Shown: one piece after another, positions 1 to 64,000 of the stretch
How the letters are laid out: each line of letters starts with the position of its first letter
How positions within the stretch are numbered: the first letter of the stretch is position 1
Virus record (IMG/VR): IMGVR_UViG_3300026549_000005
Coordinates: 1-64,000 of that record
Strand: one strand, 5' to 3'
Length of the DNA: 64,000 nucleotides
Source: a virus
The notes under the pieces: model-generated
What the model saw: only the letters and a program-made list of their open reading frames with translations
The model's database searches: none
Told to the model about the DNA's origin: nothing
Program-made: the position numbers and the translations under genes

Positions 1-991
1 CATTACCATATTTTTTTACTTTACCTGATAATTCATTATAAATCCTATCAGCCTTATTTTCACTCAACTGCTCACTAACTTTATTAGGTTCTTTCAAGCA
101 CAATATAAACTGACTTTGAGGCTCACCCCTATTTGAAAACTTATCATACAACCATAAACTAAAATTATTCTGCAAATATTTTTTATCAAAAGGCATTCTT
201 GATTCATCAAACATCAACCTGAAATTCTGCACCGCAGTAAACATCAATTTTTGAACCTTATTCCAATCACCTTTTACTTCTTTTATCGTTTCCCTATATC
301 CCGAAACATCAAATTGCTTATTATTTAAAAACTTTTCTGATAATGGATAAATTCTTGAGTTTATAAAATTGCCATTAAAAATATCCTGCACTGTTTTACA
401 CATAAAAATATAGGTTTTTGTTTTCTTGCCATCTTTCCTATCTTCAGGTAACTGATTCGCAAATAAATCTCTATTTTTCTTTATGATTTTCGTAACTAGA
501 CGCTCTGATTCTTCTGAATAACCTTTTCTTTCCTCAATTTCAATTGGGTCAAATAACATTTTATCTTCCTCACTACCCACATAATTATAGGAATTTATCT
601 TACAATTCTTGTAATCGGATATAACATCTAACCAATCATTCTTAAAATCACCCAATTCATTTTCATCTGCTAAACACTTTTCAACAATATCCCAATTAAA
701 ACAATAAAATACTTTTCTATCAGTTGTCTCAACCTGATTCTTAATTATTCCGCAACTTTTCAATAAAGCAAATTTACGATTGACCGTCACATAATTTATT
801 ACCGAATCTAACAACTTAGTGATGTATTGTTGTGAAATATAAAAATATATTTCACCCTTAATAACTTTATATTGAGGATGCTTTTTGGCAAAAATCCAAT
901 TGAAAATTGTATCAATCAAAATTAAAGTGCCTGCATCGTTTAAGTTATTTTGAACTAAAAAATCTTTATCATAATACTTAAAAACTGACAT
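1..991 (-). CDS. hypothetical protein, N-terminal ~330 codons only (ORF continues past left edge); winged-helix-like N-terminus
   Basis: My own translation of the minus strand from the ATG at ~989-991 (GGTGGTGA SD-like upstream) stays open to base 1 (MSVFKYYDKDFLVQNN...). It is absent from the ORF track because its stop lies outside the window. GEIYFYISQQYITKLL..VTVNRKFALLKSCGII weakly resembles a RepA_N/DnaD-type wHTH layout. Confidence 0.55.
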   Translation of the reverse strand, partial: MSVFKYYDKDFLVQNNLNDAGTLILIDTIFNWIFAKKHPQYKVIKGEIYFYISQQYITKLLDSVINYVTVNRKFALLKSCGIIKNQVETTDRKVFYCFNWDIVEKCLADENELGDFKNDWLDVISDYKNCKINSYNYVGSEEDKMLFDPIEIEERKGYSEESERLVTKIIKKNRDLFANQLPEDRKDGKKTKTYIFMCKTVQDIFNGNFINSRIYPLSEKFLNNKQFDVSGYRETIKEVKGDWNKVQKLMFTAVQNFRLMFDESRMPFDKKYLQNNFSLWLYDKFSNRGEPQSQFILCLKEPNKVSEQLSENKADRIYNELSGKVKKYGN

Positions 992-1003
992 TAATCACCA
1001 CCC

Positions 1004-1423
1004 TTAATAATAAAGTTCATCAGGAATATTTACATCAGGAACATTTATATTTCTCTTCCAAAATTCTTCAACTTTATCCCCACACAAATTATTATCCAAA
1101 CCTTCTCTTAATTTACCAATTAACCGATTAATGCCCGCTTTTTCAGAATCAATGCCGTCTTTAATATATTCCATACATGGGTTATCAACAGACAACACAC
1201 AATCATTAAGAGCCTTCTTGAGCAAATCAAGTATATAAAAAACCTGACCAAGTGATAAATCATACTTAATTTCTGAACCATACAATTTATTCAACCAAAA
1301 TTCATTTGATTGTTTTAATTTTGTTGAACGTTCTTTTTCACAATAATATTTATATTGTCTATTAAAATCCGCATCGAAAGGCGGTTTTAATTTTTCATCT
1401 GATAATTTTTTATATTTTTTCAT
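1004..1423 (-). CDS. hypothetical protein (139 aa)
   Basis: ORF track. AAGGGG SD-like just upstream. The stop abuts the SD of ORF 1..991, suggesting a two-gene operon. Confidence 0.65.
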   Translation of the reverse strand: MKKYKKLSDEKLKPPFDADFNRQYKYYCEKERSTKLKQSNEFWLNKLYGSEIKYDLSLGQVFYILDLLKKALNDCVLSVDNPCMEYIKDGIDSEKAGINRLIGKLREGLDNNLCGDKVEEFWKRNINVPDVNIPDELYY

Positions 1424-1437
1424 AAAAACCCCTTAAA

Positions 1438-1510
1438 ATAAAAAAAAAAAACCTTTCAAAAACCCAAACTCTAAAAAATAGAGTTTTACCACCTAAGTTT
1501 TTGAAAGGTT
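1438..1510 (-). terminator. intrinsic-terminator-like nested hairpin followed by T11 on the minus strand, 17 nt upstream of the ATG of 1004..1423
   Basis: Plus strand: A11, then ACCTTTCAAAAAC ... GTTTTTGAAAGGT, with an inner AAACTCTA/TAGAGTTT hairpin. On the minus strand the stem is followed by the T-run. Confidence 0.6.
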
Positions 1511-1518
1511 CAAATTAA

Positions 1519-1565
1519 TTCAAGGAACTAATAATACGGTGGTATTTTATTATTAGTTCCTTGAA
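1519..1565. repeat. perfect 18-bp inverted repeat (hairpin) with 11-nt loop
   Basis: TTCAAGGAACTAATAATA / TATTATTAGTTCCTTGAA. Loop GGTGGTA (1538-1544) is complementary to TACCACC (1487-1493) inside the neighbouring hairpin. Confidence 0.7.
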
Positions 1566-1654
1566 CTAATTTAATTATATAAACTTTGAATAAAATGTAA
1601 AGCATTTCTTCAAAAATATTTGAAAAAAAAAATATTTTGCAATTTTCAATTGCT

Positions 1655-1688
1655 TATATTATATAATACTTTAGTATTATATAATATA
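1655..1688. promoter_or_regulatory. 34-bp perfect palindrome (16-bp arms, 2-nt spacer) overlapping a TTGCAA-N17-TATA.. promoter-like element; operator candidate
   Basis: TATATTATATAATACT tt AGTATTATATAATATA, read directly. It lies between the divergent ORFs 1004..1423(-) and 1758..1985(+). Confidence 0.5.
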
Positions 1689-1757
1689 TATTAATATAAT
1701 TGTTTATAAACTTTATAATTACACTTCAAAATCTATAATTAAATTAGAGGTTAAAAA

Positions 1758-1985
1758 ATGAAAAAATCTGAAATTACAGTAACTATGCCAATTAGTGCTT
1801 ATGAAGAACTTATGGGAATAAAAACTAAACATGAAAATCTAACCAAGCAACTTTCAGAATGTTATGATACAACCAATTTCAAATTAAATCCTGCTGAACC
1901 TATCAGATTTGATTATGAAAAGGCTGAAAAAATTGCAAAAGAATTCCTGCCATATTCTTGCAAAGATGCTAGAATTTGTTTCTGA
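1758..1985 (+). CDS. hypothetical protein (75 aa)
   Basis: ORF track. AGAGG SD upstream. Followed by a strong terminator. Confidence 0.65.
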   Translation: MKKSEITVTMPISAYEELMGIKTKHENLTKQLSECYDTTNFKLNPAEPIRFDYEKAEKIAKEFLPYSCKDARICF

Positions 1986-2038
1986 TTTACTATAATTAAA
2001 TTAGTAGTTCTGTATAGAATGAACATTATAAGCAAGAT

Positions 2039-2084
2039 GGTGACTAGCCTGCAATTTGGATAAATCGGCTAGTCACCTTTTTTT
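2039..2084 (+). terminator. rho-independent terminator
   Basis: GGTGACTAGCC - 17-nt loop - GGCTAGTCACC, followed by T7. Confidence 0.8.
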
Positions 2085-2493
2085 ATATCATTTCAGAAAT
2101 TACCTTAATCTCATCTTCATAAGATTTTAATTTCATTTTTTCTTCACCACCAGGTAACTTTGAATAGGCTTTCTTTATCAGCAAGTTAGCGTGTTTTAGT
2201 TCATCACTAGCCATTTCTTTATATGTGGAATCCTGAGTTTCAGAATATTTTTGCAGGTATTTCTTAGCACCGCTCAATTCCTCATCAATATCATCTACAG
2301 ATTTGTGCTCGGATGCAGGAGCAGGAGATTCCCCGCATTCGCTCATTTCATTCAGAATATTCCACATCAAGCCTAAATTCAAAGCAGTAAGGAATTCACT
2401 TGAATTCGGATTATAACTGCTGAAATCAACGTTTTTCAGTACAGTTTTGAAATCGTTTAAGACTTCATCTTTAATACTTAAATCCATGTGCAT
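2083..2493 (-). CDS. hypothetical acidic protein (start moved to M15 of the track ORF)
   Basis: ORF track 2083..2535. An internal ATG is preceded by AAAGGAAA. The earlier part overlaps the upstream gene. Confidence 0.55.
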   Translation of the reverse strand: MHMDLSIKDEVLNDFKTVLKNVDFSSYNPNSSEFLTALNLGLMWNILNEMSECGESPAPASEHKSVDDIDEELSGAKKYLQKYSETQDSTYKEMASDELKHANLLIKKAYSKLPGGEEKMKLKSYEDEIKVISEMI

Positions 2494-3028
2494 TTTCCTT
2501 TTCTTTGTATTTTTCATGGAGTTTATCATCAACAACGTGCATATCCAAAGTTAGCCAATCAGATTCATTAAATCTTTTTAGCAATCTGCCAACCTTTTCA
2601 TAATCACACATTATCTTGCACATTGCTTTTTTGATTATGTGGGAATTCATACCAATCAGTTCATAATATTCCTGATTGTAAGTTCCTAACTCATGAATGG
2701 TATCAAGCAACGCTTTATCCCAAGATTTTAAGTGTTCCTCCATGCTTGCAGGTGAATAGGTAATTTCATAATCCTTAAATGTTGGTGCAATGCGGAATTT
2801 ATCATACAACTCGTTAGCAAGGCAAAGTTTCATTTCATGAAATTGTCTTGAACGGTATCTATGCCATCTTTTGAATCCGTTGTAACCTAATACCTGCATT
2901 TTGCTCATTGCAATCATATTAAGTTTACAATGGGTAGTAAGAATTCTTGCAATGGATTCATAAAGACTAGCAACTGATTCAGCCATTGATTTTCCTGATT
3001 TTTCACCAAGATTATAACTGAGTTCCAT
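2471..3028 (-). CDS. hypothetical helical protein (185 aa)
   Basis: ORF track. GGAGG SD upstream (aggaggcagacATG). Confidence 0.65.
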   Translation of the reverse strand: MELSYNLGEKSGKSMAESVASLYESIARILTTHCKLNMIAMSKMQVLGYNGFKRWHRYRSRQFHEMKLCLANELYDKFRIAPTFKDYEITYSPASMEEHLKSWDKALLDTIHELGTYNQEYYELIGMNSHIIKKAMCKIMCDYEKVGRLLKRFNESDWLTLDMHVVDDKLHEKYKEKENAHGFKY

Positions 3029-3046
3029 GTCTGCCTCCTAAATAAC

Positions 3047-3355
3047 TCACACTTTCAGGAAGTGAGCAGGGTCATTGAAAAATCTAACTTTCAGCAATGT
3101 TCTACTTCTTAAAGCACAACAAGGTCGCCAATAATCAGCATTTCTATTAAAGATAGTATAAGTTGTTGTACCATCAGTAACGTTTATCTGAGTTCCATTT
3201 GTGCCTGCGGGAATTGTCTGAAACAATCCTAAGCAATAACAATTACCATCTGTAAAAATTGTTCCTGCGGGAACGGTGATTGTTGTTATACCACCGCTAG
3301 TTGTAATGCTAGATATTGGAATTAAATTAGGGCAAGTTCTGCATTTACAAGCCAT
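3047..3355 (-). CDS. small Cys-rich protein (102 aa from MACKCRTCPN...)
   Basis: ORF track 3047..3424, trimmed to M24, which has a GGAGG SD. Eight Cys residues arranged as CxC, CYC and CC pairs. Confidence 0.6.
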   Translation of the reverse strand: MACKCRTCPNLIPISSITTSGGITTITVPAGTIFTDGNCYCLGLFQTIPAGTNGTQINVTDGTTTYTIFNRNADYWRPCCALRSRTLLKVRFFNDPAHFLKV

Positions 3356-3370
3356 ATTAAGCCTCCGTAT

Positions 3371-3400
3371 AAAAAATAAAGGGCAAGTTGCCTTGCCCTT
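3371..3400 (-). terminator. terminator-like hairpin between 3484..4128 and 3047..3355
   Basis: AAGGGCAAG/CTTGCCCTT stem. On the minus strand it is followed by a T-rich run directly before the next SD. Confidence 0.45.
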
Positions 3401-3483
3401 ATATATCAACGTTGAATAGTTCAACGGAAATCTTCAACCTTAAATAAGGGAAATTCAGTTGTTAAGTAATTCTTTACAACTGA

Positions 3484-4128
3484 TTAAGCCATGCAACCGC
3501 ATCCACCACAATTACAGAATGGACTTGTGCCAGCATTGTAGGTCATGCCGTTTGGATAGCGAACAACACCATTCAAAGCCTGAGCCAACTGCAACTGATT
3601 GATTTGATTCTGCATATCTGCCATGCGGTTTCCTGCAATAGCATCAAGAATCTTCTGTGTCTGAGCAGTTGTGTTTGCATTGATGCTTGCCGTGTTCATT
3701 GCATTGTTGTAATTTACACCGTCAATTGCTCTGAGTGTGTTACAACAACACTGATTCTGATTTGCAAGAGCCTCAGCCTGAGCAACACTTACACCAGCAA
3801 TATCCCTTGCAAGTTCTGAATACTTATCATTCAGGGCATTAAGGGTATCATGGAAAGTCTGATTTGTTGCACTTACTGATTGTGCAGTTCCACTTGTTAC
3901 GGCTGAAAGAATATCTCTTGTCTGAGCCTGAAGATTCTGATTATCAAAACCACGGTTTACATCAGCCTGAATAGCATTTGCATTACCATTGTTTCCACCG
4001 AATCCGCCAAAACCACTTCCACCGAAAAGGAACATGGCAAGAATCAAGAATCCCCAAAAACCAGCACCACCACCAAAACCACTATCACCACCCATAATAA
4101 CGGGTGTTCCGTTAGTTTCAATAGCCAT
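3484..4128 (-). CDS. Gly-rich membrane-anchored protein with Asn/Gln-rich coiled region, internal CCC and C-terminal CNCGGCGC
   Basis: ORF track. Strong AAGGAGG SD. The N-terminus GGDSGFGGGAGFWGFLILAMFLFGGSGFGGFGG is reminiscent of YjcZ-type Gly-rich peptides (weak recall). Confidence 0.7.
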   Translation of the reverse strand: MAIETNGTPVIMGGDSGFGGGAGFWGFLILAMFLFGGSGFGGFGGNNGNANAIQADVNRGFDNQNLQAQTRDILSAVTSGTAQSVSATNQTFHDTLNALNDKYSELARDIAGVSVAQAEALANQNQCCCNTLRAIDGVNYNNAMNTASINANTTAQTQKILDAIAGNRMADMQNQINQLQLAQALNGVVRYPNGMTYNAGTSPFCNCGGCGCMA

Positions 4129-4174
4129 AGTTTTACCTCCTTTATATTAAGTTTATTTATTAAGACCAACGGTC

Positions 4175-4402
4175 TTATAGTTTTATGCCGAATTGATTGG
4201 CAAAACTATTCAAGTCAATTCCACGTTCTTTAGCAATGTTTTGAGCCATTTCTTTTAATTGTATTTCATTTTTCCCCTGAATCATTTGCTGAACCTGATT
4301 GAACATTTGAGGATTTTGGCTTTTCATTTTTTCTAACATTTGTTGCTGAACCATCCCCATCGGATTTTTCATTGCTTGCATTGCTTGAAATGGATTTATC
4401 AT
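4175..4402 (-). CDS. Met/Gln-rich small protein (75 aa from MINPFQ...)
   Basis: ORF track 4175..4414. A GGAGG lies 4 nt before the internal ATG. Confidence 0.6.
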   Translation of the reverse strand: MINPFQAMQAMKNPMGMVQQQMLEKMKSQNPQMFNQVQQMIQGKNEIQLKEMAQNIAKERGIDLNSFANQFGIKL

Positions 4403-4796
4403 ATAAGCCTCCAATTATGTTTTCTATGTTGGATAATCTTTGATTTATTTCAGCCATTGGGTCTGATTGTTTTTCAGGAGTTACCTGCTCCTGAACGGTG
4501 TAGGTATAAAAGTCTGACTTCCCGTTGCTCGTGTTGAGTTGTTTCATGTAAATCTTGCCATTACCCGTATCTAAGAAGAAATACATTGTATTTGGGTCAA
4601 CGGGAAAACCTTTTGCCTCATCAACACTTCCAACCTGCCTTACAAAGAATTGAGGTTGATTATTTTGTGGATATGGGTTGAATTGTGCTTGTGGCGGTTG
4701 CATTTGATTCATCTGATTAAGTTGATTTTGAATCATTGCCTGCTGAGCCATAAGTTGATTACGCTGATAATCAAGCATTGGATTAAAGTTATTCAT
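4266..4796 (-). CDS. Gln/Asn-rich protein; its 3' end overlaps 4175..4402 in another frame
   Basis: ORF track 4266..4811. The ATG at M6 follows the stop of the upstream ORF by 1 nt. The core FFVRQVGSVDEAKGFPVDPNTMYFFLDTGNGKIYMK looks like real protein. Confidence 0.6.
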   Translation of the reverse strand: MNNFNPMLDYQRNQLMAQQAMIQNQLNQMNQMQPPQAQFNPYPQNNQPQFFVRQVGSVDEAKGFPVDPNTMYFFLDTGNGKIYMKQLNTSNGKSDFYTYTVQEQVTPEKQSDPMAEINQRLSNIENIIGGLYDKSISSNASNEKSDGDGSATNVRKNEKPKSSNVQSGSANDSGEK

Positions 4797-4797
4797 T

Positions 4798-4989
4798 TTA
4801 TTTACCTTCAAAAATAAGTTTTAATTCTTCAGTAAGTTGCAAGGGTTCTATTTCATTCTGCCTTGCATAATCAGCACCACAAGTAATTCCATGTGTGAGC
4901 ATTACCTTTAATTTTTCCTTATCGTTTGGTGATAAAGTTTTAATAAAATTAATTGCTATTTGCCTAACTTCCATAATGCAATAATACAT
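4798..4989 (-). CDS. hypothetical protein (63 aa)
   Basis: ORF track. First gene of the minus-strand cargo operon. The start codon is uncertain. Confidence 0.45.
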   Translation of the reverse strand: MYYCIMEVRQIAINFIKTLSPNDKEKLKVMLTHGITCGADYARQNEIEPLQLTEELKLIFEGK

Positions 4990-5040
4990 GTAATTTAATT
5001 TTTATAAGTTTATAAAAATAACACAAAAAGTTTATAAATA

Positions 5041-5095
5041 ATTTATATAAACTACTTGACTTTTTATATAAATTAGTTTAATATAATAAACGTAA
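5041..5095 (+). promoter_or_regulatory. class-1 promoter repeat (ACTACTTGACTTTTTATATAAATT..., -35 TTGACT, 17 nt, TAATAT) plus 5'UTR hairpin GCAGG/CCTGC
   Basis: Read directly. It has the same ~45-nt element as four minus-strand sites (35.2, 36.5, 43.4 and 55.8 kb). Confidence 0.6.
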
Positions 5096-5127
5096 GCAGG
5101 AAAACAACCTGCAAAGGAGAATGAACC

Positions 5128-5460
5128 ATGGAAAAGAAAATTGCATATGAAAGAATGGGAAAATTTGGAAAGCCTGAATATTTGATTCCACTGAAGTGTT
5201 TGCCTCTTGTTCAGAAAAAGGAAAGTGAAAAGGCATATTGCTGTGGTGAATATACAGGATTCACTTACAAAGACGGCAATCCACAGATTGATATTTTTGG
5301 TTGGATTCCAAAATCTCAGCTGGTTGAGATTGAGGGTGAAAAATATATCCCTGCTTGGATTCCTGATAATTGGAGAATTACTCACTTGCAGTTCACCAAG
5401 TGGATAAATGAAGAATATTGGCGACATGACTGTGGTTGGGAAGTTAGAAAATTGGCATAG
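5128..5460 (+). CDS. hypothetical protein (110 aa)
   Basis: ORF track. AAAGGAG SD upstream. The sequence is protein-like. Confidence 0.7.
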   Translation: MEKKIAYERMGKFGKPEYLIPLKCLPLVQKKESEKAYCCGEYTGFTYKDGNPQIDIFGWIPKSQLVEIEGEKYIPAWIPDNWRITHLQFTKWINEEYWRHDCGWEVRKLA

Positions 5461-5517
5461 TGGGATATTGCAGGCGATTTTCAAGCCTGCAATCCTATAA
5501 TAAAAGCGAGGTGTGAA

Positions 5518-5754
5518 ATGAAAACGATTGACCCACATTCACTTTTGAAAGATACACCGAGAATTATTGAAAATTGTGGTGTAGTGGGAGACTTGTTTCA
5601 AATTTGGAAAAAACTTATGAGTGAAAAAACAGATTCAAGATTTAATGAATTTGATGCTTTTGTTGCAGGATATTTCATGGGAACAAATTCAAATTTGCGT
5701 GAAAAATATATGAAATTAAAACCAAGAGAAGAATTTGATTTGAAATTTCTATAA
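5518..5754 (+). CDS. hypothetical protein (78 aa)
   Basis: ORF track. GAGGTG SD upstream. Confidence 0.6.
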   Translation: MKTIDPHSLLKDTPRIIENCGVVGDLFQIWKKLMSEKTDSRFNEFDAFVAGYFMGTNSNLREKYMKLKPREEFDLKFL

Positions 5755-5774
5755 TTTAAGTGTTGGAGGAAAAT

Positions 5775-5954
5775 ATGATTAAATTTGAAAATAATTTTGT
5801 TGTAACAACGAAAACTAAATTATTTGTTTATCGTGATGAAAAATGTAACTATCTTATCGGTTGTGCGGGTGTGAAAAACCCAAAAGATTTTGATTTTAAT
5901 GTTCTTTACAAGATTGCTTTACACAAATCAGGTTCAACTATTCAGGTGGCTTAA
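5775..5954 (+). CDS. hypothetical protein (59 aa)
   Basis: ORF track 5760..5954, trimmed to the ATG preceded by GGAGGA. Confidence 0.5.
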   Translation: MIKFENNFVVTTKTKLFVYRDEKCNYLIGCAGVKNPKDFDFNVLYKIALHKSGSTIQVA

Positions 5955-6377
5955 ATGAAAGTACAGATTAAACTTATTAACGGTGGAAAACTACCTGAGT
6001 TTAAAACAGATGGTGCAGTTTGTGCTGATTGTTATGCAAGATGTAAAGAACCCATTGAAATTAAACCAAATGAACGTAAATTAATTCCTTTAGGTTTTGC
6101 CGTTGAACTTCCAAAAGGGTATGAAATGGTCATAAGACCGAGAAGTAGTATGACTAAGAATAAAATTGATTCAGGAATCGGCACTATTGATTGGGATTAT
6201 AGAGGTGAGGTTATGGCTTGTCTTATCAATAATCTTGATAAAGCAATTTCAGTTGAAGATGGCACAAGAATTTGTCAATGTGCAATAAGAGAAGTTCCTA
6301 AAATTGAATTTGAAGTTGTTGATGAACTTTCAGAAACAATTCGAGGTGCAGGCGGTTTTGGTAGTACGGGAAAATAA
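5955..6377 (+). CDS. dut: dUTP diphosphatase (trimeric dUTPase)
   Basis: Classic dUTPase motifs are present: AVCADCYA, RPRSS, GTIDWDYRGEV, RGAGGFGSTG. Confidence 0.9.
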   Translation: MKVQIKLINGGKLPEFKTDGAVCADCYARCKEPIEIKPNERKLIPLGFAVELPKGYEMVIRPRSSMTKNKIDSGIGTIDWDYRGEVMACLINNLDKAISVEDGTRICQCAIREVPKIEFEVVDELSETIRGAGGFGSTGK

Positions 6378-6378
6378 T

Positions 6379-6588
6379 ATGAGCATTGAAGAACAATATA
6401 CAATGCAAGCAATTCAGCAAATTGCTAAAAAAATTAATAATTTTACATTGCGTGATTATTTTGCAGGACAAGCACTTGCAGGCATGGGTGAATACCTGAT
6501 GCAAAACCGTGAAAACTTAAATGAAGTTGCTGAATCTTGTTACAAAATTGCAGACGTTATGGTGGAATATAACAAGTTAAAAAAGTAA
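6379..6588 (+). CDS. hypothetical protein (69 aa)
   Basis: ORF track 6304..6588, trimmed to the ATG immediately after the dut stop. Confidence 0.5.
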   Translation: MSIEEQYTMQAIQQIAKKINNFTLRDYFAGQALAGMGEYLMQNRENLNEVAESCYKIADVMVEYNKLKK

Positions 6589-6604
6589 TTCATACATTCT
6601 CCTT

Positions 6605-6641
6605 AGACCTGAGTTATCGTTGATAATTCAGGTCTTTTTTA
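6605..6641 (+). terminator. rho-independent terminator closing the plus-strand island
   Basis: AGACCTGA / TCAGGTCT stem followed by T6. Confidence 0.75.
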
Positions 6642-6881
6642 TTCATCTAATTCAAGAATTTTTACTATTTTAATTCTTATTATTTTAAGTTCATTATTTA
6701 CAACCATTTTACAAACACATAATGAATCAGCGATAAAATCAATGTTTTGTTTCTTTATATAAAACATCTCAAATATTTTTTGTTGCCTTTCAGATAGCAC
6801 AATTTCATTATTAATTTTATCAATATCTTTTTTAACTGCTTTCTTAAAAAAATTATTTATGTTTTTTATTATTTTTGACAT
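6639..6881 (-). CDS. sigma-70 region-4-like HTH protein (possible late-gene regulator)
   Basis: LSERQQKIFEMFYIKKQNIDFIADSLCVCKMVVNNELKIIRIKI resembles sigma region 4 or a LuxR-type HTH. The start was moved to M13, which has an AGGAG SD. Confidence 0.5.
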   Translation of the reverse strand: MSKIIKNINNFFKKAVKKDIDKINNEIVLSERQQKIFEMFYIKKQNIDFIADSLCVCKMVVNNELKIIRIKIVKILELDE

Positions 6882-7021
6882 TCCTGCTCCTACTAACAGA
6901 TAGAATTTTATTTCCATCAGTCCTTATAGAAACAGTGTTAGATATAGTTCTTTTAATTTTACTTTTATCTTTGGGTGAAATACTTTTACTCACCTTCATT
7001 TTAACACCCATATTTTACACC

Positions 7022-7393
7022 TTATTTTGTAATTGATAAATTACCATTGTTTTCAGAATTATTATCTGTAATCATTTCAACATTCGAGTTGAAATCTGTA
7101 TTTGATATAAAATCAAGCATCTTTTCAGTATTCTGAACTGTGCAATCTTTTAAGAATTTCTGATTTACAAGACTTAATCCAAAAGAACCTATAATTACAA
7201 CTAAAAGTAATATAAAAAGTGATATTGAAATAAACTTCAGGAATTTTCTTTGTTCCTTAACATCAGATAAAATATCTTCAAGAAGTGAAATATGGGCAGT
7301 TTTATTGGATTCAATTTCCCTTTTCAATTGTTGCATTTGTTTTCCTGCCTCTTCAGCAACTTTTTCACTGATTTCAATATCAATGTTGTTCAT
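7022..7393 (-). CDS. single-pass membrane protein in the lysis cassette
   Basis: Central TM segment FISISLFILLLVVIIGSFGLSLV. Located just downstream of the holin-like gene. Confidence 0.55.
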   Translation of the reverse strand: MNNIDIEISEKVAEEAGKQMQQLKREIESNKTAHISLLEDILSDVKEQRKFLKFISISLFILLLVVIIGSFGLSLVNQKFLKDCTVQNTEKMLDFISNTDFNSNVEMITDNNSENNGNLSITK

Positions 7394-7743
7394 TATACAA
7401 TTTCCTTTTTATTATCAAGTTTATTTTTAATATCCCGCAATCTTTGTTTTGATTCCTGATTATCCTGCAATGAATCATCAATTAAGGCACTTACTGCCGA
7501 ACATATCAGATTTACCGCATTATTTGTTTCTTCAACTTTATCAATTAATTCAGATTTTTGTTGTTTTTGCAGAGTTTCAAAATCAGTCATTTTCTTTTCA
7601 AGTTCTTCAACTTTTTCACCAAGTTGTTTAATCTTGTATATCTGAGCAAATAACTTTCCAAAAAATCCTGATAAAACACCAACGGCAACAACGATTGCGA
7701 CTATCCCACCTAATGTAATGTTATTTACTGCCTCTGCGTTCAT
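7393..7743 (-). CDS. holin-like membrane protein
   Basis: N-terminal TM segment (ITLGGIVAIVVAVGVLSGFF) plus a charged coiled tail. ATGA overlap with the endolysin stop. Confidence 0.55.
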   Translation of the reverse strand: MNAEAVNNITLGGIVAIVVAVGVLSGFFGKLFAQIYKIKQLGEKVEELEKKMTDFETLQKQQKSELIDKVEETNNAVNLICSAVSALIDDSLQDNQESKQRLRDIKNKLDNKKEIV

Positions 7744-8183
7744 TTTCCACTCCAATCAAATCTTAATACACCAAGCATATTATCAATACTTCTGATTGAT
7801 AATTTGGCACCATCTTGTTTAATTCCATTCTGCTCAAACACAAGAATGTTTTTATCATCAACTTTTGAAATGAAAAGAGCAACGTGACCATATTTGTTTT
7901 TATCGGTCTTGTTGTAAATAACAACATCACCAAAATTAAATTCAATATCGTTGTATGCTTTATTAATAGGAATCTTCTTAAAATACTTTTTTTCTAATGG
8001 CATTTTTTCCCAATCTAGGAATAAATCAATTGCACCACCAGTTGTTGAGCAAGAGCCAGTATGCGGAATCTGTAGAACATCCTTGCAATATTGTCTGAAA
8101 AGGTCTACACATTGAGCACCAAAAGCCCCATCAAAGTCTACTTTTGTTTTTATGTATTTATTGATAAATTCATCTAATTTCAT
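7740..8183 (-). CDS. CHAP-domain endolysin
   Basis: FGAQCVDL (Cys) and GHVALF (His) CHAP signatures. The start was moved to M13, which has an AGAGG SD. Confidence 0.8.
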   Translation of the reverse strand: MKLDEFINKYIKTKVDFDGAFGAQCVDLFRQYCKDVLQIPHTGSCSTTGGAIDLFLDWEKMPLEKKYFKKIPINKAYNDIEFNFGDVVIYNKTDKNKYGHVALFISKVDDKNILVFEQNGIKQDGAKLSIRSIDNMLGVLRFDWSGK

Positions 8184-8231
8184 CCCAGCCTCTTTTTTAA
8201 TTATAATATTAAAATTCAATTAAATAAAGTA

Positions 8232-9527
8232 TCAATAATTATAAAGTTCCATATATTTCAAACTCGTATAATAATGAAAGGGAAAATGAAAGCATAAATG
8301 TTCCAATTCATTATAAGTATATTTTTCTAAAGTATCTCTTAAAGGATATATGCGATATCCGGTATCACCTTTAGAATTAGAATCTGCAAAAAATATCTTT
8401 CCTTCAGGCTCACGAGCATATAGATTTGATTTTATTTCTGAAGGAGCGTAGTATATTAAGTTGTCTTTTTTTAATTTTAAAAATGGTGTATCTTTTCCAA
8501 GTTCACTATAAACATTTCCTTCAGAATCCCAGTATTTTGCATAATATAAATCAATCGTCTGGCTGTCATTGCCGTTTCCCCAGTAGTTGTCTATAATAAA
8601 ATACAAACCAGTTCCCTGCGGTTGCACATCTGAATCAACAGTGAATGAGTAAGTCCATTCTACAATTTTTCCAATTTCATTATAGGCGGTTGCAGAATTA
8701 TGAATATATGACCAACTTGCACTCCAGTTATTCCAATAGGTTATAAAGCCTATTGATGAGCATTTACTAGAAGTAGAAGTTCCATCTCCCCTTGTTCTGA
8801 ATTTAACTCTTACATAATAAGTTCTACCTGCGTAAAGTTTTGTGTTTCTAAGAGCTATCTCTTTACTGTAACTACCTGTATTATGAGTTACATAAGGAAT
8901 CCCTATAGGTTGAGTAGAATCATTATATGGATATATTCTTGTATACATTTTAAGATTTCGAGTTATAACGATTGGTTTAGATGATTTTGATTTTTTGATT
9001 ATATATGAAGTCAATGTTGAATTTTTACCTATATTGTAATCAAAATCACAATCATACTCGCATTTTCTAGCGGTAGTTTTAGAATCACAAACTGTACCTA
9101 AGAAAGCGAAGGAATTTCTTGAACTAAGACAAGATATATCCTTTCCCAAATGAAACGAATTGTTCAGGTTGCTTTTCGACCACATTAAATCATTAAATGT
9201 TGAATCGTGAGTTATAGCATCGTAAGTAACGATTGCGAATATATATCCGTAATAATTGGACTTACCATTAAGATATTTGTTTATTTCATCAGTTATTCCG
9301 TTGGTATTTCCTTCAGTGTATGAATCATAACTTGTTTTTGAAATTAATTTCAATGATGTATTAAAAATATATAAAGTATGACCTCTGGAAGTAACGATAT
9401 CTGAATATAATAAGTTTCCTGAGTTATCATATACATTTATACTTCCATTTCCATTTCCAAATATTTTGCTGTTTATTTCAAATTTATATAAATATTGAAA
9501 TGAAGTTTGCAAGAATTTATATGCCAT
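8232..9527 (-). CDS. distal tail / receptor-binding candidate (431 aa)
   Basis: Position between the fibre genes and the lysis genes. No motif recognised. Confidence 0.45.
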   Translation of the reverse strand: MAYKFLQTSFQYLYKFEINSKIFGNGNGSINVYDNSGNLLYSDIVTSRGHTLYIFNTSLKLISKTSYDSYTEGNTNGITDEINKYLNGKSNYYGYIFAIVTYDAITHDSTFNDLMWSKSNLNNSFHLGKDISCLSSRNSFAFLGTVCDSKTTARKCEYDCDFDYNIGKNSTLTSYIIKKSKSSKPIVITRNLKMYTRIYPYNDSTQPIGIPYVTHNTGSYSKEIALRNTKLYAGRTYYVRVKFRTRGDGTSTSSKCSSIGFITYWNNWSASWSYIHNSATAYNEIGKIVEWTYSFTVDSDVQPQGTGLYFIIDNYWGNGNDSQTIDLYYAKYWDSEGNVYSELGKDTPFLKLKKDNLIYYAPSEIKSNLYAREPEGKIFFADSNSKGDTGYRIYPLRDTLEKYTYNELEHLCFHFPFHYYTSLKYMELYNY

Positions 9528-9536
9528 ATAATATCC

Positions 9537-10979
9537 TTATACGATTTCAAAAGTAATATCGTTTACACCGTAAGTGTCAATTTTGCTTCTGATGTAATTC
9601 CACAATAAACTTAAAGGTCTTTTTGTTAGATTTGTAGGATTCGTTCCAGTATTACTTGTAGTTGAAAAAGTATCTGCATCCGTTAGAACGGTTGAACTAT
9701 CATCGGTTATAGTTATTTTATCATTTTTAACGGATACTAGAGCATTTACTTCAGATTTTGAATATATATCAGACAAATCAACTTCTATTGTGCTTTTTCC
9801 GAGTTTTTCCCATTTGCCGTCCACCCAAATATATTCATCATATTGCTGGGTTGCTTCTGTTCCAGTTCCACGAATTAGATAAATTGTGCCTTTTATTCCA
9901 CTATTAGGAAGTTCTGTAACAATCTTAAAATCAATCTGCGTTACACCTGCGATAGCGTCAGCAATCTTTTTGTCAACTGAACCTACAGTTGAGGAATCTC
10001 CATTGAGAGTTGCTATTGCAGATTCATTTGCAGACACTCTTGATTGAATTGAAGTGTCATCATAATTCTTTAATCCTGCAAGCTTAGTTTTTTCAGCATA
10101 AGTGAAGTTCTGTTCACTTAACCCCCTGCCGTCAATCTTATCAACTTTATTTTTTAGGGCAGTATACACCGCTCCGCTAGTTATGTTTTCTTCAGAATCA
10201 AGGGTTATAGTGCCAGTTGTGGCAACATTTGTTACATTGCCAAGTCCAATCTGATTTTTTGTTACATTGTGAGGATTACTTGTATTTGCAACGTGTGAAT
10301 CATAAGTATCACAACGGTCGGCAAGTGTGCTTTCTGCACCCATTGCCCTAGTTCTTTCTGCCTGAATAGCAGTTGTATTTGCACTTATATCAGTTTCATG
10401 CTGAAGATTTTTTACTTCTCTGGCTGAAATTTCTGCATTAAGATTCTGATTAGTTGTATTAAGATTAATCTGAACATTATCAATATTGGTTTGAAGTAAA
10501 CTATCAGCATCTTGCCTTGCCTGACTTTCAACACCAATTTGTGTTTGAATTTGTGTATTGGTTTCACTTTTAGTATAGTAATCAGATAAATCAACATAGG
10601 TGTTTCCGATTAACTCCCAGGTTCCAGTATATATGTATTCATCATACACATCATTTTCATATTGAGTTGTTCCTTGCTCTTTTTTTCGTTTCAGAAAATA
10701 GATTGTGCTTGTTGAAATATCTTCTGTCGGAAGTTCATCAACAAATTTTGAATCCCATTTTGCAGATAGTTTTTGGTCAATTTCATTTTTTGTGTATGTT
10801 TCTGATTTTTTGTAATAATTTACCAAATCATTTACTGCATTGGTAATATAACCAGCATCATTAATGAAAAAAGCAACGTTTCTAGGTAAATCTTCAATAT
10901 TAAGTTTTGTTCTTCTTGCCTCAATATCTTTAATATCGTGTTGTTCACCCTTAGAAGTTATCCATGCAACTGTATTCAT
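9537..10979 (-). CDS. tail fibre protein
   Basis: Size, position, and a long Asn/Thr/Gln-rich coiled segment typical of fibres. Confidence 0.6.
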   Translation of the reverse strand: MNTVAWITSKGEQHDIKDIEARRTKLNIEDLPRNVAFFINDAGYITNAVNDLVNYYKKSETYTKNEIDQKLSAKWDSKFVDELPTEDISTSTIYFLKRKKEQGTTQYENDVYDEYIYTGTWELIGNTYVDLSDYYTKSETNTQIQTQIGVESQARQDADSLLQTNIDNVQINLNTTNQNLNAEISAREVKNLQHETDISANTTAIQAERTRAMGAESTLADRCDTYDSHVANTSNPHNVTKNQIGLGNVTNVATTGTITLDSEENITSGAVYTALKNKVDKIDGRGLSEQNFTYAEKTKLAGLKNYDDTSIQSRVSANESAIATLNGDSSTVGSVDKKIADAIAGVTQIDFKIVTELPNSGIKGTIYLIRGTGTEATQQYDEYIWVDGKWEKLGKSTIEVDLSDIYSKSEVNALVSVKNDKITITDDSSTVLTDADTFSTTSNTGTNPTNLTKRPLSLLWNYIRSKIDTYGVNDITFEIV

Positions 10980-10981
10980 AA

Positions 10982-11218
10982 TTACTCCTCAGATTTTTTA
11001 CCGTTTTTAAGTTCAATAATCTTATCAAACCAAGTTGAAATGAATATAGGGCAAAATGGAATTGATGGTGCAACACCAATCAAGATTAATGCCTTTACAT
11101 CTTCAACTGATGGGCAAGTATTGTGCAGGATGAACTTCAGCATTACAACTACAAAAGTCACAATCAGACCAACTGCTCCAACTATCATCCCAATATGAGA
11201 TGTATCTTTAGCCTTCAT
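10982..11218 (-). CDS. small two-TM membrane protein
   Basis: ORF track 10982..11263, trimmed to M16 (AAGGGG SD). Two hydrophobic helices. Confidence 0.5.
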   Translation of the reverse strand: MKAKDTSHIGMIVGAVGLIVTFVVVMLKFILHNTCPSVEDVKALILIGVAPSIPFCPIFISTWFDKIIELKNGKKSEE

Positions 11219-11477
11219 TTGTTTCCCCTTTTGCTTGTTCCGCAAGTCGTCTTTGTTCTTCAATATTTTTGAGAATGGTTTGCACTTTTTCTGACTTGAA
11301 AATAAAATGCTTGTAAATAAACTTAAACGGTCTTGAAACGGATTTTATTTTCTTGCCATTATCATAAATTGATACCTTGCATAGCAATGGGTGAAAGTCT
11401 TTAGGCTTGCTTATTACATAATTTGAACTCTCAAATACTTCAGTTCTGCCGTCTGCTAATTCTGTTATAATTGTCAT
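11208..11477 (-). CDS. hypothetical protein (89 aa)
   Basis: ORF track. GGAG SD upstream. Confidence 0.5.
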   Translation of the reverse strand: MTIITELADGRTEVFESSNYVISKPKDFHPLLCKVSIYDNGKKIKSVSRPFKFIYKHFIFKSEKVQTILKNIEEQRRLAEQAKGETNEG

Positions 11478-11531
11478 TTTTATACTCCTTATTTAAAAAT
11501 AATTTATGATGTTCTTTAATCTCTTTGATTC

Positions 11532-12455
11532 TCAACTAACTCGCTCCCAGCAATATTTTACTACATAAGGCGGTAAAATTGAAAATGAAGTTCCGCTTCC
11601 GTTACTTCCAGTTGTTCCTGCATCTCCTGCAAAGGTAGGTGTAGCGTTTCCCGTGTTTCCACTTGCTCCACCTGTTGTTCCTGAATATGAAAATGAGTGG
11701 GTGTGGCTAACATTAATGTGCAAACATCCACGATTAGCAGGAGGCATTGTGCCACAGTGTTCTGGTCGCCAGGGTGGGTCATTATTTATTCCATATTGGC
11801 TAAATTTATCCGCTCCAATTGAAAAACAACCACTTACATAAGAAGCATTACCATCATTGCCATTATTTTTCCAAATGGCTGGATTTGTGTTATTAGAAGC
11901 GACTGTTATAACACTTCTAATAACTGACTCAAAATCACCTGTTGCATTACCACTCATTCCTCCAGTTGTTCCACTTCCACTAAAACTATGGGTATGGTTA
12001 TTCAATCCGTGGCTATGAGAACTTACCTTTCCACTCGGTGTAAAACTATGGGTATGGCTAGGCATATTATTAACTGATAAAGTAACACTACTTGCTCCAC
12101 CAGTCGCTCCTACAGTCTTATAAGTATCACCGCAGGCAAGCACAAATCTGTCTTTAATCTGAACCCAAGTTCCGCCAAATAATGTACTAGGATTTGTACT
12201 ATTGGCACTCCAATACAAACTTCCAACTGGATAAATCAATTTCATCAGCTTATAGAAAACTGAATTTGTATCACTTGTATTTTTTGTATTCAATCCAGTA
12301 AACAAGGTCGCAATATTAGTTGCGTTTTGTGCAATGTTTACGGCATTTGTGTGCATTTGTGTATCAATAGCATCGGTATTATTATTCCAATGGTCGATAT
12401 TGAATTGCTCACTTCTTTCAGGCTTATTCAAATTGTAATTGGTTGAATAATTCAT
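11532..12455 (-). CDS. tail fibre / baseplate-distal protein with repeated HTHSF-SGTTGG segments
   Basis: MPSHTHSF, NNHTHSFSGSGTTGG, VSHTHSFSYSGTTGG. Lies after the XkdU-like gene. Confidence 0.6.
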   Translation of the reverse strand: MNYSTNYNLNKPERSEQFNIDHWNNNTDAIDTQMHTNAVNIAQNATNIATLFTGLNTKNTSDTNSVFYKLMKLIYPVGSLYWSANSTNPSTLFGGTWVQIKDRFVLACGDTYKTVGATGGASSVTLSVNNMPSHTHSFTPSGKVSSHSHGLNNHTHSFSGSGTTGGMSGNATGDFESVIRSVITVASNNTNPAIWKNNGNDGNASYVSGCFSIGADKFSQYGINNDPPWRPEHCGTMPPANRGCLHINVSHTHSFSYSGTTGGASGNTGNATPTFAGDAGTTGSNGSGTSFSILPPYVVKYCWERVS

Positions 12456-12458
12456 TTT

Positions 12459-13118
12459 TTACCCCTCAAAATTATAATCTGCATATTGCGATAACTCACC
12501 GTAAGTGAGCCTTTCTAAGTTATTATAACTGCAATTTCTAAATAAATAAAGATATGTATATTGTACACTAAATATAACATACATATTGGCTGGAATCAAA
12601 CTTCTGATATACTTTTGAAATTTCAGATAAACTTCAGGTGAATTTGTATGAATATCAATAGTAAGTTCAAAATCATTTGGAAATATTTCAAAAGTATAAT
12701 TTCCTTTACCCCAAACACTTTCGAGAATCCTTTGCAAATTCTGCCTTGTAAATGGCGGTCTGAATCTTCTTTTAGTAAGTAACAAGTCCCGTCTTGTGTT
12801 CAAATCCAAATCAGCATTTGATTCAAGATTAAGAACCTTTTCCCATTTCACAATACCATTATAATTCAGTGATTCTAAGAATGTGTTATCAATATTCGCT
12901 TGAATTTCATCATGCAAGGTTTCTATTTCATCTTTCTGAGTTCCATACAATGCTTCCATGGTCTTATTATCTTTCAGAACATCAGGGGAATAGCGGACTA
13001 CATAATTGGCTCGTTCTTCAAGAATCAAGTTTTCATCCTCAACCCTAGACCTGCTTAAAATAATGAGATTCTGCCGTATAACATTACTGTTTTTTATTTT
13101 TAAGTTAATATCACTCAA
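12459..13118 (-). CDS. XkdU/YmfQ-like (DUF2313) baseplate protein
   Basis: Synteny directly after baseplate J, and matching size. Confidence 0.55.
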   Translation of the reverse strand: MSDINLKIKNSNVIRQNLIILSRSRVEDENLILEERANYVVRYSPDVLKDNKTMEALYGTQKDEIETLHDEIQANIDNTFLESLNYNGIVKWEKVLNLESNADLDLNTRRDLLLTKRRFRPPFTRQNLQRILESVWGKGNYTFEIFPNDFELTIDIHTNSPEVYLKFQKYIRSLIPANMYVIFSVQYTYLYLFRNCSYNNLERLTYGELSQYADYNFEG

Positions 13119-14268
13119 TTGTTACGCTCCTAAGATAAGGTAAATACTGTTTACCCAACAAACCTTCATCAACATAAACAATATCATTCATTTCACCATT
13201 TAATTTTACATCAGTTACGTTTAATACGAATTCCAATTCAAGAACTTTTTCAATAATTCTTGCACGATAGATTGTGAGGTTTACATCTTGCTTATAAGAT
13301 TGTCTGATTGAAAGGAAATATTCTTCAATTTTTCTTTCAACCTCTTCTTGAATTGTTTCAATAGTTTCTGTTTTTAAGAATTCAATCGTTAAAGCAACAT
13401 CAACATCCTGCCTTGTTGGTGTTGTGATTGTAACATAATGCCCGATTGGAGCTATTCCAATTCCTTGCCCCGTAGAATCTTCAGGGTCAATCTGTTCTTT
13501 AAGGTTTCTTGCAAATTCTGTTGTAATCGGATTATATAATGGGTCAACAACTGAAAGTAAAACAGAACCGTTATACTGCCATGCTGGAAAAACTTTTGTT
13601 TGCCCAACTCCATCAATGGCATTCACCCTTTCAATATAATCCTGAATATTTCCACCAAAAGCACCATAATTAAGACTTGCAACGGCTCTTGCCCTTAATT
13701 CAGTATCAGTTTCATCATCTTCAGCTGGTTTATAAGTTGATATGATATTTGCCTGAGCAAGATTCAAAATAGGTGTTAATGGTAAAATTGTACCCAAGTG
13801 TTCATTTCCTTGTGTACCAGTTTGTTCACATTCAAGAATCTTATAACCATCTGTTTTACCGATATATTCATAAGTGATTTCAGCATTTTCAGGAATTGCA
13901 AATCTTATACCAGTTTCAATTTCCATATCAATAAGAATCCTTTGGTTGTTTTCATCAAGAACATAATTTCCTTGACTATCAACTTTATATTGCTTGAATT
14001 CAGCAATTCTTAATGCCCTTGTTGCTTTTCTTCTGCTTATACCGTAATCATAAACACGTCTATTAAGATTGTTACCAGTTGCGGTCATTAAATATGTTTG
14101 TTCTTCAAGAATATCCATTTTTACATAAGCATCAGCCAATTCAAGACAAACTGGAGCAAGTGCATCGTAAATGATTGAGCCTACTCGCTTATCTACATCT
14201 ACCAGTCGGTCATTCGCAAGGCATCTGTTTAAGATTTTTTCAAAAGTATTATCATCACTGTATGACAT
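13111..14268 (-). CDS. baseplate J-like protein (XkdT-like)
   Basis: Size and synteny. The sequence has typical baseplate J family character. Confidence 0.75.
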   Translation of the reverse strand: MSYSDDNTFEKILNRCLANDRLVDVDKRVGSIIYDALAPVCLELADAYVKMDILEEQTYLMTATGNNLNRRVYDYGISRRKATRALRIAEFKQYKVDSQGNYVLDENNQRILIDMEIETGIRFAIPENAEITYEYIGKTDGYKILECEQTGTQGNEHLGTILPLTPILNLAQANIISTYKPAEDDETDTELRARAVASLNYGAFGGNIQDYIERVNAIDGVGQTKVFPAWQYNGSVLLSVVDPLYNPITTEFARNLKEQIDPEDSTGQGIGIAPIGHYVTITTPTRQDVDVALTIEFLKTETIETIQEEVERKIEEYFLSIRQSYKQDVNLTIYRARIIEKVLELEFVLNVTDVKLNGEMNDIVYVDEGLLGKQYLPYLRSVTIE

Positions 14269-14280
14269 TTGATTCCTCCG

Positions 14281-14685
14281 TTATATTGCAAGACTCAAAG
14301 AATCTTTATAAGTTCCATATATTGTAAACACCGTAAAATCAATTAAACAAGCATTGTTTTGTTTATCACTTTTTTCAACATTATCAACTTGAACATCAGA
14401 AATTCTATCATCCTGCAAAAGTGCATCACGCAAGGTTTCCTGAATTCCAGCCGTAATAAATCCAATATCTTTCCCTATGTATTGTTCAAGTTCAACACCA
14501 TAATCACCATCATAAATTGGACTGGAGTATCTTTCAGTAGATAAAATATGATAAATTGCCTGCTTTACTGAATCCAATTTATCAACTTTTCCTGCAACTG
14601 TACTATCACCAACACGATAAGTTAAATTAGGTTGTCTGTATTGAATTGAATCACCGATAAGCTGATTATTTATTTGTGGAATCAT
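14281..14685 (-). CDS. XkdS-like small baseplate protein (DUF2634 / gpW-gp25-like)
   Basis: IYHILSTERYSSPIYDGDYGVELEQYIG, plus synteny. Confidence 0.6.
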   Translation of the reverse strand: MIPQINNQLIGDSIQYRQPNLTYRVGDSTVAGKVDKLDSVKQAIYHILSTERYSSPIYDGDYGVELEQYIGKDIGFITAGIQETLRDALLQDDRISDVQVDNVEKSDKQNNACLIDFTVFTIYGTYKDSLSLAI

Positions 14686-15339
14686 TTATTCCTCCTCAAT
14701 CCTTTCAGCAACATAATACTTCTGATAATCATTAAATGCAAACATTAAAACAGTATCACCAACTTTTAATTTTGGCTCAATTTCTAGTATAACGCATTCC
14801 TCATAATCAGACTTAGGAAAATGAACATCTTTTGTAATTTGTTTTGAAATTATATGCTTATGTTCACTATCTGTAATCATAACAGAATCATCAACTATTG
14901 TTGCCTGCCCTCCAACTGCAATACTTGTTGATATTGAACTTCTTCCAAGATTCTTTTTTGATATGGTGTTTGTAACTTCATTTCCGTTTTCATCTAAAGT
15001 TTTATAAGTTACCATTGTACTTTCTGCAAGTGCTTTTTGGGTTTGTTCAAAAGCCTTTCCCGCAATAGTTCCCGCACCAATACTTCCAACAGACGGTGAG
15101 GTTTCAGTAAAATGAGTATCAAGAATATGAGTATGCGGAATCTTGACTTTGTGAGGTCTACAGTTTTGACCTAAGAACAAAAACTCTTTAGGCAAGACAA
15201 TTCCATTTCCAATATCAATGCTTAATGGGTCAACTGTTTTTACAGTTCCATAAATCATTGTGTTAGGCTTATTCTGATTCATCATTCTTTTGATAGCATT
15301 TACAAAATTTTGTGCCTCAATATCAAAATTACTACCCAT
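14686..15339 (-). CDS. XkdR-like baseplate protein (DUF2577-like)
   Basis: Synteny. IYGTVKTVDPLSIDIGNG pattern. Confidence 0.5.
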   Translation of the reverse strand: MGSNFDIEAQNFVNAIKRMMNQNKPNTMIYGTVKTVDPLSIDIGNGIVLPKEFLFLGQNCRPHKVKIPHTHILDTHFTETSPSVGSIGAGTIAGKAFEQTQKALAESTMVTYKTLDENGNEVTNTISKKNLGRSSISTSIAVGGQATIVDDSVMITDSEHKHIISKQITKDVHFPKSDYEECVILEIEPKLKVGDTVLMFAFNDYQKYYVAERIEEE

Positions 15340-15341
15340 AA

Positions 15342-16559
15342 TTATAATCCTTCAGGGAAATTACCTTCCGTTGTAACTTCCAAATCCATAGTATGATTAT
15401 CACCATCATAGTGATGAACTGCCGATAAAATATATACGGGAATATCATTTATACCAACACTTTTTAATCTTAAAGCAAAAGCATTTCCAGCATATAATCC
15501 ATTATAACCCAAGCAGGTTAATTTTAGGGTTTTTGTTGGGTTATTTTCAACATCAAGAATAAGTTTAGCGTAGTTTTTTAATTGTTCTTCAGTTGCACCT
15601 TCTTTTACTGTAACAATCTTTCTTAATCTACCCCATTTTTTAACACTATCCTCCTGCTTCGCATAAACCAATTCCTTTACTTTTTCTTCTTTACCTTCTT
15701 CGTTTTTAATGGATTCATTTGTTTCCGATAACAGTAAAATCTCATTGTGTGTATCTTTATCAATATCAATAGAATACTCATAATTCATCAGCAATGATTC
15801 TTCACCAATTACAAGTGTTTCATTATCCATAAATGAATGTGATTCAAATATATTAAATGGTTTATTTTTATCTATTTTAAAATGTGATTTTATTTCTTTA
15901 GTTAAAGATTTAAATTCAAGAGTACCAAAATTATCTCGAATATAATAATGAAAACCTTTCCACAATTTGTCCATTATTTCATTTGATAAAGTTTTTTCAA
16001 TTTCATATTCAACAACATCTTCACCCTTAGCATTTTTATATATCTTATAATTTCCTTTTTGTGTTTCTTCAATTGCCCATTCAATTATTTCAAACAATGT
16101 TTTGTCTTGAAAAGTATAAGGTCTAACTTTTATGATTGATTTATCTATAACTTTTGCGGTCGTCACCATCTTTTTTTCTGAAAAATTATATTCACGGAAT
16201 CCAGCATTATTACAAAGTTTAAGAAATATATCACTTGCCGTTTCTTTTCCATTAGTAAAATAATAATCGTGATTCTGCAAATATCGCATTTGGTCATAAG
16301 CAACAACGGAGTAATCTTCTTCATCAGTAGTTGAAAGTGAAAAAATATATCCCTTGAAAACTTCAGCGTTTTCAAATTTGAATTCCACTTCATCACCAAG
16401 ATTCATTTTCAAATCACCATAAGGGTCTTTTCTTAACTTAAAAGTTAATTTACCTGGGTATCCTTTTAATGATGTTGAATAATCAATCTCATGTGCAAGT
16501 TCGGAAACATCAAAACCATAATCTGTATTTCCATTAATTCGCAAATCTATTTTCATCAA
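15342..16559 (-). CDS. XkdQ-like baseplate hub / late-control-D-like protein
   Basis: Synteny and size. Confidence 0.55.
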   Translation of the reverse strand: MMKIDLRINGNTDYGFDVSELAHEIDYSTSLKGYPGKLTFKLRKDPYGDLKMNLGDEVEFKFENAEVFKGYIFSLSTTDEEDYSVVAYDQMRYLQNHDYYFTNGKETASDIFLKLCNNAGFREYNFSEKKMVTTAKVIDKSIIKVRPYTFQDKTLFEIIEWAIEETQKGNYKIYKNAKGEDVVEYEIEKTLSNEIMDKLWKGFHYYIRDNFGTLEFKSLTKEIKSHFKIDKNKPFNIFESHSFMDNETLVIGEESLLMNYEYSIDIDKDTHNEILLLSETNESIKNEEGKEEKVKELVYAKQEDSVKKWGRLRKIVTVKEGATEEQLKNYAKLILDVENNPTKTLKLTCLGYNGLYAGNAFALRLKSVGINDIPVYILSAVHHYDGDNHTMDLEVTTEGNFPEGL

Positions 16560-17332
16560 CTATTACCCTCTAAAGTAACAATGTTATAAGAACTATTTCT
16601 TACCCAATTTTCAGGCAAAGTCAATTTAGTTCCAACAACAAGACCATCCATCAATGAATCACCAATGATTTCTTTATTTTCAATATACAATTCTTTCCAG
16701 TTTTCGTCTGAACCAGTTATCTTTTTAGTAATGCTTGTTACAGTATCATTTTTCTGTACTGTATAAGGATTATTGATAACTTCCTTATTTGATACACGGC
16801 TAGGTCTAGGAATATCAACACAAACTGTATATCCTGCATATTTTCCAACGGCATCCATAACATTATTTATTGCAGTTATCAGTTTGCTATTGGTTGAGCC
16901 TTTAATTTTTTTAGCACCATAATGCCGATATTCTTTAAGGCTTAAAGTGTAATAAACATCTTCCTCTTCACCCGCATTTATCCAATGTTCAAAGTTTTCA
17001 CAAGTAACCCACATTGAAAAGTTAAATCTTGTTACAACCATAAAAGCAGGCTTTTTGCTTTTCTGCCATTCTTCCAGCCAATTGACATAAAGAGCAGGAG
17101 GTACTAATGTAGACAACTCCTGCCAAAAGAATGAGTCAATTGTCATTTCAGCTAGTTTAGGAGTTTGTGGAACACTTACTTCACCCAATCCAACAATATC
17201 AACTGTTTCTGCTGAACTAGGAATCACCTTTTTCAACACTTCAGGATTAATTGGAAATTTCAAAGTTTTCCATTTATCGTAAGTAAGAGTAATATAAATT
17301 GGTATAAAACTATCTTGTTTGTAAAGTTCCAT
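16556..17332 (-). CDS. LysM-domain tail protein (XkdP-like)
   Basis: C-terminal LysM: YTVQKNDTVTSITKKITGSDENWKELY...GTKLTLP. Confidence 0.7.
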   Translation of the reverse strand: MELYKQDSFIPIYITLTYDKWKTLKFPINPEVLKKVIPSSAETVDIVGLGEVSVPQTPKLAEMTIDSFFWQELSTLVPPALYVNWLEEWQKSKKPAFMVVTRFNFSMWVTCENFEHWINAGEEEDVYYTLSLKEYRHYGAKKIKGSTNSKLITAINNVMDAVGKYAGYTVCVDIPRPSRVSNKEVINNPYTVQKNDTVTSITKKITGSDENWKELYIENKEIIGDSLMDGLVVGTKLTLPENWVRNSSYNIVTLEGNS

Positions 17333-19068
17333 TATGCAACCCCATTACTATAAAGAGCTTCAGTCATTGTACCAGTAAATTTATTAAGAACCGATGCAAC
17401 TTCATCACGAACATCTTCTGCCGTTACATTAGTTCCATTCATTTCAATATTTATCTGAGGTCTAATGTTAGATTGTTTGAAGAAGAATCTTTCAGTTGCT
17501 TTTGTTGAAAGCAAATCTTTATAATCCTGAGCAATATCAACAGATGAAGTATCAGAAGTAAGTAATGAGCCATCACTAGCAAATTTGAATTGATTGCCTT
17601 GTTGAGATAATCCATCACCAACTGCCTTTTTAAGTCCACCCGTTAATTTATCAATTGCACCCTGAAATTGTTCTGAAAGATTAGAACCTATTTCACCACC
17701 TTTGACTATATAGTCTTTATATGATACTCTGTCCATTCTACCATAATCAACAGTAATCGGGCCATCACCTTTTAATTCTTCAATTTTATTTTGGAATTCA
17801 ATTAATTTTTCATCCCAATCTTGATGAAAAATTTTACCAATCGCTCCTGCAAGCGGTGTAATAATTTTAATTATATCTTGAGCCATTGATAGAAAGAAAT
17901 CACTTACCTTATCAACAACTTTCCAGAAAGTATTAACAATCCATTCCGCTATAATAGCAATAAAGTTTCTTACATCAACAAAGCCATTTATTGCACCTGC
18001 AACAAGAACACCTATTGCAATTCCAACCGCCTTAAATGTCTTTTCAGAAAAGGCAAGGAACAAAGCAAGAGCCGATATAATCAAGAGAATCAATGATATA
18101 ATACCGATTAATGGAGCATGAGCAATTGCCCATGCAACTGCCGTTGCTATTGCACTTGCTATAGCCTCCCTTTTAAGAATAGCAAAGTAAACACCAACTG
18201 CAAGTATAGCAACACCCAAAGCACCTAACGCAATGACAACACCGTTTATATGTTTCTGAATAAATTGTAAGGCTTTTAATATATCTTCATAAAACGCTAA
18301 TTTCCATCTCATTGTTACAAGTTGGAACATATCTTGAAAAGGTTTTAATGTTTTACCAAGTTCTTTTCGCATATTTCCCAATTGAACTGAGATAGATTGT
18401 ACTGATTGAGGATTTAACGCATTTAAGGCTTGTGCTTGTTGACCTATGCTTTCATTTACGGTTTTAGTGATAAAGGCAAGTTTCTGCTCTTCATTCATCA
18501 GTTTGAATGCTTCTTTTTCAGCGTCACTGAACACGTAACCACGTTTAGACATTCCACCCATATCACCACCCATGACTTTACCAAGCATTGTGGCATAACT
18601 CATCATTCCTTGTTCTGAGTTTACACCACCCTGCTTTGCCATGTTAGCGAGCACGGGCATCAAACCTTTCAGAGTTTTAGCATCAGTTATGTAGGTTGCC
18701 AACTCCTGAGCACCGTTGGTCAACATTTCGTAAGAATAACCCGTTGCGAGTTCTTGTTGTTTCAAAACATCTTTCATTGCACTAATAGTTGAACTATTAG
18801 CACCAAATCTAGCCTGCATTACAGTTGCAAGTCTTGTTTCCATTTCCAATTGATGCTGATATTCACCCACCAACCCTGATACAGAATTGGTAAGCATATC
18901 AACTTTATTTTTTGCAAAAGAAAATATTTGTAATGCTGAACTAACACCAAGCAATTTATTTGTTAGATTGCCTGCACTTTTTTCAGCATTTTGCATTTGT
19001 TGATTTATTTGTGAAACAATTTGAGATACATTATCAACACCATTAAAAACCAAATTTATCTGTGCCAT
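17332..19068 (-). CDS. tape measure protein
   Basis: 578 aa. Helical, with a central multi-TM hydrophobic block. Lies after the chaperone pair. Confidence 0.85.
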   Translation of the reverse strand: MAQINLVFNGVDNVSQIVSQINQQMQNAEKSAGNLTNKLLGVSSALQIFSFAKNKVDMLTNSVSGLVGEYQHQLEMETRLATVMQARFGANSSTISAMKDVLKQQELATGYSYEMLTNGAQELATYITDAKTLKGLMPVLANMAKQGGVNSEQGMMSYATMLGKVMGGDMGGMSKRGYVFSDAEKEAFKLMNEEQKLAFITKTVNESIGQQAQALNALNPQSVQSISVQLGNMRKELGKTLKPFQDMFQLVTMRWKLAFYEDILKALQFIQKHINGVVIALGALGVAILAVGVYFAILKREAIASAIATAVAWAIAHAPLIGIISLILLIISALALFLAFSEKTFKAVGIAIGVLVAGAINGFVDVRNFIAIIAEWIVNTFWKVVDKVSDFFLSMAQDIIKIITPLAGAIGKIFHQDWDEKLIEFQNKIEELKGDGPITVDYGRMDRVSYKDYIVKGGEIGSNLSEQFQGAIDKLTGGLKKAVGDGLSQQGNQFKFASDGSLLTSDTSSVDIAQDYKDLLSTKATERFFFKQSNIRPQINIEMNGTNVTAEDVRDEVASVLNKFTGTMTEALYSNGVA

Positions 19069-19072
19069 TGTT

Positions 19073-19249
19073 TCACCTCTTCATTTTTTGTTCTGCCTGC
19101 TTATCTGCCTCGATTTGATTGTCAATGCAGGCAATCACAAATGCTTTTTCTTTTTGTGGTAACCTAGAAAATTCTGTAGGTTTCCATCTTAATTTGAGAA
19201 CGGCGAATTGACAATATAAGGCTTCACCGTCCTCCTTAATTAGTTTTTT
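19073..19249 (-). CDS. -1 frameshift extension of the tail chaperone (G/GT-type long form)
   Basis: The -1 frame is open from the slippery A_AAA_AAC (19243-19249) to the TGA at 19073-19075. It reads KKLIKEDGEALYCQFAVLKLRWKPTEFSRLPQKEKAFVIACIDNQIEADKQAEQKMKR. Confidence 0.6.
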   Translation of the reverse strand, partial: KKLIKEDGEALYCQFAVLKLRWKPTEFSRLPQKEKAFVIACIDNQIEADKQAEQKMKR

Positions 19250-19629
19250 GCTTCTTCAATATCAGCCTCAAGAGCCTCAAACCCTGAAAGTTTTTGAATC
19301 TTTTCAGCAATATCTGCAAGAATTCCTGCGGGGAATTTCTTGTTCAAGAATTCACTAGCTGAATTGCATTTTACTTTCTGCAAGAATTTTTCATCTGCAA
19401 AATCAGGCTCAACAATACAAGCATCAAGAACAAGTCGATTGTATTTACCTAAATCAAATGTAATATTCTTTCCTTTTACGCTGTTTGCCCTTTTCTGAAA
19501 TTCAGAATGTTCTTCCTGCAACAAAGGTCTAACAACAAATTCAAATTCTTTGCCGTTTACAACTTCTTTTACAGTTTCCCTGATTTCTGAAACATCAGGC
19601 ATTTCCAAAAAATCATCAAGTTTACTCAT
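19240..19629 (-). CDS. XkdN-like tail assembly chaperone (short form)
   Basis: ORF track 19240..19683, trimmed to M19 (GGAGG SD). Position between tube and tape measure. Confidence 0.7.
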   Translation of the reverse strand: MSKLDDFLEMPDVSEIRETVKEVVNGKEFEFVVRPLLQEEHSEFQKRANSVKGKNITFDLGKYNRLVLDACIVEPDFADEKFLQKVKCNSASEFLNKKFPAGILADIAEKIQKLSGFEALEADIEEAKN

Positions 19630-19720
19630 TTTAATCCTCCAAAAATAAATAAGTATTGCTTTGATTATAAAATAAACCACCATAAAAATAAAGTTATTTT
19701 ATGGTGGTATTATGCTTTAT

Positions 19721-20176
19721 TTAAGAAAGTGCCTTAAATGATTCATTAAGTTCAACATCACTGAAAGTAAAGTTTGCTGATTCATCAAGAAATTCTGCCT
19801 CTGTATCAAGTTTGGCAATTTCTGACTCATCCATATTACAATCAATCAATGTTACCTGCTGTTTGCCAATAGATGAAGTCGGGTCTTCATTGGTAAGAAC
19901 CAACTTAAAGTAAGTATCTTTACCTGATTTAGCATAATCAATCATCATCTTTGCCCAACGTGAACTTGCATAATGGATAACCATTGAACCCGTACCAGTC
20001 CAACCCGTTGCCTTATGCTGAGTGCCACGATAACCCAAAGCCTTAAATTCAGTTTTGTTTTTAGTTATTTTAGCTGTAATATTTTTGCATTCAGCAACTT
20101 CAATTACTTTACCGTCAATTGTAGCAAACAGTGAACCTTCTTTGCCTGATATGGCATCACTTGCTTTCATGTACAT
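19721..20176 (-). CDS. tail tube protein (XkdM-like)
   Basis: Synteny after the sheath gene. 151 aa. AAGGAGG SD. Confidence 0.8.
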   Translation of the reverse strand: MYMKASDAISGKEGSLFATIDGKVIEVAECKNITAKITKNKTEFKALGYRGTQHKATGWTGTGSMVIHYASSRWAKMMIDYAKSGKDTYFKLVLTNEDPTSSIGKQQVTLIDCNMDESEIAKLDTEAEFLDESANFTFSDVELNESFKALS

Positions 20177-20191
20177 ATTGTGCCTCCTTTA

Positions 20192-21526
20192 CTAACTTCT
20201 AACCTTTACGGTTATATAAAGTTTTTCCATCGAATCAACGGGTTTTACACCCCATTCAACAACAACAGCATCAAGGTCAACACCCTGAGCAATTGTAATA
20301 TCATCAGCACCAGCAAATTCCTGAATAGCATTAATTCTCTGCATTTCATTACCATAGACAATAAGGTCTGATTTGAAAATTCCTCTTCCAATATCATTAT
20401 TATCAACCTTACCCATGTAAGAATCTTCCCATGTCTGAACAACGGTTGTACCGATTTCATCAAGTGTTCTCATTACACGGTTTTTTGTAAAGTTGTAATT
20501 CTTATCACTACCATAAGTATGAAGTGAATTTATATCCTGCTCCACTTTAATCTTTCCACTTGTTGAAGTAGAAAGAATGAATTTACCAACGCTTAATCCT
20601 TCTTTAATTTCTGCATCAGTAAGTTCACCAACGATTGAAGTTGCACCATTGATTACTCTTCCAGTGTTTGATTCGTTTACATTTGCACCAGCAGTCATAC
20701 CAGCAACAATTGCAACAAAATCTTCCTTACTAAAAGTTACATCATCAATAACTGCACCGTTTACAGAATTGATGATTCCTTCATAATCTGCACCAGCGTA
20801 ATCAGCAACAACACCCTGAACATAACGACCTTCATCTTCACGCAACTGCTGAATAAAGGTTACTACATTTGATTTAATTGTTGTATCTGAGCTGAAACAA
20901 GCGTAAGTCTGCCATTTAGCCATCTGCAAGGCTCTAAACATAGCTGGATAAGCGGTTGAATCAACAACTGTACCGTTAGTACCACCAGTCAAGGCAACAC
21001 CAGCGGTTACTTCCAATTCACCGTTTCCAGTAAAATCAACATAATCGTTGTTTTCAAGTTCTGTTACGTTTGCAACTTTTTGTGAGTCGAGGCTCGCACC
21101 GTCTACATAGGTGATTACAGTCCAAAGTTCATTTGCTGCATCCTGAGTAATTGCAATAAGAATCTTGTTTCCGAATGTACCGTTATATTTAGCGGTTGCG
21201 GTCAAGTTTCCAAAAGTTACACTTGCTTTTGAACCACCAGCATCCATACGATAAACAAGAGCCTTGTAAGCGTAATTCAATGCACCAGCAAGCAGTTTTG
21301 ATTCACTATCAAATGCAGTAAATCCAACTTTCTTCTTGCTTGTACCATCAAGCAAATCACTTGAAAGCACCTCGATTAATTCACCCTCTTTACCCCATGA
21401 CAAAGGTAAACCCATTGCAACAATTCCTCTATCACCAACGGTCATTTTTGATTTTGGAACTGCCTTAAAATTGATGTAAGCACCAGGTCTTACCTTGTTC
21501 TGAGCGAGCCAAATTCCACCTGCCAT
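20192..21526 (-). CDS. contractile tail sheath protein (XkdK-like)
   Basis: 444 aa. The N-terminus GIWLAQNKVRPGAYINF is typical of sheath proteins. Confidence 0.85.
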   Translation of the reverse strand: MAGGIWLAQNKVRPGAYINFKAVPKSKMTVGDRGIVAMGLPLSWGKEGELIEVLSSDLLDGTSKKKVGFTAFDSESKLLAGALNYAYKALVYRMDAGGSKASVTFGNLTATAKYNGTFGNKILIAITQDAANELWTVITYVDGASLDSQKVANVTELENNDYVDFTGNGELEVTAGVALTGGTNGTVVDSTAYPAMFRALQMAKWQTYACFSSDTTIKSNVVTFIQQLREDEGRYVQGVVADYAGADYEGIINSVNGAVIDDVTFSKEDFVAIVAGMTAGANVNESNTGRVINGATSIVGELTDAEIKEGLSVGKFILSTSTSGKIKVEQDINSLHTYGSDKNYNFTKNRVMRTLDEIGTTVVQTWEDSYMGKVDNNDIGRGIFKSDLIVYGNEMQRINAIQEFAGADDITIAQGVDLDAVVVEWGVKPVDSMEKLYITVKVRS

Positions 21527-21529
21527 ATT

Positions 21530-21790
21530 CTACTCCTTTTTGATATATGATGCTTCAAAAACTTCAGCAGTAACAACATTAATATCACCGCTAGAATTTT
21601 TTGTAACATAGTTACCTTCAATCAGCAACAACTTCGCACCATTTACAGTGATTAAACAATTGTACACACCATCCTTTTTTGTCAATTGAAAGTTTGTACA
21701 TTCTGTAAAAATGATAATATCAGATAATGTTGCAACACTAAACTGAATAGCTTCAATTTCAACTGGAATACTAATGTATTTAGTTGCCAT
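21530..21790 (-). CDS. hypothetical protein (86 aa)
   Basis: ORF track. Tightly packed in the structural operon. Confidence 0.5.
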   Translation of the reverse strand: MATKYISIPVEIEAIQFSVATLSDIIIFTECTNFQLTKKDGVYNCLITVNGAKLLLIEGNYVTKNSSGDINVVTAEVFEASYIKKE

Positions 21791-22232
21791 TTAATCTTAC
21801 CTCCATATTTAATTTATTTTGTTTTACTGATTCTTCATCATGTATTTCCTTTCCCAATATATCAACATTAAAGGTAAAATGTAACACCCCATCAACCTTT
21901 TCTGTATTTTTTTCTTTTATTCTTATTTTTTCATTTCCAAAAGTAATTATGTTAAAATTCTGTAAGAGTTTCATCCCCATATCATCAAGATTCTGCTCCA
22001 ACTTCAAATCTGTAGATTGGTCTGACTTTATTCTGTATCTCACATCCATTGCATAAGACATTAAGTGATAACTTTTTCTTTCTTCAGTATCAACAACGGA
22101 TATTTGATAAACGAAAAAATGAGGATATTGTGGATTAGTTATAGCCTCCTTATAAACCTTTACATTAGAAAAAGTTTTAAGAAGTTGCTGAACAATTGCC
22201 TGCTTTACATTTTCACCCGTTAATTCAATCAT
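21780..22232 (-). CDS. tail-completion / head-tail joining candidate
   Basis: Position only. Confidence 0.45.
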   Translation of the reverse strand: MIELTGENVKQAIVQQLLKTFSNVKVYKEAITNPQYPHFFVYQISVVDTEERKSYHLMSYAMDVRYRIKSDQSTDLKLEQNLDDMGMKLLQNFNIITFGNEKIRIKEKNTEKVDGVLHFTFNVDILGKEIHDEESVKQNKLNMEVRLNGN

Positions 22233-22700
22233 TTACAAACCCCATCTTTTACAGAAATTACTCCATTCAACTGCAAATCTAGCAGGCATCTGATTTCTAA
22301 TTTCATTTACACTAATTGTTAGCATAAATCTGCCATCTTTCCAACCAACTTCAACACTATGCCCTGCACCACCCATAATTCTATGCCCATATTCAACTTC
22401 AGTTGCATATTCCGTTGGATTCAAGATTTCAACACTTATCTTTTTACCTTCAACAAGAATTTTTCCCAACTGCCAATTCCTACGAAGTGTACCACCCACA
22501 TAATTTGGAATTCCCGTGCTCTCAGGAGTTCCAACGGGAGTTCTAGGTTTTGTTTTAGCAATCACCCTTTCAGCCATTTCAACAATAAAATTTCTTAAAA
22601 AATAAGCCAAAGAATCATCATTTGAATCCTGACTTAATCTTTCAAGTTTTTCTTGCATTTTTTTCCATTCACGTGTATCAACTCCCCATTTTCCTGCCAT
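22233..22700 (-). CDS. HK97 gp10-like head-tail protein
   Basis: The pattern around EYATEVEYGH, plus position. Confidence 0.6.
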   Translation of the reverse strand: MAGKWGVDTREWKKMQEKLERLSQDSNDDSLAYFLRNFIVEMAERVIAKTKPRTPVGTPESTGIPNYVGGTLRRNWQLGKILVEGKKISVEILNPTEYATEVEYGHRIMGGAGHSVEVGWKDGRFMLTISVNEIRNQMPARFAVEWSNFCKRWGL

Positions 22701-23662
22701 TAATCATACCACCCGCACACATAAGAATTTAATTCATCTTCAGTCGGTGTATATGGAATTGCAGTAAACGTAACTTTATCACCAACTCTAGAAATAATTC
22801 TTGTAACCATTACAAAAATATTTCTAGGTATAAGCACAAGTTTTGCTCCTGAAGTAATAGCAAGAACTTTTCCGTTATCTTCATGAACCCAATCAACATT
22901 ATCACAAGTTATGGTATACACACCTTCTGATTCTGTTATTGAATCCAAATTTATTTTCTTGTACTGATGCCATCCATTAGCCAAATCCCCATCATCAGTT
23001 GTATATAAACCATAAACTAAGAATCTAGCCATATTAGGCATATCAGAAACACTGTATTCAAACGTTATTGTATAGCCCTCTTCATCAACACTAGCAATAA
23101 AAACAGTCGGGGATTCCTGCAAAACACCGTTTACATAACAATCAGCAAACTGATAACCTTCAATTGCAGGAGCATTTATTGTAAATGAACTTCCCACTTC
23201 AACAGTTTTTTCAATTTCATCTTGAATAGGTAAACCATTAGAAAAATACTGTATTTTAATTATAGCAGGATTAATTGGAGGTGTTGGTGTCGGTGTTTCA
23301 GGTTCGGTCGCAGACATAGTCATTAAAACTTTCTGCCTGCCTTGTGAAACAATAGGGTTTCCACATCTACCACTATATACTTTCAACAAGTTGCCCTGAT
23401 TATCCATTCTTTTACCAACGATAAAATCATTGTTTTGAATATCAACCCAATTTGCACAATGAACCGTTATACTTTGAATAATCGGTTTTGTATCAACACT
23501 ATTTGGGTCGGGATTATCAGTTGAATTGAAAGATAAATGGCAAGGAATGTTAGAATAAACTTCTTGTAATTTTCCACCTGAATCCCGCTTTATATCAATA
23601 AAATCGGAATCCATAAAATCTGATAAAACATCAGCAATTTGCCCAAAGTTAAATCCACTCAT
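22700..23662 (-). CDS. hypothetical structural protein (320 aa, TPTPTPP linker)
   Basis: ORF track. Position in the head-tail connector block. Confidence 0.5.
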   Translation of the reverse strand: MSGFNFGQIADVLSDFMDSDFIDIKRDSGGKLQEVYSNIPCHLSFNSTDNPDPNSVDTKPIIQSITVHCANWVDIQNNDFIVGKRMDNQGNLLKVYSGRCGNPIVSQGRQKVLMTMSATEPETPTPTPPINPAIIKIQYFSNGLPIQDEIEKTVEVGSSFTINAPAIEGYQFADCYVNGVLQESPTVFIASVDEEGYTITFEYSVSDMPNMARFLVYGLYTTDDGDLANGWHQYKKINLDSITESEGVYTITCDNVDWVHEDNGKVLAITSGAKLVLIPRNIFVMVTRIISRVGDKVTFTAIPYTPTEDELNSYVCGWYD

Positions 23663-24033
23663 ACTCTGTATAATTTCCTATAACGGTTCAACTCGGTCAA
23701 TCTTGTGATTTTATCATTCATCTGCACTTTAAGGCTTTCAACACCGCTGAATGATACAGTTCTACCGTCTTCAGATATGCTTGAAACGTTGCCAACAACT
23801 GCACCACTTTTATTTAATGCGGTATTTTCTCTGTATAAATCAACAACAATTTGACATAACGTATAGTGTAAAGCAGACGGCAACTGTTTAATGTTACAAT
23901 AATTCAGAATCCCTTGCTCAGCCTGAGCAATGTAGATTTGGAGGATTTCATCAGCGGAATCATCACTGATTCCAAGTAACACCTTTACGGTTTTGAGGTA
24001 ATCAAATTCGTTTTCATCATTGCCGTCTGCCAT
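23659..24033 (-). CDS. gp6-like head-tail connector protein
   Basis: Size, position after the capsid gene, and a typical N-terminal DYLK..L.I.....D..L pattern. Confidence 0.6.
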   Translation of the reverse strand: MADGNDENEFDYLKTVKVLLGISDDSADEILQIYIAQAEQGILNYCNIKQLPSALHYTLCQIVVDLYRENTALNKSGAVVGNVSSISEDGRTVSFSGVESLKVQMNDKITRLTELNRYRKLYRV

Positions 24034-24036
24034 TTT

Positions 24037-24252
24037 TTACACTTCCTTCTTTTTCTTCAGTTTTTCAGCATCGGTTTTCTTAGTTTCAGGTTCTTTATCA
24101 GAATCTTTAACTTCTTCCTTTGCAGATTCAGCCAAAGTTTCAGTTTCAGCAGGCTTAATTTCTTTTACTTCAACATCAGCACTTGTTTTACCAAGTGCCT
24201 TTGCCTCTGCTTTCATTCTTGCCCGCATTGCATTAAAAGCACTTAAACCCAT
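24037..24252 (-). CDS. Lys/Glu-rich small protein
   Basis: ORF track. Low-complexity charged sequence. Confidence 0.4.
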   Translation of the reverse strand: MGLSAFNAMRARMKAEAKALGKTSADVEVKEIKPAETETLAESAKEEVKDSDKEPETKKTDAEKLKKKKEV

Positions 24253-24266
24253 ATTTCACCACCTTA

Positions 24267-25235
24267 TTACAGTGTATGTACAAGTTTAACCATACCAATC
24301 TTCTTAATATCAGATACACGATTCCAATTTGTACCAACTGCAAGTTCTGCATCTGAAGGTGTTGGTCCAGTGATAGTTGCACCACCAACCCAAGAAATTC
24401 CCTTTGGATGAAGAACCTTAGCCTGACGGTTAATCAGGTAATCAGTTGAACCAAGTGAATCACGGTCTGTTTCAACCTGAGTAAGGTCAATTGGTGTACC
24501 AATACCACGCTGAATAGCACCACGAGCAAGAAGATATGTTGTATATTTTGGTTTTTCTCCTTTTGTATCAACGGGTGCTGAATCATCACATACAACACGA
24601 TAACCAAGATAAGTTGGAATTGTAATCTTGCTTTCAGCAACGGGAATAAACTGAATTACATTCTGTTTCTGCAATTCAGTAAATGTTGCAGAGTGCATAT
24701 AAATCATTGAAAGAAGGTCGCTGGCATCACCCATCAACTGCTTAGCATCAAGAACTGCATTTGCTGAAATTGCACTTGCACTTTCAGCGGAAATATCCTT
24801 TACAAGACCTGACATACTTGCTGAGGCAAATACACCATTAAGGATAGACATGATGTTAGATTTTTCATCACGAACCCACCAATCAGCAACACGGCTTGCA
24901 ATTGCTTTCATCGGGTCGTCACCTGCAAGAGCACCTGCAAGTTCATGAGCACCCCAAGCATTAGCACGAATAAGCAAAGTCGCCAATTCAGATTTGCTTG
25001 TGATGTTGTTTACTGTGATAGGGTTAGTATCATCAAGAACCTGCGATTTACCACCGAGGTCATTCCACTTTGGCATTGTCAAAATTGTACCACCACCCGT
25101 AATAAGACGGTTAAGTTCAGGGTTATTTTCAACAACACCCGCATTCATAATTTCACTTTTCTCAGTTGTTTTATCAATAACATACTGAGCAAAGAGTTCA
25201 GGCTGAATTACATCAGAAATTTTAGTTGCACCCAT
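24267..25235 (-). CDS. major capsid protein
   Basis: 322 aa, directly after the scaffold gene. GGAG SD. Confidence 0.75.
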   Translation of the reverse strand: MGATKISDVIQPELFAQYVIDKTTEKSEIMNAGVVENNPELNRLITGGGTILTMPKWNDLGGKSQVLDDTNPITVNNITSKSELATLLIRANAWGAHELAGALAGDDPMKAIASRVADWWVRDEKSNIMSILNGVFASASMSGLVKDISAESASAISANAVLDAKQLMGDASDLLSMIYMHSATFTELQKQNVIQFIPVAESKITIPTYLGYRVVCDDSAPVDTKGEKPKYTTYLLARGAIQRGIGTPIDLTQVETDRDSLGSTDYLINRQAKVLHPKGISWVGGATITGPTPSDAELAVGTNWNRVSDIKKIGMVKLVHTL

Positions 25236-25263
25236 TTTTTATACTCCTTTAATAAAATGCAAA

Positions 25264-25959
25264 TTACCAAGATGGTGCTTTGCCATTTACTGCCATATAC
25301 ATTGCCCTTGCTTTTTCCCTATCCGATTTAATCAATTCACCCTGCTTTGTAAGGTTTCCACTTTCAAACGGGTTTTCATCTTTCTTATCAGATGAAGGCT
25401 CTGTTAAAGGCTTGCTTTGTGGTGTTGCAGGCTTTTCATCATCTTTTTTCATAAAACCAAGCACTTGTTCTAGTGCTGATTCAATCGTTGTATTCTCATC
25501 AACAAGACCCTTTGCCATGCGGACATATTTGTCTACATCGGTCGAGTTCTTGCCCGTCAATTTGCTCAACGCAAGAATTACTGCATCTTTTTCTGCAAGT
25601 TGACTTTTCAAAGCACTAACTTCATTAGTAAGGTTTTCAAGAGTTTGTGCCTGCTTTTCTGATTCTGAAAGTGTGTTGTCATAAGCCTCTTTGAACTTTG
25701 CCAACTTATCTTTTTCATCAGGTTTCAGACCAAGCATTGCCAACAATTCCTTTTCCGCCTTGTTTTTGGCTGAATTAAGAATTCCCGCACTATGCTTATC
25801 AAATTCTTCTTTTGAAGCAAATGTTTTATACGGTGCATGATTTGGATTTTCCGCACTGCCATTTCCACCATTGTTTACAGTTTCAGGTGTTTCAACTTTT
25901 GTTTCCACCGTGTTTTTAGTTTCAGGTGTTTCAACTTCCTGATTAGGTTCAGTTCCCAT
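25264..25959 (-). CDS. scaffolding protein
   Basis: Helical, charged, 231 aa, upstream of the capsid gene. Confidence 0.65.
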   Translation of the reverse strand: MGTEPNQEVETPETKNTVETKVETPETVNNGGNGSAENPNHAPYKTFASKEEFDKHSAGILNSAKNKAEKELLAMLGLKPDEKDKLAKFKEAYDNTLSESEKQAQTLENLTNEVSALKSQLAEKDAVILALSKLTGKNSTDVDKYVRMAKGLVDENTTIESALEQVLGFMKKDDEKPATPQSKPLTEPSSDKKDENPFESGNLTKQGELIKSDREKARAMYMAVNGKAPSW

Positions 25960-26035
25960 AGTTTTACCCCTTTAGAGTTTGATATAAATAAAAAAGGTCA
26001 ACGGCTATAAACCATTGACCTTTTAGATTCCAAGT

Positions 26036-26221
26036 TTATTTTATTTCATCATTTTTTATTACAGTGCCTTGCCGTATCTCAACTTGAAAAGATGTTTTAC
26101 AATGCCTGCAATATATCTCATTTATCACCACTGATTTATCAGTAAGTTTTAATAATGGCTTATTGCACTTCTTACATCTAAACCAATTAATATTATCATT
26201 CATAAATACATAATATAACAT
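26036..26221 (-). CDS. Com-like zinc-ribbon protein
   Basis: CKKC...x...CRHC spacing resembles the Mu Com translational regulator. Confidence 0.5.
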   Translation of the reverse strand: MLYYVFMNDNINWFRCKKCNKPLLKLTDKSVVINEIYCRHCKTSFQVEIRQGTVIKNDEIK

Positions 26222-26243
26222 AAATAAATAAATTGTAAAGTAT

Positions 26244-28136
26244 TTATTTTACAACTGTATTTATCCATTGTGCATAACTCATACTGGCAGGCACTTCATA
26301 CCATTCACCAGCCCCATCTTCCCTTGCTATTCTTTCAGATTCTTCAAACATTTCATCAATTTCATCAGGTTCAAAATATGGAATTGTGGTACATCTGCAA
26401 TTACTTGACAAATACCCATTGACGATGTATAAAGTAGATGAGGAGGAAACATCGTAAATATGCCCGCTAAAATCACTACACTCAATGTTGACAACATCAT
26501 CGAATTGTATAATTCGGGAAAAAGCGTCAATGAACTTTCCAAAATCTTTAATGTCGCAAGAACCGTCATTTACAACAGACTTAAAAAGTCGGGAGTTGTA
26601 ATTAGAACGCAAAAGGAAGCGAATCAACTCATGATGAGTAAAAGAACCAGAGAAGAAAACATTAAGAACACTATCAACGCTCATAATGCCGTCAAAGGCA
26701 AGTGCTACACACGTAAGGAACTCTGCTATCGTGCTATTTCTAGGGAAAAATCTTTTAAGCGTTTTGTCAGTTTTTACGAATCTGAAATTGCTAAAGAACT
26801 TTCTAAAAGAGGGATTGATTATATTCCGCAAAAAGCCGTTGATATTTACAATGTCGATTTTTGCGTTTTCGGCAACATCGCCTTTGAGGTCTTTGGCGGA
26901 GGCTGGCATACTTCGGGAAAACATAAAGCCAAATTTTTTGAAAGAAGCAAAAAGATTTTCGATAGTGGGTACACCATTGTTATATGCTGGATTACTAACA
27001 ACACCTATTTCGTTCCAACCGCAATAGCGGATTACCTTGTCACCCTTAACGATATTCTTTGCTCTGACCCAACCTCTAGATGTAAGCATTATGTGATTCG
27101 GGGTGACGGTAAAACTTCCACCATTGGAAGTAAAAACCTTGAATATTTTTCCTGAATATTCAGATTTCATTATTTTTTCTGCGTCTGGTGATAAAACAAT
27201 GTTATCACCAGTAACGCAATTAGGGTGCATTGGCGGGTAATTTACACCCGTCACTGCCGTTTTTCTTGAATAATACTTTCCATCCCAATATCCACATTTT
27301 GAACAAGTATGAGCATCAAGTGTTGCAACAAACTGTATTTCATCAATACCATGTTCTTTGTAACTTTCCATTGTTGCAGACTCTGTTATATGAGCGGATT
27401 CCGTTATGCATAATCTTTCAGCGTTATAAAATGAAGTTCCGTAATTCTTTGCAATTTCACGAGCAATGACTACAGAGTTCTGCCCTCTCGCTATTCCTTG
27501 CAGGAAAGTGTTGCTTATGTTATCAAGCAGTTTATTTTTATCTTTCCAAATACGGTCTGAATAGTTTTCACCCAACCATCTTTCATTTACAAGATATTCA
27601 ACTTTATTTGCAGGAATAGCACTATAACCCGCACTGAATCCAAGTGTTTTATCAATATCAAAACTTGTGTAAGAATGTATATTTTCACATAATTTGGATA
27701 ATTCATCATTAAACTTTATTTCCTGCCTGAATCCCAAATCAATTAGATTGTATCTGAGTGAATTCTTTAATCCTTCCAACCTTGACATATAGGCTCTTGC
27801 TGACTGTAACCTTAATTCTTCTTTGTATTTACGCAACAGTTCAACATTGATTTTTCCCTGATTATCTTTAGCAAGTTTATTCACAAGATTGTAATAATTG
27901 GCAATTTCAATTTTGGCTGATTTCAATTCATCAGGATTTAATCTTTTCTGTACATCAGCGATTGAAAGACCATTCATTCCCGCATATCTGCCATAAAAAG
28001 CATCAATTTCTTTCTGAATGTTTTTAAGTGAGATTTCATATAATCTTTTACATTCGCTTTTAAGAATTGCAATGGATTTATCACCCATTCTTTCCTTTAT
28101 CTTGCCACGGTCTTTCCAATAAATTTCGCTATCCAT
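26244..28136 (-). CDS. head morphogenesis protein (SPP1 gp7 / Mu F family) interrupted by an intein
   Basis: TCSKCGYWDGKYY...NYPPMHPN|C...SSN|CRCTTIPY. The family motif PP.HPNCRC is restored if residues 307-579 are removed. Confidence 0.85.
   Translation of the reverse strand: MDSEIYWKDRGKIKERMGDKSIAILKSECKRLYEISLKNIQKEIDAFYGRYAGMNGLSIADVQKRLNPDELKSAKIEIANYYNLVNKLAKDNQGKINVELLRKYKEELRLQSARAYMSRLEGLKNSLRYNLIDLGFRQEIKFNDELSKLCENIHSYTSFDIDKTLGFSAGYSAIPANKVEYLVNERWLGENYSDRIWKDKNKLLDNISNTFLQGIARGQNSVVIAREIAKNYGTSFYNAERLCITESAHITESATMESYKEHGIDEIQFVATLDAHTCSKCGYWDGKYYSRKTAVTGVNYPPMHPNCVTGDNIVLSPDAEKIMKSEYSGKIFKVFTSNGGSFTVTPNHIMLTSRGWVRAKNIVKGDKVIRYCGWNEIGVVSNPAYNNGVPTIENLFASFKKFGFMFSRSMPASAKDLKGDVAENAKIDIVNINGFLRNIINPSFRKFFSNFRFVKTDKTLKRFFPRNSTIAEFLTCVALAFDGIMSVDSVLNVFFSGSFTHHELIRFLLRSNYNSRLFKSVVNDGSCDIKDFGKFIDAFSRIIQFDDVVNIECSDFSGHIYDVSSSSTLYIVNGYLSSNCRCTTIPYFEPDEIDEMFEESERIAREDGAGEWYEVPASMSYAQWINTVVK
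26400..27218 (-). mobile_element. intein (273 codons) in the MuF-like gene
   Basis: Hint blocks: CVTGDNIVL (A), TVTPNHIML (B), GHIYDVSSSSTLYIVNGYLSSN (F/G), then +1 Cys. Coordinates are derived from residue indices of the track ORF. Confidence 0.8.
26460..27155 (+). CDS. antisense-encoded HTH + Vsr/DUF559-like (PD-(D/E)XK-type) endonuclease candidate, entirely inside the intein
   Basis: ORF track. Resolvase-type HTH IIELYNSGKSVNELSKIFNVARTVIYNRLKKSG. Nuclease-like core IYNVDFCVFGNIAFEVFGGGWH...DSGYTIVICW. A GGAGG lies 13 nt upstream. The ORF is in exact antisense codon register with the intein ORF. Confidence 0.6.
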   Translation: MPAKITTLNVDNIIELYNSGKSVNELSKIFNVARTVIYNRLKKSGVVIRTQKEANQLMMSKRTREENIKNTINAHNAVKGKCYTRKELCYRAISREKSFKRFVSFYESEIAKELSKRGIDYIPQKAVDIYNVDFCVFGNIAFEVFGGGWHTSGKHKAKFFERSKKIFDSGYTIVICWITNNTYFVPTAIADYLVTLNDILCSDPTSRCKHYVIRGDGKTSTIGSKNLEYFS

Positions 28137-28163
28137 AATTCAATAATAACACCGTTTTAAAAT

Positions 28164-28196
28164 AAAAAAAAGACTCAGTTTTTAATGCCGAGTCTT
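28164..28196 (-). terminator. rho-independent terminator inside the head module
   Basis: AAGACTC/GAGTCTT stem followed on the minus strand by T8. Lies between the membrane-protein gene and the MuF-like gene. Confidence 0.6.
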
Positions 28197-28218
28197 TATT
28201 AATTTCAATTACATCAGG

Positions 28219-28560
28219 TTATTTATTCTTGTTTGCAACCGCTGATATAATCAAACCTGCGATAATTGCAACAAAACCAAATACACTTGAAATGATTGTT
28301 GCAACCATTGATTCAGCAATAACACCACCAAATCCAGCGATAAAAGCACCAACACCCACAAGCACAAGTGATAGAACCGCCATCCAAGTTTTAGCAGTTT
28401 TATCCCGCTTATCCCAAAGATTAGAACAAACAAGTCCTGCACCAAACATTGTTGAGGCAAATCCCAACAAATCAGAAAGTTCCCATTTAGTGAAGTAAGA
28501 AATTACAACACCAACCACGATAAAAAGAATTCCAATTACTGTAAGCCAATTCTTTTTCAT
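28219..28560 (-). CDS. four-TM membrane protein (113 aa)
   Basis: ORF track. Four hydrophobic helices. AAGGAGG SD. Confidence 0.65.
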   Translation of the reverse strand: MKKNWLTVIGILFIVVGVVISYFTKWELSDLLGFASTMFGAGLVCSNLWDKRDKTAKTWMAVLSLVLVGVGAFIAGFGGVIAESMVATIISSVFGFVAIIAGLIISAVANKNK

Positions 28561-28618
28561 TGTTTTAATCCTCCTTATTTCTTACCTGCTTTTTTCTTGT
28601 TAGCAGGTTTTTTACTTG

Positions 28619-28652
28619 TGTAACAACCTACAACAGTCACTCGGTTTTATCA
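28619..28652. repeat. 34-bp direct repeat, copy 2 (relic of the portal gene 3' end)
   Basis: TGTAACAACCTACAACAGTCACTCGGTTTTATCA versus copy 1. 31 of 34 positions are identical. Confidence 0.75.
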
Positions 28653-28654
28653 TC

Positions 28655-29341
28655 CTATTTGCTAATCCAACTTGAACTTCTTGTTGTTTTTCGTGTATAT
28701 GTTTTTCCATTGTATGTAAAAGATAGCGATTTATTATCTATTGCTTCTTTTATTGCAGATGTCAAATCTCTTGATTCTTTTGATTTATTATTAGCATCAC
28801 TTTTTTGTTTTGCTTTAATAATTAAATCAGATTTCATTCCACGAATTTTTGAAACTTTTTCTTGTGCTTTTTCAGAGCCAGAGACACGTTTTGCAACACC
28901 TGCAACAGTCTGTGAGATATTAGATGCCTGTGCTTTAAGTGCCTGTGTATTTAAGTCTTTCAAATCTTTTATATATTGAGATTTTTCTGATGAAGATATA
29001 TTTAGGGAATTTATCTGACTGATTTCTCTTTCAAATTCTCTTTTTATCGCATCTCCTGCTTCATACATATAACTTGTATTATTTGCTTTTCTTATTAACT
29101 CTGTATCAAGTCCATATTCCTTCATTCTCGCTTGAATCTGTTTCACTGCTTCATTGATGACAGGAATATCTTTGTTAGTAATTTCAATACTCGCATTATT
29201 GGATATTGTCTTTAAGAGATTTTTTGCTTCTGTAACATTTGTAGCATTATGAAAAAGAGAACTGTTTCCTCCACCAATACTTCCGCCAACACCAATTGAT
29301 GAACCCGTTTTCTGCAATGGACTTGTTCTACTTTTACCCAC
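28655..29341 (-). CDS. hypothetical protein (228 aa, GTG start, Gly-rich N-terminus)
   Basis: ORF track. GGAGG SD. Flanked by the 34-bp direct repeats. Confidence 0.6.
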   Translation of the reverse strand: MGKSRTSPLQKTGSSIGVGGSIGGGNSSLFHNATNVTEAKNLLKTISNNASIEITNKDIPVINEAVKQIQARMKEYGLDTELIRKANNTSYMYEAGDAIKREFEREISQINSLNISSSEKSQYIKDLKDLNTQALKAQASNISQTVAGVAKRVSGSEKAQEKVSKIRGMKSDLIIKAKQKSDANNKSKESRDLTSAIKEAIDNKSLSFTYNGKTYTRKTTRSSSWISK

Positions 29342-29356
29342 GATTTACCTCCATTA

Positions 29357-29390
29357 TGTAACAGCCTACAACGGTCACTCGGTTTTGTCA
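29357..29390. repeat. 34-bp direct repeat, copy 1 (includes the last codons and stop of the portal gene)
   Basis: TGTAACAGCCTACAACGGTCACTCGGTTTTGTCA. Confidence 0.75.
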
Positions 29391-30922
29391 ACCTTTTCCT
29401 GCTCACCCTTTTCTTCAGGTTCTTCAGGCTCGAATTCACCGCCATTTTCAATGTTTGTTCTTTCAGCAAAATTGAACAATTCATTCTGCTGATTTTCTTT
29501 CTGCTCTTCCTTGATTCTTTCTTCTTCCATATCCACATCTTGAACAACGGGATTAAACTCAAGCAGGGTTCTTTTTGAAACACCCGTTTGTCCGAGTTTT
29601 ACTGTATCTTCAATTTGTGCTGATTGATTAATCATCATAGAGCGGTCAAGTTCAACACGCACATTATATAATTGTGCCTCTGCAAAACTACCCTTGTGTG
29701 AAAATTCATACCACTTATCAAAGAAGTATTTCAAATCATCAATAAAATCCTGAAAGTGCCTTTCCAATCCATCCATGTAAGTATCAAGATTCTGATAAAG
29801 TGATTTAATAACCAACTGATTAGGATTACCACCAAATCTTGAATCTTCATAATCGATTCCATAACCAAATTTAATTATATCCCGCCTTAAACTTTCCATT
29901 TTCTGCAAGTGTGCCTGAATTGCAGTTTGTGCCTGAATATAGTGTGCATCACCATCAGTATCAAGCGACACTGTACGGGTCATTTTTGCAAGTTCCCTTG
30001 CCTCAAGCAAATCCCTAACATCAGGTGAAACACCCTTAATAATCAGCAGAGGGTCGAGGTCGTCAACCAAGCCATCAACTGATTTACTGCTTAATTCATC
30101 ATAAGCATCAATTTCAGGCTTAATGAATGAAAGCAGGGTCTTTTCATCATCCGTACCCTTAAAACAGATAAAAGGTATTTTATCCCAACTTAATTTTTCA
30201 TCACCCTGAGTTAAATGGGAATGCACAAAATTACCTTCTTCATCTTTTGTTACCGCCTCTTCAGTGTAACTATTGGAAACATTAAAAAGAATTCTTTCTT
30301 TATCATCCCAATATTCTGCATATTCTTTAGTTGTTGGATTTATTGATTCGTAAACATTTACAAAATAGTGATAAACCAATTTATTCAAATCAGTGTGCCG
30401 TCTATCTTTCCATTCAGGATAAATATATTGTGCAGGAACTTCAGTTAGTTTTAATTTGCCATCTTCATCAATCCAAACATAGCACCAAGTTAAACCGTGA
30501 TTTACTGCCTGCCCTGCAATGTTTCTTGACATTTTAAATAAAATATCATCACAAAATGCTTTCCATTCCTTGCCATATCCATCTTCTTTAAGGTCAACTT
30601 CCTGCTCTTTATCGGTTGAAAGTTTGATAATAAATGATTTTGCAAATCCATAATCCTGCTTTTGTTCAACAAGCATTCTTAAAAAGTTAGATGCAATCTT
30701 AGCATTATAAGCATTCGGATTATCAATAGCCTTTCTGTCTTTATCATAATAAACACGGCTTTTCTTGTTTATCTCTTCATTTTCCGTTTCAAAATATTTA
30801 TCAGCCTCATTCATTTGGGCAATCTTAGGGTTTCCCTTGTTTTTTGAAACAATGATTTGTGTTATTTCTTTAGGGGATAAAGTTTTTGAAAACACCACAT
30901 TTTCAATCTTCTGCTCTTCCAT
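29375..30922 (-). CDS. portal protein (SPP1 gp6-like)
   Basis: 515 aa, between terL and the MuF-like gene, with an acidic C-terminus. Confidence 0.85.
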   Translation of the reverse strand: MEEQKIENVVFSKTLSPKEITQIIVSKNKGNPKIAQMNEADKYFETENEEINKKSRVYYDKDRKAIDNPNAYNAKIASNFLRMLVEQKQDYGFAKSFIIKLSTDKEQEVDLKEDGYGKEWKAFCDDILFKMSRNIAGQAVNHGLTWCYVWIDEDGKLKLTEVPAQYIYPEWKDRRHTDLNKLVYHYFVNVYESINPTTKEYAEYWDDKERILFNVSNSYTEEAVTKDEEGNFVHSHLTQGDEKLSWDKIPFICFKGTDDEKTLLSFIKPEIDAYDELSSKSVDGLVDDLDPLLIIKGVSPDVRDLLEARELAKMTRTVSLDTDGDAHYIQAQTAIQAHLQKMESLRRDIIKFGYGIDYEDSRFGGNPNQLVIKSLYQNLDTYMDGLERHFQDFIDDLKYFFDKWYEFSHKGSFAEAQLYNVRVELDRSMMINQSAQIEDTVKLGQTGVSKRTLLEFNPVVQDVDMEEERIKEEQKENQQNELFNFAERTNIENGGEFEPEEPEEKGEQEKVDKTE

Positions 30923-31067
30923 CTTCAGCTCCTTTATTTATTTTATTTGCAATTTCCTGCAATTGTTCATCAGTTAATTTTTCGTTTTTATCTGCATCAA
31001 GAATGAAAGTATCATTATCTTTATAAATAACAATATTTCCATTTTTTGTTCTTGTTATCCTTTCCAT
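30903..31067 (-). CDS. small ORF (54 aa) between terL and portal
   Basis: My own translation: MERITRTKNGNIVIYKDNDTFILDADKNEKLTDEQLQEIANKINKGAEDGRAED. Below the track size cut-off. Confidence 0.4.
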   Translation of the reverse strand: MERITRTKNGNIVIYKDNDTFILDADKNEKLTDEQLQEIANKINKGAEDGRAED

Positions 31068-31102
31068 ATCTAACCCCATTATATATAAATGATTTAATTT
31101 TA

Positions 31103-32395
31103 CTACACTTGTATTCCAAATCGTGGTAATGTTTCCGTCGCATAACGTAAGGCATCCATTCCGTGGGAAAAGTCATGTTCAGGCTCGTTCATTATTTTAT
31201 CAGTCATTCTATCTTTTTTCCAAGCGTAATTGCTCAATTCCTCGATTATGTGGACGCATCTAGGGTGAACTATAATTTCATAATCCTGCAACCGCTGAAT
31301 ACCTCCAAGAACGCTACCAGCACCTTTTTTACACCCCCTTATTCCCTGCAAACCCAATAATTTTAATTCATTTATTGTACGAGGGTCTTCGCTATCAGCA
31401 TAAATTGAACTTTTTCCAAATCCTGCGGTTATTACTGTATTTGCTATCTTCTGATTGCTCATTGTCGTTTCGCAAAATTCATAATAAATATAAATTTTAT
31501 AATTCTTTTTATCGGCATAAGAAGCAACAAAAAAAGTAGGGTCTGCCGAATAGCCAAAATCCATACCATTGCAGGAAACAAAACTGGGTAATCCCCTTTT
31601 ATCCTTTTCATTTGCGTGTTTCTGCAAAATTTCATCAATATCAAATTCCTCAACTTTCCAATTGGTATAAATAAGACCTTCAGCAATACCCCATTCACCC
31701 AAGCCTTCAATCTTGTATCTTCTAGGGTTTCTTTCTTTCATTATTTCATAGATTCTTTTATCCTGCTCTGAAAGAAATTCATTCATCATGTAATTGGTTG
31801 TCATTGCAAGGGTGTTTTCATCAGGCTTATCAAAGAAACGCTTTTTAATCCAACTTTTGTCACTCCACGGGTTAAATGTAAGAATGAATTGATGGTATAA
31901 AACATCAGGCAACTTTCCACGAATACTTAAATCAAGTTTATTAAAATCATCTTCCCTTGTGATTTGGAATGCCTCTTCAATCCACACCCAACACAAATAT
32001 CCATCTGCAACCGTGATAGATGTTAAACTTTGTGCATCATCAAGACCACCAAAAATAAATTGTTGCCCGCTAGGCAGGAAAGTCAATGTATGTTCTGATT
32101 TTGGAATCTTCCACCAACCAGCAACGCCTAATTTATTTATTGCCCATATCAATTGTGCTCTTGTGGAATTCCAATTGGTGTTCATATATCTTCTGATAAC
32201 AAGTGTATAAGGTTTCAACCCGTATCTGAAGAAATAGTACATTGTATTATAAACAAGTTTTAATGCAGTTGTTGCTGATTTTTTAGAGCCACGACCTCCC
32301 TTACATGCAAGATAGCGTTTCTTGCTGAAAAGGAAATCATCATAATTTTCACCAACCGCCTCCTGCAAGTCAATCTTTTGTTGTATTACGTTCAT
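31103..32395 (-). CDS. terL: terminase large subunit (PBSX/Terminase_3-like)
   Basis: Walker A KGGRGSKKS, Walker B WVWIEEA, C-terminal nuclease ADSEDPR. Confidence 0.9.
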   Translation of the reverse strand: MNVIQQKIDLQEAVGENYDDFLFSKKRYLACKGGRGSKKSATTALKLVYNTMYYFFRYGLKPYTLVIRRYMNTNWNSTRAQLIWAINKLGVAGWWKIPKSEHTLTFLPSGQQFIFGGLDDAQSLTSITVADGYLCWVWIEEAFQITREDDFNKLDLSIRGKLPDVLYHQFILTFNPWSDKSWIKKRFFDKPDENTLAMTTNYMMNEFLSEQDKRIYEIMKERNPRRYKIEGLGEWGIAEGLIYTNWKVEEFDIDEILQKHANEKDKRGLPSFVSCNGMDFGYSADPTFFVASYADKKNYKIYIYYEFCETTMSNQKIANTVITAGFGKSSIYADSEDPRTINELKLLGLQGIRGCKKGAGSVLGGIQRLQDYEIIVHPRCVHIIEELSNYAWKKDRMTDKIMNEPEHDFSHGMDALRYATETLPRFGIQV

Positions 32396-32990
32396 CTGCT
32401 TTTTCCATATCTGTATTAAAGATTATTTCCACTTTGCTCTGATTTTCGCTTTCCTTTAAGTTTCTAAGTGCTTCATTTTTGAAATCCATTATTTCATTCA
32501 ACTGCTGAATACTACTAAGAATAGCCTCATTTACATTTTTATTACTAATATGTCTCTTGCACACCTGAATCCTCTGCCACTTCCAAGAGTCTACATCTTT
32601 CTCAATCTGCTTGAGCAACTTCTTGGCGATTCTAGGTTTTTTCATCTGCCTTTCCAGTTCTTCAATCTTTTTATCTATCAGGTCTAATTCATCATAGAAT
32701 GCCTCCTCATAACGCAAATTTTCCTTCTTATTTACGTCAAGCAGGTCGATTAGTTCACCCATTGCTTTTTCTTTATTCCACACTGCCTTATTTTTGCATT
32801 CTTCCAGTATCTCCGCTTTTCTTTTATTGAAATATACCTGCACTTCATTCTTAGCGAATAATTGGCTTGCCTGCGAATCTATCAGTGACGGTTTTTTACT
32901 TTTACTTGACGGGAATGCCCTTATGAATGCAGTTCTATGATTATACCCCTGCAATATATATTCCACATACATTTCCTGATTGTATGTCAT
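32370..32990 (-). CDS. terS: terminase small subunit
   Basis: Position. The N-terminus YILQGYNHRTAFIRAFPS...SQASQLFAKNEV is typical of Terminase_2-type small subunits. Confidence 0.65.
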   Translation of the reverse strand: MTYNQEMYVEYILQGYNHRTAFIRAFPSSKSKKPSLIDSQASQLFAKNEVQVYFNKRKAEILEECKNKAVWNKEKAMGELIDLLDVNKKENLRYEEAFYDELDLIDKKIEELERQMKKPRIAKKLLKQIEKDVDSWKWQRIQVCKRHISNKNVNEAILSSIQQLNEIMDFKNEALRNLKESENQSKVEIIFNTDMEKADERNTTKD

Positions 32991-33024
32991 AAATTATCCT
33001 CCGCATATATATTACAGTTAAAAC

Positions 33025-33066
33025 ACCATTTTTTACAAGTTTTTAACCATTTTTGCACCTTTTTAA
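33025..33066 (-). promoter_or_regulatory. two tandem ~21-nt repeats upstream of terS
   Basis: Minus strand: TTAAAAAGGTGCAAAAATGGT / TTAAAAACTTGTAAAAAATGGT. They lie between a terminator and the terS SD. Confidence 0.35.
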
Positions 33067-33080
33067 CACTATTTTTCAAT

Positions 33081-33117
33081 AAAAAAGACCGTGAATCATA
33101 GAAATTTACGGTCTTTT
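33081..33117 (-). terminator. rho-independent terminator separating the early/middle genes from the packaging genes
   Basis: AAAGACCGT ... ACGGTCTTT stem, followed on the minus strand by T6. Confidence 0.7.
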
Positions 33118-33198
33118 AACTAGTAATTTTACTCATTTCAAGGGTTTTTCAGGTGAATTTTGCCTTATTTTCCTGCTTTCATTGTATGAAAATGTGAA

Positions 33199-33402
33199 TC
33201 AGCAAAACTCTATTTTTGACGTACTCCAAGACTTAACTCTCTTTGGTTCTTTCAATGGCTTGTATACTTTTCTTGAACCAATTTGACAATCTTTTTCAGG
33301 GCTGTCATAAATTAAAGTTACATACCACCACCCAACTAAATGTGGATGCGGATTTCCTGCAATCTGTGGATATTTTACAAGTTCTGTGTACTCCCTTCTC
33401 AT
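33199..33402 (-). CDS. hypothetical protein (67 aa)
   Basis: ORF track 33199..33435, trimmed to M12. Flanked by a 19-nt direct repeat. Confidence 0.4.
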   Translation of the reverse strand: MRREYTELVKYPQIAGNPHPHLVGWWYVTLIYDSPEKDCQIGSRKVYKPLKEPKRVKSWSTSKIEFC

Positions 33403-33488
33403 ACCTTCTCTACCTCTATTTTTACTTTTATACAAACTCGTTCATTCATATTCGCTTTCTTTCTTAAAAAATTCAATATCTTCCTGCC

Positions 33489-33644
33489 TTATTTTCCTGC
33501 TTTTTCAACACCAAAATAATAGGCTATTTTATCTGAATCATCCGGGATATTATGGTCAGTTAAAGCATTTGCCATATCGCTCCAACTGTACGAACAGTCA
33601 AAACCCCTGCTTTCAATTTCATCATCAATATCAAATAATTTCAT
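33489..33644 (-). CDS. small acidic ORF (51 aa)
   Basis: My own translation: MKLFDIDDEIESRGFDCSYSWSDMANALTDHNIPDDSDKIAYYFGVEKAGK. The ATG follows the upstream stop directly. Confidence 0.4.
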   Translation of the reverse strand: MKLFDIDDEIESRGFDCSYSWSDMANALTDHNIPDDSDKIAYYFGVEKAGK

Positions 33645-33959
33645 TTATCTACCCTCATAATGCTTTTTAATTCTTTCAAAAACATTTTCTGCTGAAAGAT
33701 AGCCAACAACATCATCATTCTGCAATTCCTTATCAGTTAATAAACCCATTATTTCAAGCAAATCTTGTTCCCGACCATAAGAACCATCATGCTCAATTAC
33801 TGAACAAACTCTATCAAATGTTTCTTTTTCAACACAATCAGGGTCATTTTTCTTTGGATAGCAAAGATGATAACCACCCATATATTCACCAAATTCAAAA
33901 GGAATTTCAGCCTTTTCAAGCATTTCCTTTAATCTAAAAATTTCATTGTATTTATTCAT
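33645..33959 (-). CDS. hypothetical protein (104 aa)
   Basis: ORF track. Overlapping start and stop coupling with its neighbours. Confidence 0.6.
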   Translation of the reverse strand: MNKYNEIFRLKEMLEKAEIPFEFGEYMGGYHLCYPKKNDPDCVEKETFDRVCSVIEHDGSYGREQDLLEIMGLLTDKELQNDDVVGYLSAENVFERIKKHYEGR

Positions 33960-34138
33960 TCTTCAATCCCCATATCTTTCCTTATTTCTTTAATATTCAT
34001 ACCAATAAAAAACATTGCCCTGCCAAATTTATGCTTTTCATCAGTATCACCAACAACTGCATTTGCAAAAACCTCAATCTTATCCTGCCATTTTTTAGGA
34101 AATTTCTTATTCAGGTACAAATCAATAACATCTTTCAT
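33956..34138 (-). CDS. hypothetical protein (60 aa)
   Basis: ORF track. ATGA-type coupling. Confidence 0.5.
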   Translation of the reverse strand: MKDVIDLYLNKKFPKKWQDKIEVFANAVVGDTDEKHKFGRAMFFIGMNIKEIRKDMGIEE

Positions 34139-34314
34139 TTTACCCTCCTGATTCCATTGAAATTAGCAATAATATTTCTTTCAGTCTGAAGTGCATCAAA
34201 CTGCACCACTAAAACAACCTTATTTAAGATGTTATTATATTTATTTCTAACAACACCCCCGCCAAATACTTCATGCTCAACCTTATCACCGATTCTGTAT
34301 CTTTCACCTTTCAT
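34135..34314 (-). CDS. small protein with a G..V.H..FG.G.V motif (DUF3553/UvrD-C-terminal-like)
   Basis: ORF track 34135..34356, trimmed to M15 (AAGGAG SD). IGDKVEHEVFGGGVV. Confidence 0.5.
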   Translation of the reverse strand: MKGERYRIGDKVEHEVFGGGVVRNKYNNILNKVVLVVQFDALQTERNIIANFNGIRRVK

Positions 34315-34315
34315 T

Positions 34316-35161
34316 TCAGTTCTCCTTTGCAATTTCAGCTTCAGCATCAATACCACTAATTTCCATAAAGATTTCGTTATTCCAGTTAGGAAGTTTTAAG
34401 AGCTTTTTATGCTCTTCCTTGCTTGCTTTATTCCAAGCAATACGGAAAGCCTCTTTATAAGAAAGAGTTTTCAAAAACCCGCCATATGTTTCTATTTCCG
34501 TCTTGTGAGCTTTCTTCTCCTCCGCTGTTGCTGTGTCGTGTGAAACCCAAACAGTAAGGTTGAAATACAAGAAACTTGGAAAATAAATATCGTTGCGTGG
34601 AATATTTGTTTCTTTATTGAAAATGCGGACAAGCGGAGAATCTGTATTGAAAAATCCGCTGTTCCAATCTCCGCTGTTCCAACTTCCGCTGTTCCTATCT
34701 CCGCTGTTCCTATCTCCGCTGTTCCAATCTCCGCTGTTCCAACTTCCGCTGTTACAACTTCCGCTGTTCCTATTTCCGCTGTTCCTATCTCCGCTGTTAC
34801 AACTTCCGCTGTTCCAATCTCCGCTGTTCCAACTTCCGCTGTTACAACTTCCGCTGTTACAACTGTTATATTCGTTCAATTCCTCACGAGGAATTTCACG
34901 CAATATAGTCAGCTTGTTTGTGCCGTATTTATCCCCATCTGTAACAATATCACCCTCAGCAATTACTTCGCAAATACGGCTCTTTGAAATACAATAATCA
35001 CTGACATTTTCAATTCTACGCAACTCACGGCAGAAGTGAAAAACTGTATCACTACAAAGCCTTAAATCTTTTTTTGCTCTACCAGTTTCATAAGTCTTTC
35101 CAACTTCAAACTTAAATCCTCTGCACTGCAAATTCTCATCAAACGCTTTATATCCAATCAT
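34316..35161 (-). CDS. protein with 14 tandem NSGxx five-residue repeats between two globular domains
   Basis: NSGSC NSGSW NSGDW ... read in the track ORF. N-terminal YKAFDENLQCRGFKFEVGKTYE domain. Confidence 0.7.
   Translation of the reverse strand: MIGYKAFDENLQCRGFKFEVGKTYETGRAKKDLRLCSDTVFHFCRELRRIENVSDYCISKSRICEVIAEGDIVTDGDKYGTNKLTILREIPREELNEYNSCNSGSCNSGSWNSGDWNSGSCNSGDRNSGNRNSGSCNSGSWNSGDWNSGDRNSGDRNSGSWNSGDWNSGFFNTDSPLVRIFNKETNIPRNDIYFPSFLYFNLTVWVSHDTATAEEKKAHKTEIETYGGFLKTLSYKEAFRIAWNKASKEEHKKLLKLPNWNNEIFMEISGIDAEAEIAKEN
34655..34863. repeat. 15-nt tandem DNA repeat, about 14 units (CCGCTGTTCCAA/TC/AT/CT)
   Basis: Read directly. It encodes the NSGxx array. Confidence 0.85.
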
Positions 35162-35184
35162 ATTAAACTCCTTGCAAGGCTCTG

Positions 35185-35245
35185 CCTTACATTTATTATA
35201 TTAAATCAATTTATATAAAAAGTCAAGCACTTTATATAAATTATT
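35185..35245 (-). promoter_or_regulatory. class-1 promoter repeat (TTGACT-17-TAATAT) plus 5'UTR hairpin AAGGC/GCCTT
   Basis: Minus strand: AGTGCTTGACTTTTTATATAAATTGATTTAATATAATAAATGTAAGGCAGAGCCTTGCAAGGAG. Confidence 0.55.
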
Positions 35246-35293
35246 TTAATTTTTTATTAAACAGTGCTATTATATTTCTAGAGGTAATTATGA

Positions 35294-35671
35294 ATGAAAA
35301 AATCAAAATCTTTTTTGGCGGTTTTATTAGTGCTTGTGCTTTTATCGGGTCAATTATCTGCACAATCTTTTTCAGAAAAAACAGACGAACAACTGATTCA
35401 GACGCTAGAGCAGGAATTGAACAAGCAAGAGCAACTTGTGAATCAGCAGGCGGAACATCTACAGAACTTGCAGGAACAACTCAAGAGGCAATCAGAATTG
35501 AACAAGACCTTGCAGGAACAAATGAACAACTTACAGAATCAATTAGAACAAGCAGACAAATCATTGATGAACTCAAAAAAAGGCACACTTAAAGATAAAA
35601 TAATTATCGGTTCAATGTGCCTTTTAAGCGGTTTTGCAATAGGTTCAACTATTGTTTATATAAACAAATAA
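35294..35671 (+). CDS. signal-peptide / coiled-coil / C-terminal TM protein (moron-like, opposite orientation)
   Basis: MKKSKSFLAVLLVLVLLSGQLSAQ, a Gln-rich coiled coil, and IIIGSMCLLSGFAIGSTIVYI. Confidence 0.6.
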   Translation: MKKSKSFLAVLLVLVLLSGQLSAQSFSEKTDEQLIQTLEQELNKQEQLVNQQAEHLQNLQEQLKRQSELNKTLQEQMNNLQNQLEQADKSLMNSKKGTLKDKIIIGSMCLLSGFAIGSTIVYINK

Positions 35672-35702
35672 AAAAAGCAGGCTATATTTCAAGCCTGCCT
35701 TA
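35670..35702. terminator. bidirectional terminator-like hairpin
   Basis: A7, then GCAGGCT ... AGCCTGC. The T-run follows the stem on the minus strand. Confidence 0.5.
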
Positions 35703-35705
35703 AAA

Positions 35706-35867
35706 TCAATAACCAACATTTAATTTCAATGCTTTTTCCTTGAATCCAATACTTGCGTTTTTATAAAACGTTGCCATATTCCAATCACCTTTTTTAGCAT
35801 AATCAATTGCTTTCAAACAACATTTATCACTCTTGTTCATCAATTCTTCATAAGTTACTTCTTTCAT
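35706..35867 (-). CDS. small ORF (53 aa)
   Basis: My own translation: MKEVTYEELMNKSDKCCLKAIDYAKKGDWNMATFYKNASIGFKEKALKLNVGY. GAGGT SD. Confidence 0.45.
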   Translation of the reverse strand: MKEVTYEELMNKSDKCCLKAIDYAKKGDWNMATFYKNASIGFKEKALKLNVGY

Positions 35868-35877
35868 TTTACTACCT

Positions 35878-36063
35878 CTACTGCATTATCTGAAATTTAC
35901 ATTTATTACAAACCATATGTATATGCCCATTCAATTTGGATTTACTAATAAAAAGTTTACCGCCACATACACAAGTAACTTCTCTCTCTTCACCTAACTT
36001 TAAATCTTCAGGGATTTTTTCAAGATATGACATAAAAATATCTTCTAGTTTTTTATTTGTCAT
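35878..36063 (-). CDS. zinc-ribbon protein (61 aa)
   Basis: CVCGG...x...CNKC. Confidence 0.5.
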   Translation of the reverse strand: MTNKKLEDIFMSYLEKIPEDLKLGEEREVTCVCGGKLFISKSKLNGHIHMVCNKCKFQIMQ

Positions 36064-36143
36064 TCATCTAACCTCCAATTACTTAAAGATTTACAATACT
36101 CCCCTTGCGGGATTCCTTAAAAATCCTGCAAAACCTTTTTATT

Positions 36144-36473
36144 TTAGCAATTAAAACCTACCACTCTAGGCATTCTTGTTTCCATTCCCGTATATCTTGT
36201 AAATGTTTCAGCCAATGTATCACAATAAATACCATCAACCTTATTTACAACCTTGTAACTACCAGCACGCAATCTGCCAAATTCAACAGTGTAATCATCC
36301 ATTGCAGTCAATGTAATTCTTACAATGTTGATTGAATTGCAGTTCTTACCAATCTTAAACTGAATTGTATCAGTTTTATGGTCTACTGCAAACTGCTTTG
36401 CTCCCGTCATCATTCTAAACTGATTAAAACCACCCAACTGATTAAAAATGTCATTGATTTGATATTGTTTCAT
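36144..36473 (-). CDS. hypothetical protein (110 aa)
   Basis: ORF track 36144..36521, trimmed to M17. The upstream part of the track ORF is the conserved promoter and 5'UTR. Confidence 0.6.
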   Translation of the reverse strand: MKQYQINDIFNQLGGFNQFRMMTGAKQFAVDHKTDTIQFKIGKNCNSINIVRITLTAMDDYTVEFGRLRAGSYKVVNKVDGIYCDTLAETFTRYTGMETRMPRVVGFNC

Positions 36474-36494
36474 ACATAACTCCTTATAAGGTTT

Positions 36495-36555
36495 TCCCTT
36501 ACATTTATAAATATAAAGCATATTATATAAAATGTCAAGTAGTTTATATAAAATT
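36495..36555 (-). promoter_or_regulatory. class-1 promoter repeat (TTGACA-17-TATATT) plus 5'UTR hairpin
   Basis: Minus strand: ACTACTTGACATTTTATATAATATGCTTTATATTTATAAATGTAAGGGAAAACCTTATAAGGAG. Confidence 0.6.
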
Positions 36556-36699
36556 ATTTCTTTTTATTTTAACTTGCTTTTATTGCCCTACCCTGCTTTT
36601 CAGCATCTTCCTTTTTCTTATAAACTGTAACAACACAATCAATTGAATTATCAGGAATTTGTTTCATCAATTCCAACGCATCACCAAATCTTAAATCAA

Positions 36700-36936
36700 T
36701 CATAATTTTTCTTTTAATTCCTTTATCGTTTCTTTTGGTAAATTATCAAGTAATCTTCTTGACAATTTCACTGCACAATCCTTACAAACATACATGTTTT
36801 TATTTGGAGCACACATTCTTTTATTTGTGTATTCATTATAATTATAAACTTCAATTGCAACATATTTCCAAGCATTACCACCACAAATTGTACAATGCTC
36901 TAAATTATCAGCAATTACCCCAACATATCTAATCAT
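36700..36936 (-). CDS. zinc-binding small protein
   Basis: CTICGG ... CKDC. Confidence 0.5.
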   Translation of the reverse strand: MIRYVGVIADNLEHCTICGGNAWKYVAIEVYNYNEYTNKRMCAPNKNMYVCKDCAVKLSRRLLDNLPKETIKELKEKL

Positions 36937-37130
36937 ATTGTTGCACCACCTTTCTTACCACACCAACCATCACCACCACCCATTGCAATTCCCCGCCATT
37001 CAAGCACCCGTTTCATTTTACCTTTACAGATAGGGCAAACCTGCTTTTCTTTTTCCTTATCGTAATTTGAAATGGGAATTTCAACTTCCTGCACCTTATT
37101 GCAGGATTCACACTTAAAATTATAATACAT
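36933..37130 (-). CDS. FmdB-like zinc-ribbon protein
   Basis: FKCESCNK...x...CPICKG. Confidence 0.6.
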   Translation of the reverse strand: MYYNFKCESCNKVQEVEIPISNYDKEKEKQVCPICKGKMKRVLEWRGIAMGGGDGWCGKKGGATI

Positions 37131-37145
37131 ATCTATTCACTCTCC

Positions 37146-37349
37146 TTATAAAAACATTTCTTTTAATATTTCTTCTGTTACACCATTTTTATATTTTTCT
37201 TTTATTGCCTTTATTTTTTCAAGACTATTTTTATATTCCAATCCCGAAAATCTTTCATTGTTTTTTCGCTTTTTTCTAGGCAATAAACCTTTTCTAATAC
37301 GATATATGTATTGGTCTTTTGTTAAGCCTAATTCTTCATAGATTTTCAT
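37146..37349 (-). CDS. small basic protein, paralogue of 40555..40797 (shared IKEKYKNGVT.EI C-terminus)
   Basis: A 31-nt identical DNA stretch is shared with 40.58 kb. Confidence 0.55.
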   Translation of the reverse strand: MKIYEELGLTKDQYIYRIRKGLLPRKKRKNNERFSGLEYKNSLEKIKAIKEKYKNGVTEEILKEMFL

Positions 37350-37726
37350 TTGTTTACCTGTACATGTATCAATTCCCTTGCTTCTTTTGCTCTTGTTTTA
37401 TATCCAATTTTTACTAAAGTTGTTCCACTTACTTTACAGATATTTTTTATAAACATTTCATTTGTTTCAATCCGCTTCACAAGTTCTGTACAAGCGATAT
37501 ATGGTGAAGTCCATTTATTTACAAGCATTAAGATTTTAGTTTCTGTTTTTGCATTTTCTTCTCTTGCAGAATAATCACTTATAATTTTTTTAAGAGAACA
37601 AAAAGCATTCTCAGTTTCTTTTATCAATTCCTCAATCTCCATAAATAATTTTACTCCTTCATATTCTTTTCTTGTAATACCTATTCCCGATAATTCAGTA
37701 AATCTTATATATTCTTTATCTTTCAT
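37346..37726 (-). CDS. hypothetical protein (126 aa)
   Basis: ORF track. Overlap coupling with neighbours. Confidence 0.55.
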   Translation of the reverse strand: MKDKEYIRFTELSGIGITRKEYEGVKLFMEIEELIKETENAFCSLKKIISDYSAREENAKTETKILMLVNKWTSPYIACTELVKRIETNEMFIKNICKVSGTTLVKIGYKTRAKEARELIHVQVNK

Positions 37727-38037
37727 TTTTCTTTTATCTCCTTAGGCAATACAATTTCTTTCCAAGCGATAACATCTTCGTTGTCAAGATAATATTCATC
37801 AAAGTGCCAAGGTTGTTCTTTATATGCCATAAAATAGCCAACCTCAAAATGACTGTTTACTTTGCATAGATAAGGCTTGTCAAATTCTTTTGGTAAATCT
37901 CCGTCTTTTACATAGTGCCATTCGTTAGCCTTGTTATAGCCGAACTCTGCACCGTCTTGCCAAACCTCACTTACATTGTCATACAATGACGGACGGTATT
38001 TATTATTCCACCATTCTTCTGCTTCTTTCTCAAACAT
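37723..38037 (-). CDS. DUF551-like protein
   Basis: WHYVKDGDLPKE pattern. Confidence 0.5.
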   Translation of the reverse strand: MFEKEAEEWWNNKYRPSLYDNVSEVWQDGAEFGYNKANEWHYVKDGDLPKEFDKPYLCKVNSHFEVGYFMAYKEQPWHFDEYYLDNEDVIAWKEIVLPKEIKEK

Positions 38038-38046
38038 ATTTACTCC

Positions 38047-38712
38047 TTAAAATATCGGTAAATCATCAAATAAAGGCATTCCACTTGCTGAAGGCTTAAA
38101 TTCTTCATCATCACTTGTAATACTGAAATCATAAGGGATATGCTCCCAATTGCCTTTATAATCATCTAATTTTTGTGCAAATAGCAGGATTTTTCTAGGC
38201 TGAAGTCTAACCAACATCTCATTCCACCCATCCATGAACAACTGCCGATGCTCTTTCTTGTTCATGCAACCTACATTGCTCACGGCAACAATGCTATCTT
38301 CAGGAACTCCGTCAAAACACCAGCTATAAGAATCTTTTGTTCCCCATTCAATAGTCGGAATAACTTTAATTCCCCTTTCTTGCCAATATCTTGCAACCCA
38401 CTGATTCCTATAATGATTAAAAACCTGCACTGCTTTTGGAAAATCAATGTAAGTTGAAAAATCAGGCTGAAGAACCGCATCGAATTTCTTTAATACTTCC
38501 ACATATCTGTTAGGATAATTCCACACCCTTTCAAACTGATAATCCCATATAAAAAATGTTATGCCCGTTTTTGGTGGTAATTTTGTGTTCATTGCATAAT
38601 TAAAAGTTTTCCACTTTTTAATATCAATATCTGTTACCCTTGCCAATTCAGGCACACCATATTCCCCAACACCCTCATAAAAAGCATCTTTCAAATTAAG
38701 AAAATCACCCAT
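38047..38712 (-). CDS. DUF4417-like protein ending in MPLFDDLPIF
   Basis: The pattern FFIWDYQFERVW...LQPDFSTYIDFP...NHYRNQWVARYWQERGIKVIPT matches my recall of DUF4417. Confidence 0.55.
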   Translation of the reverse strand: MGDFLNLKDAFYEGVGEYGVPELARVTDIDIKKWKTFNYAMNTKLPPKTGITFFIWDYQFERVWNYPNRYVEVLKKFDAVLQPDFSTYIDFPKAVQVFNHYRNQWVARYWQERGIKVIPTIEWGTKDSYSWCFDGVPEDSIVAVSNVGCMNKKEHRQLFMDGWNEMLVRLQPRKILLFAQKLDDYKGNWEHIPYDFSITSDDEEFKPSASGMPLFDDLPIF

Positions 38713-39003
38713 TTATTTCTGCTCCTTATTATTTTTATTTAATTCTGTAATAACTTTTTTATGATTACTTGATTTAATATTCATTTGTTTAACCTTTCTC
38801 ATTAATTGAACATTTTTCCCTTTCTTATATTCTAATTTTTCTTTCAATTTATTTATCTTATCTTCTGCAAACTTATTGGAACATTCCCTACATAAAGGTA
38901 TTTTGTATAAAGGCTCATTCAATAAATCTTTAACAATAAAAACCACGGGGGTTTCTTTCCCGCAAGAAATACAAACTGATTCCTGAAATACTTTTTCAAT
39001 CAT
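38713..39003 (-). CDS. zinc-finger, Lys-rich protein
   Basis: CISCGK ... CRECSNKF. Confidence 0.5.
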   Translation of the reverse strand: MIEKVFQESVCISCGKETPVVFIVKDLLNEPLYKIPLCRECSNKFAEDKINKLKEKLEYKKGKNVQLMRKVKQMNIKSSNHKKVITELNKNNKEQK

Positions 39004-39012
39004 ACTTCAACC

Positions 39013-39771
39013 TCACATATCAAATAATGGCATATTTAATTTTATTTCAGTTTCCACCTTTTCAGGTTCAACTTCTACACTAACTAATTTTTCCTGCTCC
39101 TGAATAGCAAGCCTTTCTTTTATCAAATTTATCCCAACCATAGGTGTTTCAAAAACATCAAAAACTTCCAAACTTATACTATTACCGTGAATTATCGTTG
39201 CAGGAATTCCCAATAAACTCATCTGTATCATTGACATACACACCGCATTCCAAGATAGGTCGGTCATTTCCACATACAAATTCTGCTGAAAGTTTATATC
39301 TTTTTTATAAAATGCCTCAGCAAGGGCAATTATCATTGCACCACCACCGCAAGCAGGCTCGGCAACCTTATATATTTTATTTTTATCAAGATTACCAGGA
39401 ATACTCATTTCAGCACAAACTTGACATACCGAATAAGGTGTAAAAAACTGCCCCATGCTATCACTTCCAAAATCGCAAGCCATGTAGACCTCACCAAGAA
39501 AATCCCTGAATCCATGCTCGAACCCTTCAGTCACCAACGCTAATAATTTTGGGAATTGCTCCTGCACATCTTTCTTGTACTTACCAATTATTGAAAGATA
39601 TTTATTTTCCCTTTCCTGATTAAAATGTGAAACGTTAGCAAACGCATAGCAGGATAATGTTAAAAAATCACAAAACACATCATACATATTATGCTCATAA
39701 GCCATTTTCTGAAGTGTTTTTATGAATTCATTTTGTTCATTGGATTGTACTGTTATTCTTTTACTACTCAT
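39013..39771 (-). CDS. N6-methyltransferase-like SAM-binding protein lacking a recognisable NPPY/F motif
   Basis: FFTPYSV...VAEPACGGGAMI resembles HsdM-type motifs X and I. No (D/N/S)PP(Y/F) follows. The protein ends NMPLFDM. Confidence 0.55.
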   Translation of the reverse strand: MSSKRITVQSNEQNEFIKTLQKMAYEHNMYDVFCDFLTLSCYAFANVSHFNQERENKYLSIIGKYKKDVQEQFPKLLALVTEGFEHGFRDFLGEVYMACDFGSDSMGQFFTPYSVCQVCAEMSIPGNLDKNKIYKVAEPACGGGAMIIALAEAFYKKDINFQQNLYVEMTDLSWNAVCMSMIQMSLLGIPATIIHGNSISLEVFDVFETPMVGINLIKERLAIQEQEKLVSVEVEPEKVETEIKLNMPLFDM

Positions 39772-39773
39772 AC

Positions 39774-39787
39774 ACTTTAATTATAGG
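39774..39787 (-). promoter_or_regulatory. class-2 motif CCTATAATTAAAGT, 8 nt from the ATG (leaderless candidate)
   Basis: Read directly. No SD lies between TATAAT and the ATG. Confidence 0.45.
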
Positions 39788-40010
39788 AAAATACCCCAAA
39801 ATAACGCTATTTCAGGCTCGGTTGATAAAAATATCAGCCTAACCCAAAACAACGCAACACAAGCAATACTCAAGCCAATCAGGGCATATTTTAGATGAAT
39901 AAAGGTGAACTATTTACTGCATTTTCAGTACTTTTTGTTGCAATACCTTTTTTCAAATATTTCAAACCTACCACTAAAGGTCGTTTTTTGCATATTCATC
40001 ATTTTTTCTT

Positions 40011-40316
40011 TTATCTCCTTAATTTTGAATAATCAGTAGCATTAAGTGAATAAAATTGCATATCTATCTTTTTCAAAGACGCAATATGCTTTTTGCTTGC
40101 TAACCTAGACCTTTTTATTAATTCTTCATACTCAATATTACTAAATATCCTTTCTTCAATACACCTTCCGATTTCTTCAATTTTGTTGCTTGAATTAACT
40201 TTTACAAAAATTGTTTCACCATACAAACGATAATCTCTGTCAATTATTTTAGAAAATACAAAAGTATCTGCCAAAAAACAAGGATTGTCTATTTCATAGA
40301 TTGCATCCCATTTCAT
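40011..40316 (-). CDS. hypothetical protein (101 aa)
   Basis: ORF track 40011..40448, trimmed to M45, which is preceded by AAGGAGATAAAAGAAAA. Confidence 0.5.
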   Translation of the reverse strand: MKWDAIYEIDNPCFLADTFVFSKIIDRDYRLYGETIFVKVNSSNKIEEIGRCIEERIFSNIEYEELIKRSRLASKKHIASLKKIDMQFYSLNATDYSKLRR

Positions 40317-40323
40317 TTTTCTT

Positions 40324-40539
40324 TTATCTCCTTGCAGGATAGAAAAATCTGTTTTCACTTCCAATGTCATCTTTGAAAGGGAAAGCATCGTGTTCACTCT
40401 GTCGTATTGTTGTAATGTCAGAACAACATTTACCTTCAACAATCTCAATCAGTTCATTAATGTTGTTTGCAACATAACCCTTTTTACCTTCAAATTTTTT
40501 AGACCATACAAACTTTACTTTTCTTGTCTTGAATTTCAT
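40324..40539 (-). CDS. hypothetical protein (71 aa)
   Basis: ORF track. Has the same 20-nt SD junction upstream. Confidence 0.5.
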   Translation of the reverse strand: MKFKTRKVKFVWSKKFEGKKGYVANNINELIEIVEGKCCSDITTIRQSEHDAFPFKDDIGSENRFFYPARR

Positions 40540-40554
40540 TTTTCTTTTATCTCC

Positions 40555-40797
40555 TTATAGATTATTTATCCATTCATTTATAATTTCTTTTGTTACACCA
40601 TTTTTATATTTTTCTTTTATTCCAGCTATTTTCTTTTCATCATTTTCATAAACCTTACCACTTGCCCTTTTATGTGATTTGGTATATTTACAACACATCC
40701 AAGTTTTCTTGAATAAATCAGCATAACCATCTTTACCCAATTCATTCCTTAATTCAGCAAGTTCCACATCTTTAATCCTTTTCCCCATTTTACACAC
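40555..40797 (-). CDS. small protein, paralogue of 37146..37349
   Basis: Shared C-terminus IKEKYKNGVTKEI. Confidence 0.5.
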   Translation of the reverse strand: MCKMGKRIKDVELAELRNELGKDGYADLFKKTWMCCKYTKSHKRASGKVYENDEKKIAGIKEKYKNGVTKEIINEWINNL

Positions 40798-41635
40798 CTA
40801 ATTCATTTTTAATTATTTCCACTTCATCATGTGTTAATTCACCACCATCATTTTTATTAAAATCTTCATAAGCATTTACAACTTCAACCTCAACACCCAT
40901 TGAGGCAATCTGCATTCCATACTTTCTTGCCTTTTCTTGTGCTTCAGGTTCATTATCAAATAAGATAAAAACCTTTTCAAACCTGCCTGCAATAACTGCA
41001 ATTTGTTCTTCAGTTAAAGCAGACCCAAAACAACACATGGAGTTATCACCTAACATGAAGCAATCAAAAGCACCTTCAGTAAGAATAACCCTGCTTTTAT
41101 TACAGTTATCAAGATTAAATAAACTTGTTTTAGGGTTTACACAACTTTCTTCAATGCTTAAATTCTTATATCTAGGAATTTTCAGTTCATCAGCCTTTTT
41201 CTTACTTAAAATAGTTCTACCCGTCCAAGAAACAATTTTACCATTGATTATAAGCGGAATAATAATTCTATATTTCCATTCCCCAGCAATACCACCACCA
41301 ACAACCCCATATTTTTCATGTAAATATCTAGGTGAAAAGTTCCTGCTTAATAAATATTTTCTTTCAGCAGGTGTAAATGTATCAGTCGGTAATTGCAGGT
41401 GCTTTGCCAATGGAATTCTTTTATTTAATCTAGCAACCGCAACATTTCTAGTTTCATACTGAGCAAGAACCTGATTCACTTCCCCGCTCGGAATAGCGAG
41501 CAACCTCGCCAATGTAGGTGTCGCCTGATGCCCTCCGCACTTCCAACAAGCACAATGCCCATCAGCAAGATTAAATCCCAAATGCTTTGAATGGCTAGAA
41601 GAAGTGCAGTACACGCATTCAACGTTTACACCCAC
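40790..41635 (-). CDS. DNA primase (zinc-binding + Toprim)
   Basis: CVYC...HCACWKCGGH. Toprim motifs ILTEGAFDCF and LFDNEPEAQ. Confidence 0.8.
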   Translation of the reverse strand: MGVNVECVYCTSSSHSKHLGFNLADGHCACWKCGGHQATPTLARLLAIPSGEVNQVLAQYETRNVAVARLNKRIPLAKHLQLPTDTFTPAERKYLLSRNFSPRYLHEKYGVVGGGIAGEWKYRIIIPLIINGKIVSWTGRTILSKKKADELKIPRYKNLSIEESCVNPKTSLFNLDNCNKSRVILTEGAFDCFMLGDNSMCCFGSALTEEQIAVIAGRFEKVFILFDNEPEAQEKARKYGMQIASMGVEVEVVNAYEDFNKNDGGELTHDEVEIIKNELGV

Positions 41636-41714
41636 CCCCTATTTCTTTTTGTTGTATAATCAATACCATAATCTTTGAAAAGTTTTACAAAATCATACAT
41701 TTGTCTTACCCCTT

Positions 41715-42353
41715 TTAGTTTGGCATTACGATTATTCTATAATCATCAGCAACAAATTCTCTAGGTTTTTTAGTTAAATATTCCCTTAAAACTAATTTTT
41801 TTGAAATCGCCAAAATAGCATAAAACTGTTTCATTGGTATCTTAAATTCTGTAATTTCATTTTCATCCGTCAAAAGATTAGTTTCATAAATGTCACCATA
41901 ACTAGCGATTGTTTCAACATCATCATTGTATGTGAAAATAACTTCATCATTAGTGAATGTAACTTCACCACCATTCGATGCAGGAATTCTAATGGTTGGA
42001 TATTTAGAAAAATCAATTACCTTTTCCACATAAGCACCCATAGGAATTGCATTTTCATACTTAAAATCATACTGAGAATAAGGTCTTTCCTCGCCATCAA
42101 TAATGATTTTTTCATCATTGAACTCTATGCTTTTCCTTACGTCTACATCAGCAGGGAAACTGAACCTATCATTATTTGAAACACAATTGGAAACGTCTTT
42201 GATTATCATAATTTTTCCGTTAGTTGCAGTCATAACATTTTTATCAATATAAATCCTATTGTGGTATCTTCTTTCAGATTCACCCCTACTTTTACAAAAT
42301 TTTAACATTACCTTGCAAACTTTCTTAAACTTATCAGCATTTAAGATTATCAT
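41715..42353 (-). CDS. hypothetical protein (212 aa)
   Basis: ORF track 41715..42359 (GTG). An ATG two codons in is preferred. Confidence 0.55.
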   Translation of the reverse strand: MIILNADKFKKVCKVMLKFCKSRGESERRYHNRIYIDKNVMTATNGKIMIIKDVSNCVSNNDRFSFPADVDVRKSIEFNDEKIIIDGEERPYSQYDFKYENAIPMGAYVEKVIDFSKYPTIRIPASNGGEVTFTNDEVIFTYNDDVETIASYGDIYETNLLTDENEITEFKIPMKQFYAILAISKKLVLREYLTKKPREFVADDYRIIVMPN

Positions 42354-42364
42354 ATTCACCTCAC

Positions 42365-42377
42365 ACTTTAATTATAG
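42365..42377 (-). promoter_or_regulatory. class-2 motif TCTATAATTAAAGT
   Basis: Directly after a terminator hairpin and before the SD GAGGTG. Confidence 0.5.
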
Positions 42378-42387
42378 AAATTGAAAT

Positions 42388-42417
42388 AAAAAAGAGGTGC
42401 TTTTACACACCTCTTTA
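42388..42417 (-). terminator. rho-independent terminator
   Basis: AAAGAGGTG ... CACCTCTTT stem, followed on the minus strand by T6. Confidence 0.7.
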
Positions 42418-42440
42418 ACCCCCTTTTTTACTGCCTGATT

Positions 42441-43373
42441 TTATGCAACCATCAGCAAATCCTGAGCGGTCTGCAACATTACATTACCATCAAAGAAATC
42501 TGCCAACTTGTTTTCAGCATAGGTTTTAGTCTGCCTTAATGGAACTGTATTTGAGCAGTAATCCGCAATAGCGTTATACATACCCCAAGCAGTTCCCTTA
42601 AAGTTCTGCAAATCATCTTTTTCATTGTAAATCAGGTGCATTCTTGTCACAACTTCTTCACGGTTCTTTTCATTCATTGTTGCAAGTTTTTTAGTTGCAA
42701 ACAACTCCCTGAAGAATTTTTCTTCATCAATCTTTTTTGCAACAAGTTCTTCAGCAACCTTGCCCATATCATCAAGATATTTTACTGCAAAACCAAGTGA
42801 TTCTTTAGCCTGCAACTGCTTATCTTTAATATTCAAAGTATGTCTGCATCGCCAAACACGCTTTGCCTCTTTCATTGCAAGTTGCAGGGTGTTGTTGCAT
42901 ACAACCCTAACATTTGTAATTCCTGCCATAAGGCTAGAAGTTCCATCATGTGAATTTGTAAAGAACAAGTAATTTTCAACATCATCACCAAGCAGGTTTT
43001 GATTTGGCAATTTTACAAGCAGGAAAATTCTTTTTCCATTCCACAGACTACCTGCGGTTTCATATCGGCATTCAACTTCATCTGATTTTACAATATCATC
43101 AACAAAATCAAATGCCTCATTATTCTGCACAATCTTGTAACGCTCTTTTACAATACCAAGCGGGATATTAGCATCTGTACGAATATTGGCATAATAGCCA
43201 GGCAGTACAATGCCATTTGCCTTAACCTGATACTGCTTTACTTTCCAATCAAGTTTTGCCATCTTAATTGCTTCATCTGAAGTTGGAGCATCTTCAACAA
43301 CAGTTCCAATTCCATGCCAAGGTCTTTCCTTTACCGATAACATCCAATCACAATCCATAAGTCCATGTGCCAT
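42441..43373 (-). CDS. DUF932/TIGR03299-type phage-plasmid protein
   Basis: ERPWHGIGTVVEDAPTSDEAIKMAKLDWKV N-terminal pattern. The start was moved to M22. Confidence 0.65.
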   Translation of the reverse strand: MAHGLMDCDWMLSVKERPWHGIGTVVEDAPTSDEAIKMAKLDWKVKQYQVKANGIVLPGYYANIRTDANIPLGIVKERYKIVQNNEAFDFVDDIVKSDEVECRYETAGSLWNGKRIFLLVKLPNQNLLGDDVENYLFFTNSHDGTSSLMAGITNVRVVCNNTLQLAMKEAKRVWRCRHTLNIKDKQLQAKESLGFAVKYLDDMGKVAEELVAKKIDEEKFFRELFATKKLATMNEKNREEVVTRMHLIYNEKDDLQNFKGTAWGMYNAIADYCSNTVPLRQTKTYAENKLADFFDGNVMLQTAQDLLMVA

Positions 43374-43394
43374 ACACAACTCCTTGTAAGTTTT

Positions 43395-43455
43395 CCTTAC
43401 ATTTATAAATATAAAGCAATTTATATAAAAAGTCAAGTAGTTTTTATAAATTATT
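43395..43455 (-). promoter_or_regulatory. class-1 promoter repeat (TTGACT-17-TATATT) plus 5'UTR hairpin
   Basis: Minus strand: ACTACTTGACTTTTTATATAAATTGCTTTATATTTATAAATGTAAGGAAAACTTACAAGGAG. Confidence 0.6.
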
Positions 43456-43462
43456 TTAATTT

Positions 43463-44257
43463 TTACATAAATAATGGTGAATTTTCATTTATATTTACAT
43501 CTTCCTGAACAAAGCCATTTTCAATTCTTTGCTTAGCAATTTCAAAATACTTATCATCTTTTTCAATACCAATAAAATTCCTATTTGTATTCTTGCAGGC
43601 AACTCCCGTTGAACCACTACCCATGCAATTATCTAAAATTGTATCATTTTCGTTGGTATAAGTTTTAATTAAATACATCAGCAGGGCAACGGGTTTTTGA
43701 GTAGGGTGAAATTTTTCAAAATCCCTCTTATATTTAAGAATGTTATTAGGACAGTTTGTTGACGATATAAATTCTTCATTTGTATTCAGTTTATTTCCAA
43801 GACTTTTATATCCTGATGATTTTCTAAAATTAGAATTAGGATTATTTCTTTTAATCTTCATATTTTTCCTATCCACATTGAATCTTATCGGATTATTGCT
43901 CAGACTTCCTACAGTAGCCTTAGAAAACACACATATATCCTCTGTTTTTTTCAAGGGAGCATAAGATGAATTCAAAAAACCATTAGGAGATTCCTTTTCC
44001 CAAATCCAATTATAACGATATAATTTAAGATTGGAACATATTAAAATTGATGTGAACGGCTGAACTGCAAACAAAACTATAGTTCCGTCATCTTTTATAA
44101 TTCTTTCATATTGATTCCACAATTTGTCAAAAGAAATAACACTATCCCATTTATGAGCAGTAGTTCCATAAGGCAGGTCACATAAAACCATATCAATTGA
44201 TTTATCAGGAATACTTTTCATCAACTCTAAACAATCACCATGTAATAACTGCATCAT
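43463..44257 (-). CDS. DNA N6/N4 methyltransferase (beta class)
   Basis: CDLPYG (motif IV) near the N-terminus. DNCMGSGSTG (motif I) near the C-terminus. The protein ends NSPLFM. Confidence 0.85.
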   Translation of the reverse strand: MMQLLHGDCLELMKSIPDKSIDMVLCDLPYGTTAHKWDSVISFDKLWNQYERIIKDDGTIVLFAVQPFTSILICSNLKLYRYNWIWEKESPNGFLNSSYAPLKKTEDICVFSKATVGSLSNNPIRFNVDRKNMKIKRNNPNSNFRKSSGYKSLGNKLNTNEEFISSTNCPNNILKYKRDFEKFHPTQKPVALLMYLIKTYTNENDTILDNCMGSGSTGVACKNTNRNFIGIEKDDKYFEIAKQRIENGFVQEDVNINENSPLFM

Positions 44258-44271
44258 TAAAACCTCGCTTA

Positions 44272-44283
44272 TTTTAATTATAG
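44272..44283 (-). promoter_or_regulatory. class-2 motif variant CTATAATTAAAA
   Basis: Read directly, upstream of the SD GAGG of the methyltransferase gene. Confidence 0.4.
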
Positions 44284-44592
44284 TTATTTACCATTTAATT
44301 CTTTCATTTTATCTAATATTTCTTTCAACCTGATTAAAATAGTTTCATCTTTTACATAATAAACATATAAAAAATGCACTGTATCATGCGTTTTTTTATT
44401 TAAGCAGGCAAAATGTGTTTCATCTGATATATCGGTATAATCTTTTTCATCAAGGTTAAGATGATGCAAATTCCATCCTGCTCTGAGAGGTCGTAGAGTC
44501 ACGCAATCTACAGACCTCGACTTCTTCAGATAATTCCTAAACTTCTTCCACTTTGCTGATTGCCTGAACTTAGTTTTTTCTTTCTGACTCAC
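44284..44592 (-). CDS. HNH-type endonuclease-like protein (102 aa)
   Basis: WNLHHL...x...CLNKKTHDTVH. Confidence 0.5.
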   Translation of the reverse strand: MSQKEKTKFRQSAKWKKFRNYLKKSRSVDCVTLRPLRAGWNLHHLNLDEKDYTDISDETHFACLNKKTHDTVHFLYVYYVKDETILIRLKEILDKMKELNGK

Positions 44593-44647
44593 AAATTACC
44601 CCATAAATAAAATAAAGCAGGCACAAAAGCACCTGCCTTTTAATCAA

Positions 44648-45856
44648 TTATACCTTAGATTCAGGCTGAGATGAATAGAATTTCTTTTTTCTATTGCTTT
44701 TAATGGAATCTTCAAAATCTTCCCATTTCTTGTCTGCCCTTTCATCAAGTTCCTGCTCAAGATTATTTTCTTCAACATAAGCAATCAATTCATCACGGGT
44801 CATTGTATCACCGAATTTTTCATTGAATTTCTGCTTATATTCTTTTTTAGATTGGATAAACGCAAACATATTTTCAGCATCAGTTCCATCCATATCAGCA
44901 TATCTTGAATCCTGATATTTTTCATACAATTCATTTTCATCAAGAAATTCTTTCAGGGTTTTTTTATCATAATCATTATCACCGTTCCACTGAATAGCAC
45001 CTGCCTTTTTGTTCAACTCACCTTTATCAGTTCTTAAATCAAACAGATAATCAATGCTTGTTCCAATGTTATCAAGTCCATAATCATAAAGGAATGAAAA
45101 GAAACATTCACGATATGGTCTAGGTGTTTTACTTTTTGTTGTTTTAGCCTTTACAACAACACCAACTGCCATATCCTTTTTTTCAATCTTTTTGCAAGTT
45201 GCAAGCCAAAGAACTGAATGAGCATAAAAGTCCATTGCCTTACCACCTGAACGGGAATATTTTTCAAAACTGAACATATCGCAATTTTCACGGATTTGGG
45301 AAATAATAATCACAAGTACATTGCAGTTTTCAATTGTATCACAAAGTTGTGGAAAAAACTCCTGAGATAAATACTTTTGTTTACCCATTCCATAAGTACC
45401 TTTTTCAAGGTCTTTACCATCATCAAAAGCCTTTAATCTTTCTTTTGCCCTATCATCCTGCTCTTTACTTGTCAAACCATCAAGCGAATCAAGAACATAA
45501 ATACCAAATTCACCCTTTTTTAATGATTGACTGAACTTAGTGATATTACAGAAAGCATCTTCAACATTTTTAGAATGTTTTCTTTCTGTTTTATCTTCTG
45601 GCATAATCTCAAATCCATACAAGGATTCTGTATCAAATGAATAACCTGATTCACAATCATCATAAACCCATTTGAACTTATCCCCGTACTGATAATGTGA
45701 AAAAGCAATGAACTCATTACTCAAGAATGTTTTACCTGCTGATTTGTCACCTACAATGTTGATAAATCTACCTGCGGGAACACCCAACACTCCCTTCTTT
45801 CCACCAAGCACCTTATCTAATAATCGGCAACCACTTTTGAAATAAATCTGCTCCAT
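44648..45856 (-). CDS. RecA-superfamily ATPase (UvsX/RadA-like recombinase candidate)
   Basis: Walker A GDKSAGKT, Walker B IYVLDSLD. The start was moved to M27 (AAGGAG SD). Confidence 0.65.
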   Translation of the reverse strand: MEQIYFKSGCRLLDKVLGGKKGVLGVPAGRFINIVGDKSAGKTFLSNEFIAFSHYQYGDKFKWVYDDCESGYSFDTESLYGFEIMPEDKTERKHSKNVEDAFCNITKFSQSLKKGEFGIYVLDSLDGLTSKEQDDRAKERLKAFDDGKDLEKGTYGMGKQKYLSQEFFPQLCDTIENCNVLVIIISQIRENCDMFSFEKYSRSGGKAMDFYAHSVLWLATCKKIEKKDMAVGVVVKAKTTKSKTPRPYRECFFSFLYDYGLDNIGTSIDYLFDLRTDKGELNKKAGAIQWNGDNDYDKKTLKEFLDENELYEKYQDSRYADMDGTDAENMFAFIQSKKEYKQKFNEKFGDTMTRDELIAYVEENNLEQELDERADKKWEDFEDSIKSNRKKKFYSSQPESKV

Positions 45857-45866
45857 TTTCTGCTCC

Positions 45867-46229
45867 TTACCAATTTTCTTTATGGCTATCTTCACGCTTT
45901 TTGATAATTGCTTTAATTCTTTTTGGGTCTGCATACATTACCCCCTTTGCGCCAGCTTTAATTACACCTGAATCTTTATCCTTAATCAGCAAATAGATAT
46001 AAGGCAAACTAACATTCAATTCATCATGCAACTGATTCAGTGTTAAATAACCATCAGGAACTTTTTCATTGTGTTTTTCCACCCATTCAAAGAATTTATC
46101 TTTATCAAAATCAACCCTACCATCAACCTTTTTAATAAATCCTTTCTTATAACCAATCTGATACAAACCTGATTTACTTATACGCAAACCAAGTTCTTCA
46201 CATTTATTAAGTACATCTTTAATGTGCAT
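45867..46229 (-). CDS. hypothetical DNA-binding protein (HTH-like C-terminal half)
   Basis: ORF track 45867..46271, trimmed to M15. The upstream part of the track ORF is a terminator hairpin. Confidence 0.5.
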   Translation of the reverse strand: MHIKDVLNKCEELGLRISKSGLYQIGYKKGFIKKVDGRVDFDKDKFFEWVEKHNEKVPDGYLTLNQLHDELNVSLPYIYLLIKDKDSGVIKAGAKGVMYADPKRIKAIIKKREDSHKENW

Positions 46230-46243
46230 TTTCAACTCCTTAC

Positions 46244-46279
46244 AAAAAAGACCGTTACCCCCGCAAGGCAACGGTCTTT
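46244..46279 (-). terminator. rho-independent terminator
   Basis: GACCGTT ... AACGGTC stem with a GC-rich loop, followed on the minus strand by T6. Confidence 0.7.
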
Positions 46280-46294
46280 GGATTCAATTAATAA

Positions 46295-47368
46295 TTAACG
46301 ATTTTCACGGAATGCCTTTGTACAACTATCCCAACAATCGCAATTATCACAATCATCAAATCCGTCAACATCAACACCGAATTTATGACCGAATTTGCAT
46401 TTTCCTGAGCAAGCCTTTTTAGGTGTTTCATCTTCATCAAAATCATCCATATCATCAAATGATTTTTTAGAAGATTTTTTTGGAAGTTCATCATCTTCAT
46501 CTTCATCATCTTCATCACGATGCTTAGATTTTTTAGAAGGAGCAGGTTCATCATCTTCATCTTCATCATCTGCAACCTTTTTTGATGATTTTTTAGGTGT
46601 TTCATCTTCATCAGAATCATCATCTTCATCATCTTCCTGCCCATAAAGAATTTTTTCAACTTCTTCATAAGTTGGAACATTCATAATTTCATCAAAAGAA
46701 ATTGCCGATTCAACAAGTTCATCAGGTATAGGTTCATCACGGTCTTCAAAACCAAACGATTTGAATTCCATATATTTAATCTTACCAAAAGATGTTTCAC
46801 TTGCACGGAATTTAATTTCCTTACCATTTTCAACATCAGCAAAATCAACGAATCCGCCCTCTTCATCATCACGAGCCTCATCAATCAATTCCTTTTCAAA
46901 CAGATTGTGTGATGCCTCAAACACCTTAATTTTATCAGGGTCTTTCAAATCCTGAACATTGTAGAACACACGTCTTTTAGGTTTCAGGTCTTTAGCCTCT
47001 TTGTCCTTACCTTCTTTAGCAAGCAGTGCTGATTGTTCACAAATCGGACAAGGCTTACCATAAGTTTCTTTCAAACAGATAACACTTGCTTCACTTACAC
47101 CGACTGAACGGTGAACCCATAAATCCATCACATAATCAGTATCACCAATTTCAAAATCCCCACGCTTTACAAGCGGATGATTCTTTGTTTTGATTACATA
47201 AGGAATGATGTTAATTCTGTTTTTACCTTCAGCAGGCTTAAAAAAGTTCACTTCACCGTCAACTTTTCGCCAATCCATTACACCTTTTCTTGAACCGCCC
47301 TTACTTTCCTTAGTTTCAAAACTTGCCTGATAGCGTTTTGACAATCCACCTTTCTTCTTGTTCACCAT
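46295..47368 (-). CDS. gp32-like ssDNA-binding protein with repeated acidic/Lys tail and a Cys-rich C-terminus
   Basis: CLKETYGKPCPICEQ zinc motif. Tail of DDEDEDDE / PKKSSKK repeats. C-terminal CSGKCKFGH...CDNCDCWDSC. Confidence 0.6.
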   Translation of the reverse strand: MVNKKKGGLSKRYQASFETKESKGGSRKGVMDWRKVDGEVNFFKPAEGKNRINIIPYVIKTKNHPLVKRGDFEIGDTDYVMDLWVHRSVGVSEASVICLKETYGKPCPICEQSALLAKEGKDKEAKDLKPKRRVFYNVQDLKDPDKIKVFEASHNLFEKELIDEARDDEEGGFVDFADVENGKEIKFRASETSFGKIKYMEFKSFGFEDRDEPIPDELVESAISFDEIMNVPTYEEVEKILYGQEDDEDDDSDEDETPKKSSKKVADDEDEDDEPAPSKKSKHRDEDDEDEDDELPKKSSKKSFDDMDDFDEDETPKKACSGKCKFGHKFGVDVDGFDDCDNCDCWDSCTKAFRENR

Positions 47369-47380
47369 ATCGAACTCCTT

Positions 47381-47881
47381 TTATTTTTTACTGAGATTCC
47401 TGCGAATATCACTCGCCACATTCTCATTAATTGACTTTTTAACACCAGCACCATCTGCAACCGAATAATAGCCTGCAACATACAACTTAACAAGATTATC
47501 CAATTCAGACCTTCTTGCATCCATTGCGTTTACCGCAACCTGCAATCTACCAAAAGTTGTTTCAGCCTCCCGCAATTCAGATTTTGCTTTATCAACTTCA
47601 GAATCCAAAGTTAGCATTGAACTAACCATAGCTTCTGTAAATTTCTGCCCGCTTTCAGAAAGATTTTTCCTAATCCTGATGTTTGCTTCAGCCATAACAT
47701 ATTCAAGATTATCTTTTGCCTCACTTACATTACTTTTTGCCAATGAACAAGCCTCGGCATAATAAGCATATCTTGAGGCATGGGAAATACATTCTTCATC
47801 AAGTTTATACTTGTTGATTGTTAAATCTTTCTGAAAATCATCTTCAGAATTTTCTTTTGCCAATGTTTCAGCCTTTGTCAT
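47381..47881 (-). CDS. coiled-coil protein (UvsY-like mediator is only a guess)
   Basis: ORF track. Position beside the SSB and RecA-like genes. LYVAGYYS motif. Confidence 0.5.
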   Translation of the reverse strand: MTKAETLAKENSEDDFQKDLTINKYKLDEECISHASRYAYYAEACSLAKSNVSEAKDNLEYVMAEANIRIRKNLSESGQKFTEAMVSSMLTLDSEVDKAKSELREAETTFGRLQVAVNAMDARRSELDNLVKLYVAGYYSVADGAGVKKSINENVASDIRRNLSKK

Positions 47882-48062
47882 TTTCTACCACCTTTAAAAT
47901 GTGTTTGTTTTACACCATGTTGAATAACCATCTTCACCCTTTTTTTGTATCTTTATCAGTTTTCATAATCTGAAAATTCTTCCAAAAGATTGCATTATTC
48001 AACCATCTGAAAAATCTTGTTTTCTTCATTCATCTTTTAATCCTCCAAGATAATGTTCTTAT

Positions 48063-48075
48063 ACTTTAATTATAG
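48063..48075 (-). promoter_or_regulatory. class-2 motif TCTATAATTAAAGT
   Basis: Read directly in the 300-nt gap 47882..48184. Confidence 0.45.
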
Positions 48076-48184
48076 ATAATCTTATAAAATTATTTACCTT
48101 TTATAAAAAATTATTGCCAAGTTCTTTTTCCATCAACAACAACCATTTTCTTACCCATCATACAATCACTTATCTTTTTTCTTG

Positions 48185-49108
48185 TTATCCTAAAAGTGAT
48201 TCATAATCAAGACACGCAACTGTAATAGCAAATTTTCCATTTCTATATGTATCAGCCTGACTAAAAGCCTGCAATGCACAAACTGCATTCTGATTCATTT
48301 TACCTTTCAACAATACCGAATTCATATAACCCATAACTGCCTGCCTGATTCTTTCAGGCTCACTCAAATCCAAATCTTTAATTACCTGAGCAAGTTTTGC
48401 CCAGTTGCAACCCTGCGAAAGCAAGCATCTACACAACTCAATTGTTTCAGAATTTTCACCATCTACCCCTGCTGAAAGAACTTCCAATTGTTCATCTTCT
48501 GAATCCAAATAAAGAACCTTAGCAAGCAATTTTAATGCTTTTCTACTTCCACCATCAGCCTGCTCTATTATTGCATTTACAACTTCAGGTGTTAATTTCT
48601 TACCCTCTGCCCTTGCAGTCCTTTTAAGCAGGTAAGTCATTTCTTCATTGCTTAAAGGTTTCATTGCAACAACTGAACATCTTGTAACAAGCGGTTTTAT
48701 CAGTTTTTGTGGGTCGGTAGTACACAAGAAGAAATAAACATGGTCGGGTGTATCTTCGAGCGGTTTTAACATTGCATTCTGCATATCATTAGTCCACTTA
48801 TGGCATTCGTCAAAAATCCACACGAGAGCATCACCATCAGACGGCATATACTGCATTTGCTCCAAAATATCCCTTGCGGTATCAATACCACGGTTTTCAG
48901 CCGAGTTTATTTCACGAATGCTTAAATCACCTGCACCAACTTCTTTTGCGATGATTCTTGCCATTGTTGTTTTTCCGCAACCAGCATTTCCCGTAAACAA
49001 GAAAACATGACTACCATTTTCAAGTTCCTTTTTTACTGCCTTAATCGCCGATTCATTACCAACCATTTCATCTTCAGTTTGTGGTCTGTATTTTCTGTAA
49101 AGTTCCAT
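48185..49108 (-). CDS. clamp loader AAA+ ATPase (DNA pol III gamma/tau-like)
   Basis: GNAGCGKTT Walker A, IFDECH Walker B. The start was moved to M5 (GGAGGA SD). Confidence 0.8.
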   Translation of the reverse strand: MELYRKYRPQTEDEMVGNESAIKAVKKELENGSHVFLFTGNAGCGKTTMARIIAKEVGAGDLSIREINSAENRGIDTARDILEQMQYMPSDGDALVWIFDECHKWTNDMQNAMLKPLEDTPDHVYFFLCTTDPQKLIKPLVTRCSVVAMKPLSNEEMTYLLKRTARAEGKKLTPEVVNAIIEQADGGSRKALKLLAKVLYLDSEDEQLEVLSAGVDGENSETIELCRCLLSQGCNWAKLAQVIKDLDLSEPERIRQAVMGYMNSVLLKGKMNQNAVCALQAFSQADTYRNGKFAITVACLDYESLLG

Positions 49109-49119
49109 TTTATCCTCCA

Positions 49120-49131
49120 CATTAATTATAG
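49120..49131 (-). promoter_or_regulatory. class-2 motif variant CTATAATTAATG
   Basis: Read directly, upstream of the clamp-loader SD. Confidence 0.4.
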
Positions 49132-49149
49132 TATTAAAATAAACAAAAT

Positions 49150-49467
49150 TTATTTTATTTTTTCTAAAAACAAAAACATTTGTCTATTTAATTTTTCTTG
49201 TTCAAATTCATTTAATTCAATTTTAATTGATGAATTATTTCCATCAAGCATAACTTCAACTCTTGATTTAGGAATTACTTTGCAAATATATTCAGCCATT
49301 TTGAAAATTGTATATTCCCTCCAACAAGTAAATTCTTGCCCTTGTATTATTACAGATTCATGTCTATCCAATTTTCTTGCTTCAATACTACCTTTAGAAT
49401 TTTTCTTATAGGCTTTCATTCCAATTGAAATAAATTCTTCAATCATGTTTTCGGTATTCCATATCAA
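49150..49467 (-). CDS. hypothetical protein (105 aa)
   Basis: ORF track. Confidence 0.5.
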   Translation of the reverse strand: MIWNTENMIEEFISIGMKAYKKNSKGSIEARKLDRHESVIIQGQEFTCWREYTIFKMAEYICKVIPKSRVEVMLDGNNSSIKIELNEFEQEKLNRQMFLFLEKIK

Positions 49468-50093
49468 TTTACAACCTCATCAATAAATATTAGTTCCTGA
49501 GCATACGGCAATGTTCTCGCCCAATCAATAAAAGATTTTGACCACTCTGTTAGTTTATGAAATCGCCTTTGCCCTTTACTGCACATTGCAAGCAAGTTTT
49601 CATAATCCATAGTAACCGTTCTTTTCTGCAACCAAGATTCAGGCAAATTTACAATAAGTTTTTTCCACCAAACTTTGTCTTTAGTTTCATTGTAATTTTT
49701 TCTATACCCCTCAAGAAATTCGATTGTTTTAGGCAAAATATAATTCCCGCATTCAAAACAATCTCTTGTAATTGGAGTATCAGCCAACTTGTGCATTGTA
49801 GAAGTTGAGTTTGCGACTGTTCCAACTTTGTATGTATCAAACTCTTTCCACCAGTAAAGCGGAGCAGTTATATCGACACATACGAAAATCTGTCGCATAA
49901 ACTTTCTATGCTCTGAACCTGCTTTTATCAGGCTTTGTGCAAGTTTAAGGTCATTTTCACCAATTACTGTATTTTCAATTTTTCCGTTATAGCCTTTAAA
50001 AATCGAATCACTTTTATTCCAACTATTTTTTGGATTCCTAGCACCCAAAATCGCATTATAAATGTTATATACCGATGTATCTTCAAAAAGCAT
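49464..50093 (-). CDS. ThyX-like (divergent flavin-dependent thymidylate synthase-like) protein
   Basis: SEHRKFMRQIFVCVDITAPLYWWKEFDTYKVGTVANSTSTMH resembles the ThyX core, but the RHR..S motif is not canonical. Confidence 0.45.
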   Translation of the reverse strand: MLFEDTSVYNIYNAILGARNPKNSWNKSDSIFKGYNGKIENTVIGENDLKLAQSLIKAGSEHRKFMRQIFVCVDITAPLYWWKEFDTYKVGTVANSTSTMHKLADTPITRDCFECGNYILPKTIEFLEGYRKNYNETKDKVWWKKLIVNLPESWLQKRTVTMDYENLLAMCSKGQRRFHKLTEWSKSFIDWARTLPYAQELIFIDEVVN

Positions 50094-50338
50094 TATTTTC
50101 GCTCCTCCTTTTCAATCAATTTATTCAAATACCACTGTGCTTTTTTAAGTTCCTGCACGGTTTCATCTTTCTTGCCAACCCTACAAAGATACTTCAACGC
50201 ATTTCCACGCAAAAAACCCTTATATTGTTCTTCTGGTAACCACGCTTCAAGAACTTTGATACATTCATAAGTCGTATCACCGCCATATCTTTCAGGGTGA
50301 TTCACTTCTTCTTTTTTAAGTTCCATAGTTTCTTTCAT
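50093..50338 (-). CDS. DUF3310-like protein
   Basis: HPERY..ECIKVLEAW...GNALKYLCRVGKK...LKKAQWYL. Confidence 0.6.
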   Translation of the reverse strand: MKETMELKKEEVNHPERYGGDTTYECIKVLEAWLPEEQYKGFLRGNALKYLCRVGKKDETVQELKKAQWYLNKLIEKEERK

Positions 50339-50348
50339 TTATAACTCC

Positions 50349-52268
50349 TTAAAATAAACTATTTGTATTTAAGTCAATTCCAAAATCGGCAATTCTTTTT
50401 TTGGCTAAATTTATATACCAAGTCTTGTCAAGTTTTTCAGGAATTTCAACACCATTCACTTCATCATTAAAGATAAAAACATTATCGCAAGTATTAGCGA
50501 ACTTTTCGATAGTTGCACCTTCAGTTTTACATTTTCCAATGTAAGTATCTGATTTATCTTTACTAGCAAAAACCCTGAATGTTCTATCTGTAAGATAATG
50601 CCCATTATGCCAGCCCATGCAATAATTTGAACTTATTTTAACTATCTTTTGAAATTGCTTTAATTCATTACATTCAGCAATTGTATCTTCAGGCAACACA
50701 CCTTTAGTTAAATAATCAACAATTGCTTTATTCACAATCGGCAAATCGTTATCAAGTTCACTTAATTCCTTAACATAAGCACCTTTTCTTTCAAGTTTTC
50801 CATTAGTAAAACGCATGATGTAATTATTTACATCTTTCTGCCAAATTTCAGAAATTTCATCAAAACCCAATCCCATTTTTGTTCTATCCATCCATTCCTG
50901 ACATATTTCCCGCATTTTCTTTTCAGCATCATCATTATCAGCAACTTGCAGGATAATACCATCAGTATTTGATTGGATAATATCGGCATAACCCTCAAGA
51001 TGCTCGAGCAAATCAAGCAACATTAACTGCCCATTTACACAAACATTGTTTGCCTGCCGAGGGTCATAAGCACTTGAATTCTTATCTTTACAAATTCCAT
51101 AAGTAGAATTCAAAATAATCTTATATGGTGCTTGTTCTTTTTTCTTGCCTGCTTTTTTAAGTTCAACACGTTTATCGTATATTTCCTTAAACTTTTTCTT
51201 ATTCTCACAATTTCTAGTTAGAAAATCATAAACAATCATAATTGATGGATAATAAGAAGTAACATCAACATGGAATAATCGACCTTTTATGTGCAGAGGT
51301 TCTTCAGGACAACCATGTAGACCACCCCACCCGAACACATGAGGAACTCCACAAACTTCAATTTCCAAACTGTTTTTATAATCATGATTTCTAGGATTTT
51401 CAAACCAATCCCGCACAAGTTTATATTTTTTAAGTTTCAGAATTGGAACAATCTGTAAATCAAATTCATCATCATGTTCTTTCTTTTCACACCCAATAAC
51501 CTTTGCACTTAATTGAGCCTTAGTTGCCCTAACCTTTGCTATATCAAGATGAAAGGTGTTTATCATATCTATTTGTGCATCATATTCTGTTTTTCTTATC
51601 TTAAATACTTCAATAAGCTGCTCAACATCATGCCCACAATATTTAATTGTTTCCACAACTTCATGTCTTGTTAATTCCCTATCCAAATCAAAAGGAACAC
51701 TTGTTTCTTTTATGTTATTACCCATGAATCCTTCAAGTTGTTTTAATCCTTGCATAGCAGGAGCAATGTCAAAATCAAGCAACTGAATATCTTTAAATTC
51801 ATCACTAATCTGCCAACCCTTCATTCCCAGCATAATAATTTTATCGTTTACTTTTTTAGGGTTCATATCAAGTAAAATTGATTTAAGAATGTATGTATCA
51901 TAATTTCTTGAATTATAGCCAACCCACAATTCTTCTTTATGGTGTCTGTAATAACGTTTTAATGCTTTTCTATCATTTACAATAACTTCTTTTATGTTTT
52001 CAATCGGATTAACGATAACGACCATCCAATCGCACATAAACACTTCAAAATCATAAAAATTAAGTGAATATGGATAATTTTCAATTGTAAAATCCTGATA
52101 TTTTTCATGGTCAAGTTGCACCTTTCTATCCATAACAATCAATTTATCTAAATCAGGTTCTTTATAAACAATCTTTTTAGGTTTTACATCTGCAACTTCT
52201 TTCTTTACAACCATTTGTGCAGGTTCACCCCTTAAAATTCTAATATCATCAGAATCAAATAAACTCAT
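50349..52268 (-). CDS. family B DNA polymerase
   Basis: Exo I FYDFEVF, Exo II GYNSRNYDTY, Exo III YCGHDVEQL, motif A DVTSYYPS, motif B KIILNSTYG, motif C SNTDGI. The protein ends NTNSLF. Confidence 0.85.
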   Translation of the reverse strand: MSLFDSDDIRILRGEPAQMVVKKEVADVKPKKIVYKEPDLDKLIVMDRKVQLDHEKYQDFTIENYPYSLNFYDFEVFMCDWMVVIVNPIENIKEVIVNDRKALKRYYRHHKEELWVGYNSRNYDTYILKSILLDMNPKKVNDKIIMLGMKGWQISDEFKDIQLLDFDIAPAMQGLKQLEGFMGNNIKETSVPFDLDRELTRHEVVETIKYCGHDVEQLIEVFKIRKTEYDAQIDMINTFHLDIAKVRATKAQLSAKVIGCEKKEHDDEFDLQIVPILKLKKYKLVRDWFENPRNHDYKNSLEIEVCGVPHVFGWGGLHGCPEEPLHIKGRLFHVDVTSYYPSIMIVYDFLTRNCENKKKFKEIYDKRVELKKAGKKKEQAPYKIILNSTYGICKDKNSSAYDPRQANNVCVNGQLMLLDLLEHLEGYADIIQSNTDGIILQVADNDDAEKKMREICQEWMDRTKMGLGFDEISEIWQKDVNNYIMRFTNGKLERKGAYVKELSELDNDLPIVNKAIVDYLTKGVLPEDTIAECNELKQFQKIVKISSNYCMGWHNGHYLTDRTFRVFASKDKSDTYIGKCKTEGATIEKFANTCDNVFIFNDEVNGVEIPEKLDKTWYINLAKKRIADFGIDLNTNSLF

Positions 52269-52280
52269 ATTTACCTCAAG

Positions 52281-52314
52281 AAAATAATGCTAACTGACTT
52301 TTACATCAGTTAGC
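52281..52314 (-). terminator. terminator-like hairpin between the clamp and polymerase genes
   Basis: GCTAACTGA ... TCAGTTAGC stem. A T-rich run follows on the minus strand. Confidence 0.5.
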
Positions 52315-52323
52315 AGGAATCAA

Positions 52324-53406
52324 TTATTTCTTTACATCAATTGTTGAAATCAAGTGTGTAGATGTTGGAGTCACAAACAACAAACGCATCGCCTCTTTTC
52401 CACTTTTCAAAGTCTGCTTTACAAGATAGAATTCGGTTGAACGCTTCGCAATAAATGACATCATGTTAGGGTCAACATATACGGTAATAGGTTCAAATTC
52501 TTCACCCAAATTTTCAACCCAATCAACTTTTTCAGCATAATTTCCCGTCGCTCTTTCGGATTCAACTAAAATACCATCAGTTGAAAGTGTTAATCTAATT
52601 GCAGATTTTTCAACTGTTTCAATACTGAATGGCACTGCACGGTCAATTGCATTAAACATTTCAAGCGGGAATTTTCCATGCAATCCACTTTCCTTATCAT
52701 CAGATATGGCAAGAACCTTTTCAATTGCCTCAAGCGGGAATTTGTTAAATTGCAGGGTTTTTACACTAAAAACTGTTTCATTTACAGACTTAAAATGAAC
52801 CCAATTTCCATTCAACTGAACTGAAGTCAATTTTCCAACTTTAAGCAATTCAGCAACGGATTTATCAGACAACCAAAATTCAGATAAATCAACATCTTTG
52901 AAGTCATATTTATTTACCTGCCATCCATCAGTTGAATACATTGTTGCACCCTTTACTGCAATTCCTGCCATTGGTGTTTTGTTATTCTGCATTAAACAAG
53001 TTCCAAGTCCATCTGCAAAATCTTCAGGTAAATCAACCCAATCTTCAGCAGGCTCAACACCTTCAAGTCTTGTCTGATATTCAAATTCCATCAGGGTTAA
53101 TTCAGCCTTTGCCTTACCATTTTTCAAAACCCATTTTTTCTCGGCAACTTCAAATTCAATTTCATCTGAAGGGAATTTGCTGATAACCTTAAAGAATTCA
53201 TCTGCATGAACTGCACCCTCAATTGATTCTTCAACCAATCCCGCCTGCTCAATTGGCACTGCAACTGAAATCAAATCATTGTAACTGTAAATCCTGCCTG
53301 AATGGAAAATAAAGGCATCTGCACCCGATAAAGTTGAATTCCCCGTTTCAATACCAGGCATTGCCATTTTAAGACTTTCCATCAGTGCTTTTTTCTGAAC
53401 AACCAT
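52324..53406 (-). CDS. beta-type (three-domain, DnaN-like) sliding clamp
   Basis: 360 aa. Repeated domain pattern. Position beside the polymerase gene. Confidence 0.65.
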   Translation of the reverse strand: MVVQKKALMESLKMAMPGIETGNSTLSGADAFIFHSGRIYSYNDLISVAVPIEQAGLVEESIEGAVHADEFFKVISKFPSDEIEFEVAEKKWVLKNGKAKAELTLMEFEYQTRLEGVEPAEDWVDLPEDFADGLGTCLMQNNKTPMAGIAVKGATMYSTDGWQVNKYDFKDVDLSEFWLSDKSVAELLKVGKLTSVQLNGNWVHFKSVNETVFSVKTLQFNKFPLEAIEKVLAISDDKESGLHGKFPLEMFNAIDRAVPFSIETVEKSAIRLTLSTDGILVESERATGNYAEKVDWVENLGEEFEPITVYVDPNMMSFIAKRSTEFYLVKQTLKSGKEAMRLLFVTPTSTHLISTIDVKK

Positions 53407-53434
53407 CTGTCATTCCTCCATTATCATTGTTTAT

Positions 53435-53447
53435 ACTTTAATTATAG
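53435..53447 (-). promoter_or_regulatory. class-2 motif TCTATAATTAAAGT
   Basis: Directly after a terminator and before the clamp SD. Confidence 0.5.
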
Positions 53448-53457
53448 AAATTGAGAT

Positions 53458-53490
53458 AAAAAAAAGCACCGATTTTACTCGGTGCTTTTC
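53458..53490 (-). terminator. rho-independent terminator
   Basis: AGCACCG ... CGGTGCT stem, followed on the minus strand by T8. Confidence 0.75.
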
Positions 53491-53515
53491 ATTTAATTCC
53501 TTATTAAAAACTTCC

Positions 53516-55213
53516 TCATTTCAATCCCTTTCTTTCCTTGTATCTTTTCAAAATATCTTTATCCATATCACCAATATCAAACATAACCGCATCATCTTCA
53601 TTATTTAATACTTTTTTCATATCCTTATTATGAGTATTCAATATTTCAATTATATCTTCATCAATACTATCTTCAAGAATAAGATAATAAGCCATAACAG
53701 AATCAGCCTTTTGCCCTATACGGTGTACACGGTCTTCCGCTTGTTCAACTTCAACACAAGTCTGCCCAAATTCAATAAAGCAGGTCGCCTTACTTGCAGT
53801 TAATGTAATTCCTGCACCACAAGCCTTTATCTGCCCAACGAATAATTTAATTTTTTCATCATTCTGAAATCTATCAATATTTTTCTGCCTATCTTCAACT
53901 TTTGTTCCGCCATTTATTCCAACTGAAACACCCTTAAAAGTATCAAGCATAAAATCAAAAGTTGCCTTATGATAAACAAAAACAACCAACTTATCATTTA
54001 TCTGTAAATAATCCTTTATCCATTGCAAAACCGCATTTCTTTTTGCTTCAAAACTAGCCCGCTTTAATTGTGCCAATCTTTGCAGGGCATTTGTTTCACC
54101 TCTTGAGATTGCATCTAGGAAGTCCGCATCTACATCATTGTACTGTTTGCGTTCTTTCTCACTCACTGCCATTGGAACAATTATTCTGTTTTTAGGTGGT
54201 AATTGTGTTAGAACATCTTTCTTTAATCTTCTTATCATAAATCTGCTTATCTTTTGGTGTAATTCATCAGCGTTAGATAATCCATTAAACTGCCAACCAA
54301 AATAAGTCTTAATAGGGTCACAATACCGCATTAAATATGCCCATCTGCTAGGAAATAATTTCTTATTAAGGATATTTAGGCAGGTGAAAAATTGACTTGT
54401 TCTTGTTTCATAAGGTGTACCACTCAAAAATATTTTCTTTGCCTTATTATCACAAATCTGCTGAACTGCCCTAGACCTGATTGTTTCAGGCTCAGCAATA
54501 TACTGAACTTCATCTGCAATAATTGTATTAAAAGTGTGATTATTTATTTCATCACACCAACCATAAACTTTGAGGATTTTCTTTTTATAAGGTTCTTTCT
54601 TTTCCTTGCACTTTTTCTGCCTTGCTAATTCAGCCTCTTTTTCTGCCTTATCTTCACTACCCAAAATATCATAGTTTACAATCCAAACGGGATATTTCTT
54701 CAAAAATTCATCAGAGAGTCTTTCAGGCATCCTGCCACTAATTATGTAGGTCTTCACTCCGCTCCACTTCTCAACTTCCCTTGCCCAATTCAGTTTCAAA
54801 CTTGCAGGGCAAATAACAAGTGCAGGCAAACTATTTTCTTTTAGTGCCAAATAAACACAAGCCTGAACTGTTTTACCCAAACCCATTTCATCAGCCAATA
54901 AGTAATTCTTATCATCTGATAATAATTGTTTTACACCTTCTTTCTGAAAAGGATATAAAGATTCAGGTATTTTATAACCACAATCTATTTCTTTTTTTAC
55001 TTTATCTTTCAAAAATATCTTTGCTGATTCATCAAATGGATAACCTGCCTCAAACAGTTTCAACGCATTCCTCCTAGTTGGTGGTAAACAGAAAATATTA
55101 ACATTAGATAAATATTCTGAATATTCTGATTCTTTTGCTATATCAAGAACAACCCTAAAATCCTTACCTTTAGTTAATTGCACACACAACCTTTCACCAT
55201 CATAGATAACCAT
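53516..55213 (-). CDS. SNF2-family helicase
   Basis: LLADEMGLGKTVQA, ADEVQYI, QAEDRVHRIGQ. Confidence 0.85.
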   Translation of the reverse strand: MVIYDGERLCVQLTKGKDFRVVLDIAKESEYSEYLSNVNIFCLPPTRRNALKLFEAGYPFDESAKIFLKDKVKKEIDCGYKIPESLYPFQKEGVKQLLSDDKNYLLADEMGLGKTVQACVYLALKENSLPALVICPASLKLNWAREVEKWSGVKTYIISGRMPERLSDEFLKKYPVWIVNYDILGSEDKAEKEAELARQKKCKEKKEPYKKKILKVYGWCDEINNHTFNTIIADEVQYIAEPETIRSRAVQQICDNKAKKIFLSGTPYETRTSQFFTCLNILNKKLFPSRWAYLMRYCDPIKTYFGWQFNGLSNADELHQKISRFMIRRLKKDVLTQLPPKNRIIVPMAVSEKERKQYNDVDADFLDAISRGETNALQRLAQLKRASFEAKRNAVLQWIKDYLQINDKLVVFVYHKATFDFMLDTFKGVSVGINGGTKVEDRQKNIDRFQNDEKIKLFVGQIKACGAGITLTASKATCFIEFGQTCVEVEQAEDRVHRIGQKADSVMAYYLILEDSIDEDIIEILNTHNKDMKKVLNNEDDAVMFDIGDMDKDILKRYKERKGLK

Positions 55214-55228
55214 TTATAACCCCATAAT

Positions 55229-55271
55229 AAAAAAAAGGTGGTCAAAAGTTAAAAATAAACAATCGACCACC
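55229..55271 (-). terminator. terminator-like hairpin
   Basis: GGTGGTC ... GACCACC stem (long loop), followed on the minus strand by T8. Confidence 0.5.
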
Positions 55272-55290
55272 TGCTTAAAGTCAATAAAAA

Positions 55291-55803
55291 TTACGCATAC
55301 AAAGCATAGCCATCAGAATTCCAAAATGTTTTAATTTCTTCCCACAACCTTATACTTTTCTGCCTGCTATAATGAAATTTCTTCATAACCCTTGCAATAG
55401 TGGGTTTGCAGGAATAAACATTGTTTTCATCATTCCATTCAAAACTCACAAGCCAATTCAAAACATCATAAGCCTCAATCGTAAGCATTTCTTTTGCAAC
55501 TGCCAAAAAATCCTTCACTTTAAGACTTTCAGTTTTTTCATCAACTTCCAAATCATATTCAGCACCATAAATCACAAACTTTTTTCTTTTAATTTCTGCC
55601 TTGCAATAATCACCCAATGACTTCAGACGAACATACAAAAAAGTGATAAATTGCACACCACTTGAAATATCATACTTTTCAAGGGTTTCACAATAAATCA
55701 AGAATGCCTGAGCCTCAACATCTTCATAAGGTAATTTATACAATCTTGCATAATTACCTGCCGTTTTTCTAATAAGTCTGACATACTTATCAAACATATC
55801 CAT
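55291..55803 (-). CDS. sigma-factor-like protein
   Basis: Region-2-like PYEDVEAQAFLIYCETLEKYD...FITFLYVRLKS. C-terminal HTH-like PTIARVMKKFHYSRQKSIRLW. Confidence 0.5.
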   Translation of the reverse strand: MDMFDKYVRLIRKTAGNYARLYKLPYEDVEAQAFLIYCETLEKYDISSGVQFITFLYVRLKSLGDYCKAEIKRKKFVIYGAEYDLEVDEKTESLKVKDFLAVAKEMLTIEAYDVLNWLVSFEWNDENNVYSCKPTIARVMKKFHYSRQKSIRLWEEIKTFWNSDGYALYA

Positions 55804-55819
55804 ACATATCCTCCAAATC

Positions 55820-55875
55820 TACAATATGATTATTTTATAAATCAATTTATATTAAAAGTCAAGTAGTTTTATTCA
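55820..55875 (-). promoter_or_regulatory. class-1 promoter repeat (TTGACT-17-TATAAA)
   Basis: Minus strand: AAACTACTTGACTTTTAATATAAATTGATTTATAAAATAATC...GGAGGATATGTATG. Confidence 0.55.
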
Positions 55876-56588
55876 AATAAAGGTAAATTATTCTTTTTTA
55901 TACCTTTATTCCACGGAATACAACCTTTCTTTCTACCAACATTTTTCCTTTGTTCTGCATTCAACTTCACCCCTTTATTCCAAGCAACTTGCCCTTTATG
56001 TGATTTTTTCAAATTTTCAATATGCTCTTTTGAAAAAACCCTGCCTTTTGCCGATTCAGATATTTTCTTTTTAGTTTCTTCACTATGTTTTCTACCCTTT
56101 TGAGATTGACTCATGTGCAATCTTGCTAAATCTGAAGGTATTTTTCCTAAATGGGCATTCCTATTTTTTAATTTTGTTCTTTCACTATGCTTTTTCCCAT
56201 AAAATCCATTTTTAGAACCATAATTAGCACATTTTTCAGATAATAACTTTTTAGTCTTTTCACTATGATGCTTACCATAAAACGGGTTTAATTCGCCACA
56301 ACCAATTCCACCATCACCACCTGCTGAAATGTTATATTCTGCTTTACCTTCACCACGACATAAAGCAATGAAAACTTTTTCCAAAATATTTACATTTTCT
56401 TTTGTTTCTGTAATTGCTAAAATTTCTTTTGAAAAAATTTCTAACCCATACTTTTCTTTAGCAAGTTTTAATTTACAACCTGAACCCATATATTTATCTG
56501 TTTCAGGTGTTTTATTAGCAGGACACTTTCTTTGCCCTATATATGTTTTCCCATTAATATTGTTTGTTATACAATAAATATAAAACAT
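55869..56588 (-). CDS. free-standing GIY-YIG homing endonuclease with NUMOD3-type repeats
   Basis: FYIYCITNNINGKTYIGQ. Repeats GKHHSEKTKKLLSEK, GKKHSERTK, GRKHSEETKKKISE. The protein ends NLPLFE. TGATG overlap with the upstream gene. Confidence 0.85.
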   Translation of the reverse strand: MFYIYCITNNINGKTYIGQRKCPANKTPETDKYMGSGCKLKLAKEKYGLEIFSKEILAITETKENVNILEKVFIALCRGEGKAEYNISAGGDGGIGCGELNPFYGKHHSEKTKKLLSEKCANYGSKNGFYGKKHSERTKLKNRNAHLGKIPSDLARLHMSQSQKGRKHSEETKKKISESAKGRVFSKEHIENLKKSHKGQVAWNKGVKLNAEQRKNVGRKKGCIPWNKGIKKNNLPLFE

Positions 56589-57211
56589 CAGTTTCCTCTT
56601 ACACAAACGCTTGAAACACCTTTTATATTTTTCTTTACTTCAAAAACCCTATCCGCTATATCAATAAATTGATTCTCATGTGTGACCATAATTATTTCGA
56701 GTCCGAGTTTTGTAGATAACTGCCTAACAACTTCACAAACCCTACTCATCAAATCTTTACTTACAAATTTCATAGGTTCATCAAGTATCATCACATTATC
56801 ACAATTTGATGATAAAACATAACTAGCCAACCTTAATGCCCAACAAGTAACATCTACTACCCCGCCCCCGCTGGCATTCATAGGGTCAATTGGTCTGCCC
56901 GTTTTTTGTGATAGGAAAACTAATTCAGCATCAGTTTTACCCCTTGCAATATTAAACTGTAACTGAAATTCATATTCATTTGGAAAACAAGTTTCAAGTG
57001 CAAGATTTACAATATCTTCAATCTGAAATTTCAATTGTGATTGTGTATCTTGTGCCACTTTCTGCAAGAATGCCTGAGCCTGCTCCAACAACTTAATTCT
57101 ATTATTAAGATTATCGAGTGTTGTTTTATTCTGAATAAGGTTATTTTTAATCTGCTTTTTCATTCCCTTAGATTGCAGGAACAATTGTTTTACTCTGTTT
57201 ATATCCATCAT
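56588..57211 (-). CDS. SbcC/Rad50-like ATPase, C-terminal half only
   Basis: Short coiled coil, then signature ASGGG, Walker B MILDEP and H-loop VTHE. There is no Walker A. Confidence 0.75.
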   Translation of the reverse strand: MMDINRVKQLFLQSKGMKKQIKNNLIQNKTTLDNLNNRIKLLEQAQAFLQKVAQDTQSQLKFQIEDIVNLALETCFPNEYEFQLQFNIARGKTDAELVFLSQKTGRPIDPMNASGGGVVDVTCWALRLASYVLSSNCDNVMILDEPMKFVSKDLMSRVCEVVRQLSTKLGLEIIMVTHENQFIDIADRVFEVKKNIKGVSSVCVRGN

Positions 57212-57528
57212 AATTTATCACCAACACCTTCAGCTCTTTTACGATTCTTTTCAATACAACCCAAAATTGCTTTTTCAATATCAATGTTTTCTTTTCCCGC
57301 AATAATAAGGCAACAACAAATTATATCAGCAAGTTCTGATTCAAAATGAGGTTTTTGAAAATTATCCATTTCATAGGTATAAGCAGTATATGCCTCCATT
57401 GCCTCAATAACTTCAGTTGCAGTGTGTTTCAGCATACTTCTTGTATCGGTCTTAATATGCCCACCATTTTTATTTCTCAAATTAGCATTATTTAACGTTA
57501 CTTTACACAATTTATTCAAGTCCAACAT
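57208..57528 (-). CDS. MazG-like NTP pyrophosphohydrolase
   Basis: EVIEAMEAY ... ELADIICCCLIIAG. The start was moved to M17. Confidence 0.6.
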   Translation of the reverse strand: MLDLNKLCKVTLNNANLRNKNGGHIKTDTRSMLKHTATEVIEAMEAYTAYTYEMDNFQKPHFESELADIICCCLIIAGKENIDIEKAILGCIEKNRKRAEGVGDKL

Positions 57529-57529
57529 T

Positions 57530-57790
57530 TTATGCTCCCAATTCTTCTTCAAGTTTGTCCCAATCATATGAATCAAAAAGTTTGTTACTTAAAGTTTCCA
57601 AACGCTTATTTGAATTATCAAGTTCACCCTGCATTTCCTGCAACTTACCTTTTATTTCTTCAACATCATCAGTGCCAAATTTTTCTTTCCACTGCTTTTT
57701 AATACTTTCTTTTACACCCTGAGCCTTAGCCTTTTCAATCTCATTCTTATTAATCAAATCCTTAATTCTTTCTACTTCTTTTAGTTCCAT
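57530..57790 (-). CDS. coiled-coil protein (86 aa)
   Basis: ORF track. AAGGAG SD. Confidence 0.5.
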   Translation of the reverse strand: MELKEVERIKDLINKNEIEKAKAQGVKESIKKQWKEKFGTDDVEEIKGKLQEMQGELDNSNKRLETLSNKLFDSYDWDKLEEELGA

Positions 57791-58079
57791 ATTCTTCCAA
57801 CTCCTTTATTGTAAATTTCTGTAAACATACAGATTCAAGATATAATTCAAGAACCTTGTTCAAAGTTCTATATTTTGCGTATACTTCGCAAAGTTTACAT
57901 TTTTTAATTGATTCAAAATCAACTTCGTTTATATTTTTTTCAGTACAATTTTCAATCAATTTCCTGCAATGCTTTCTTTCTTCAAGACCATCAGCAATTG
58001 TCCGATAACCGAAAATCTTTTTAAGTAATTTTTTAGTTCGTTTCTGAATATCCGAACAATATACATCAACTATTTTCAC
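57762..58079 (-). CDS. hypothetical protein (105 aa)
   Basis: ORF track. Confidence 0.5.
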   Translation of the reverse strand: MKIVDVYCSDIQKRTKKLLKKIFGYRTIADGLEERKHCRKLIENCTEKNINEVDFESIKKCKLCEVYAKYRTLNKVLELYLESVCLQKFTIKELEEYGTKRSRKN

Positions 58080-58098
58080 ATTTACACCTCACTGTTTA

Positions 58099-58998
58099 TT
58101 ATAGATTTTCAGATTCAAATTCTTCTATCAAAGTTTTAACATTCTTTGAATTAACCATTGTTCCATGAATAAATACAAATTTACCCTTTGCTTTTTTATA
58201 GTAACTACTTCCACAATATCTAAAATGTGCTTTTCTAAAATGAGGTGTAACTGTATAACCACTACTTGATAATTTTACATTTTCCTTAACAACATCATTA
58301 GCTGATAAAATAAACTTTTTAGATTTATAACTATTTGAAATAAATCCTTTAGGTAATCCGTTTCTAACACAATCTGGAAAACATTCCATATACATTATTG
58401 TATTCAACATTAACTGCCAAACTTTCAAATCCATTTCATCAACATCAGACTTTGGATTTTTAAGAAAATCATTTGAACTATTTATCTGTGCATAATTTAT
58501 CCCCTCAATATAATCAAGTGTTAAAGTATCATCATCTTCAACAAAAACCGAAAATGTATATCCTTTATCCGTATTAGGTAAATGTAAACAAATTACAAAT
58601 TGCTTTTTTTCTTTAGCAATCTTTTTTTCAGTATCAGCAATAAAGACAGTTTCTGAATTATCGCTAATATATTTTTTAATTCCTTCTAAATCTTTCACAT
58701 TTAAATTTTCCAAAAATGTCAAAAGATTTTCAGTTTCCACAAAAATATGAAGCGACTTTCCCAATAAATCAGCACTAAATATTCCGTTAATTGCACCAAT
58801 AACAGTTTTAACATCAACATCATCACAAAGAGAACACCGCTCAATCTCAGCCAATTTTTGACTAAAAATCATTTGTCTGCAAATTTCAAAATCAAGCCCA
58901 CTTTCTTTTTGCAAAAATTTAATGTCATTTTTATCCAAATTATTATATAACGAATATAATTCAGTAAGACATTTACTATATTTTATTTTTGTTTTCAT
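58099..58998 (-). CDS. hypothetical protein (299 aa)
   Basis: ORF track. Confidence 0.55.
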   Translation of the reverse strand: MKTKIKYSKCLTELYSLYNNLDKNDIKFLQKESGLDFEICRQMIFSQKLAEIERCSLCDDVDVKTVIGAINGIFSADLLGKSLHIFVETENLLTFLENLNVKDLEGIKKYISDNSETVFIADTEKKIAKEKKQFVICLHLPNTDKGYTFSVFVEDDDTLTLDYIEGINYAQINSSNDFLKNPKSDVDEMDLKVWQLMLNTIMYMECFPDCVRNGLPKGFISNSYKSKKFILSANDVVKENVKLSSSGYTVTPHFRKAHFRYCGSSYYKKAKGKFVFIHGTMVNSKNVKTLIEEFESENL

Positions 58999-59002
58999 AC
59001 GT

Positions 59003-59863
59003 CTATACCTCCAACAATTCCTCTACAACTTCCTTTAATTCAGGCTCAAAATCATTACGCTTCATCATCGCCTCAACATTCGCAAGGAAATCAAGTGAAA
59101 CACCTTTTGTCTTTTTTAATTTATCCACAAAAGATTCAATCCTTTCATTACGCTGATTTTCCTGCAAAATGTATGAATCATCTATTAAATCTTCATTATC
59201 AATTATAGGAATAAACTCAACAATATTTTTATCTGTATCAACAAAATAAACCCCGCATTGATAATCTTTCATATCGCTTGCCTGCCTAAGCAAACAACCG
59301 CTATTTACAACGTGTCTACCCTTTTTTTCATAATGAAAGTTATGATGATAGTCACCCGTAAAAATCCATTTTGCGGTCGGGTATTTTTCAAGCAGGGATT
59401 CAGGAGTCTCGCAATCTACAAAGTCGGGTTTGTCTTCCTGCGGGATGGTCAAAGTGTGAATGAACATATAAGGCATTTCCAATCTTTCTTCATCAAAATT
59501 ACCCGCTGAAAATTCATCAGAATAATCTTCAATCTTAAATATGTTTTCACTATTAAAAAGAACCCCAATTGCTGATTTATCAAGATTTTCTGAATTGTGA
59601 TATGGCAAGTCGTGATTACCAGCAAGAATATACAAACCGCCTGCACAATCAGCCAATTTCTGCACCATACTTATACATTCAAAACTTGTATCTGAATTAG
59701 AATGGAATATATCACCAACTACCATTATTGGAGCATCCTTATCTTCAGATATTTTAAGTATCTGCCTTAATGCTTGTCTTTGTGTTTCCAACCAGTCATT
59801 GTCAACCCTGCAACGAGGTCTTGTTGCCCTTATGTGCCAATCTGCCGTTATTATCGCTCTCAT
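59003..59863 (-). CDS. SbcD/Mre11-like metallophosphoesterase nuclease
   Basis: ITADWHI, VVGDIFH, LAGNHD, TGDYHH. Confidence 0.8.
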   Translation of the reverse strand: MRAIITADWHIRATRPRCRVDNDWLETQRQALRQILKISEDKDAPIMVVGDIFHSNSDTSFECISMVQKLADCAGGLYILAGNHDLPYHNSENLDKSAIGVLFNSENIFKIEDYSDEFSAGNFDEERLEMPYMFIHTLTIPQEDKPDFVDCETPESLLEKYPTAKWIFTGDYHHNFHYEKKGRHVVNSGCLLRQASDMKDYQCGVYFVDTDKNIVEFIPIIDNEDLIDDSYILQENQRNERIESFVDKLKKTKGVSLDFLANVEAMMKRNDFEPELKEVVEELLEV

Positions 59864-59865
59864 AA

Positions 59866-60081
59866 TTACTCCTTATTCAACCAATCCATTGCCCTCTGCT
59901 TTGCGTATTCGTCAGAATTGTTAAGCAAGTCTTGAATAATTGTCTTTGCATATTCAAGACTTTCTTCCCTAGGCAATGCTCCCGTAATATAACCGTTTAC
60001 AAAAATCGGTCTATCTATCATAGATGTACATTTCCACTGTATAGTGTTTGTAGCTTCTTTTCTTAAACTTTCCTCTGTCAT
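59866..60081 (-). CDS. hypothetical protein (71 aa)
   Basis: ORF track. Confidence 0.5.
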   Translation of the reverse strand: MTEESLRKEATNTIQWKCTSMIDRPIFVNGYITGALPREESLEYAKTIIQDLLNNSDEYAKQRAMDWLNKE

Positions 60082-60130
60082 TTCACCTTCCCCTCAAAAA
60101 ATTTTCCATTCGTCCATTTCAATTGGTCTA

Positions 60131-60379
60131 TTACAACAAGGACAAATTGCAGGCAATTTCCCCTATGTATTTATATTCAACAAATCTTACCTTATCCCCA
60201 AATCGGTTTTCTGAATTTCTTTCAACATTCTGAATAACATAACCTTCATTACGCAACGTATAAATTATTGCTGATAACCTTGTTGCACCAAATTTTTCAA
60301 AAGCCTCCATTGAAGTTATGCTCTTATTTTCCTTGAGATATTCAAGAATTCTTCCCGTATTTCCACTATGCTTTTTCAT
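60131..60379 (-). CDS. winged-helix DNA-binding protein (82 aa)
   Basis: ILEYLKENKSITSMEAFEKFGATRLSAIIYTLRNEGYVI. Flanked by the duplicated hook-coding repeat. Confidence 0.6.
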   Translation of the reverse strand: MKKHSGNTGRILEYLKENKSITSMEAFEKFGATRLSAIIYTLRNEGYVIQNVERNSENRFGDKVRFVEYKYIGEIACNLSLL

Positions 60380-61427
60380 GTTTGCCTCCCTTGCATATAT
60401 TCATAGGATTACCGCACAAAGGACAAATTGCAGGTAATTGCTCCTGCAAACACTTAATATCTGCCACACTGTTTTCAATGTGCATTTCCTGAATTCCATA
60501 ATTATAAATTGATTGTTCCAAATCCTTAACTTTTACTTCCAATTCATCTGTATTAAAACTTTCAATTTTTGCAATAAGTTTCTTTTCTTCAGTAAAATCA
60601 GGATATTCCTTTATACTTTCAAATTCATCAATGCTTTCAGCCAACTGAGCGACCTGCTCGCCTAACTCCGTAGACCTCTGCATCCATTCCTCAACCTCAG
60701 CAACCAACTTCTTCTGCTTTTCCAAATCAAAAATTCTTTCTGAGCAGGATTCATAATCTGATAGTGATTTTTCAAGAAACATTACATCACTTTCAATCTG
60801 ATTTTTACGGTTTGAAACACGCTCATATTTTTCAATCAATATTTCAGCATCATCAAGCCATTCAAAAGCCTGCAACTTATCTTCACAATCTTTAATTTGT
60901 GCCTGAACATTTTTAATATCATTTTGTGTTTTTCTTCTTGTTGCTTCAGCATTAGTTAAAACCCTATCAATAACATCAAGCCTTACAACCTTATTAAAAT
61001 ATTTTGCAACTTCACCACTAGATTTTGAAAGAAGAAAAGGCTCATCAAGTTGTTTCTGAATGTTGGTATCAGATAAACACAAAGCCTGCTCCACTTCAGC
61101 AGGAACATCAGATTTTACAACATCAAGCACCTTACCATTCACAATGTACTGATTATCATTTTTAGTTCTTTTTCTTGTTACAGTGCCAAAATCATTTTCA
61201 ACTGTAACTGTCATTTCACTTTTCAAATCACCTTTATCATTCAATGCCCAATGACTTGCAAGTGTATCAATTCCCAAAGGTCTGTTATATCTTGCCCAAT
61301 ACAAGCCTCTAAGAATTGCTGATTTACCATTATTAGATGAACCAACAATTACATTTATTCCCTTATCAAAATCAAGCCTTGTATTTTCATGTGATTGAAT
61401 ATTTTTAAGTTCAATGCTTTTAATCAT
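60366..61427 (-). CDS. SbcC/Rad50-like ATPase, N-terminal half ending at a CxxC zinc hook
   Basis: Walker A GSSNNGKSA, about 200 aa of coiled coil, then LPAICPLCGNPM near the C-terminus. Confidence 0.8.
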   Translation of the reverse strand: MIKSIELKNIQSHENTRLDFDKGINVIVGSSNNGKSAILRGLYWARYNRPLGIDTLASHWALNDKGDLKSEMTVTVENDFGTVTRKRTKNDNQYIVNGKVLDVVKSDVPAEVEQALCLSDTNIQKQLDEPFLLSKSSGEVAKYFNKVVRLDVIDRVLTNAEATRRKTQNDIKNVQAQIKDCEDKLQAFEWLDDAEILIEKYERVSNRKNQIESDVMFLEKSLSDYESCSERIFDLEKQKKLVAEVEEWMQRSTELGEQVAQLAESIDEFESIKEYPDFTEEKKLIAKIESFNTDELEVKVKDLEQSIYNYGIQEMHIENSVADIKCLQEQLPAICPLCGNPMNICKGGKHEKA

Positions 61428-61440
61428 CAATAACTCCTAT

Positions 61441-61454
61441 ACCTTAATTATAGG
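61441..61454 (-). promoter_or_regulatory. class-2 motif variant CCTATAATTAAGGT
   Basis: Directly after a terminator and before the SD AGGAG. Confidence 0.45.
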
Positions 61455-61464
61455 AATTTAAAAT

Positions 61465-61497
61465 AAAAAAAAGGCACTGATTTTATTCAGTGCCTTT
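61465..61497 (-). terminator. rho-independent terminator
   Basis: AAGGCACTGA ... TCAGTGCCTT stem, followed on the minus strand by T8. Confidence 0.75.
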
Positions 61498-61501
61498 TCA
61501 A

Positions 61502-62234
61502 TCACAAATCAAATAATGGTGAATCAAAATAATCTTGTTGCTTTCCTAGCACAAAATCACAAATCCAATTTCTTGCATAATCTGAACTTATCATAGACCT
61601 TTCTTCTGAACACAAGCCCGCTCTACTTGCCATTTTACATTTCATTATTATTTTTTGCTCTTTATCTTTCTGATAACTAAATCCGTTTGTAGGTTCACAA
61701 TTCCAAAACCAATAAGCCGTAGGTTTCTTGAAATAATCACCACGCTCCATTCTATTCATATCAACAACATCAGGTGCTTTCAAAAAATTACCTTTAAGAA
61801 AAGTTTGTTCACTCCACGGATTCTCAAAAACCATTCTGATATTTTTATCTAAGCATACTGCAACAAATTTCACCAACCTATCAAAATATTCTTTACGGTT
61901 ATCAGACCTTTCCAAAATCTTTTCAATTTTTTCCCTAACAGTTAAACATCTATAATTTACATTTGTAAGATAAAATGCCGTTTGTGACATAGCACAAAAA
62001 TAAATGCAAGGATAAAAAGCAACAATCAAATCATCACTTTTTATCTCATCAAATACGGATTGCCCCCCCCCTATATGCTTTATCAATTTCTGAAAATAAA
62101 TCCATAACAAAATCAGTTTCACCAAAATTGTTTTGAATATCATAATCCATTGCATCAATTCCCAATTTCTTGAATTCATTTTTGAATGTTCCTGATTGTT
62201 CAAAGAAACAATGCACTTTACCTTTAATTTCCAT
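61502..62234 (-). pseudogene. DNA (cytosine-5)-methyltransferase-like gene split into two frames at a G9 tract
   Basis: Track ORFs 62049..62234 (FFEQSGTFKNEFKKLG...) and 61502..62203 (...AFYPCIYFCAMSQ, FENPW, ends SPLFDL) overlap across the tract. Removing one G joins them. Confidence 0.65.
62063..62071 (-). repeat. homopolymer G9 (C9 on the plus strand)
   Basis: Read directly. The length is confirmed by both track translations (YRGGA versus HIGGGQ). Confidence 0.85.
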
Positions 62235-62542
62235 TATTTTTTCACCACCATTGCTTTTACCCTAAACCCTGCACGATATAACTCATTTTGCAGTAAACAA
62301 ACCATCTGCTCATTATTTGATAATTCACCCAATCCACCACAATCCAAAACTGCATGAATCCACTCATGTATCAAAATTGATTCTTTCATTTCTTTTGGCA
62401 TATCCTGATTTATCGTTATAACTGCCATTTTTGAATCACTCCTGCCCATTGAAACATCAGTTCTTGAATTGCTTTCTACTTCCTTATAAAGAAAAGGAAC
62501 ACCACACACATCAACATAAACATCTTTTTCAATCAAACTCAT
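62234..62542 (-). CDS. small HExxH metallopeptidase-like protein (ImmA/IrrE-like)
   Basis: ILIHEWIHAVLD. Confidence 0.55.
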   Translation of the reverse strand: MSLIEKDVYVDVCGVPFLYKEVESNSRTDVSMGRSDSKMAVITINQDMPKEMKESILIHEWIHAVLDCGGLGELSNNEQMVCLLQNELYRAGFRVKAMVVKK

Positions 62543-62543
62543 T

Positions 62544-62792
62544 TTATTTTATTTCCTCCCAATGCCCTTTATGTTCATCTTCATAACAATCTTCACCTGC
62601 ATTGTAATCAACCCATTTCATTTTCCCTTGCTTTACTTTTTCAAGCAAATCTTCCAATTCAGTAATTCTTTCAACTGCACTCTTACATACACTTGAAACA
62701 ACAACGCAACAAGTTGGTGTAATCTTGTTTTTGTTTTCCTCAGCACATTTCAACAACGCACCTTTAATTTGCATTCTTTCTGAATCTGTCAT
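62544..62792 (-). CDS. hypothetical protein (82 aa)
   Basis: ORF track. Confidence 0.5.
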   Translation of the reverse strand: MTDSERMQIKGALLKCAEENKNKITPTCCVVVSSVCKSAVERITELEDLLEKVKQGKMKWVDYNAGEDCYEDEHKGHWEEIK

Positions 62793-64000
62793 TTTTTCTT
62801 ACTCCTATCACCAGTGTATTTATCTTCATCATCTTCTTCAAGTTCAATTTCACATTCATTATCAAACCTGCTATCAGTGATGATACGACCAATTCCAAAA
62901 CATTGTGTACATACTGCCTGCCTGAATTCCTGCTCACCCTCACGAACCGCCAATTGTTTCAGCCTTAAAATACCATTTTTCTTTTCAATTTCAGTCTGAT
63001 TAAGTGAGACCATGCTTGTAACATGGGCAAGTTTGCGAATATCCTCGGCTATGTCCGTTGCATCTACATTCTTACCGATGCTCGCTCTTCCTGATTGCGA
63101 TGCAGTGAATACAACACACTTTCTTTTTTGTGCCATACCCCTAAGCCTTTTCCAAATACCGTCAATCTGATTTCTATAATCACCTTTTTCACTAGGCATC
63201 ATAATATCAGCATAATCAACAATAATTACATCAGGAACATAACCATCATTCTGCACAAGATTTTCAATATCCATATCAAGCATTTCAACACTTTCAGAAT
63301 AAGCAGGAACGGCAAGAACCCTTATGTCACCACCCCTGAACATTCTTTTTAATTGTTTCTGCTTTTTCTGAATTTCTGAAATATCAACTGCCTTTCTACT
63401 AATCGTCTTATGCTCAACAGTCCATTTATCACCATCAGATTCAAAATATGGATAATCCAATTCTTTGTCTTCATTCACCTGCCCACTCATACAAGTCCAA
63501 TATCTTTTCAACATTTGCGATTCAGACATTTCAAGTGAACAATGTAAAACTTTCAGACCATTCATCATTGCGGTAACACCCGCATCAATCAATGCCCAAG
63601 TATTATGAGATACCGTTGTATCAGCAAGCAAAAATTTATGGTCACCATCAAGAACAAAACCGTAATAATCATCTTCACCAACTGATTCAATTTTGAATGA
63701 AAAAGTGTTATTCAATGAAGAATACTTCTTTGAATCCTTTAATTTTTTTCTTTCAAGCAAACAAGGAATTTTTGACAATTCACCCGTTATCTTGATAATC
63801 CAAGATTTTTTCCACCCATTTGTTTCAACATACATTCCCTTATAATTTTTACACTTTTCATTAAAAGTTGTTCTAAATCCTAATTGCTGACATAGAGTTT
63901 TGACATCATTTGCCAATCTTTCATTCATCAAGTGAATTTCTATACATTTACCGTCTTTTGACGCATATCCATCTGTATCAACAATTCCAGCAAGCAAATC
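62789..64000 (-). CDS. DnaB-like replicative helicase, C-terminal part (ORF open to the right edge), containing the end of an intein
   Basis: The C-extein TWALIDAGV...VLHCSLEMSESQMLKRYW...IIVDYADIM...VFTASQSGR is a DnaB-type RecA fold. The reading frame continues upstream of the TTG listed in the track. Confidence 0.8.
   Translation of the reverse strand, partial: DLLAGIVDTDGYASKDGKCIEIHLMNERLANDVKTLCQQLGFRTTFNEKCKNYKGMYVETNGWKKSWIIKITGELSKIPCLLERKKLKDSKKYSSLNNTFSFKIESVGEDDYYGFVLDGDHKFLLADTTVSHNTWALIDAGVTAMMNGLKVLHCSLEMSESQMLKRYWTCMSGQVNEDKELDYPYFESDGDKWTVEHKTISRKAVDISEIQKKQKQLKRMFRGGDIRVLAVPAYSESVEMLDMDIENLVQNDGYVPDVIIVDYADIMMPSEKGDYRNQIDGIWKRLRGMAQKRKCVVFTASQSGRASIGKNVDATDIAEDIRKLAHVTSMVSLNQTEIEKKNGILRLKQLAVREGEQEFRQAVCTQCFGIGRIITDSRFDNECEIELEEDDEDKYTGDRSKKK
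63602..64000 (-). mobile_element. LAGLIDADG-type intein, C-terminal portion (N-terminus outside the window)
   Basis: DLLAGIVDTDGYAS (LAGLIDADG block). YYGFVLDGDHKFLLADTTVSHN followed by +1 Thr (blocks F/G). Confidence 0.8.

Follow-up and report, generated by a model that had tools for sequence, protein, structure and literature searches.

The DNA analyzed here, hereafter the window, is a stretch of 64,000 nucleotides from a virus (positions 1 to 64,000 of IMG/VR record IMGVR_UViG_3300026549_000005). Its head morphogenesis gene of the MuF type is interrupted by a 273-codon insert, the opposite strand of which carries a long open reading frame of its own. The question raised by this locus is whether the insert is an intein and, if so, whether the frame running backwards through it encodes a genuine protein which could act as the homing endonuclease of the element. 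The features of the host gene and its insert are as follows:

26244..28136, minus strand: MuF / SPP1-gp7-type head morphogenesis (minor capsid) gene, coding for a 630-aa precursor, intein included
27219..28136, minus strand: N-extein, residues 1–306, with PPMHPN at its C-terminal end; the alignment with the 357-aa intein-less relatives breaks exactly here
26400..27218, minus strand: predicted class-1 intein (273 residues, Cys1–Asn273) with the +1 Cys directly after it; insertion at the HPN/CRC motif
27093..27104, minus strand: intein block B, TPNH (Thr39...His42), read from the sequence
26400..26465, minus strand: intein blocks F/G, GHIYDVSSSSTLYIVNGYLSSN, with a penultimate Ser and the terminal Asn273
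26244..26399, minus strand: C-extein CRCTTIPYF..., 51 aa plus the stop codon, delimited by alignment with intein-less relatives

Residues 206–307 of the MuF precursor matched Pfam Phage_Mu_F (E 8.3e-14), and the precursor matched the minor head protein phrog_115 with an E-value of 3e-84. Both host junctions could be read in the translation, with NYPPMHPN before CVTGDNIV and IVNGYLSSN before CRCTTIPY, and the class-1 signature residues, i.e., Cys1, Thr39-Pro-Asn-His42, Asn273, and the +1 Cys, were found to be present. The block B residues were invariant in alignment A4, which holds three sequences only. The penultimate residue of the intein is Ser and not His; the relatives have SN or HN ahead of the +1 Cys. 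Profile scores of the insert fell just under the respective cut-offs for Pfam Intein_splicing (E 4.9e-8, 33.4 bits, cut-off 35.8) and TIGR01445 intein_Nterm (24.0, cut-off 24.5). The comparison with intein-free alleles called for in the original prediction showed the six closest MuF relatives (73–91% identical) to be all of 357 aa (630 minus 273) and all with an uninterrupted HP(N/Q)CRC motif, as well as a syntenic intein-less phage contig (L120), in which the DNA alignment stops at 26393 and restarts at 27223. Since the intein-less alleles match the spliced length exactly, the boundaries of the intein are precise, and the predicted 273-codon intein at HPN/CRC was borne out. The interrupted MuF frame was open in 91 of the 94 distinct copies. 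The insert is identified as a class-1 intein from its sequence, and splicing activity is accordingly a prediction.

The intein-less allele of the L120 type carries CCGCCACTTCACCCACAGTGTCGCTGTACC at the empty site. Nucleotide identity to the intein-less allele dropped to 0.64 within 90 nt 5′ of the insertion site, and this low-identity flank was common to another intein-bearing allele, which could possibly reflect co-conversion; as the loop in the 5′ flank is variable among all relatives, co-conversion is kept as a lead only.

The central part of the intein, as read in the sense frame, had been described as devoid of a LAGLIDADG, HNH, or GIY-YIG signature, and a profile search of Pfam, NCBIfam, and PDB sequences found no endonuclease signature. 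Structure prediction of the sense-frame intein with AlphaFold2 gave a pLDDT of 36.5, exceeding 50 only at residues 13–65, from a three-sequence alignment that is too shallow for a fair comparison with the endonuclease model given below; this low-confidence model is consistent with an unstructured center. As a protein query, the sense-frame intein retrieved a single homologue, a fragment, whereas the antisense query retrieved 27, an asymmetry that is informative in its own right. The features of the opposite strand are as follows:

26460..27155, plus strand: putative antisense homing-endonuclease gene of 231 codons, entirely within the intein and in the same codon register
26440..26446, plus strand: Shine-Dalgarno-like GAGGAGG, 13 nt before the ATG; reverse complement of Ser codons in the block F loop of the intein
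26487..26588, plus strand: predicted helix-turn-helix (HTH) DNA-binding module, endonuclease residues 10–43 (Pfam HTH_7, E 2.7e-4; HTH_Tnp_IS630, E 2.6e-4)
26772..27101, plus strand: predicted Vsr-like / EDxHD-type nuclease core, endonuclease residues 105–214, from profile and fold matches
26778..26780, plus strand: conserved core residue E107
26856..26858, plus strand: conserved core residue D133
26886..26888, plus strand: conserved core residue E143
26907..26909, plus strand: conserved core residue H150
27060..27152, plus strand: endonuclease codons 201–231, opposite intein residues 23–53 (block B included), where selection on the intein frame is stronger

The coordinates of the antisense ORF were verified, and so was its register: (26460 − 26244) mod 3 equals 0, so that the codon boundaries are common to both frames with position 1 opposite position 3, and an intein residue is obtained as 254 minus the plus-strand codon number. 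With common codon boundaries, a stop codon on one strand is TTA, CTA, or TCA on the other, and since each of these can be replaced by a synonymous codon, neither frame needs an amino acid change to remain open. The count of 11 Leu and 18 Ser codons in the plus-strand ORF, with TTA, CTA, and TCA absent, was confirmed. These three codons make up 4.64% of the 16,776 codons of the other genes of the window, so that a stretch of 231 codons would lack them with a probability of 1.7e-5 (9.4e-6 when only Leu and Ser codons are considered); no gene of the window has a longer run without them than the 237 codons found here, the runner-up being 147. The segment had also been thought to be locally GC-richer. 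The ORF has 38.2% GC as compared with the window mean of 33.3%, which places it at the 93rd percentile of windows of the same size; hence, local GC is raised but not extreme.

The putative start signals of the ORF lie opposite codons of intein block F. The GGAGG core (26442..26446) is found 13 nt ahead of the ATG, as predicted. In about 21 distinct related loci, GAGGAGG or CAGGAGG is present ∼10 nt ahead of an ATG lying directly opposite the His codon of block F. A promoter and terminator scan near the ORF gave nothing above chance (8 promoter-like sites upstream, 6.4 expected). The ORF also runs against the general orientation of the window: 69 ORFs (100 aa or longer) were taken as genes, and 67 of them are on the opposite strand.

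The protein encoded by the plus-strand ORF had been proposed to combine an HTH and a Vsr-like domain, and domain, profile, and fold comparisons agreed with this layout. AlphaFold2 placed helices at residues 10–18, 23–29, and 34–43 of the HTH module; there is one HTH copy here, whereas most of the close relatives (∼280 aa, alignment A1) have two in tandem. The endonuclease model, built on a 26-sequence alignment, had a pLDDT of 87 and a pTM of 0.65, with an alpha-beta-beta-beta-alpha-beta-alpha topology of the core. In a profile search of PDB sequences, the homing endonuclease I-Bth0305I (3r3p) was the best match (E 3.7e-4 to about 1e-3), and it was also the top PDB match of Foldseek (probability 1.00, E 3.8e-3), with a TM-score of 0.60 when normalized to the target and 0.28 when normalized to the query. 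The match to I-Bth0305I thus ranks first by two independent methods, yet it is a modest one. Pfam PF18741 (REase_MTES_1575) scored 27.8 bits (E 2.7e-6), under its gathering threshold of 38.2, suggesting a fold related to MTES_1575 in a protein that is no member of that family by the Pfam criterion. Residues E107, Y130, N131, D133, and E143 were invariant in all 85 copies compared, and H150 (81/85) and R162 (84/85) nearly so; E107, D133, E143, and H150 aligned with the corresponding positions of 3r3p. The assignment of the final EDxHD Asp is uncertain, as position 161 is variable and, at D191, 61 of the 85 copies have Asp and 12 have Glu. Together with the 27 protein homologues at 29–94% identity, these profile and model comparisons identify the antisense ORF as a member of a real, conserved family of HTH plus Vsr-like (EDxHD-type) nucleases, for which cleavage is predicted.

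It could be argued that such an ORF is only a mirror image of the intein, i.e., that conservation and composition of the intein frame yield an open antisense frame with apparent homologues and that no protein is made. The shared register is indeed the most permissive one for antisense ORFs. The strand under selection was evaluated with 94 distinct copies, of which 85 had both frames open and were used for dN/dS. Over plus-strand codons 1–200, entropy was highest at plus position 3, followed by position 1 and position 2, and in the center of the overlap dN/dS was 0.17–0.36 in the plus frame against 0.74–0.96 in the minus frame. The order was reversed over codons 201–231 (entropy of 1.43 for plus position 1 against 0.98 for position 3), where the most divergent pairs gave a dN/dS of 0.87 for the plus and 0.37 for the minus frame; here, conservation of the plus strand does come from the other strand, e.g., I213 of the endonuclease mirrors Asn41 of block B. 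Dominance therefore switches from the nuclease frame over codons 1–200 to the intein frame over codons 201–231. Across the family, TTA, CTA, and TCA occurred 4 times in 20,042 codons of the endonuclease frame against ∼444 expected. In the closest pair (95% nucleotide identity), the endonuclease-only part showed 13 changes at plus position 3 and 7 at position 1, which is only a modest codon-position signal. The overlap is dual-strand coding under selection, as had been suggested, on the evidence of entropy, dN/dS, and codon avoidance.

Several further observations stand against a mirror image. The residues invariant in the plus frame are the catalytic positions of a Vsr-like nuclease, the AlphaFold2 endonuclease model is a confident one, and an open frame of this length would arise by chance in this genome at ∼1e-5. 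A free-standing homologue (39% identical, E 5e-48) was also found in one locus (L066), where the opposite strand has no frame coding for a Hint domain. On account of codon-position entropy, dN/dS, residue conservation, and the free-standing homologue, the mirror-image explanation was rejected as having next to no likelihood.

From selection alone, the function of a protein cannot be read. As it contains an HTH domain, the product could be a regulator, or a nuclease directed against competing phages or host DNA, that is merely housed in the intein. The distribution of the family bears on this point. Among 120 loci with a homologue retrieved from phages, prophages, and metagenomes, the homologue was antisense within one long open frame and in the same register in 119. 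Wherever a pattern search could read the junctions, they lay in MuF at an HPN/C...N/C(R/H)C site, many loci giving no match to the pattern. The sole exception (L066) is convergent with the MuF motif and abuts it. Strict linkage to a single insertion site is a hallmark of homing endonucleases. The closest solved structure is, moreover, that of an established homing endonuclease built from the same two modules, and a role other than homing is hence considered highly improbable.

Homologues are carried by 129 GenBank phages and at least 477 IMG/VR stretches. The element occurs in Jerseyvirus and Kagunavirus, in phages of Pseudomonas, Klebsiella, Vibrio, and Haemophilus, and in prophages from at least seven phyla, while the closest relatives of the window phage (33% GC) come from metagenomes and Firmicutes prophages. 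A blastn search of the whole MuF gene against GenBank phages gave no match, relatives being detectable at the protein level only, and a single-protein scan of IMG/VR gave no confirmed relatives, so that an alignment-based scan was needed.

It may also be asked whether the arrangement is real but late in its homing cycle, with an endonuclease that is decaying or inactive in this copy and an intein that is inherited only vertically. The single HTH, as against two in most close relatives, would fit such a relic, and so would the clustered non-synonymous plus-frame changes in the linker relative to the nearest relative; truncated plus-strand ORFs with an intein frame that is still open do exist in other loci (L090/L016 and L091). 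In this copy, however, every conserved catalytic residue is intact and the ORF is full-length with its Shine-Dalgarno-like sequence and ATG. Versions with a single HTH and inteins of ∼273 aa are widespread and conserved, e.g., in Jerseyvirus and Kagunavirus. Intein-less alleles at 91% identity coexist with the element, as expected if it is still mobile or newly acquired. A relic is therefore regarded as unlikely, though less so than the other two alternatives.

The preferred explanation, which we consider very probable, is that of a mobile class-1 intein at the HPN/CRC motif of MuF whose homing endonuclease is encoded by a gene of its own on the other strand. Points against it are the promoter scan with nothing above chance, the orientation of nearly all other genes, the modest similarity to I-Bth0305I, the uncertain final Asp, the single HTH, the penultimate Ser, and the modest codon-position signal of the closest pair. 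The endonuclease gene lies between the N- and C-terminal splicing modules instead of being a domain of the intein polypeptide, and its product combines a DNA-binding HTH with a nuclease of the Vsr-like (EDxHD) type, as in I-Bth0305I. Selection keeps the endonuclease protein in the center and the splicing modules at the ends, and it excludes the three codons from the whole of the overlap. The ∼180 sense codons in the center then read as an unconstrained Phe-rich linker that needs only to be translatable for splicing from MuF. The endonuclease would be made from its own plus-strand transcript by means of the Shine-Dalgarno sequence and ATG inside the block F codons, and would cleave, near HPNCRC, the MuF alleles of co-infecting phages that lack the intein, after which recombinational repair would transfer the entire element.

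A wider proposal, of which five parts are to be taken jointly, is put forward tentatively, as something that could be true but that we do not favor over its opposite. The MuF HPN/CRC intein and the antisense EDxHD endonuclease may have spread as a unit, a composite element of ancient origin, among the phages of many bacterial phyla. Its ribosome-binding site and start may be hard-wired in block F, the ATG being antisense to His and the Shine-Dalgarno sequence antisense to the Ser loop. Close to the N-terminal splicing domain, some 50–70 codons may contribute structured parts to both proteins. The locus with the free-standing homologue (L066), in which the MuF motif is uninterrupted, could be the ancestral state, a snapshot of a free-standing endonuclease gene invading a mini-intein. 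Antisense placement would, finally, uncouple expression of the endonuclease from that of the late structural host gene.

The locus offers a statistically very clear case of natural two-strand coding, in which two proteins are read from the same codons on opposite strands and the boundary of the selection handover can be mapped. With regard to the origin of intein endonucleases, the data fit the view of "splicing first, endonuclease invades later". Gene callers retain one strand and discard the other; in one related locus (L005), the annotation kept the endonuclease at the expense of MuF.

Several known systems resemble this element in part. I-Bth0305I (Taylor et al., 2011, PMC3239194; PDB 3r3p) is a homing endonuclease with N-terminal HTH/NUMOD repeats followed by a C-terminal Vsr-like nuclease, and the protein described here shares this layout as well as an Asp-to-His spacing of 17 residues (D196/H213 in I-Bth0305I, D133/H150 here). 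The similarity is remote (18% identity), and I-Bth0305I, unlike the present endonuclease, is encoded on the sense strand in a group I intron of recA. In the fractured genes described by Dassa et al. (2009, PMC2677866), the two halves of a split intein are separated by a free-standing gene for a Vsr-like endonuclease. The likeness is that a Vsr-like endonuclease gene lies between N- and C-terminal splicing modules in phage genes; in fractured genes, however, the host gene and the intein are split into two ORFs, whereas here one contiguous ORF spans the element. A fractured gene or split intein was ruled out, as a single 630-codon ORF is present and the intein frame reads through the endonuclease gene.

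Endonucleases of the LAGLIDADG family that are out of frame or antisense in inteins have been described in cyanobacterial dnaX (Gorbalenya, 1998), and an out-of-frame LAGLIDADG endonuclease in the +2 frame of the same strand was reported by Phillips et al. (bioRxiv 10.64898/2026.09.14.751524). As in the element described here, the endonuclease frame in the LAGLIDADG out-of-frame cases has a low dN/dS and the overlapping intein frame a high one. They differ in the nuclease family, and the frame in the 2026 preprint is not antisense in a shared register. Annotations of E. coli phage Snoke and of Salmonella Jerseyviruses place a "large intein" in the capsid morphogenesis gene (PMC6776784, PMC8425127). 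This intein belongs to the same family, is located at the same MuF site, and has 273 residues as here, and its antisense ORF is also open, with 35% identity to the present one. These papers mention the intein only, and the antisense ORF is unannotated or listed as a hypothetical protein.

The original prediction knew of no described example of such an arrangement. This does not hold, as the same layout was reported in actinobacteriophages by Gosselin, Arsenault, and Gogarten (bioRxiv 10.1101/2025.01.02.630785). According to that preprint, antisense VSR-like and LAGLIDADG endonucleases are found in full inteins, the inteins of the minor capsid protein are exclusively non-canonical, and the VSR-like type was linked to EDxHD/3R3P by HHpred; Gorbalenya 1998 and Gogarten 2002 are credited with earlier antisense LAGLIDADG cases. 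In the parts of the preprint consulted, mention of a fixed codon register, a codon-position switch, avoidance of TTA/CTA/TCA, or a Shine-Dalgarno sequence and ATG in block F was not found. The present element shares with these inteins a contiguous intein frame, an opposite-strand endonuclease between the splicing blocks, a Vsr-like core tied to EDxHD/3R3P, MuF (the minor capsid protein) among the hosts, and a sense-frame center without recognizable structure. The plus-strand ORF also matched MuF genes of Gordonia phages at 22–34% identity. The difference lies in the scope, since the survey covers PhagesDB actinophages only, whereas the window belongs to a phage of 33% GC with its closest relatives in metagenomes and Firmicutes prophages. 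The layout thus extends beyond actinophages and into tractable phages of E. coli and Salmonella (Snoke and the Jerseyviruses), in which the antisense gene is usually unannotated. The element is another antisense-endonuclease intein of this recently described type, found outside the actinophages.

The MuF (SPP1-gp7) gene of the window is interrupted by an intein with exact boundaries, and the intein carries a second gene on its opposite strand. The features of the locus are as follows:

26244..28136, minus strand, MuF / SPP1-gp7 head-morphogenesis gene (630-codon ORF)
26400..27218, minus strand, intein insert of 273 codons interrupting the conserved C-terminal MuF motif
26460..27155, plus strand, endonuclease ORF of 231 codons inside the intein
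26440..26446, plus strand, SD-like GAGGAGG upstream of the endonuclease ORF
26036..26221, minus strand, 61-aa protein with CxxC...CxxC, directly downstream of MuF

The MuF ORF matched the profiles Pfam Phage_Mu_F (E 8.3e-14) and phrog_115 (E 3e-84). The junctions of the insert in translation read PPMHPN↓CVTGDNIV...YLSSN↓CRCTT, and the insert has Cys1, TPNH in block B (Thr39-His42), the block F/G sequence GHIYDVSSSSTLYIVNGYLSSN, a terminal Asn and a +1 Cys. The Hint profiles Intein_splicing (33.4 bits, cut-off 35.8) and TIGR01445 (24.0 bits, cut-off 24.5) scored slightly under their cut-offs. The six nearest relatives of the conceptually spliced MuF (357-aa query; 91, 89, 85, 83, 78 and 73% identity) were 356-358 aa in length with HP(N/Q)CRC unbroken. 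One of them is carried by a syntenic phage contig (L120), whose DNA matched the window at ∼90% identity up to 26393 and resumed at 27223, bracketing the insert. The split motif, splicing residues, intein-less relatives and synteny bear out the original prediction of an intein at HPN↓CRC. Intein-bearing copies were also found in the same lineage, in the locus L122 (95% DNA identity) and the allele P0148. As close relatives include both intein-less and intein-bearing alleles, the presence of the element is sporadic.

The N-extein flank of 90 nt by the intein (27219..27310) showed a DNA identity of 0.64 to L120, against ∼0.9 elsewhere, and could be either a co-conversion tract or merely a variable loop. 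The flank sequence CS(K/E)CGYWDGK.YS is common to the window phage and the intein-bearing P0148. The 61-aa protein downstream of MuF gave weak zinc-ribbon matches, and a 59-aa gene occupies the equivalent position in the intein-less L120.

The starts of the two frames differ by a multiple of three [(26460-26244) mod 3 = 0], and hence the plus and minus frames have common codon boundaries, with each intein residue numbered as 254 minus the plus-codon number. Reverse-complementing the block F His253 codon gives the endonuclease ATG, and the Ser22 codon TCA likewise gives its stop. A similar placement recurs in ∼21 distinct loci, mainly close relatives in Firmicutes-type phages and prophages: here too, the His of block F H(V/I)YD lies antisense to the ATG, and the GAGGAGG or CAGGAGG found ∼10 nt before the ATG falls opposite Ser codons in the block F loop. 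A promoter scan upstream of the plus ORF revealed none that stood out. Among the chosen ORFs of the window (≥100 aa), 67 of 69 lie on the minus strand, opposite to the endonuclease. Besides the endonuclease, the only convincing plus-strand genes seen were two, one encoding a dUTPase and the other a small protein whose Pfam matches, to membrane and coiled-coil families, are weak and sub-threshold:

5955..6377 and 35294..35671, plus strand, the two genes other than the endonuclease

With the register shared, every stop codon reads as TTA, CTA or TCA in the opposite frame, and these three codons make up 4.64% of the 16,776 codons in the other genes of the window. The probability that 231 codons lack all three is 1.7e-5; it is 9.4e-6 that none of the 11 Leu and 18 Ser codons in the plus ORF is one of them, and 1.2e-6 for the 12 Leu and 22 Ser of the overlapping sense codons. 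The avoidance noted in the original prediction is therefore beyond chance. The longest run free of these codons in any window gene was the 237 codons in the MuF-intein gene (runner-up 147), and the MuF exteins use them 19 times per 357 codons. The region had also been described as locally GC-richer; the GC content of the plus ORF is indeed raised (38.2% against a mean of 33.3%) but reaches only the 93rd percentile, which is insufficient as a cause of the open antisense frame. Across the family (87 distinct loci), the endonuclease frame contained 4 such codons in 20,042 against 444 expected when codon usage is taken from the N-extein of the same locus; all 4 were in a single degenerate locus. 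The 18 loci below 45% GC had 0 against 223 expected.

The plus ORF belongs to a genuine protein family. It had been read as an HTH joined to a Vsr-like nuclease, an assignment supported by Pfam HTH_7 (E 2.7e-4), with REase_MTES_1575 under threshold (E 2.7e-6). A search of a large protein database revealed 27 homologues at 29-94% identity, mostly ∼280 aa with two tandem HTH repeats; the window copy and a few others have one. The AlphaFold2 model, built on the alignment of its homologues (pLDDT 87, pTM 0.65), predicted an HTH of three helices, a linker that is also helical, and a core of alpha-beta-beta-beta-alpha-beta-alpha order. Its best Foldseek match in the PDB was the catalytic domain of the EDxHD homing endonuclease I-Bth0305I (3r3p; probability 1.00, target-normalised TM-score 0.60, E 3.8e-3), which was also the sole significant PDB match of the nuclease-region profile (E 3.7e-4). 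In the profile alignment, D133 and H150 fall on the positions mutated in the crystal construct (D196A and H213A), with a 17-residue spacing in both. The catalytic residues are conserved. Among 85 distinct copies, E107, Y130, N131, D133 and E143 never vary, and H150 is retained in 81 and R162 in 84. The last Asp of EDxHD is insecurely placed, D191 being the best candidate (61 Asp and 12 Glu among the 85).

The shared register places plus position 3 opposite minus position 1, making the two frames directly comparable. Codon-position entropy over the 85 copies, with the same outcome from plus- or minus-frame translation alignments, followed the order position 3 > position 1 > position 2 in plus codons 1-200, favouring the endonuclease frame. 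In codons 201-231, opposite intein residues 23-53 including block B, position 1 (1.43) exceeded position 3 (0.98), favouring the intein frame. Pairwise Nei-Gojobori dN/dS in the centre (codons 1-160) was 0.17-0.36 for the plus frame vs. 0.74-0.96 for the minus, and in codons 201-231 it was 0.37-0.87 vs. 0.33-0.37. At the amino-acid level, plus-frame identity in the centre was 0.44-0.81 and minus-frame identity 0.27-0.67. The dN/dS, the entropy and the TTA/CTA/TCA deficit together show two selective forces acting jointly, purifying selection on the endonuclease and selection on codon choice that keeps the intein translatable, in agreement with the dual-strand coding originally proposed. The sense-frame centre, originally read as showing no LAGLIDADG, HNH or GIY-YIG signature, matched nothing in Pfam, NCBIfam or PDB sequences; its 14% Phe content mirrors a Lys/Glu-rich protein. 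The sense-frame query found 1 protein homologue against 27 for the antisense, and the AlphaFold2 model of the sense-frame intein, from an alignment of only three sequences, was poor outside residues 13-65.

The arrangement is widespread. With tblastn, the plus ORF matched 129 GenBank phage records, including Salmonella Jerseyviruses, E. coli Kagunavirus Snoke (where an intein is annotated) and phages of Gordonia, Pseudomonas, Klebsiella, Vibrio, Haemophilus and Mycobacterium; among the 85 matches listed, a head-morphogenesis, MuF or other capsid/head gene overlies the match wherever annotated. Alignment-based scans found homologues in 477 IMG/VR stretches and 34 prophage loci of bacterial genomes (Firmicutes, Bacteroidales, Actinobacteria, Chloroflexi, Proteobacteria, Saccharibacteria and others). 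In the 120 loci fetched, the homologue is antisense to a long open frame in shared codon register, except that in L066 it is a free-standing copy without an intein. Every locus with a junction-pattern match read HPN↓C and (S/H)N↓C(R/H)C; many loci had no match at one or both ends. Inteins are ∼272-274 residues long with one HTH and ∼314-337 with two. In a metagenome contig (L005, 1857..2702), the gene caller retained the antisense endonuclease and called no MuF, illustrating how a two-strand architecture defeats one-strand annotation.

The free-standing homologue in L066 (39% identity, E 5e-48) is flanked by a MuF gene and a Mu-like protease gene:

2707..3696 and 3693..4562 of L066, plus and minus strands, MuF/endonuclease pair, convergent and overlapping by a few bases

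The MuF motif there is the uninterrupted variant HPRGRC, and the strand opposite the endonuclease had many stops and no Hint signal. This shows that a conventional gene can encode the endonuclease, with its linkage to the same target region retained; the copy could be an ancestral state or an escaped one. Decay is seen in the Dubosiella newyorkensis prophage (L090/L016) and L091, with endonucleases truncated to 141-151 codons and the MuF-intein frame open, and in L042, with both frames frameshifted.

The finding is real, and the proposed mechanism, a homing-type nuclease encoded backwards inside a protein-splicing element, is well supported. The plus strand would supply the endonuclease transcript, with translation starting at the embedded SD and ATG, and in co-infection the endonuclease would cut intein-less MuF DNA near the HPNCRC codons. 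Repair may then copy the element into the cut allele, after which the MuF precursor would splice. Two further homing endonucleases are encoded in the window:

62789..63997, minus strand, conventional second intein in a DnaB-like helicase (ORF runs off the window end)
55869..56606, minus strand, free-standing GIY-YIG (SegE-like) endonuclease gene with four NUMOD3 motifs

Within the helicase, a LAGLIDADG endonuclease and a Hint domain lie in frame (Pfam DnaB_C, Hom_end_hint, LAGLIDADG_3 and Hom_end). With the antisense nuclease, the genome therefore holds at least three homing-endonuclease types.

Vsr-like endonuclease genes between split-intein halves (Dassa et al., 2009; PMC2677866) and the characterisation of I-Bth0305I (Taylor et al., 2011; PMC3239194) have been reported earlier. 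The Snoke and Jerseyvirus papers (PMC6776784, PMC8425127) mention a large intein and nothing more. An out-of-frame LAGLIDADG gene in a dnaX intein (2026 preprint, bioRxiv 10.64898/2026.09.14.751524) has the same dN/dS asymmetry as the MuF intein and its endonuclease. The original prediction knew of no described example of the layout, but a preprint by Gosselin, Arsenault and Gogarten (bioRxiv 10.1101/2025.01.02.630785) already reports actinobacteriophage full inteins with antisense VSR-like and LAGLIDADG endonucleases, the non-canonical inteins having DNA polymerase, minor capsid, terminase and thymidylate synthase as hosts, with an HHpred link to 3R3P and a sense-frame centre without recognisable structure; it credits earlier antisense LAGLIDADG cases to Gorbalenya 1998 and Gogarten 2002. 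No further paper on antisense Vsr-like endonucleases in inteins was found in the literature searched. The layout is thus precedented, and the present case is of a recently described kind, outside actinophages. Relative to the parts of that preprint consulted, the present analysis adds how widely the element is spread over phyla, the unvarying codon register of the two frames, a map of where the dominant strand switches, the translation signals embedded in block F and a free-standing relative adjoining the target.

Follow-up and report, generated by a model that had tools for sequence, protein, structure and literature searches.

The stretch of viral DNA analysed here (the window) is 64,000 nt long and contains six open reading frames (ORFs), all on the minus strand, that share the C-terminal ending x-[MLS/N]-[P/S]-L-F. 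These ORFs, their tails and the genes for a sliding clamp and its loader are as follows.

38047..38712, minus strand: DUF4417 protein, 221 aa (PF14386, E = 6e-55, residues 13-183; phrog_8680, phrog_940), C-terminus ..SASGMPLFDDLPIF
38050..38082, minus strand: DUF4417 double tail ..GMPLFDDLPIF, on an extension of ~20 aa
39013..39771, minus strand: truncated HsdM-like (N6_Mtase-like) protein, 252 aa (partial PF02384 match, E = 6e-8; phrog_5696), C-terminus ..KLNMPLFDM
39016..39036, minus strand: N6-like tail ..NMPLFDM, ending a ~22-aa extension that is disordered in the AF2 model
43463..44257, minus strand: N6_N4 DNA methyltransferase (MTase), 264 aa (PF01555, E = 6e-32, residues 21-243; phrog_67, E = 6e-81), C-terminus ..NENSPLFM
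43466..43483, minus strand: N6_N4 MTase tail ..NSPLFM, from an alignment of homologues
48185..49120, minus strand: clamp loader (AAA+), 311 aa (phrog_5846, phrog_168), C-terminus ..ACLDYESLLG
50349..52268, minus strand: DNA polymerase, divergent family B-like, 639 aa, directly downstream of the clamp gene, C-terminus ..DLNTNSLF
50352..50366, minus strand: polymerase tail ..TNSLF at the extreme C-terminus, from orthologue comparison
52324..53406, minus strand: phage-encoded DnaN-type (beta) sliding clamp, 360 aa, with three predicted domains (phrog_947, AF2, Foldseek)
55869..56606, minus strand: GIY-YIG/NUMOD3 homing endonuclease, 245 aa (PF07460, PF19835), C-terminus ..KKNNLPLFE
55872..55889, minus strand: GIY-YIG tail ..NLPLFE, the retained last six codons of a displaced MTase gene
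61502..62234, minus strand: frameshifted C5-MTase-like gene, in an N-terminal piece (62234->62049) and a C-terminal piece (62203->61502; the ORF 61502-62203, C-terminus ..YFDSPLFDL)
61505..61525, minus strand: C5-like tail ..DSPLFDL, from homologue comparison
62063..62071, minus strand: G9 homopolymer run at which the C5-like reading frame breaks

Longer forms of the tail peptides are exemplified by EDVNINENSPLFM, EIKLNMPLFDM and GIDLNTNSLF. The earlier note on this DNA had described six ORFs with near-identical C-terminal motifs and had seen no such ending on the other ORFs that it checked; all six ORFs and C-termini match its description, and even when ORFs as short as 30 aa are counted, no further plausible gene in the window has such an ending. 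It had also suggested a search for enrichment at C-termini, which is borne out among the window's own ORFs. The 96 non-overlapping ORFs (19,399 aa) contain 13 [PS]LF tripeptides, six of which are terminal, that is, within the last nine residues (binomial P = 2.4e-6); for PLF alone the count is 5/7 (P = 1e-6). Tailed genes make up six of the 40 minus-strand ORFs in the replication half of the window and none of the 45 ORFs in the structural half (hypergeometric P about 0.009, calculated by hand from ORF counts). The DNA following the six stop codons differs from gene to gene, so a DNA-level repeat is not the source of the motif. Compared with the bacterial consensus, all six window tails lack Q, and just three are hydrophobic at position 2.

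The presence of a phage-encoded beta-like clamp and of a clamp loader, both proposed in the earlier note, was confirmed by profile matches, AF2 modelling and Foldseek. The clamp matches phrog_947 ("DNA polymerase processivity factor", E = 2e-20), and its AF2 model (pLDDT 90, pTM 0.85) retrieved bacterial DnaN throughout the top 50 Foldseek hits (TM 0.7-0.8, E = 1e-20, identity 13-17%). Metagenomes contain 119 homologues of the clamp, and a profile built from 33 homologues matched S. pyogenes DnaN with E = 3e-8. We are confident that the modelled product of ORF 52324-53406 has the three-domain DnaN-type fold. The loader matches phrog_5846 and phrog_168 ("clamp loader of DNA polymerase", E = 6e-61), and its orthologue in a close relative (L169) matches PF13177 DNA_pol3_delta2 and AAA.

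The polymerase, called family B in the earlier note, belongs there only weakly: while it matches phrog_1252 with E = 2e-150, the match to Pfam DNA_pol_B is under the cutoff (E = 2e-4) and that to E. coli Pol II in the PDB has E = 0.005. Its orthologues in clamp loci have a core ending ..KRIxDFGI, followed by ~9 aa ending in SLF, GGLF, GGLL or SLFDF. Among complete clamp-adjacent polymerases of the same family in IMG/VR loci, 19/20 end in LF, LL or FF, although this, like the other family counts given here, overstates the number of evolutionary events, since related sequences are not independent. The split polymerase in L021 ends likewise, as do those of five further loci (L169-L173). In clamp-less loci, 22 polymerase homologues stop at the core (..KRIxDF or ..MLRDIGY); one is ambiguous (..KQLEFKM). 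Judged from these C-termini, the polymerase tail correlates with the presence of a phage clamp. The neighbours of this clamp family in other clades are PolA and PolIII-alpha, which also carry hydrophobic tails (..QYFDF, ..FFIF, ..GLLGINGK).

The conserved core of the N6_N4 MTase ends at ..QRIENG, and a variable linker of ~15 aa separates it from the tail. Homologues in clamp loci carry LF tails in 9/13 cases (for example ..FALFQ, ..EFALF, ..KYDLF, ..KYSLFGDI and ..SLPLFLE), and most of the 80 homologues outside clamp loci stop at the core.

The label "truncated N6-MTase-like" in the earlier note proved right for the HsdM-like protein: SAM-binding motif I is present, no catalytic NPPY (searched as [NDS]PP[YFW]) was found, and the AF2 model (pLDDT 93) comprises only half a Rossmann fold, which Foldseek relates to HsdM and gamma-class MTases (TM 0.3-0.47). 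Toward the C-terminus pLDDT drops from 95 to 75, 66 and 47, with no secondary structure past residue 231, and the tail is predicted to be disordered. Among 150 diverse representatives of this family at 50% identity, 53 (3.3 expected) carry the motif Q-h-x-h-[FL] within their final 12 residues, and in 28 of these it forms the C-terminus itself. In 65 tails, Q occupies position -3 in 56 and L/M/I/F position -2 in 45, with S/A/D commonest at -1. The bacterial clamp-binding consensus is QLxLF (PMC2705854), and the wider N6-like family carries this canonical motif at the C-terminus.

The C5-methyltransferase-like gene does have the PLF tail ascribed to it by the earlier note; it is not a single intact ORF, owing to the frameshift at the G9 run. 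Removal of one G restores an ORF of 243 aa. It matches phrog_757 ("DNA methyltransferase") and is homologous end to end to the "DNA methyltransferase" of Bacteroides phage B40-8; homologues end in ..DNDALF (L009), ..RGRLL (L051) and ..KHSIRSLF (phage B40-8). The DUF4417 extension is present in only the six closest of 120 homologues (at least 71% identity; tails MPLFDELPIF, MPLFEDLPIF, FPLFDIEV, MPLLEEGFVF), the other 114 ending at the core, and this distribution suggests a recent, lineage-specific gain.

The homing endonuclease has a different history. In L169, an N6_N4 MTase gene (6223-6954) lies between the same flanking genes and ends in ..KLDENLPLFE*. DNA homology between the window and L169 (91%) begins exactly at AAT TTA CCN TTA TTT GAA TAA and extends downstream. 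None of the 120 closest GIY-YIG homologues has the tail, the nearest (89% identity) ending in ..KKNLSEVK. The comparison indicates that the GIY-YIG tail is a passive remnant, left when the gene replaced a tailed N6_N4 MTase in frame with its last six codons. The proposal that a selfish endonuclease was recruited to the clamp is not upheld, and the protein may or may not now be clamp-tethered. The conservation in orthologues by which the earlier note proposed to judge the tails thus fails for GIY-YIG (0/120) and largely for DUF4417 (6/120); relatives of the polymerase, the N6-like protein and the MTases keep them.

Further tails were found in clamp-encoding relatives, on a D12 Dam-type MTase (..CGGLF), Mom (..ENKLFDL, ..TFSLFE), PAPS-reductase-like proteins (..DDKLFDW, ..FKLFDF, ..DDALFDF) and radical-SAM/SPASM proteins (..SLPLFEI, ..KTGLFD). 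Together with the tailed N6_N4 and C5-like (..DNDALF) MTases of these relatives, they point to convergence across unrelated folds. No such tails were found on helicases, primase, recombinase, SSB or SbcCD-like proteins. Hydrophobic C-termini that follow conserved sequence in phrog_6721 (..LPYAxELLFL) and DpdA-like proteins (..VQELF) of relatives may be structural ends rather than docking peptides.

We consider it fairly probable that the x-[MLS/N]-[P/S]-L-F C-terminal peptides are sliding-clamp-binding motifs that couple DNA modification to replication. The tails sit on non-conserved linkers outside the folded domains: those of DUF4417 and the polymerase are missing from tailless homologues, and the N6_N4 MTase linker is variable. 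Each tail would be a short linear motif ending a flexible extension of an otherwise complete catalytic domain. The phage would build its own DnaN-type ring, with its loader, as a docking hub for tailed proteins; the polymerase, presumably the primary clamp client, would dock on the ring via ..TNSLF, and the N6_N4 MTase, the C5-like MTase, the truncated HsdM-like protein and DUF4417 would ride clamps left on fresh phage DNA via the same type of peptide. Modification would then be coupled to replication in space and time, ahead of host nucleases. Three things we infer from these patterns: that the peptides physically bind, which clamp they bind (that of the phage, that of the host or both) and what benefit this brings. 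Of the clamp-tethering network drawn in the earlier note, conservation and co-occurrence support well the part formed by the polymerase and the modification enzymes; the tail of the homing endonuclease is no sign of evolved recruitment, and the phage clamp need not be the sole partner.

The partner could be host DnaN, the phage clamp or both, because the same families are tailed in clamp-less phages, and the phage clamp is not needed to explain the motif, because tails occur in phages without a clamp of their own. It is conceivable, if unlikely, that the tails bind clamps but that host DnaN is the partner of the modification enzymes, the phage clamp serving the phage polymerase only. The N6-like family at large has the host-type canonical QLxLF. 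Its homologue in the temperate Faecalibacterium phage FP_Taranis, whose replication is of the lambda-like O/P type and whose replication module has neither polymerase nor clamp annotated, has a long Pro/Lys-rich linker and then ..GQLTFF. Likewise, the C5-like MTase of B40-8 ends in ..IRSLF, and no homologue of the window's clamp was detected in that phage; N6_N4 MTases ending in ..QPDLFG occur on viral contigs where no member of this clamp family lies within 10 kb. Yet in the close clamp clade Q is found at -3 in 0/37 distinct tails, its place being taken by acidic residues or Asn on the cognate polymerase and the modification enzymes alike, and this shared Q-less flavour suggests that they all bind a single partner whose preference differs from that of host DnaN. 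The two partners are not mutually exclusive, since the phage clamp is itself a DnaN homologue.

That the tails are some other linear motif, for instance a degron through which a protease of host or phage would confine these enzymes to a time window, or a peptide that docks on another hub such as SSB, a recombinase or a helicase, we regard as quite improbable. Several bacterial degrons typically end in hydrophobic residues, and the tie between peptide and clamp is drawn here from sequence; but the replicative polymerase, which is clamp-dependent, is tailed only where a clamp gene is present, the motif of the wider N6-like family equals the clamp consensus residue by residue, and a similar RB69 tail is a structurally proven clamp binder (PMC2705854). 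Coincidence or shared DNA descent, through AT-rich codon bias (TTA TTT), spread of one 3' end by recombination or purely structural C-termini, is largely refuted and has very little probability left. One of the six tails (GIY-YIG) was demonstrably inherited through gene replacement, and CCN TTA TTT are the commonest codons in this genome of 33% G+C. However, the enrichment was calculated against the proteome's own composition (P = 2e-6), the other five genes have unrelated sequences before the motif and after the stop codon, and divergent orthologues keep tails despite different codons and linkers.

Clamp binding by these tails would have its closest counterpart in bacteria, where the beta-clamp motif (QL[SD]LF or QLxLF) of Pol II, Pol III alpha, Pol IV, Pol V, MutS, MutL, Hda and further proteins is likewise a short L-F-ending peptide on a flexible terminal extension, a three-domain DnaN-type ring serves many unrelated clients through one motif (a "tool-belt"), and the canonical Q-L/M-S/A/D-L-F recurs in the N6-like family at large. 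E. coli Pol II offers a parallel for a family-B-like polymerase with a C-terminal clamp motif. The window differs in that its tails have no Q and usually a Pro as third residue, its clamp is phage-encoded and 13-17% identical to bacterial DnaN, and its clients are phage DNA MTases, a catalytically truncated HsdM-like protein and DUF4417. We found no literature report of such tails or of these proteins as clamp clients.

In T4 and RB69 the gp43 polymerase is similarly tethered to a phage-encoded clamp, gp45, by its extreme C-terminus. The RB69 polymerase, as read from its sequence, ends in ..ASLFDMFDF, closely resembling ..PLFDM, ..PLFDL and ..MPLFDDLPIF of the window and ..SLFDF and ..KLFDF of relatives, and the complex of this tail with gp45 has been solved (PMC2705854). 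T4 gp33 and gp55 reuse the gp45 clamp (PMC9690074). Unlike the three-domain clamp described here, gp45 is trimeric, two-domain and PCNA-like, and apart from the polymerase the known clients of the T4 clamp comprise transcription factors, ligase and RNase H, none of them DNA-modifying. MuC of phage Mu, whose late transcription relies on the sliding clamp of the host (bioRxiv 10.1101/2025.01.04.631326), is another phage protein with a clamp-binding motif that exploits the clamp beyond replication; it is a transcription activator, not a set of modification enzymes, and Mu has no clamp of its own. In DNMT1-PCNA, a clamp-binding peptide (PIP box) recruits a DNA methyltransferase to newly replicated DNA (PMC9690074), as we propose here, albeit with another motif (Qxx[LIM]xx[FY][FY]), another clamp and epigenetic inheritance as the eukaryotic aim, where the phage would presumably gain protection from restriction. 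If our reading is true, the tailed enzymes of the window form a prokaryotic-virus analogue of DNMT1-PCNA.

The six ORFs of the window that share a C-terminal ending, together with those endings, are as follows:

38047-38712, minus strand: DUF4417 protein, ending ..SASGMPLFDDLPIF
39013-39771, minus strand: partial N6_Mtase (the N6-like protein), ending ..KLNMPLFDM
43463-44257, minus strand: N6_N4_Mtase, ending ..NENSPLFM
50349-52268, minus strand: DNA polymerase, ending ..DLNTNSLF
55869-56606, minus strand: GIY-YIG/NUMOD3 endonuclease, ending ..KKNNLPLFE
61502-62203, minus strand: C5-MTase-like protein, ending ..YFDSPLFDL

As terminal peptides the tails read GIDLNTNSLF, QEDVNINENSPLFM, TEIKLNMPLFDM, SASGMPLFDDLPIF, QQDYFDSPLFDL and IKKNNLPLFE. 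All six agree with the endings listed in the earlier note, and its statement that other ORFs end differently held as well, a scan of all ORFs of at least 30 aa having added no credible gene. Within a greedily chosen set of 96 ORFs (19,399 aa) the tripeptide [PS]LF occurs 13 times, six of them in the last nine residues (binomial test, P = 2.4e-6); PLF alone is terminal in five of seven occurrences (P = 1e-6, same test and set). G+C content in the window is low (32-37%), and nearly every gene is on the minus strand. A repeated DNA element as the source of the common endings was ruled out: the DNA 3' of the six stop codons is dissimilar, consisting of ribosome-binding sites, promoters and a terminator, so the common peptide is no by-product of a DNA repeat. 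The one exception is the GIY-YIG gene, because its tail is homologous to the 3' end of a methyltransferase (MTase) gene in a relative.

A separate observation concerns the 15-mer AACTACTTGACTTTT, which contains a TTGACT -35-like hexamer, occurs five times in the window against 0.45 expected and probably represents a phage promoter family. Two copies stand directly 3' of stop codons of tail-bearing genes. The copies are:

5050-5064, plus strand
35218-35232, minus strand
36530-36544, minus strand
43428-43442, minus strand
55854-55868, minus strand

Measured against the bacterial clamp-binding consensus (Q-L-[S/D]-L-F or QLxLxL), all six tails have L-F and a small residue (P or S) at position 3, and three have a hydrophobic residue at position 2. 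None has Q at position 1, which is N in three tails and D, G or T in the other three. The consensus is itself "often poorly conserved" (PMC2705854). The eukaryotic-type PIP box, Qxx[LIVM]xx[FY][FY], fits none of the six. Pfam and PHROG domains of the tail-bearing proteins stop 7-38 residues short of the C-terminus, and the tails are flexible terminal regions outside the folded domain, recognizable as a disordered tail in the AF2 model of the N6-like protein, as variable linkers, and as extensions missing from tailless homologues. We consider it fairly probable that the tails are clamp-binding short linear motifs, which would give the polymerase and several DNA-modifying proteins a common docking site on a sliding clamp.

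A putative partner is encoded in the window itself. The 360-aa product of the ORF at 52324-53406 (minus strand) matches phrog_947 ("processivity factor") and has 119 metagenomic homologues; a Pfam search of this protein gave no matches, and some of its homologues match PF00712. Its AF2 model comprises three beta-alpha-beta domains (pLDDT 90, pTM 0.85), and all 50 matches listed by Foldseek against PDB are bacterial DnaN (TM 0.7-0.8, E ~1e-20, 13-17% identity). A profile of the clamp family likewise finds S. pyogenes DnaN (2avt, E = 3e-8). The three-domain beta-like clamp proposed in the earlier note is thus borne out by both fold and profile similarity, and the clamp loader that it had proposed was located at 48185-49120. 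A trimeric two-domain clamp resembling gp45 or PCNA was rejected on the three domains, the length of 360 aa and the listed Foldseek matches, all DnaN. Residues S158-T159-D160-G161 are invariant or nearly so in the family; aligned with them in DnaN is ATD(S/G)H, a segment that lines the peptide pocket. In the rest of the replication module, the DnaB-like helicase, SbcCD-like proteins, SNF2 helicase, SSB, RecA/UvsX-like recombinase and primase have no such tail.

No cultured close relatives of the phage were found; among cultured phages a distantly similar clamp occurs only in Vibrio MAR10/SSP002-like phages. Searching IMG/VR with the single clamp sequence returned no loci, and an alignment query returned 80 loci around clamp homologues. 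The clamp is also present on two MAG-binned contigs (Treponema sp. and Acutalibacteraceae), which are probably phage contigs.

The polymerase tail follows the presence of the clamp. In the close clade among the 80 clamp loci, 19 of 20 complete polymerase orthologues consist of a core ending ..KRIxDFGI followed by about nine residues with a terminal hydrophobic pair (..DDSLF, ..EDSLF, ..IGGLF, ..GGLL, ..EIKLF, ..SLFDF, ..NDFF), and a tailed polymerase is also found in a 91%-identical relative and on two MAG contigs. In one locus (L021, 10127-12951) a GIY-YIG homing endonuclease gene interrupts the polymerase gene, leaving pieces of 525 aa and 183 aa, of which the C-terminal one keeps ..ERGLF. 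At loci with no detected clamp, 22 homologues of the same polymerase family stop at the core, including those of Bacillus phage BMBtp15 and Paenibacillus phage Wanderer; the end of one Staphylococcus phage polymerase (..KQLEFKM) from a clamp-less locus is ambiguous. Across clades, the one clamp family stands beside three unrelated replicative polymerases: PolB-like phrog_1252, PolA-UDG, and PolIII-alpha with PHP (L001-L080, for example L024 4320-6971 and L063 3518-6223). The hydrophobic C-terminal tail differs in style from one of these polymerases to the next; beside more distant clamps, PolA-UDG and PolIII-alpha-PHP end in ..QYFDF, ..KFFIF and ..GLLGINGK. Such tracking is expected if the extreme C-terminus of the polymerase is a clamp-docking peptide.

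Terminal LF occurs 87 times in the clamp loci against about 31 expected, and few families hold most of these cases. Apart from polymerases, every one of these families is known, or suspected, to modify DNA: several subfamilies of N6_N4 MTases, among them a helicase-MTase fusion (..GQSLFNEND); a D12 Dam-type MTase (..CGGLF); Mom (PF25680; ..ENKLFDL, ..TFSLFE); PAPS-reductase-like proteins (..DDKLFDW, ..FKLFDF, ..DDALFDF); radical-SAM/SPASM proteins (..SLPLFEI, ..KTGLFD); and DpdA-like proteins (..INYLF, ..NNFFF, ..RVNTLF). Genes of the last family (phrog_887, "queuine tRNA-ribosyltransferase") often lie directly upstream of the clamp (L031 6773-7672, L038 8020-9988, L047 6763-9982), and the clamp family is found within 10 kb of DpdA in about 45 of 79 loci (L175-L253). 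DpdA-like proteins end in ..GFGL, ..GLF or ..INYLF in clamp loci and mostly in ..(R/H)VQELF in clamp-less loci; conserved sequence precedes these endings, which could be docking peptides or structural.

The same ambiguity attaches to other hydrophobic ends in the neighborhood. The loader ends ..ACLDY(E/L/T)(S/D)LLG in the close clade only, and the phrog_6721 protein (49464-50093), encoded shortly after the polymerase, has the ending ..LPYAxEL(L/I)F(L/I) (clusters c1 and c10 in L001-L030). These conserved ends might be further putative clamp contacts; those of phrog_6721 (..LPYAxELLFL), DpdA (..VQELF) and the loader (..LDYxxLLG) may equally be structural. Two other families were noted in passing. 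One, of about 490 aa, lies upstream of the clamp (L001 5048-6481, L005 5815-7293, and also L007, L010, L012 and L019), has a conserved end ..TFDDMxEVVF and gave no Pfam or PHROG matches. The other, a protein of 232-234 aa just downstream of the polymerase (L025 6879-7583, L024 7009-7707), ends ..KPLFEI or ..KLLFEM and has a weak sub-threshold match to the central DnaN domain (PF02767, E = 1e-4).

Among the tailed MTases, the N6_N4 enzyme has a core ending ..QRIENG, followed by a variable linker of 10-20 residues and then xLF (alignment A2). Of the 13 homologues from clamp loci, nine carry the LF tail. When 80 homologues were collected from IMG/VR by core similarity, most ended at the core and a minority were tailed, some with a canonical-looking ending (..MQPDLFGEIA); the clamp family is present in one of these 80 loci. 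N6_N4 MTases of viral contigs with no clamp of the window family within 10 kb (L087, L092, L095-L097, L110, L120) end ..(R/M)QPDLFG(G/E)xx, a predicted near-canonical host beta-clamp motif. The C5-MTase-like gene (61502-62234, minus strand) is broken into two frames at a G9 run (62063-62071, minus strand). The break is explained by an error, of assembly or in the homopolymer, or else by a phase-variable switch. With one G deleted, the gene becomes a 243-aa ORF that is collinear with a "DNA methyltransferase" from Bacteroides phage B40-8 (237 aa, ending ..KHSIRSLF); ..DNDALF and ..RGRLL are the endings of two further homologues.

The N6-like family was searched exhaustively and reduced to 150 diverse representatives. 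The pattern Q-h-x-h-[F/L] is present in the last 12 residues of 53 representatives (28 at the extreme end) against 3.3 expected, and in 65 tails Q occupies position -3 in 56 and L/M/I/F position -2 in 45, with S, A and D commonest at -1. By its motif, the tail of the wider family is QLxLF, the consensus for beta-clamp binding in bacteria (PMC2705854). In Faecalibacterium phage FP_Taranis (L168 11294-12187) the homologue has a long Pro/Lys-rich linker and then ..GQLTFF; this phage is temperate, with lambda-type O/P replication and a replication module with no annotated polymerase or clamp. Canonical-tail members P0429 and P0493 lie on short contigs. Motif IV, (N/D/S)PP(Y/F/W), is absent from the window protein and from 148 of the 150 representatives, and the AF2 model (pLDDT 93) has an HsdM-like helical domain and half a Rossmann fold with only four predicted strands, followed by a 22-residue unstructured tail of low confidence. 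Because motif IV is missing and the fold has only four strands, we did not file the protein at 39013-39771 as an active gamma-class MTase. As a group, these are widespread phage proteins of about 250 aa, truncated HsdM-like, that have half a Rossmann fold and a SAM-binding motif and lack NPPY (39013-39771; P0360-P0509; L168), which typically end in a disordered linker and canonical QLxLF. Among their candidate functions are those of a regulator targeted to the clamp, a decoy against restriction, and one subunit of a split methyltransferase.

Two of the six tails have recent histories. Among the best 120 DUF4417 homologues, the extension of about 20 residues with the double motif is confined to the six closest (at least 71% identity), which have endings such as MPLFDELPIF, MPLFEDLPIF, FPLFDIEV and MPLLEEGFVF; the remaining ones end at the core, and one tailless homologue (P0132) belongs to another type of phage, where terminase and portal flank it, and has no bearing on clamps. 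Since only the six closest homologues are tailed, the DUF4417 tail is a recent, lineage-specific gain. The endonuclease tail, which the earlier note had read as recruiting even a selfish element to the clamp, has another origin. None of the best 120 GIY-YIG homologues has it, and the closest (89% identity) ends ..NKGMKKNLSEVK. In a 65-kb relative whose clamp is 91% identical (L169), an N6_N4 MTase ending ..KLDENLPLFE* lies between the same flanking genes, and the endonuclease gene occupies its exact slot (window 55869-56606, L169 5605-7532). DNA homology between the two (91%) resumes exactly at AAT TTA CCN TTA TTT GAA TAA; the right-hand recombination junction coincides with the final six MTase codons and creates an in-frame chimeric C-terminus. 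As homology resumes at the tail codons between the same flanks, the endonuclease gene has replaced the body of the MTase gene and continues, without a change of frame, into the six codons that remain of it. The tail is therefore inherited and did not evolve on the selfish element; its codons share homology with those at the 3' end of the MTase gene that was displaced. Here, in nature, a motif has passed from an MTase to a homing endonuclease when one gene replaced the other.

Which clamp the tails would bind can be approached through their flavor. The canonical motif in clamp-less phages shows that N6-like and MTase families would be able to target host DnaN. Position -3 is Q in none of 37 distinct close-clade tails, an acidic residue or Asn being found there in polymerase and modifiers alike. 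A common Q-less flavor argues for a common partner with a specificity slightly unlike that of host DnaN, and points to the phage clamp; being common to the cognate polymerase, it favors the phage clamp as the likely partner in the close clade. Apart from the loss of Q across the clade, tail flavor showed no evident co-variation between the polymerase and the other proteins of single genomes. More tentatively, with the balance tilting slightly against, phage DNA-modification enzymes as a class (N6_N4, Dam-type and C5-like MTases, Mom, PAPS-reductase/DndC-like, radical-SAM/SPASM, DUF4417, possibly DpdA, and the truncated HsdM-like proteins with QLxLF) may have convergently gained clamp-binding tails, so that self-protective modification is physically coupled to the fork. 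In clamp-encoding phages the motif would then have drifted to the Q-less, acidic or Asn flavor common with the polymerase, giving the phage a private tool-belt that is in part orthogonal to the clamp of the host.

If the tails bind a clamp, phage DNA modification would be carried on the replisome and not be a free-diffusion, post-replicative process, and the ability of phages to win over host restriction on nascent DNA would be explained. DNA-modifying enzymes would join the clamp interactome of bacteria and phages as a new class of client. The ending xLF, carried on a linker, could also serve as a simple sequence signature to spot DNA-acting enzymes among unknown phage proteins, such as DUF4417 and the truncated HsdM-like family.

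The mechanism proposed here is the same as that of the clamp tool-belt known from bacterial CBM clients, T4/RB69 gp43-gp45 and eukaryotic DNMT1-PCNA. Like the bacterial clients, the window tails are flexible terminal peptides ending in L-F, although without the consensus Q. The tail of RB69 gp43 (..ASLFDMFDF), from a polymerase whose complex with gp45 has been solved (PMC2705854), resembles the endings described here, and the window clamp is not of the gp45 type; unlike DNMT1, none of the tails uses a PIP box. In full-text literature searches, no paper was found that connects clamp-binding motifs with methyltransferases of phages, with DpdA or other enzymes of DNA modification, or with homing endonucleases. 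The tool-belt itself is already known; what would be new is DNA-modifying enzymes as clients of a DnaN-type clamp encoded by the phage, perhaps alongside that of the host.
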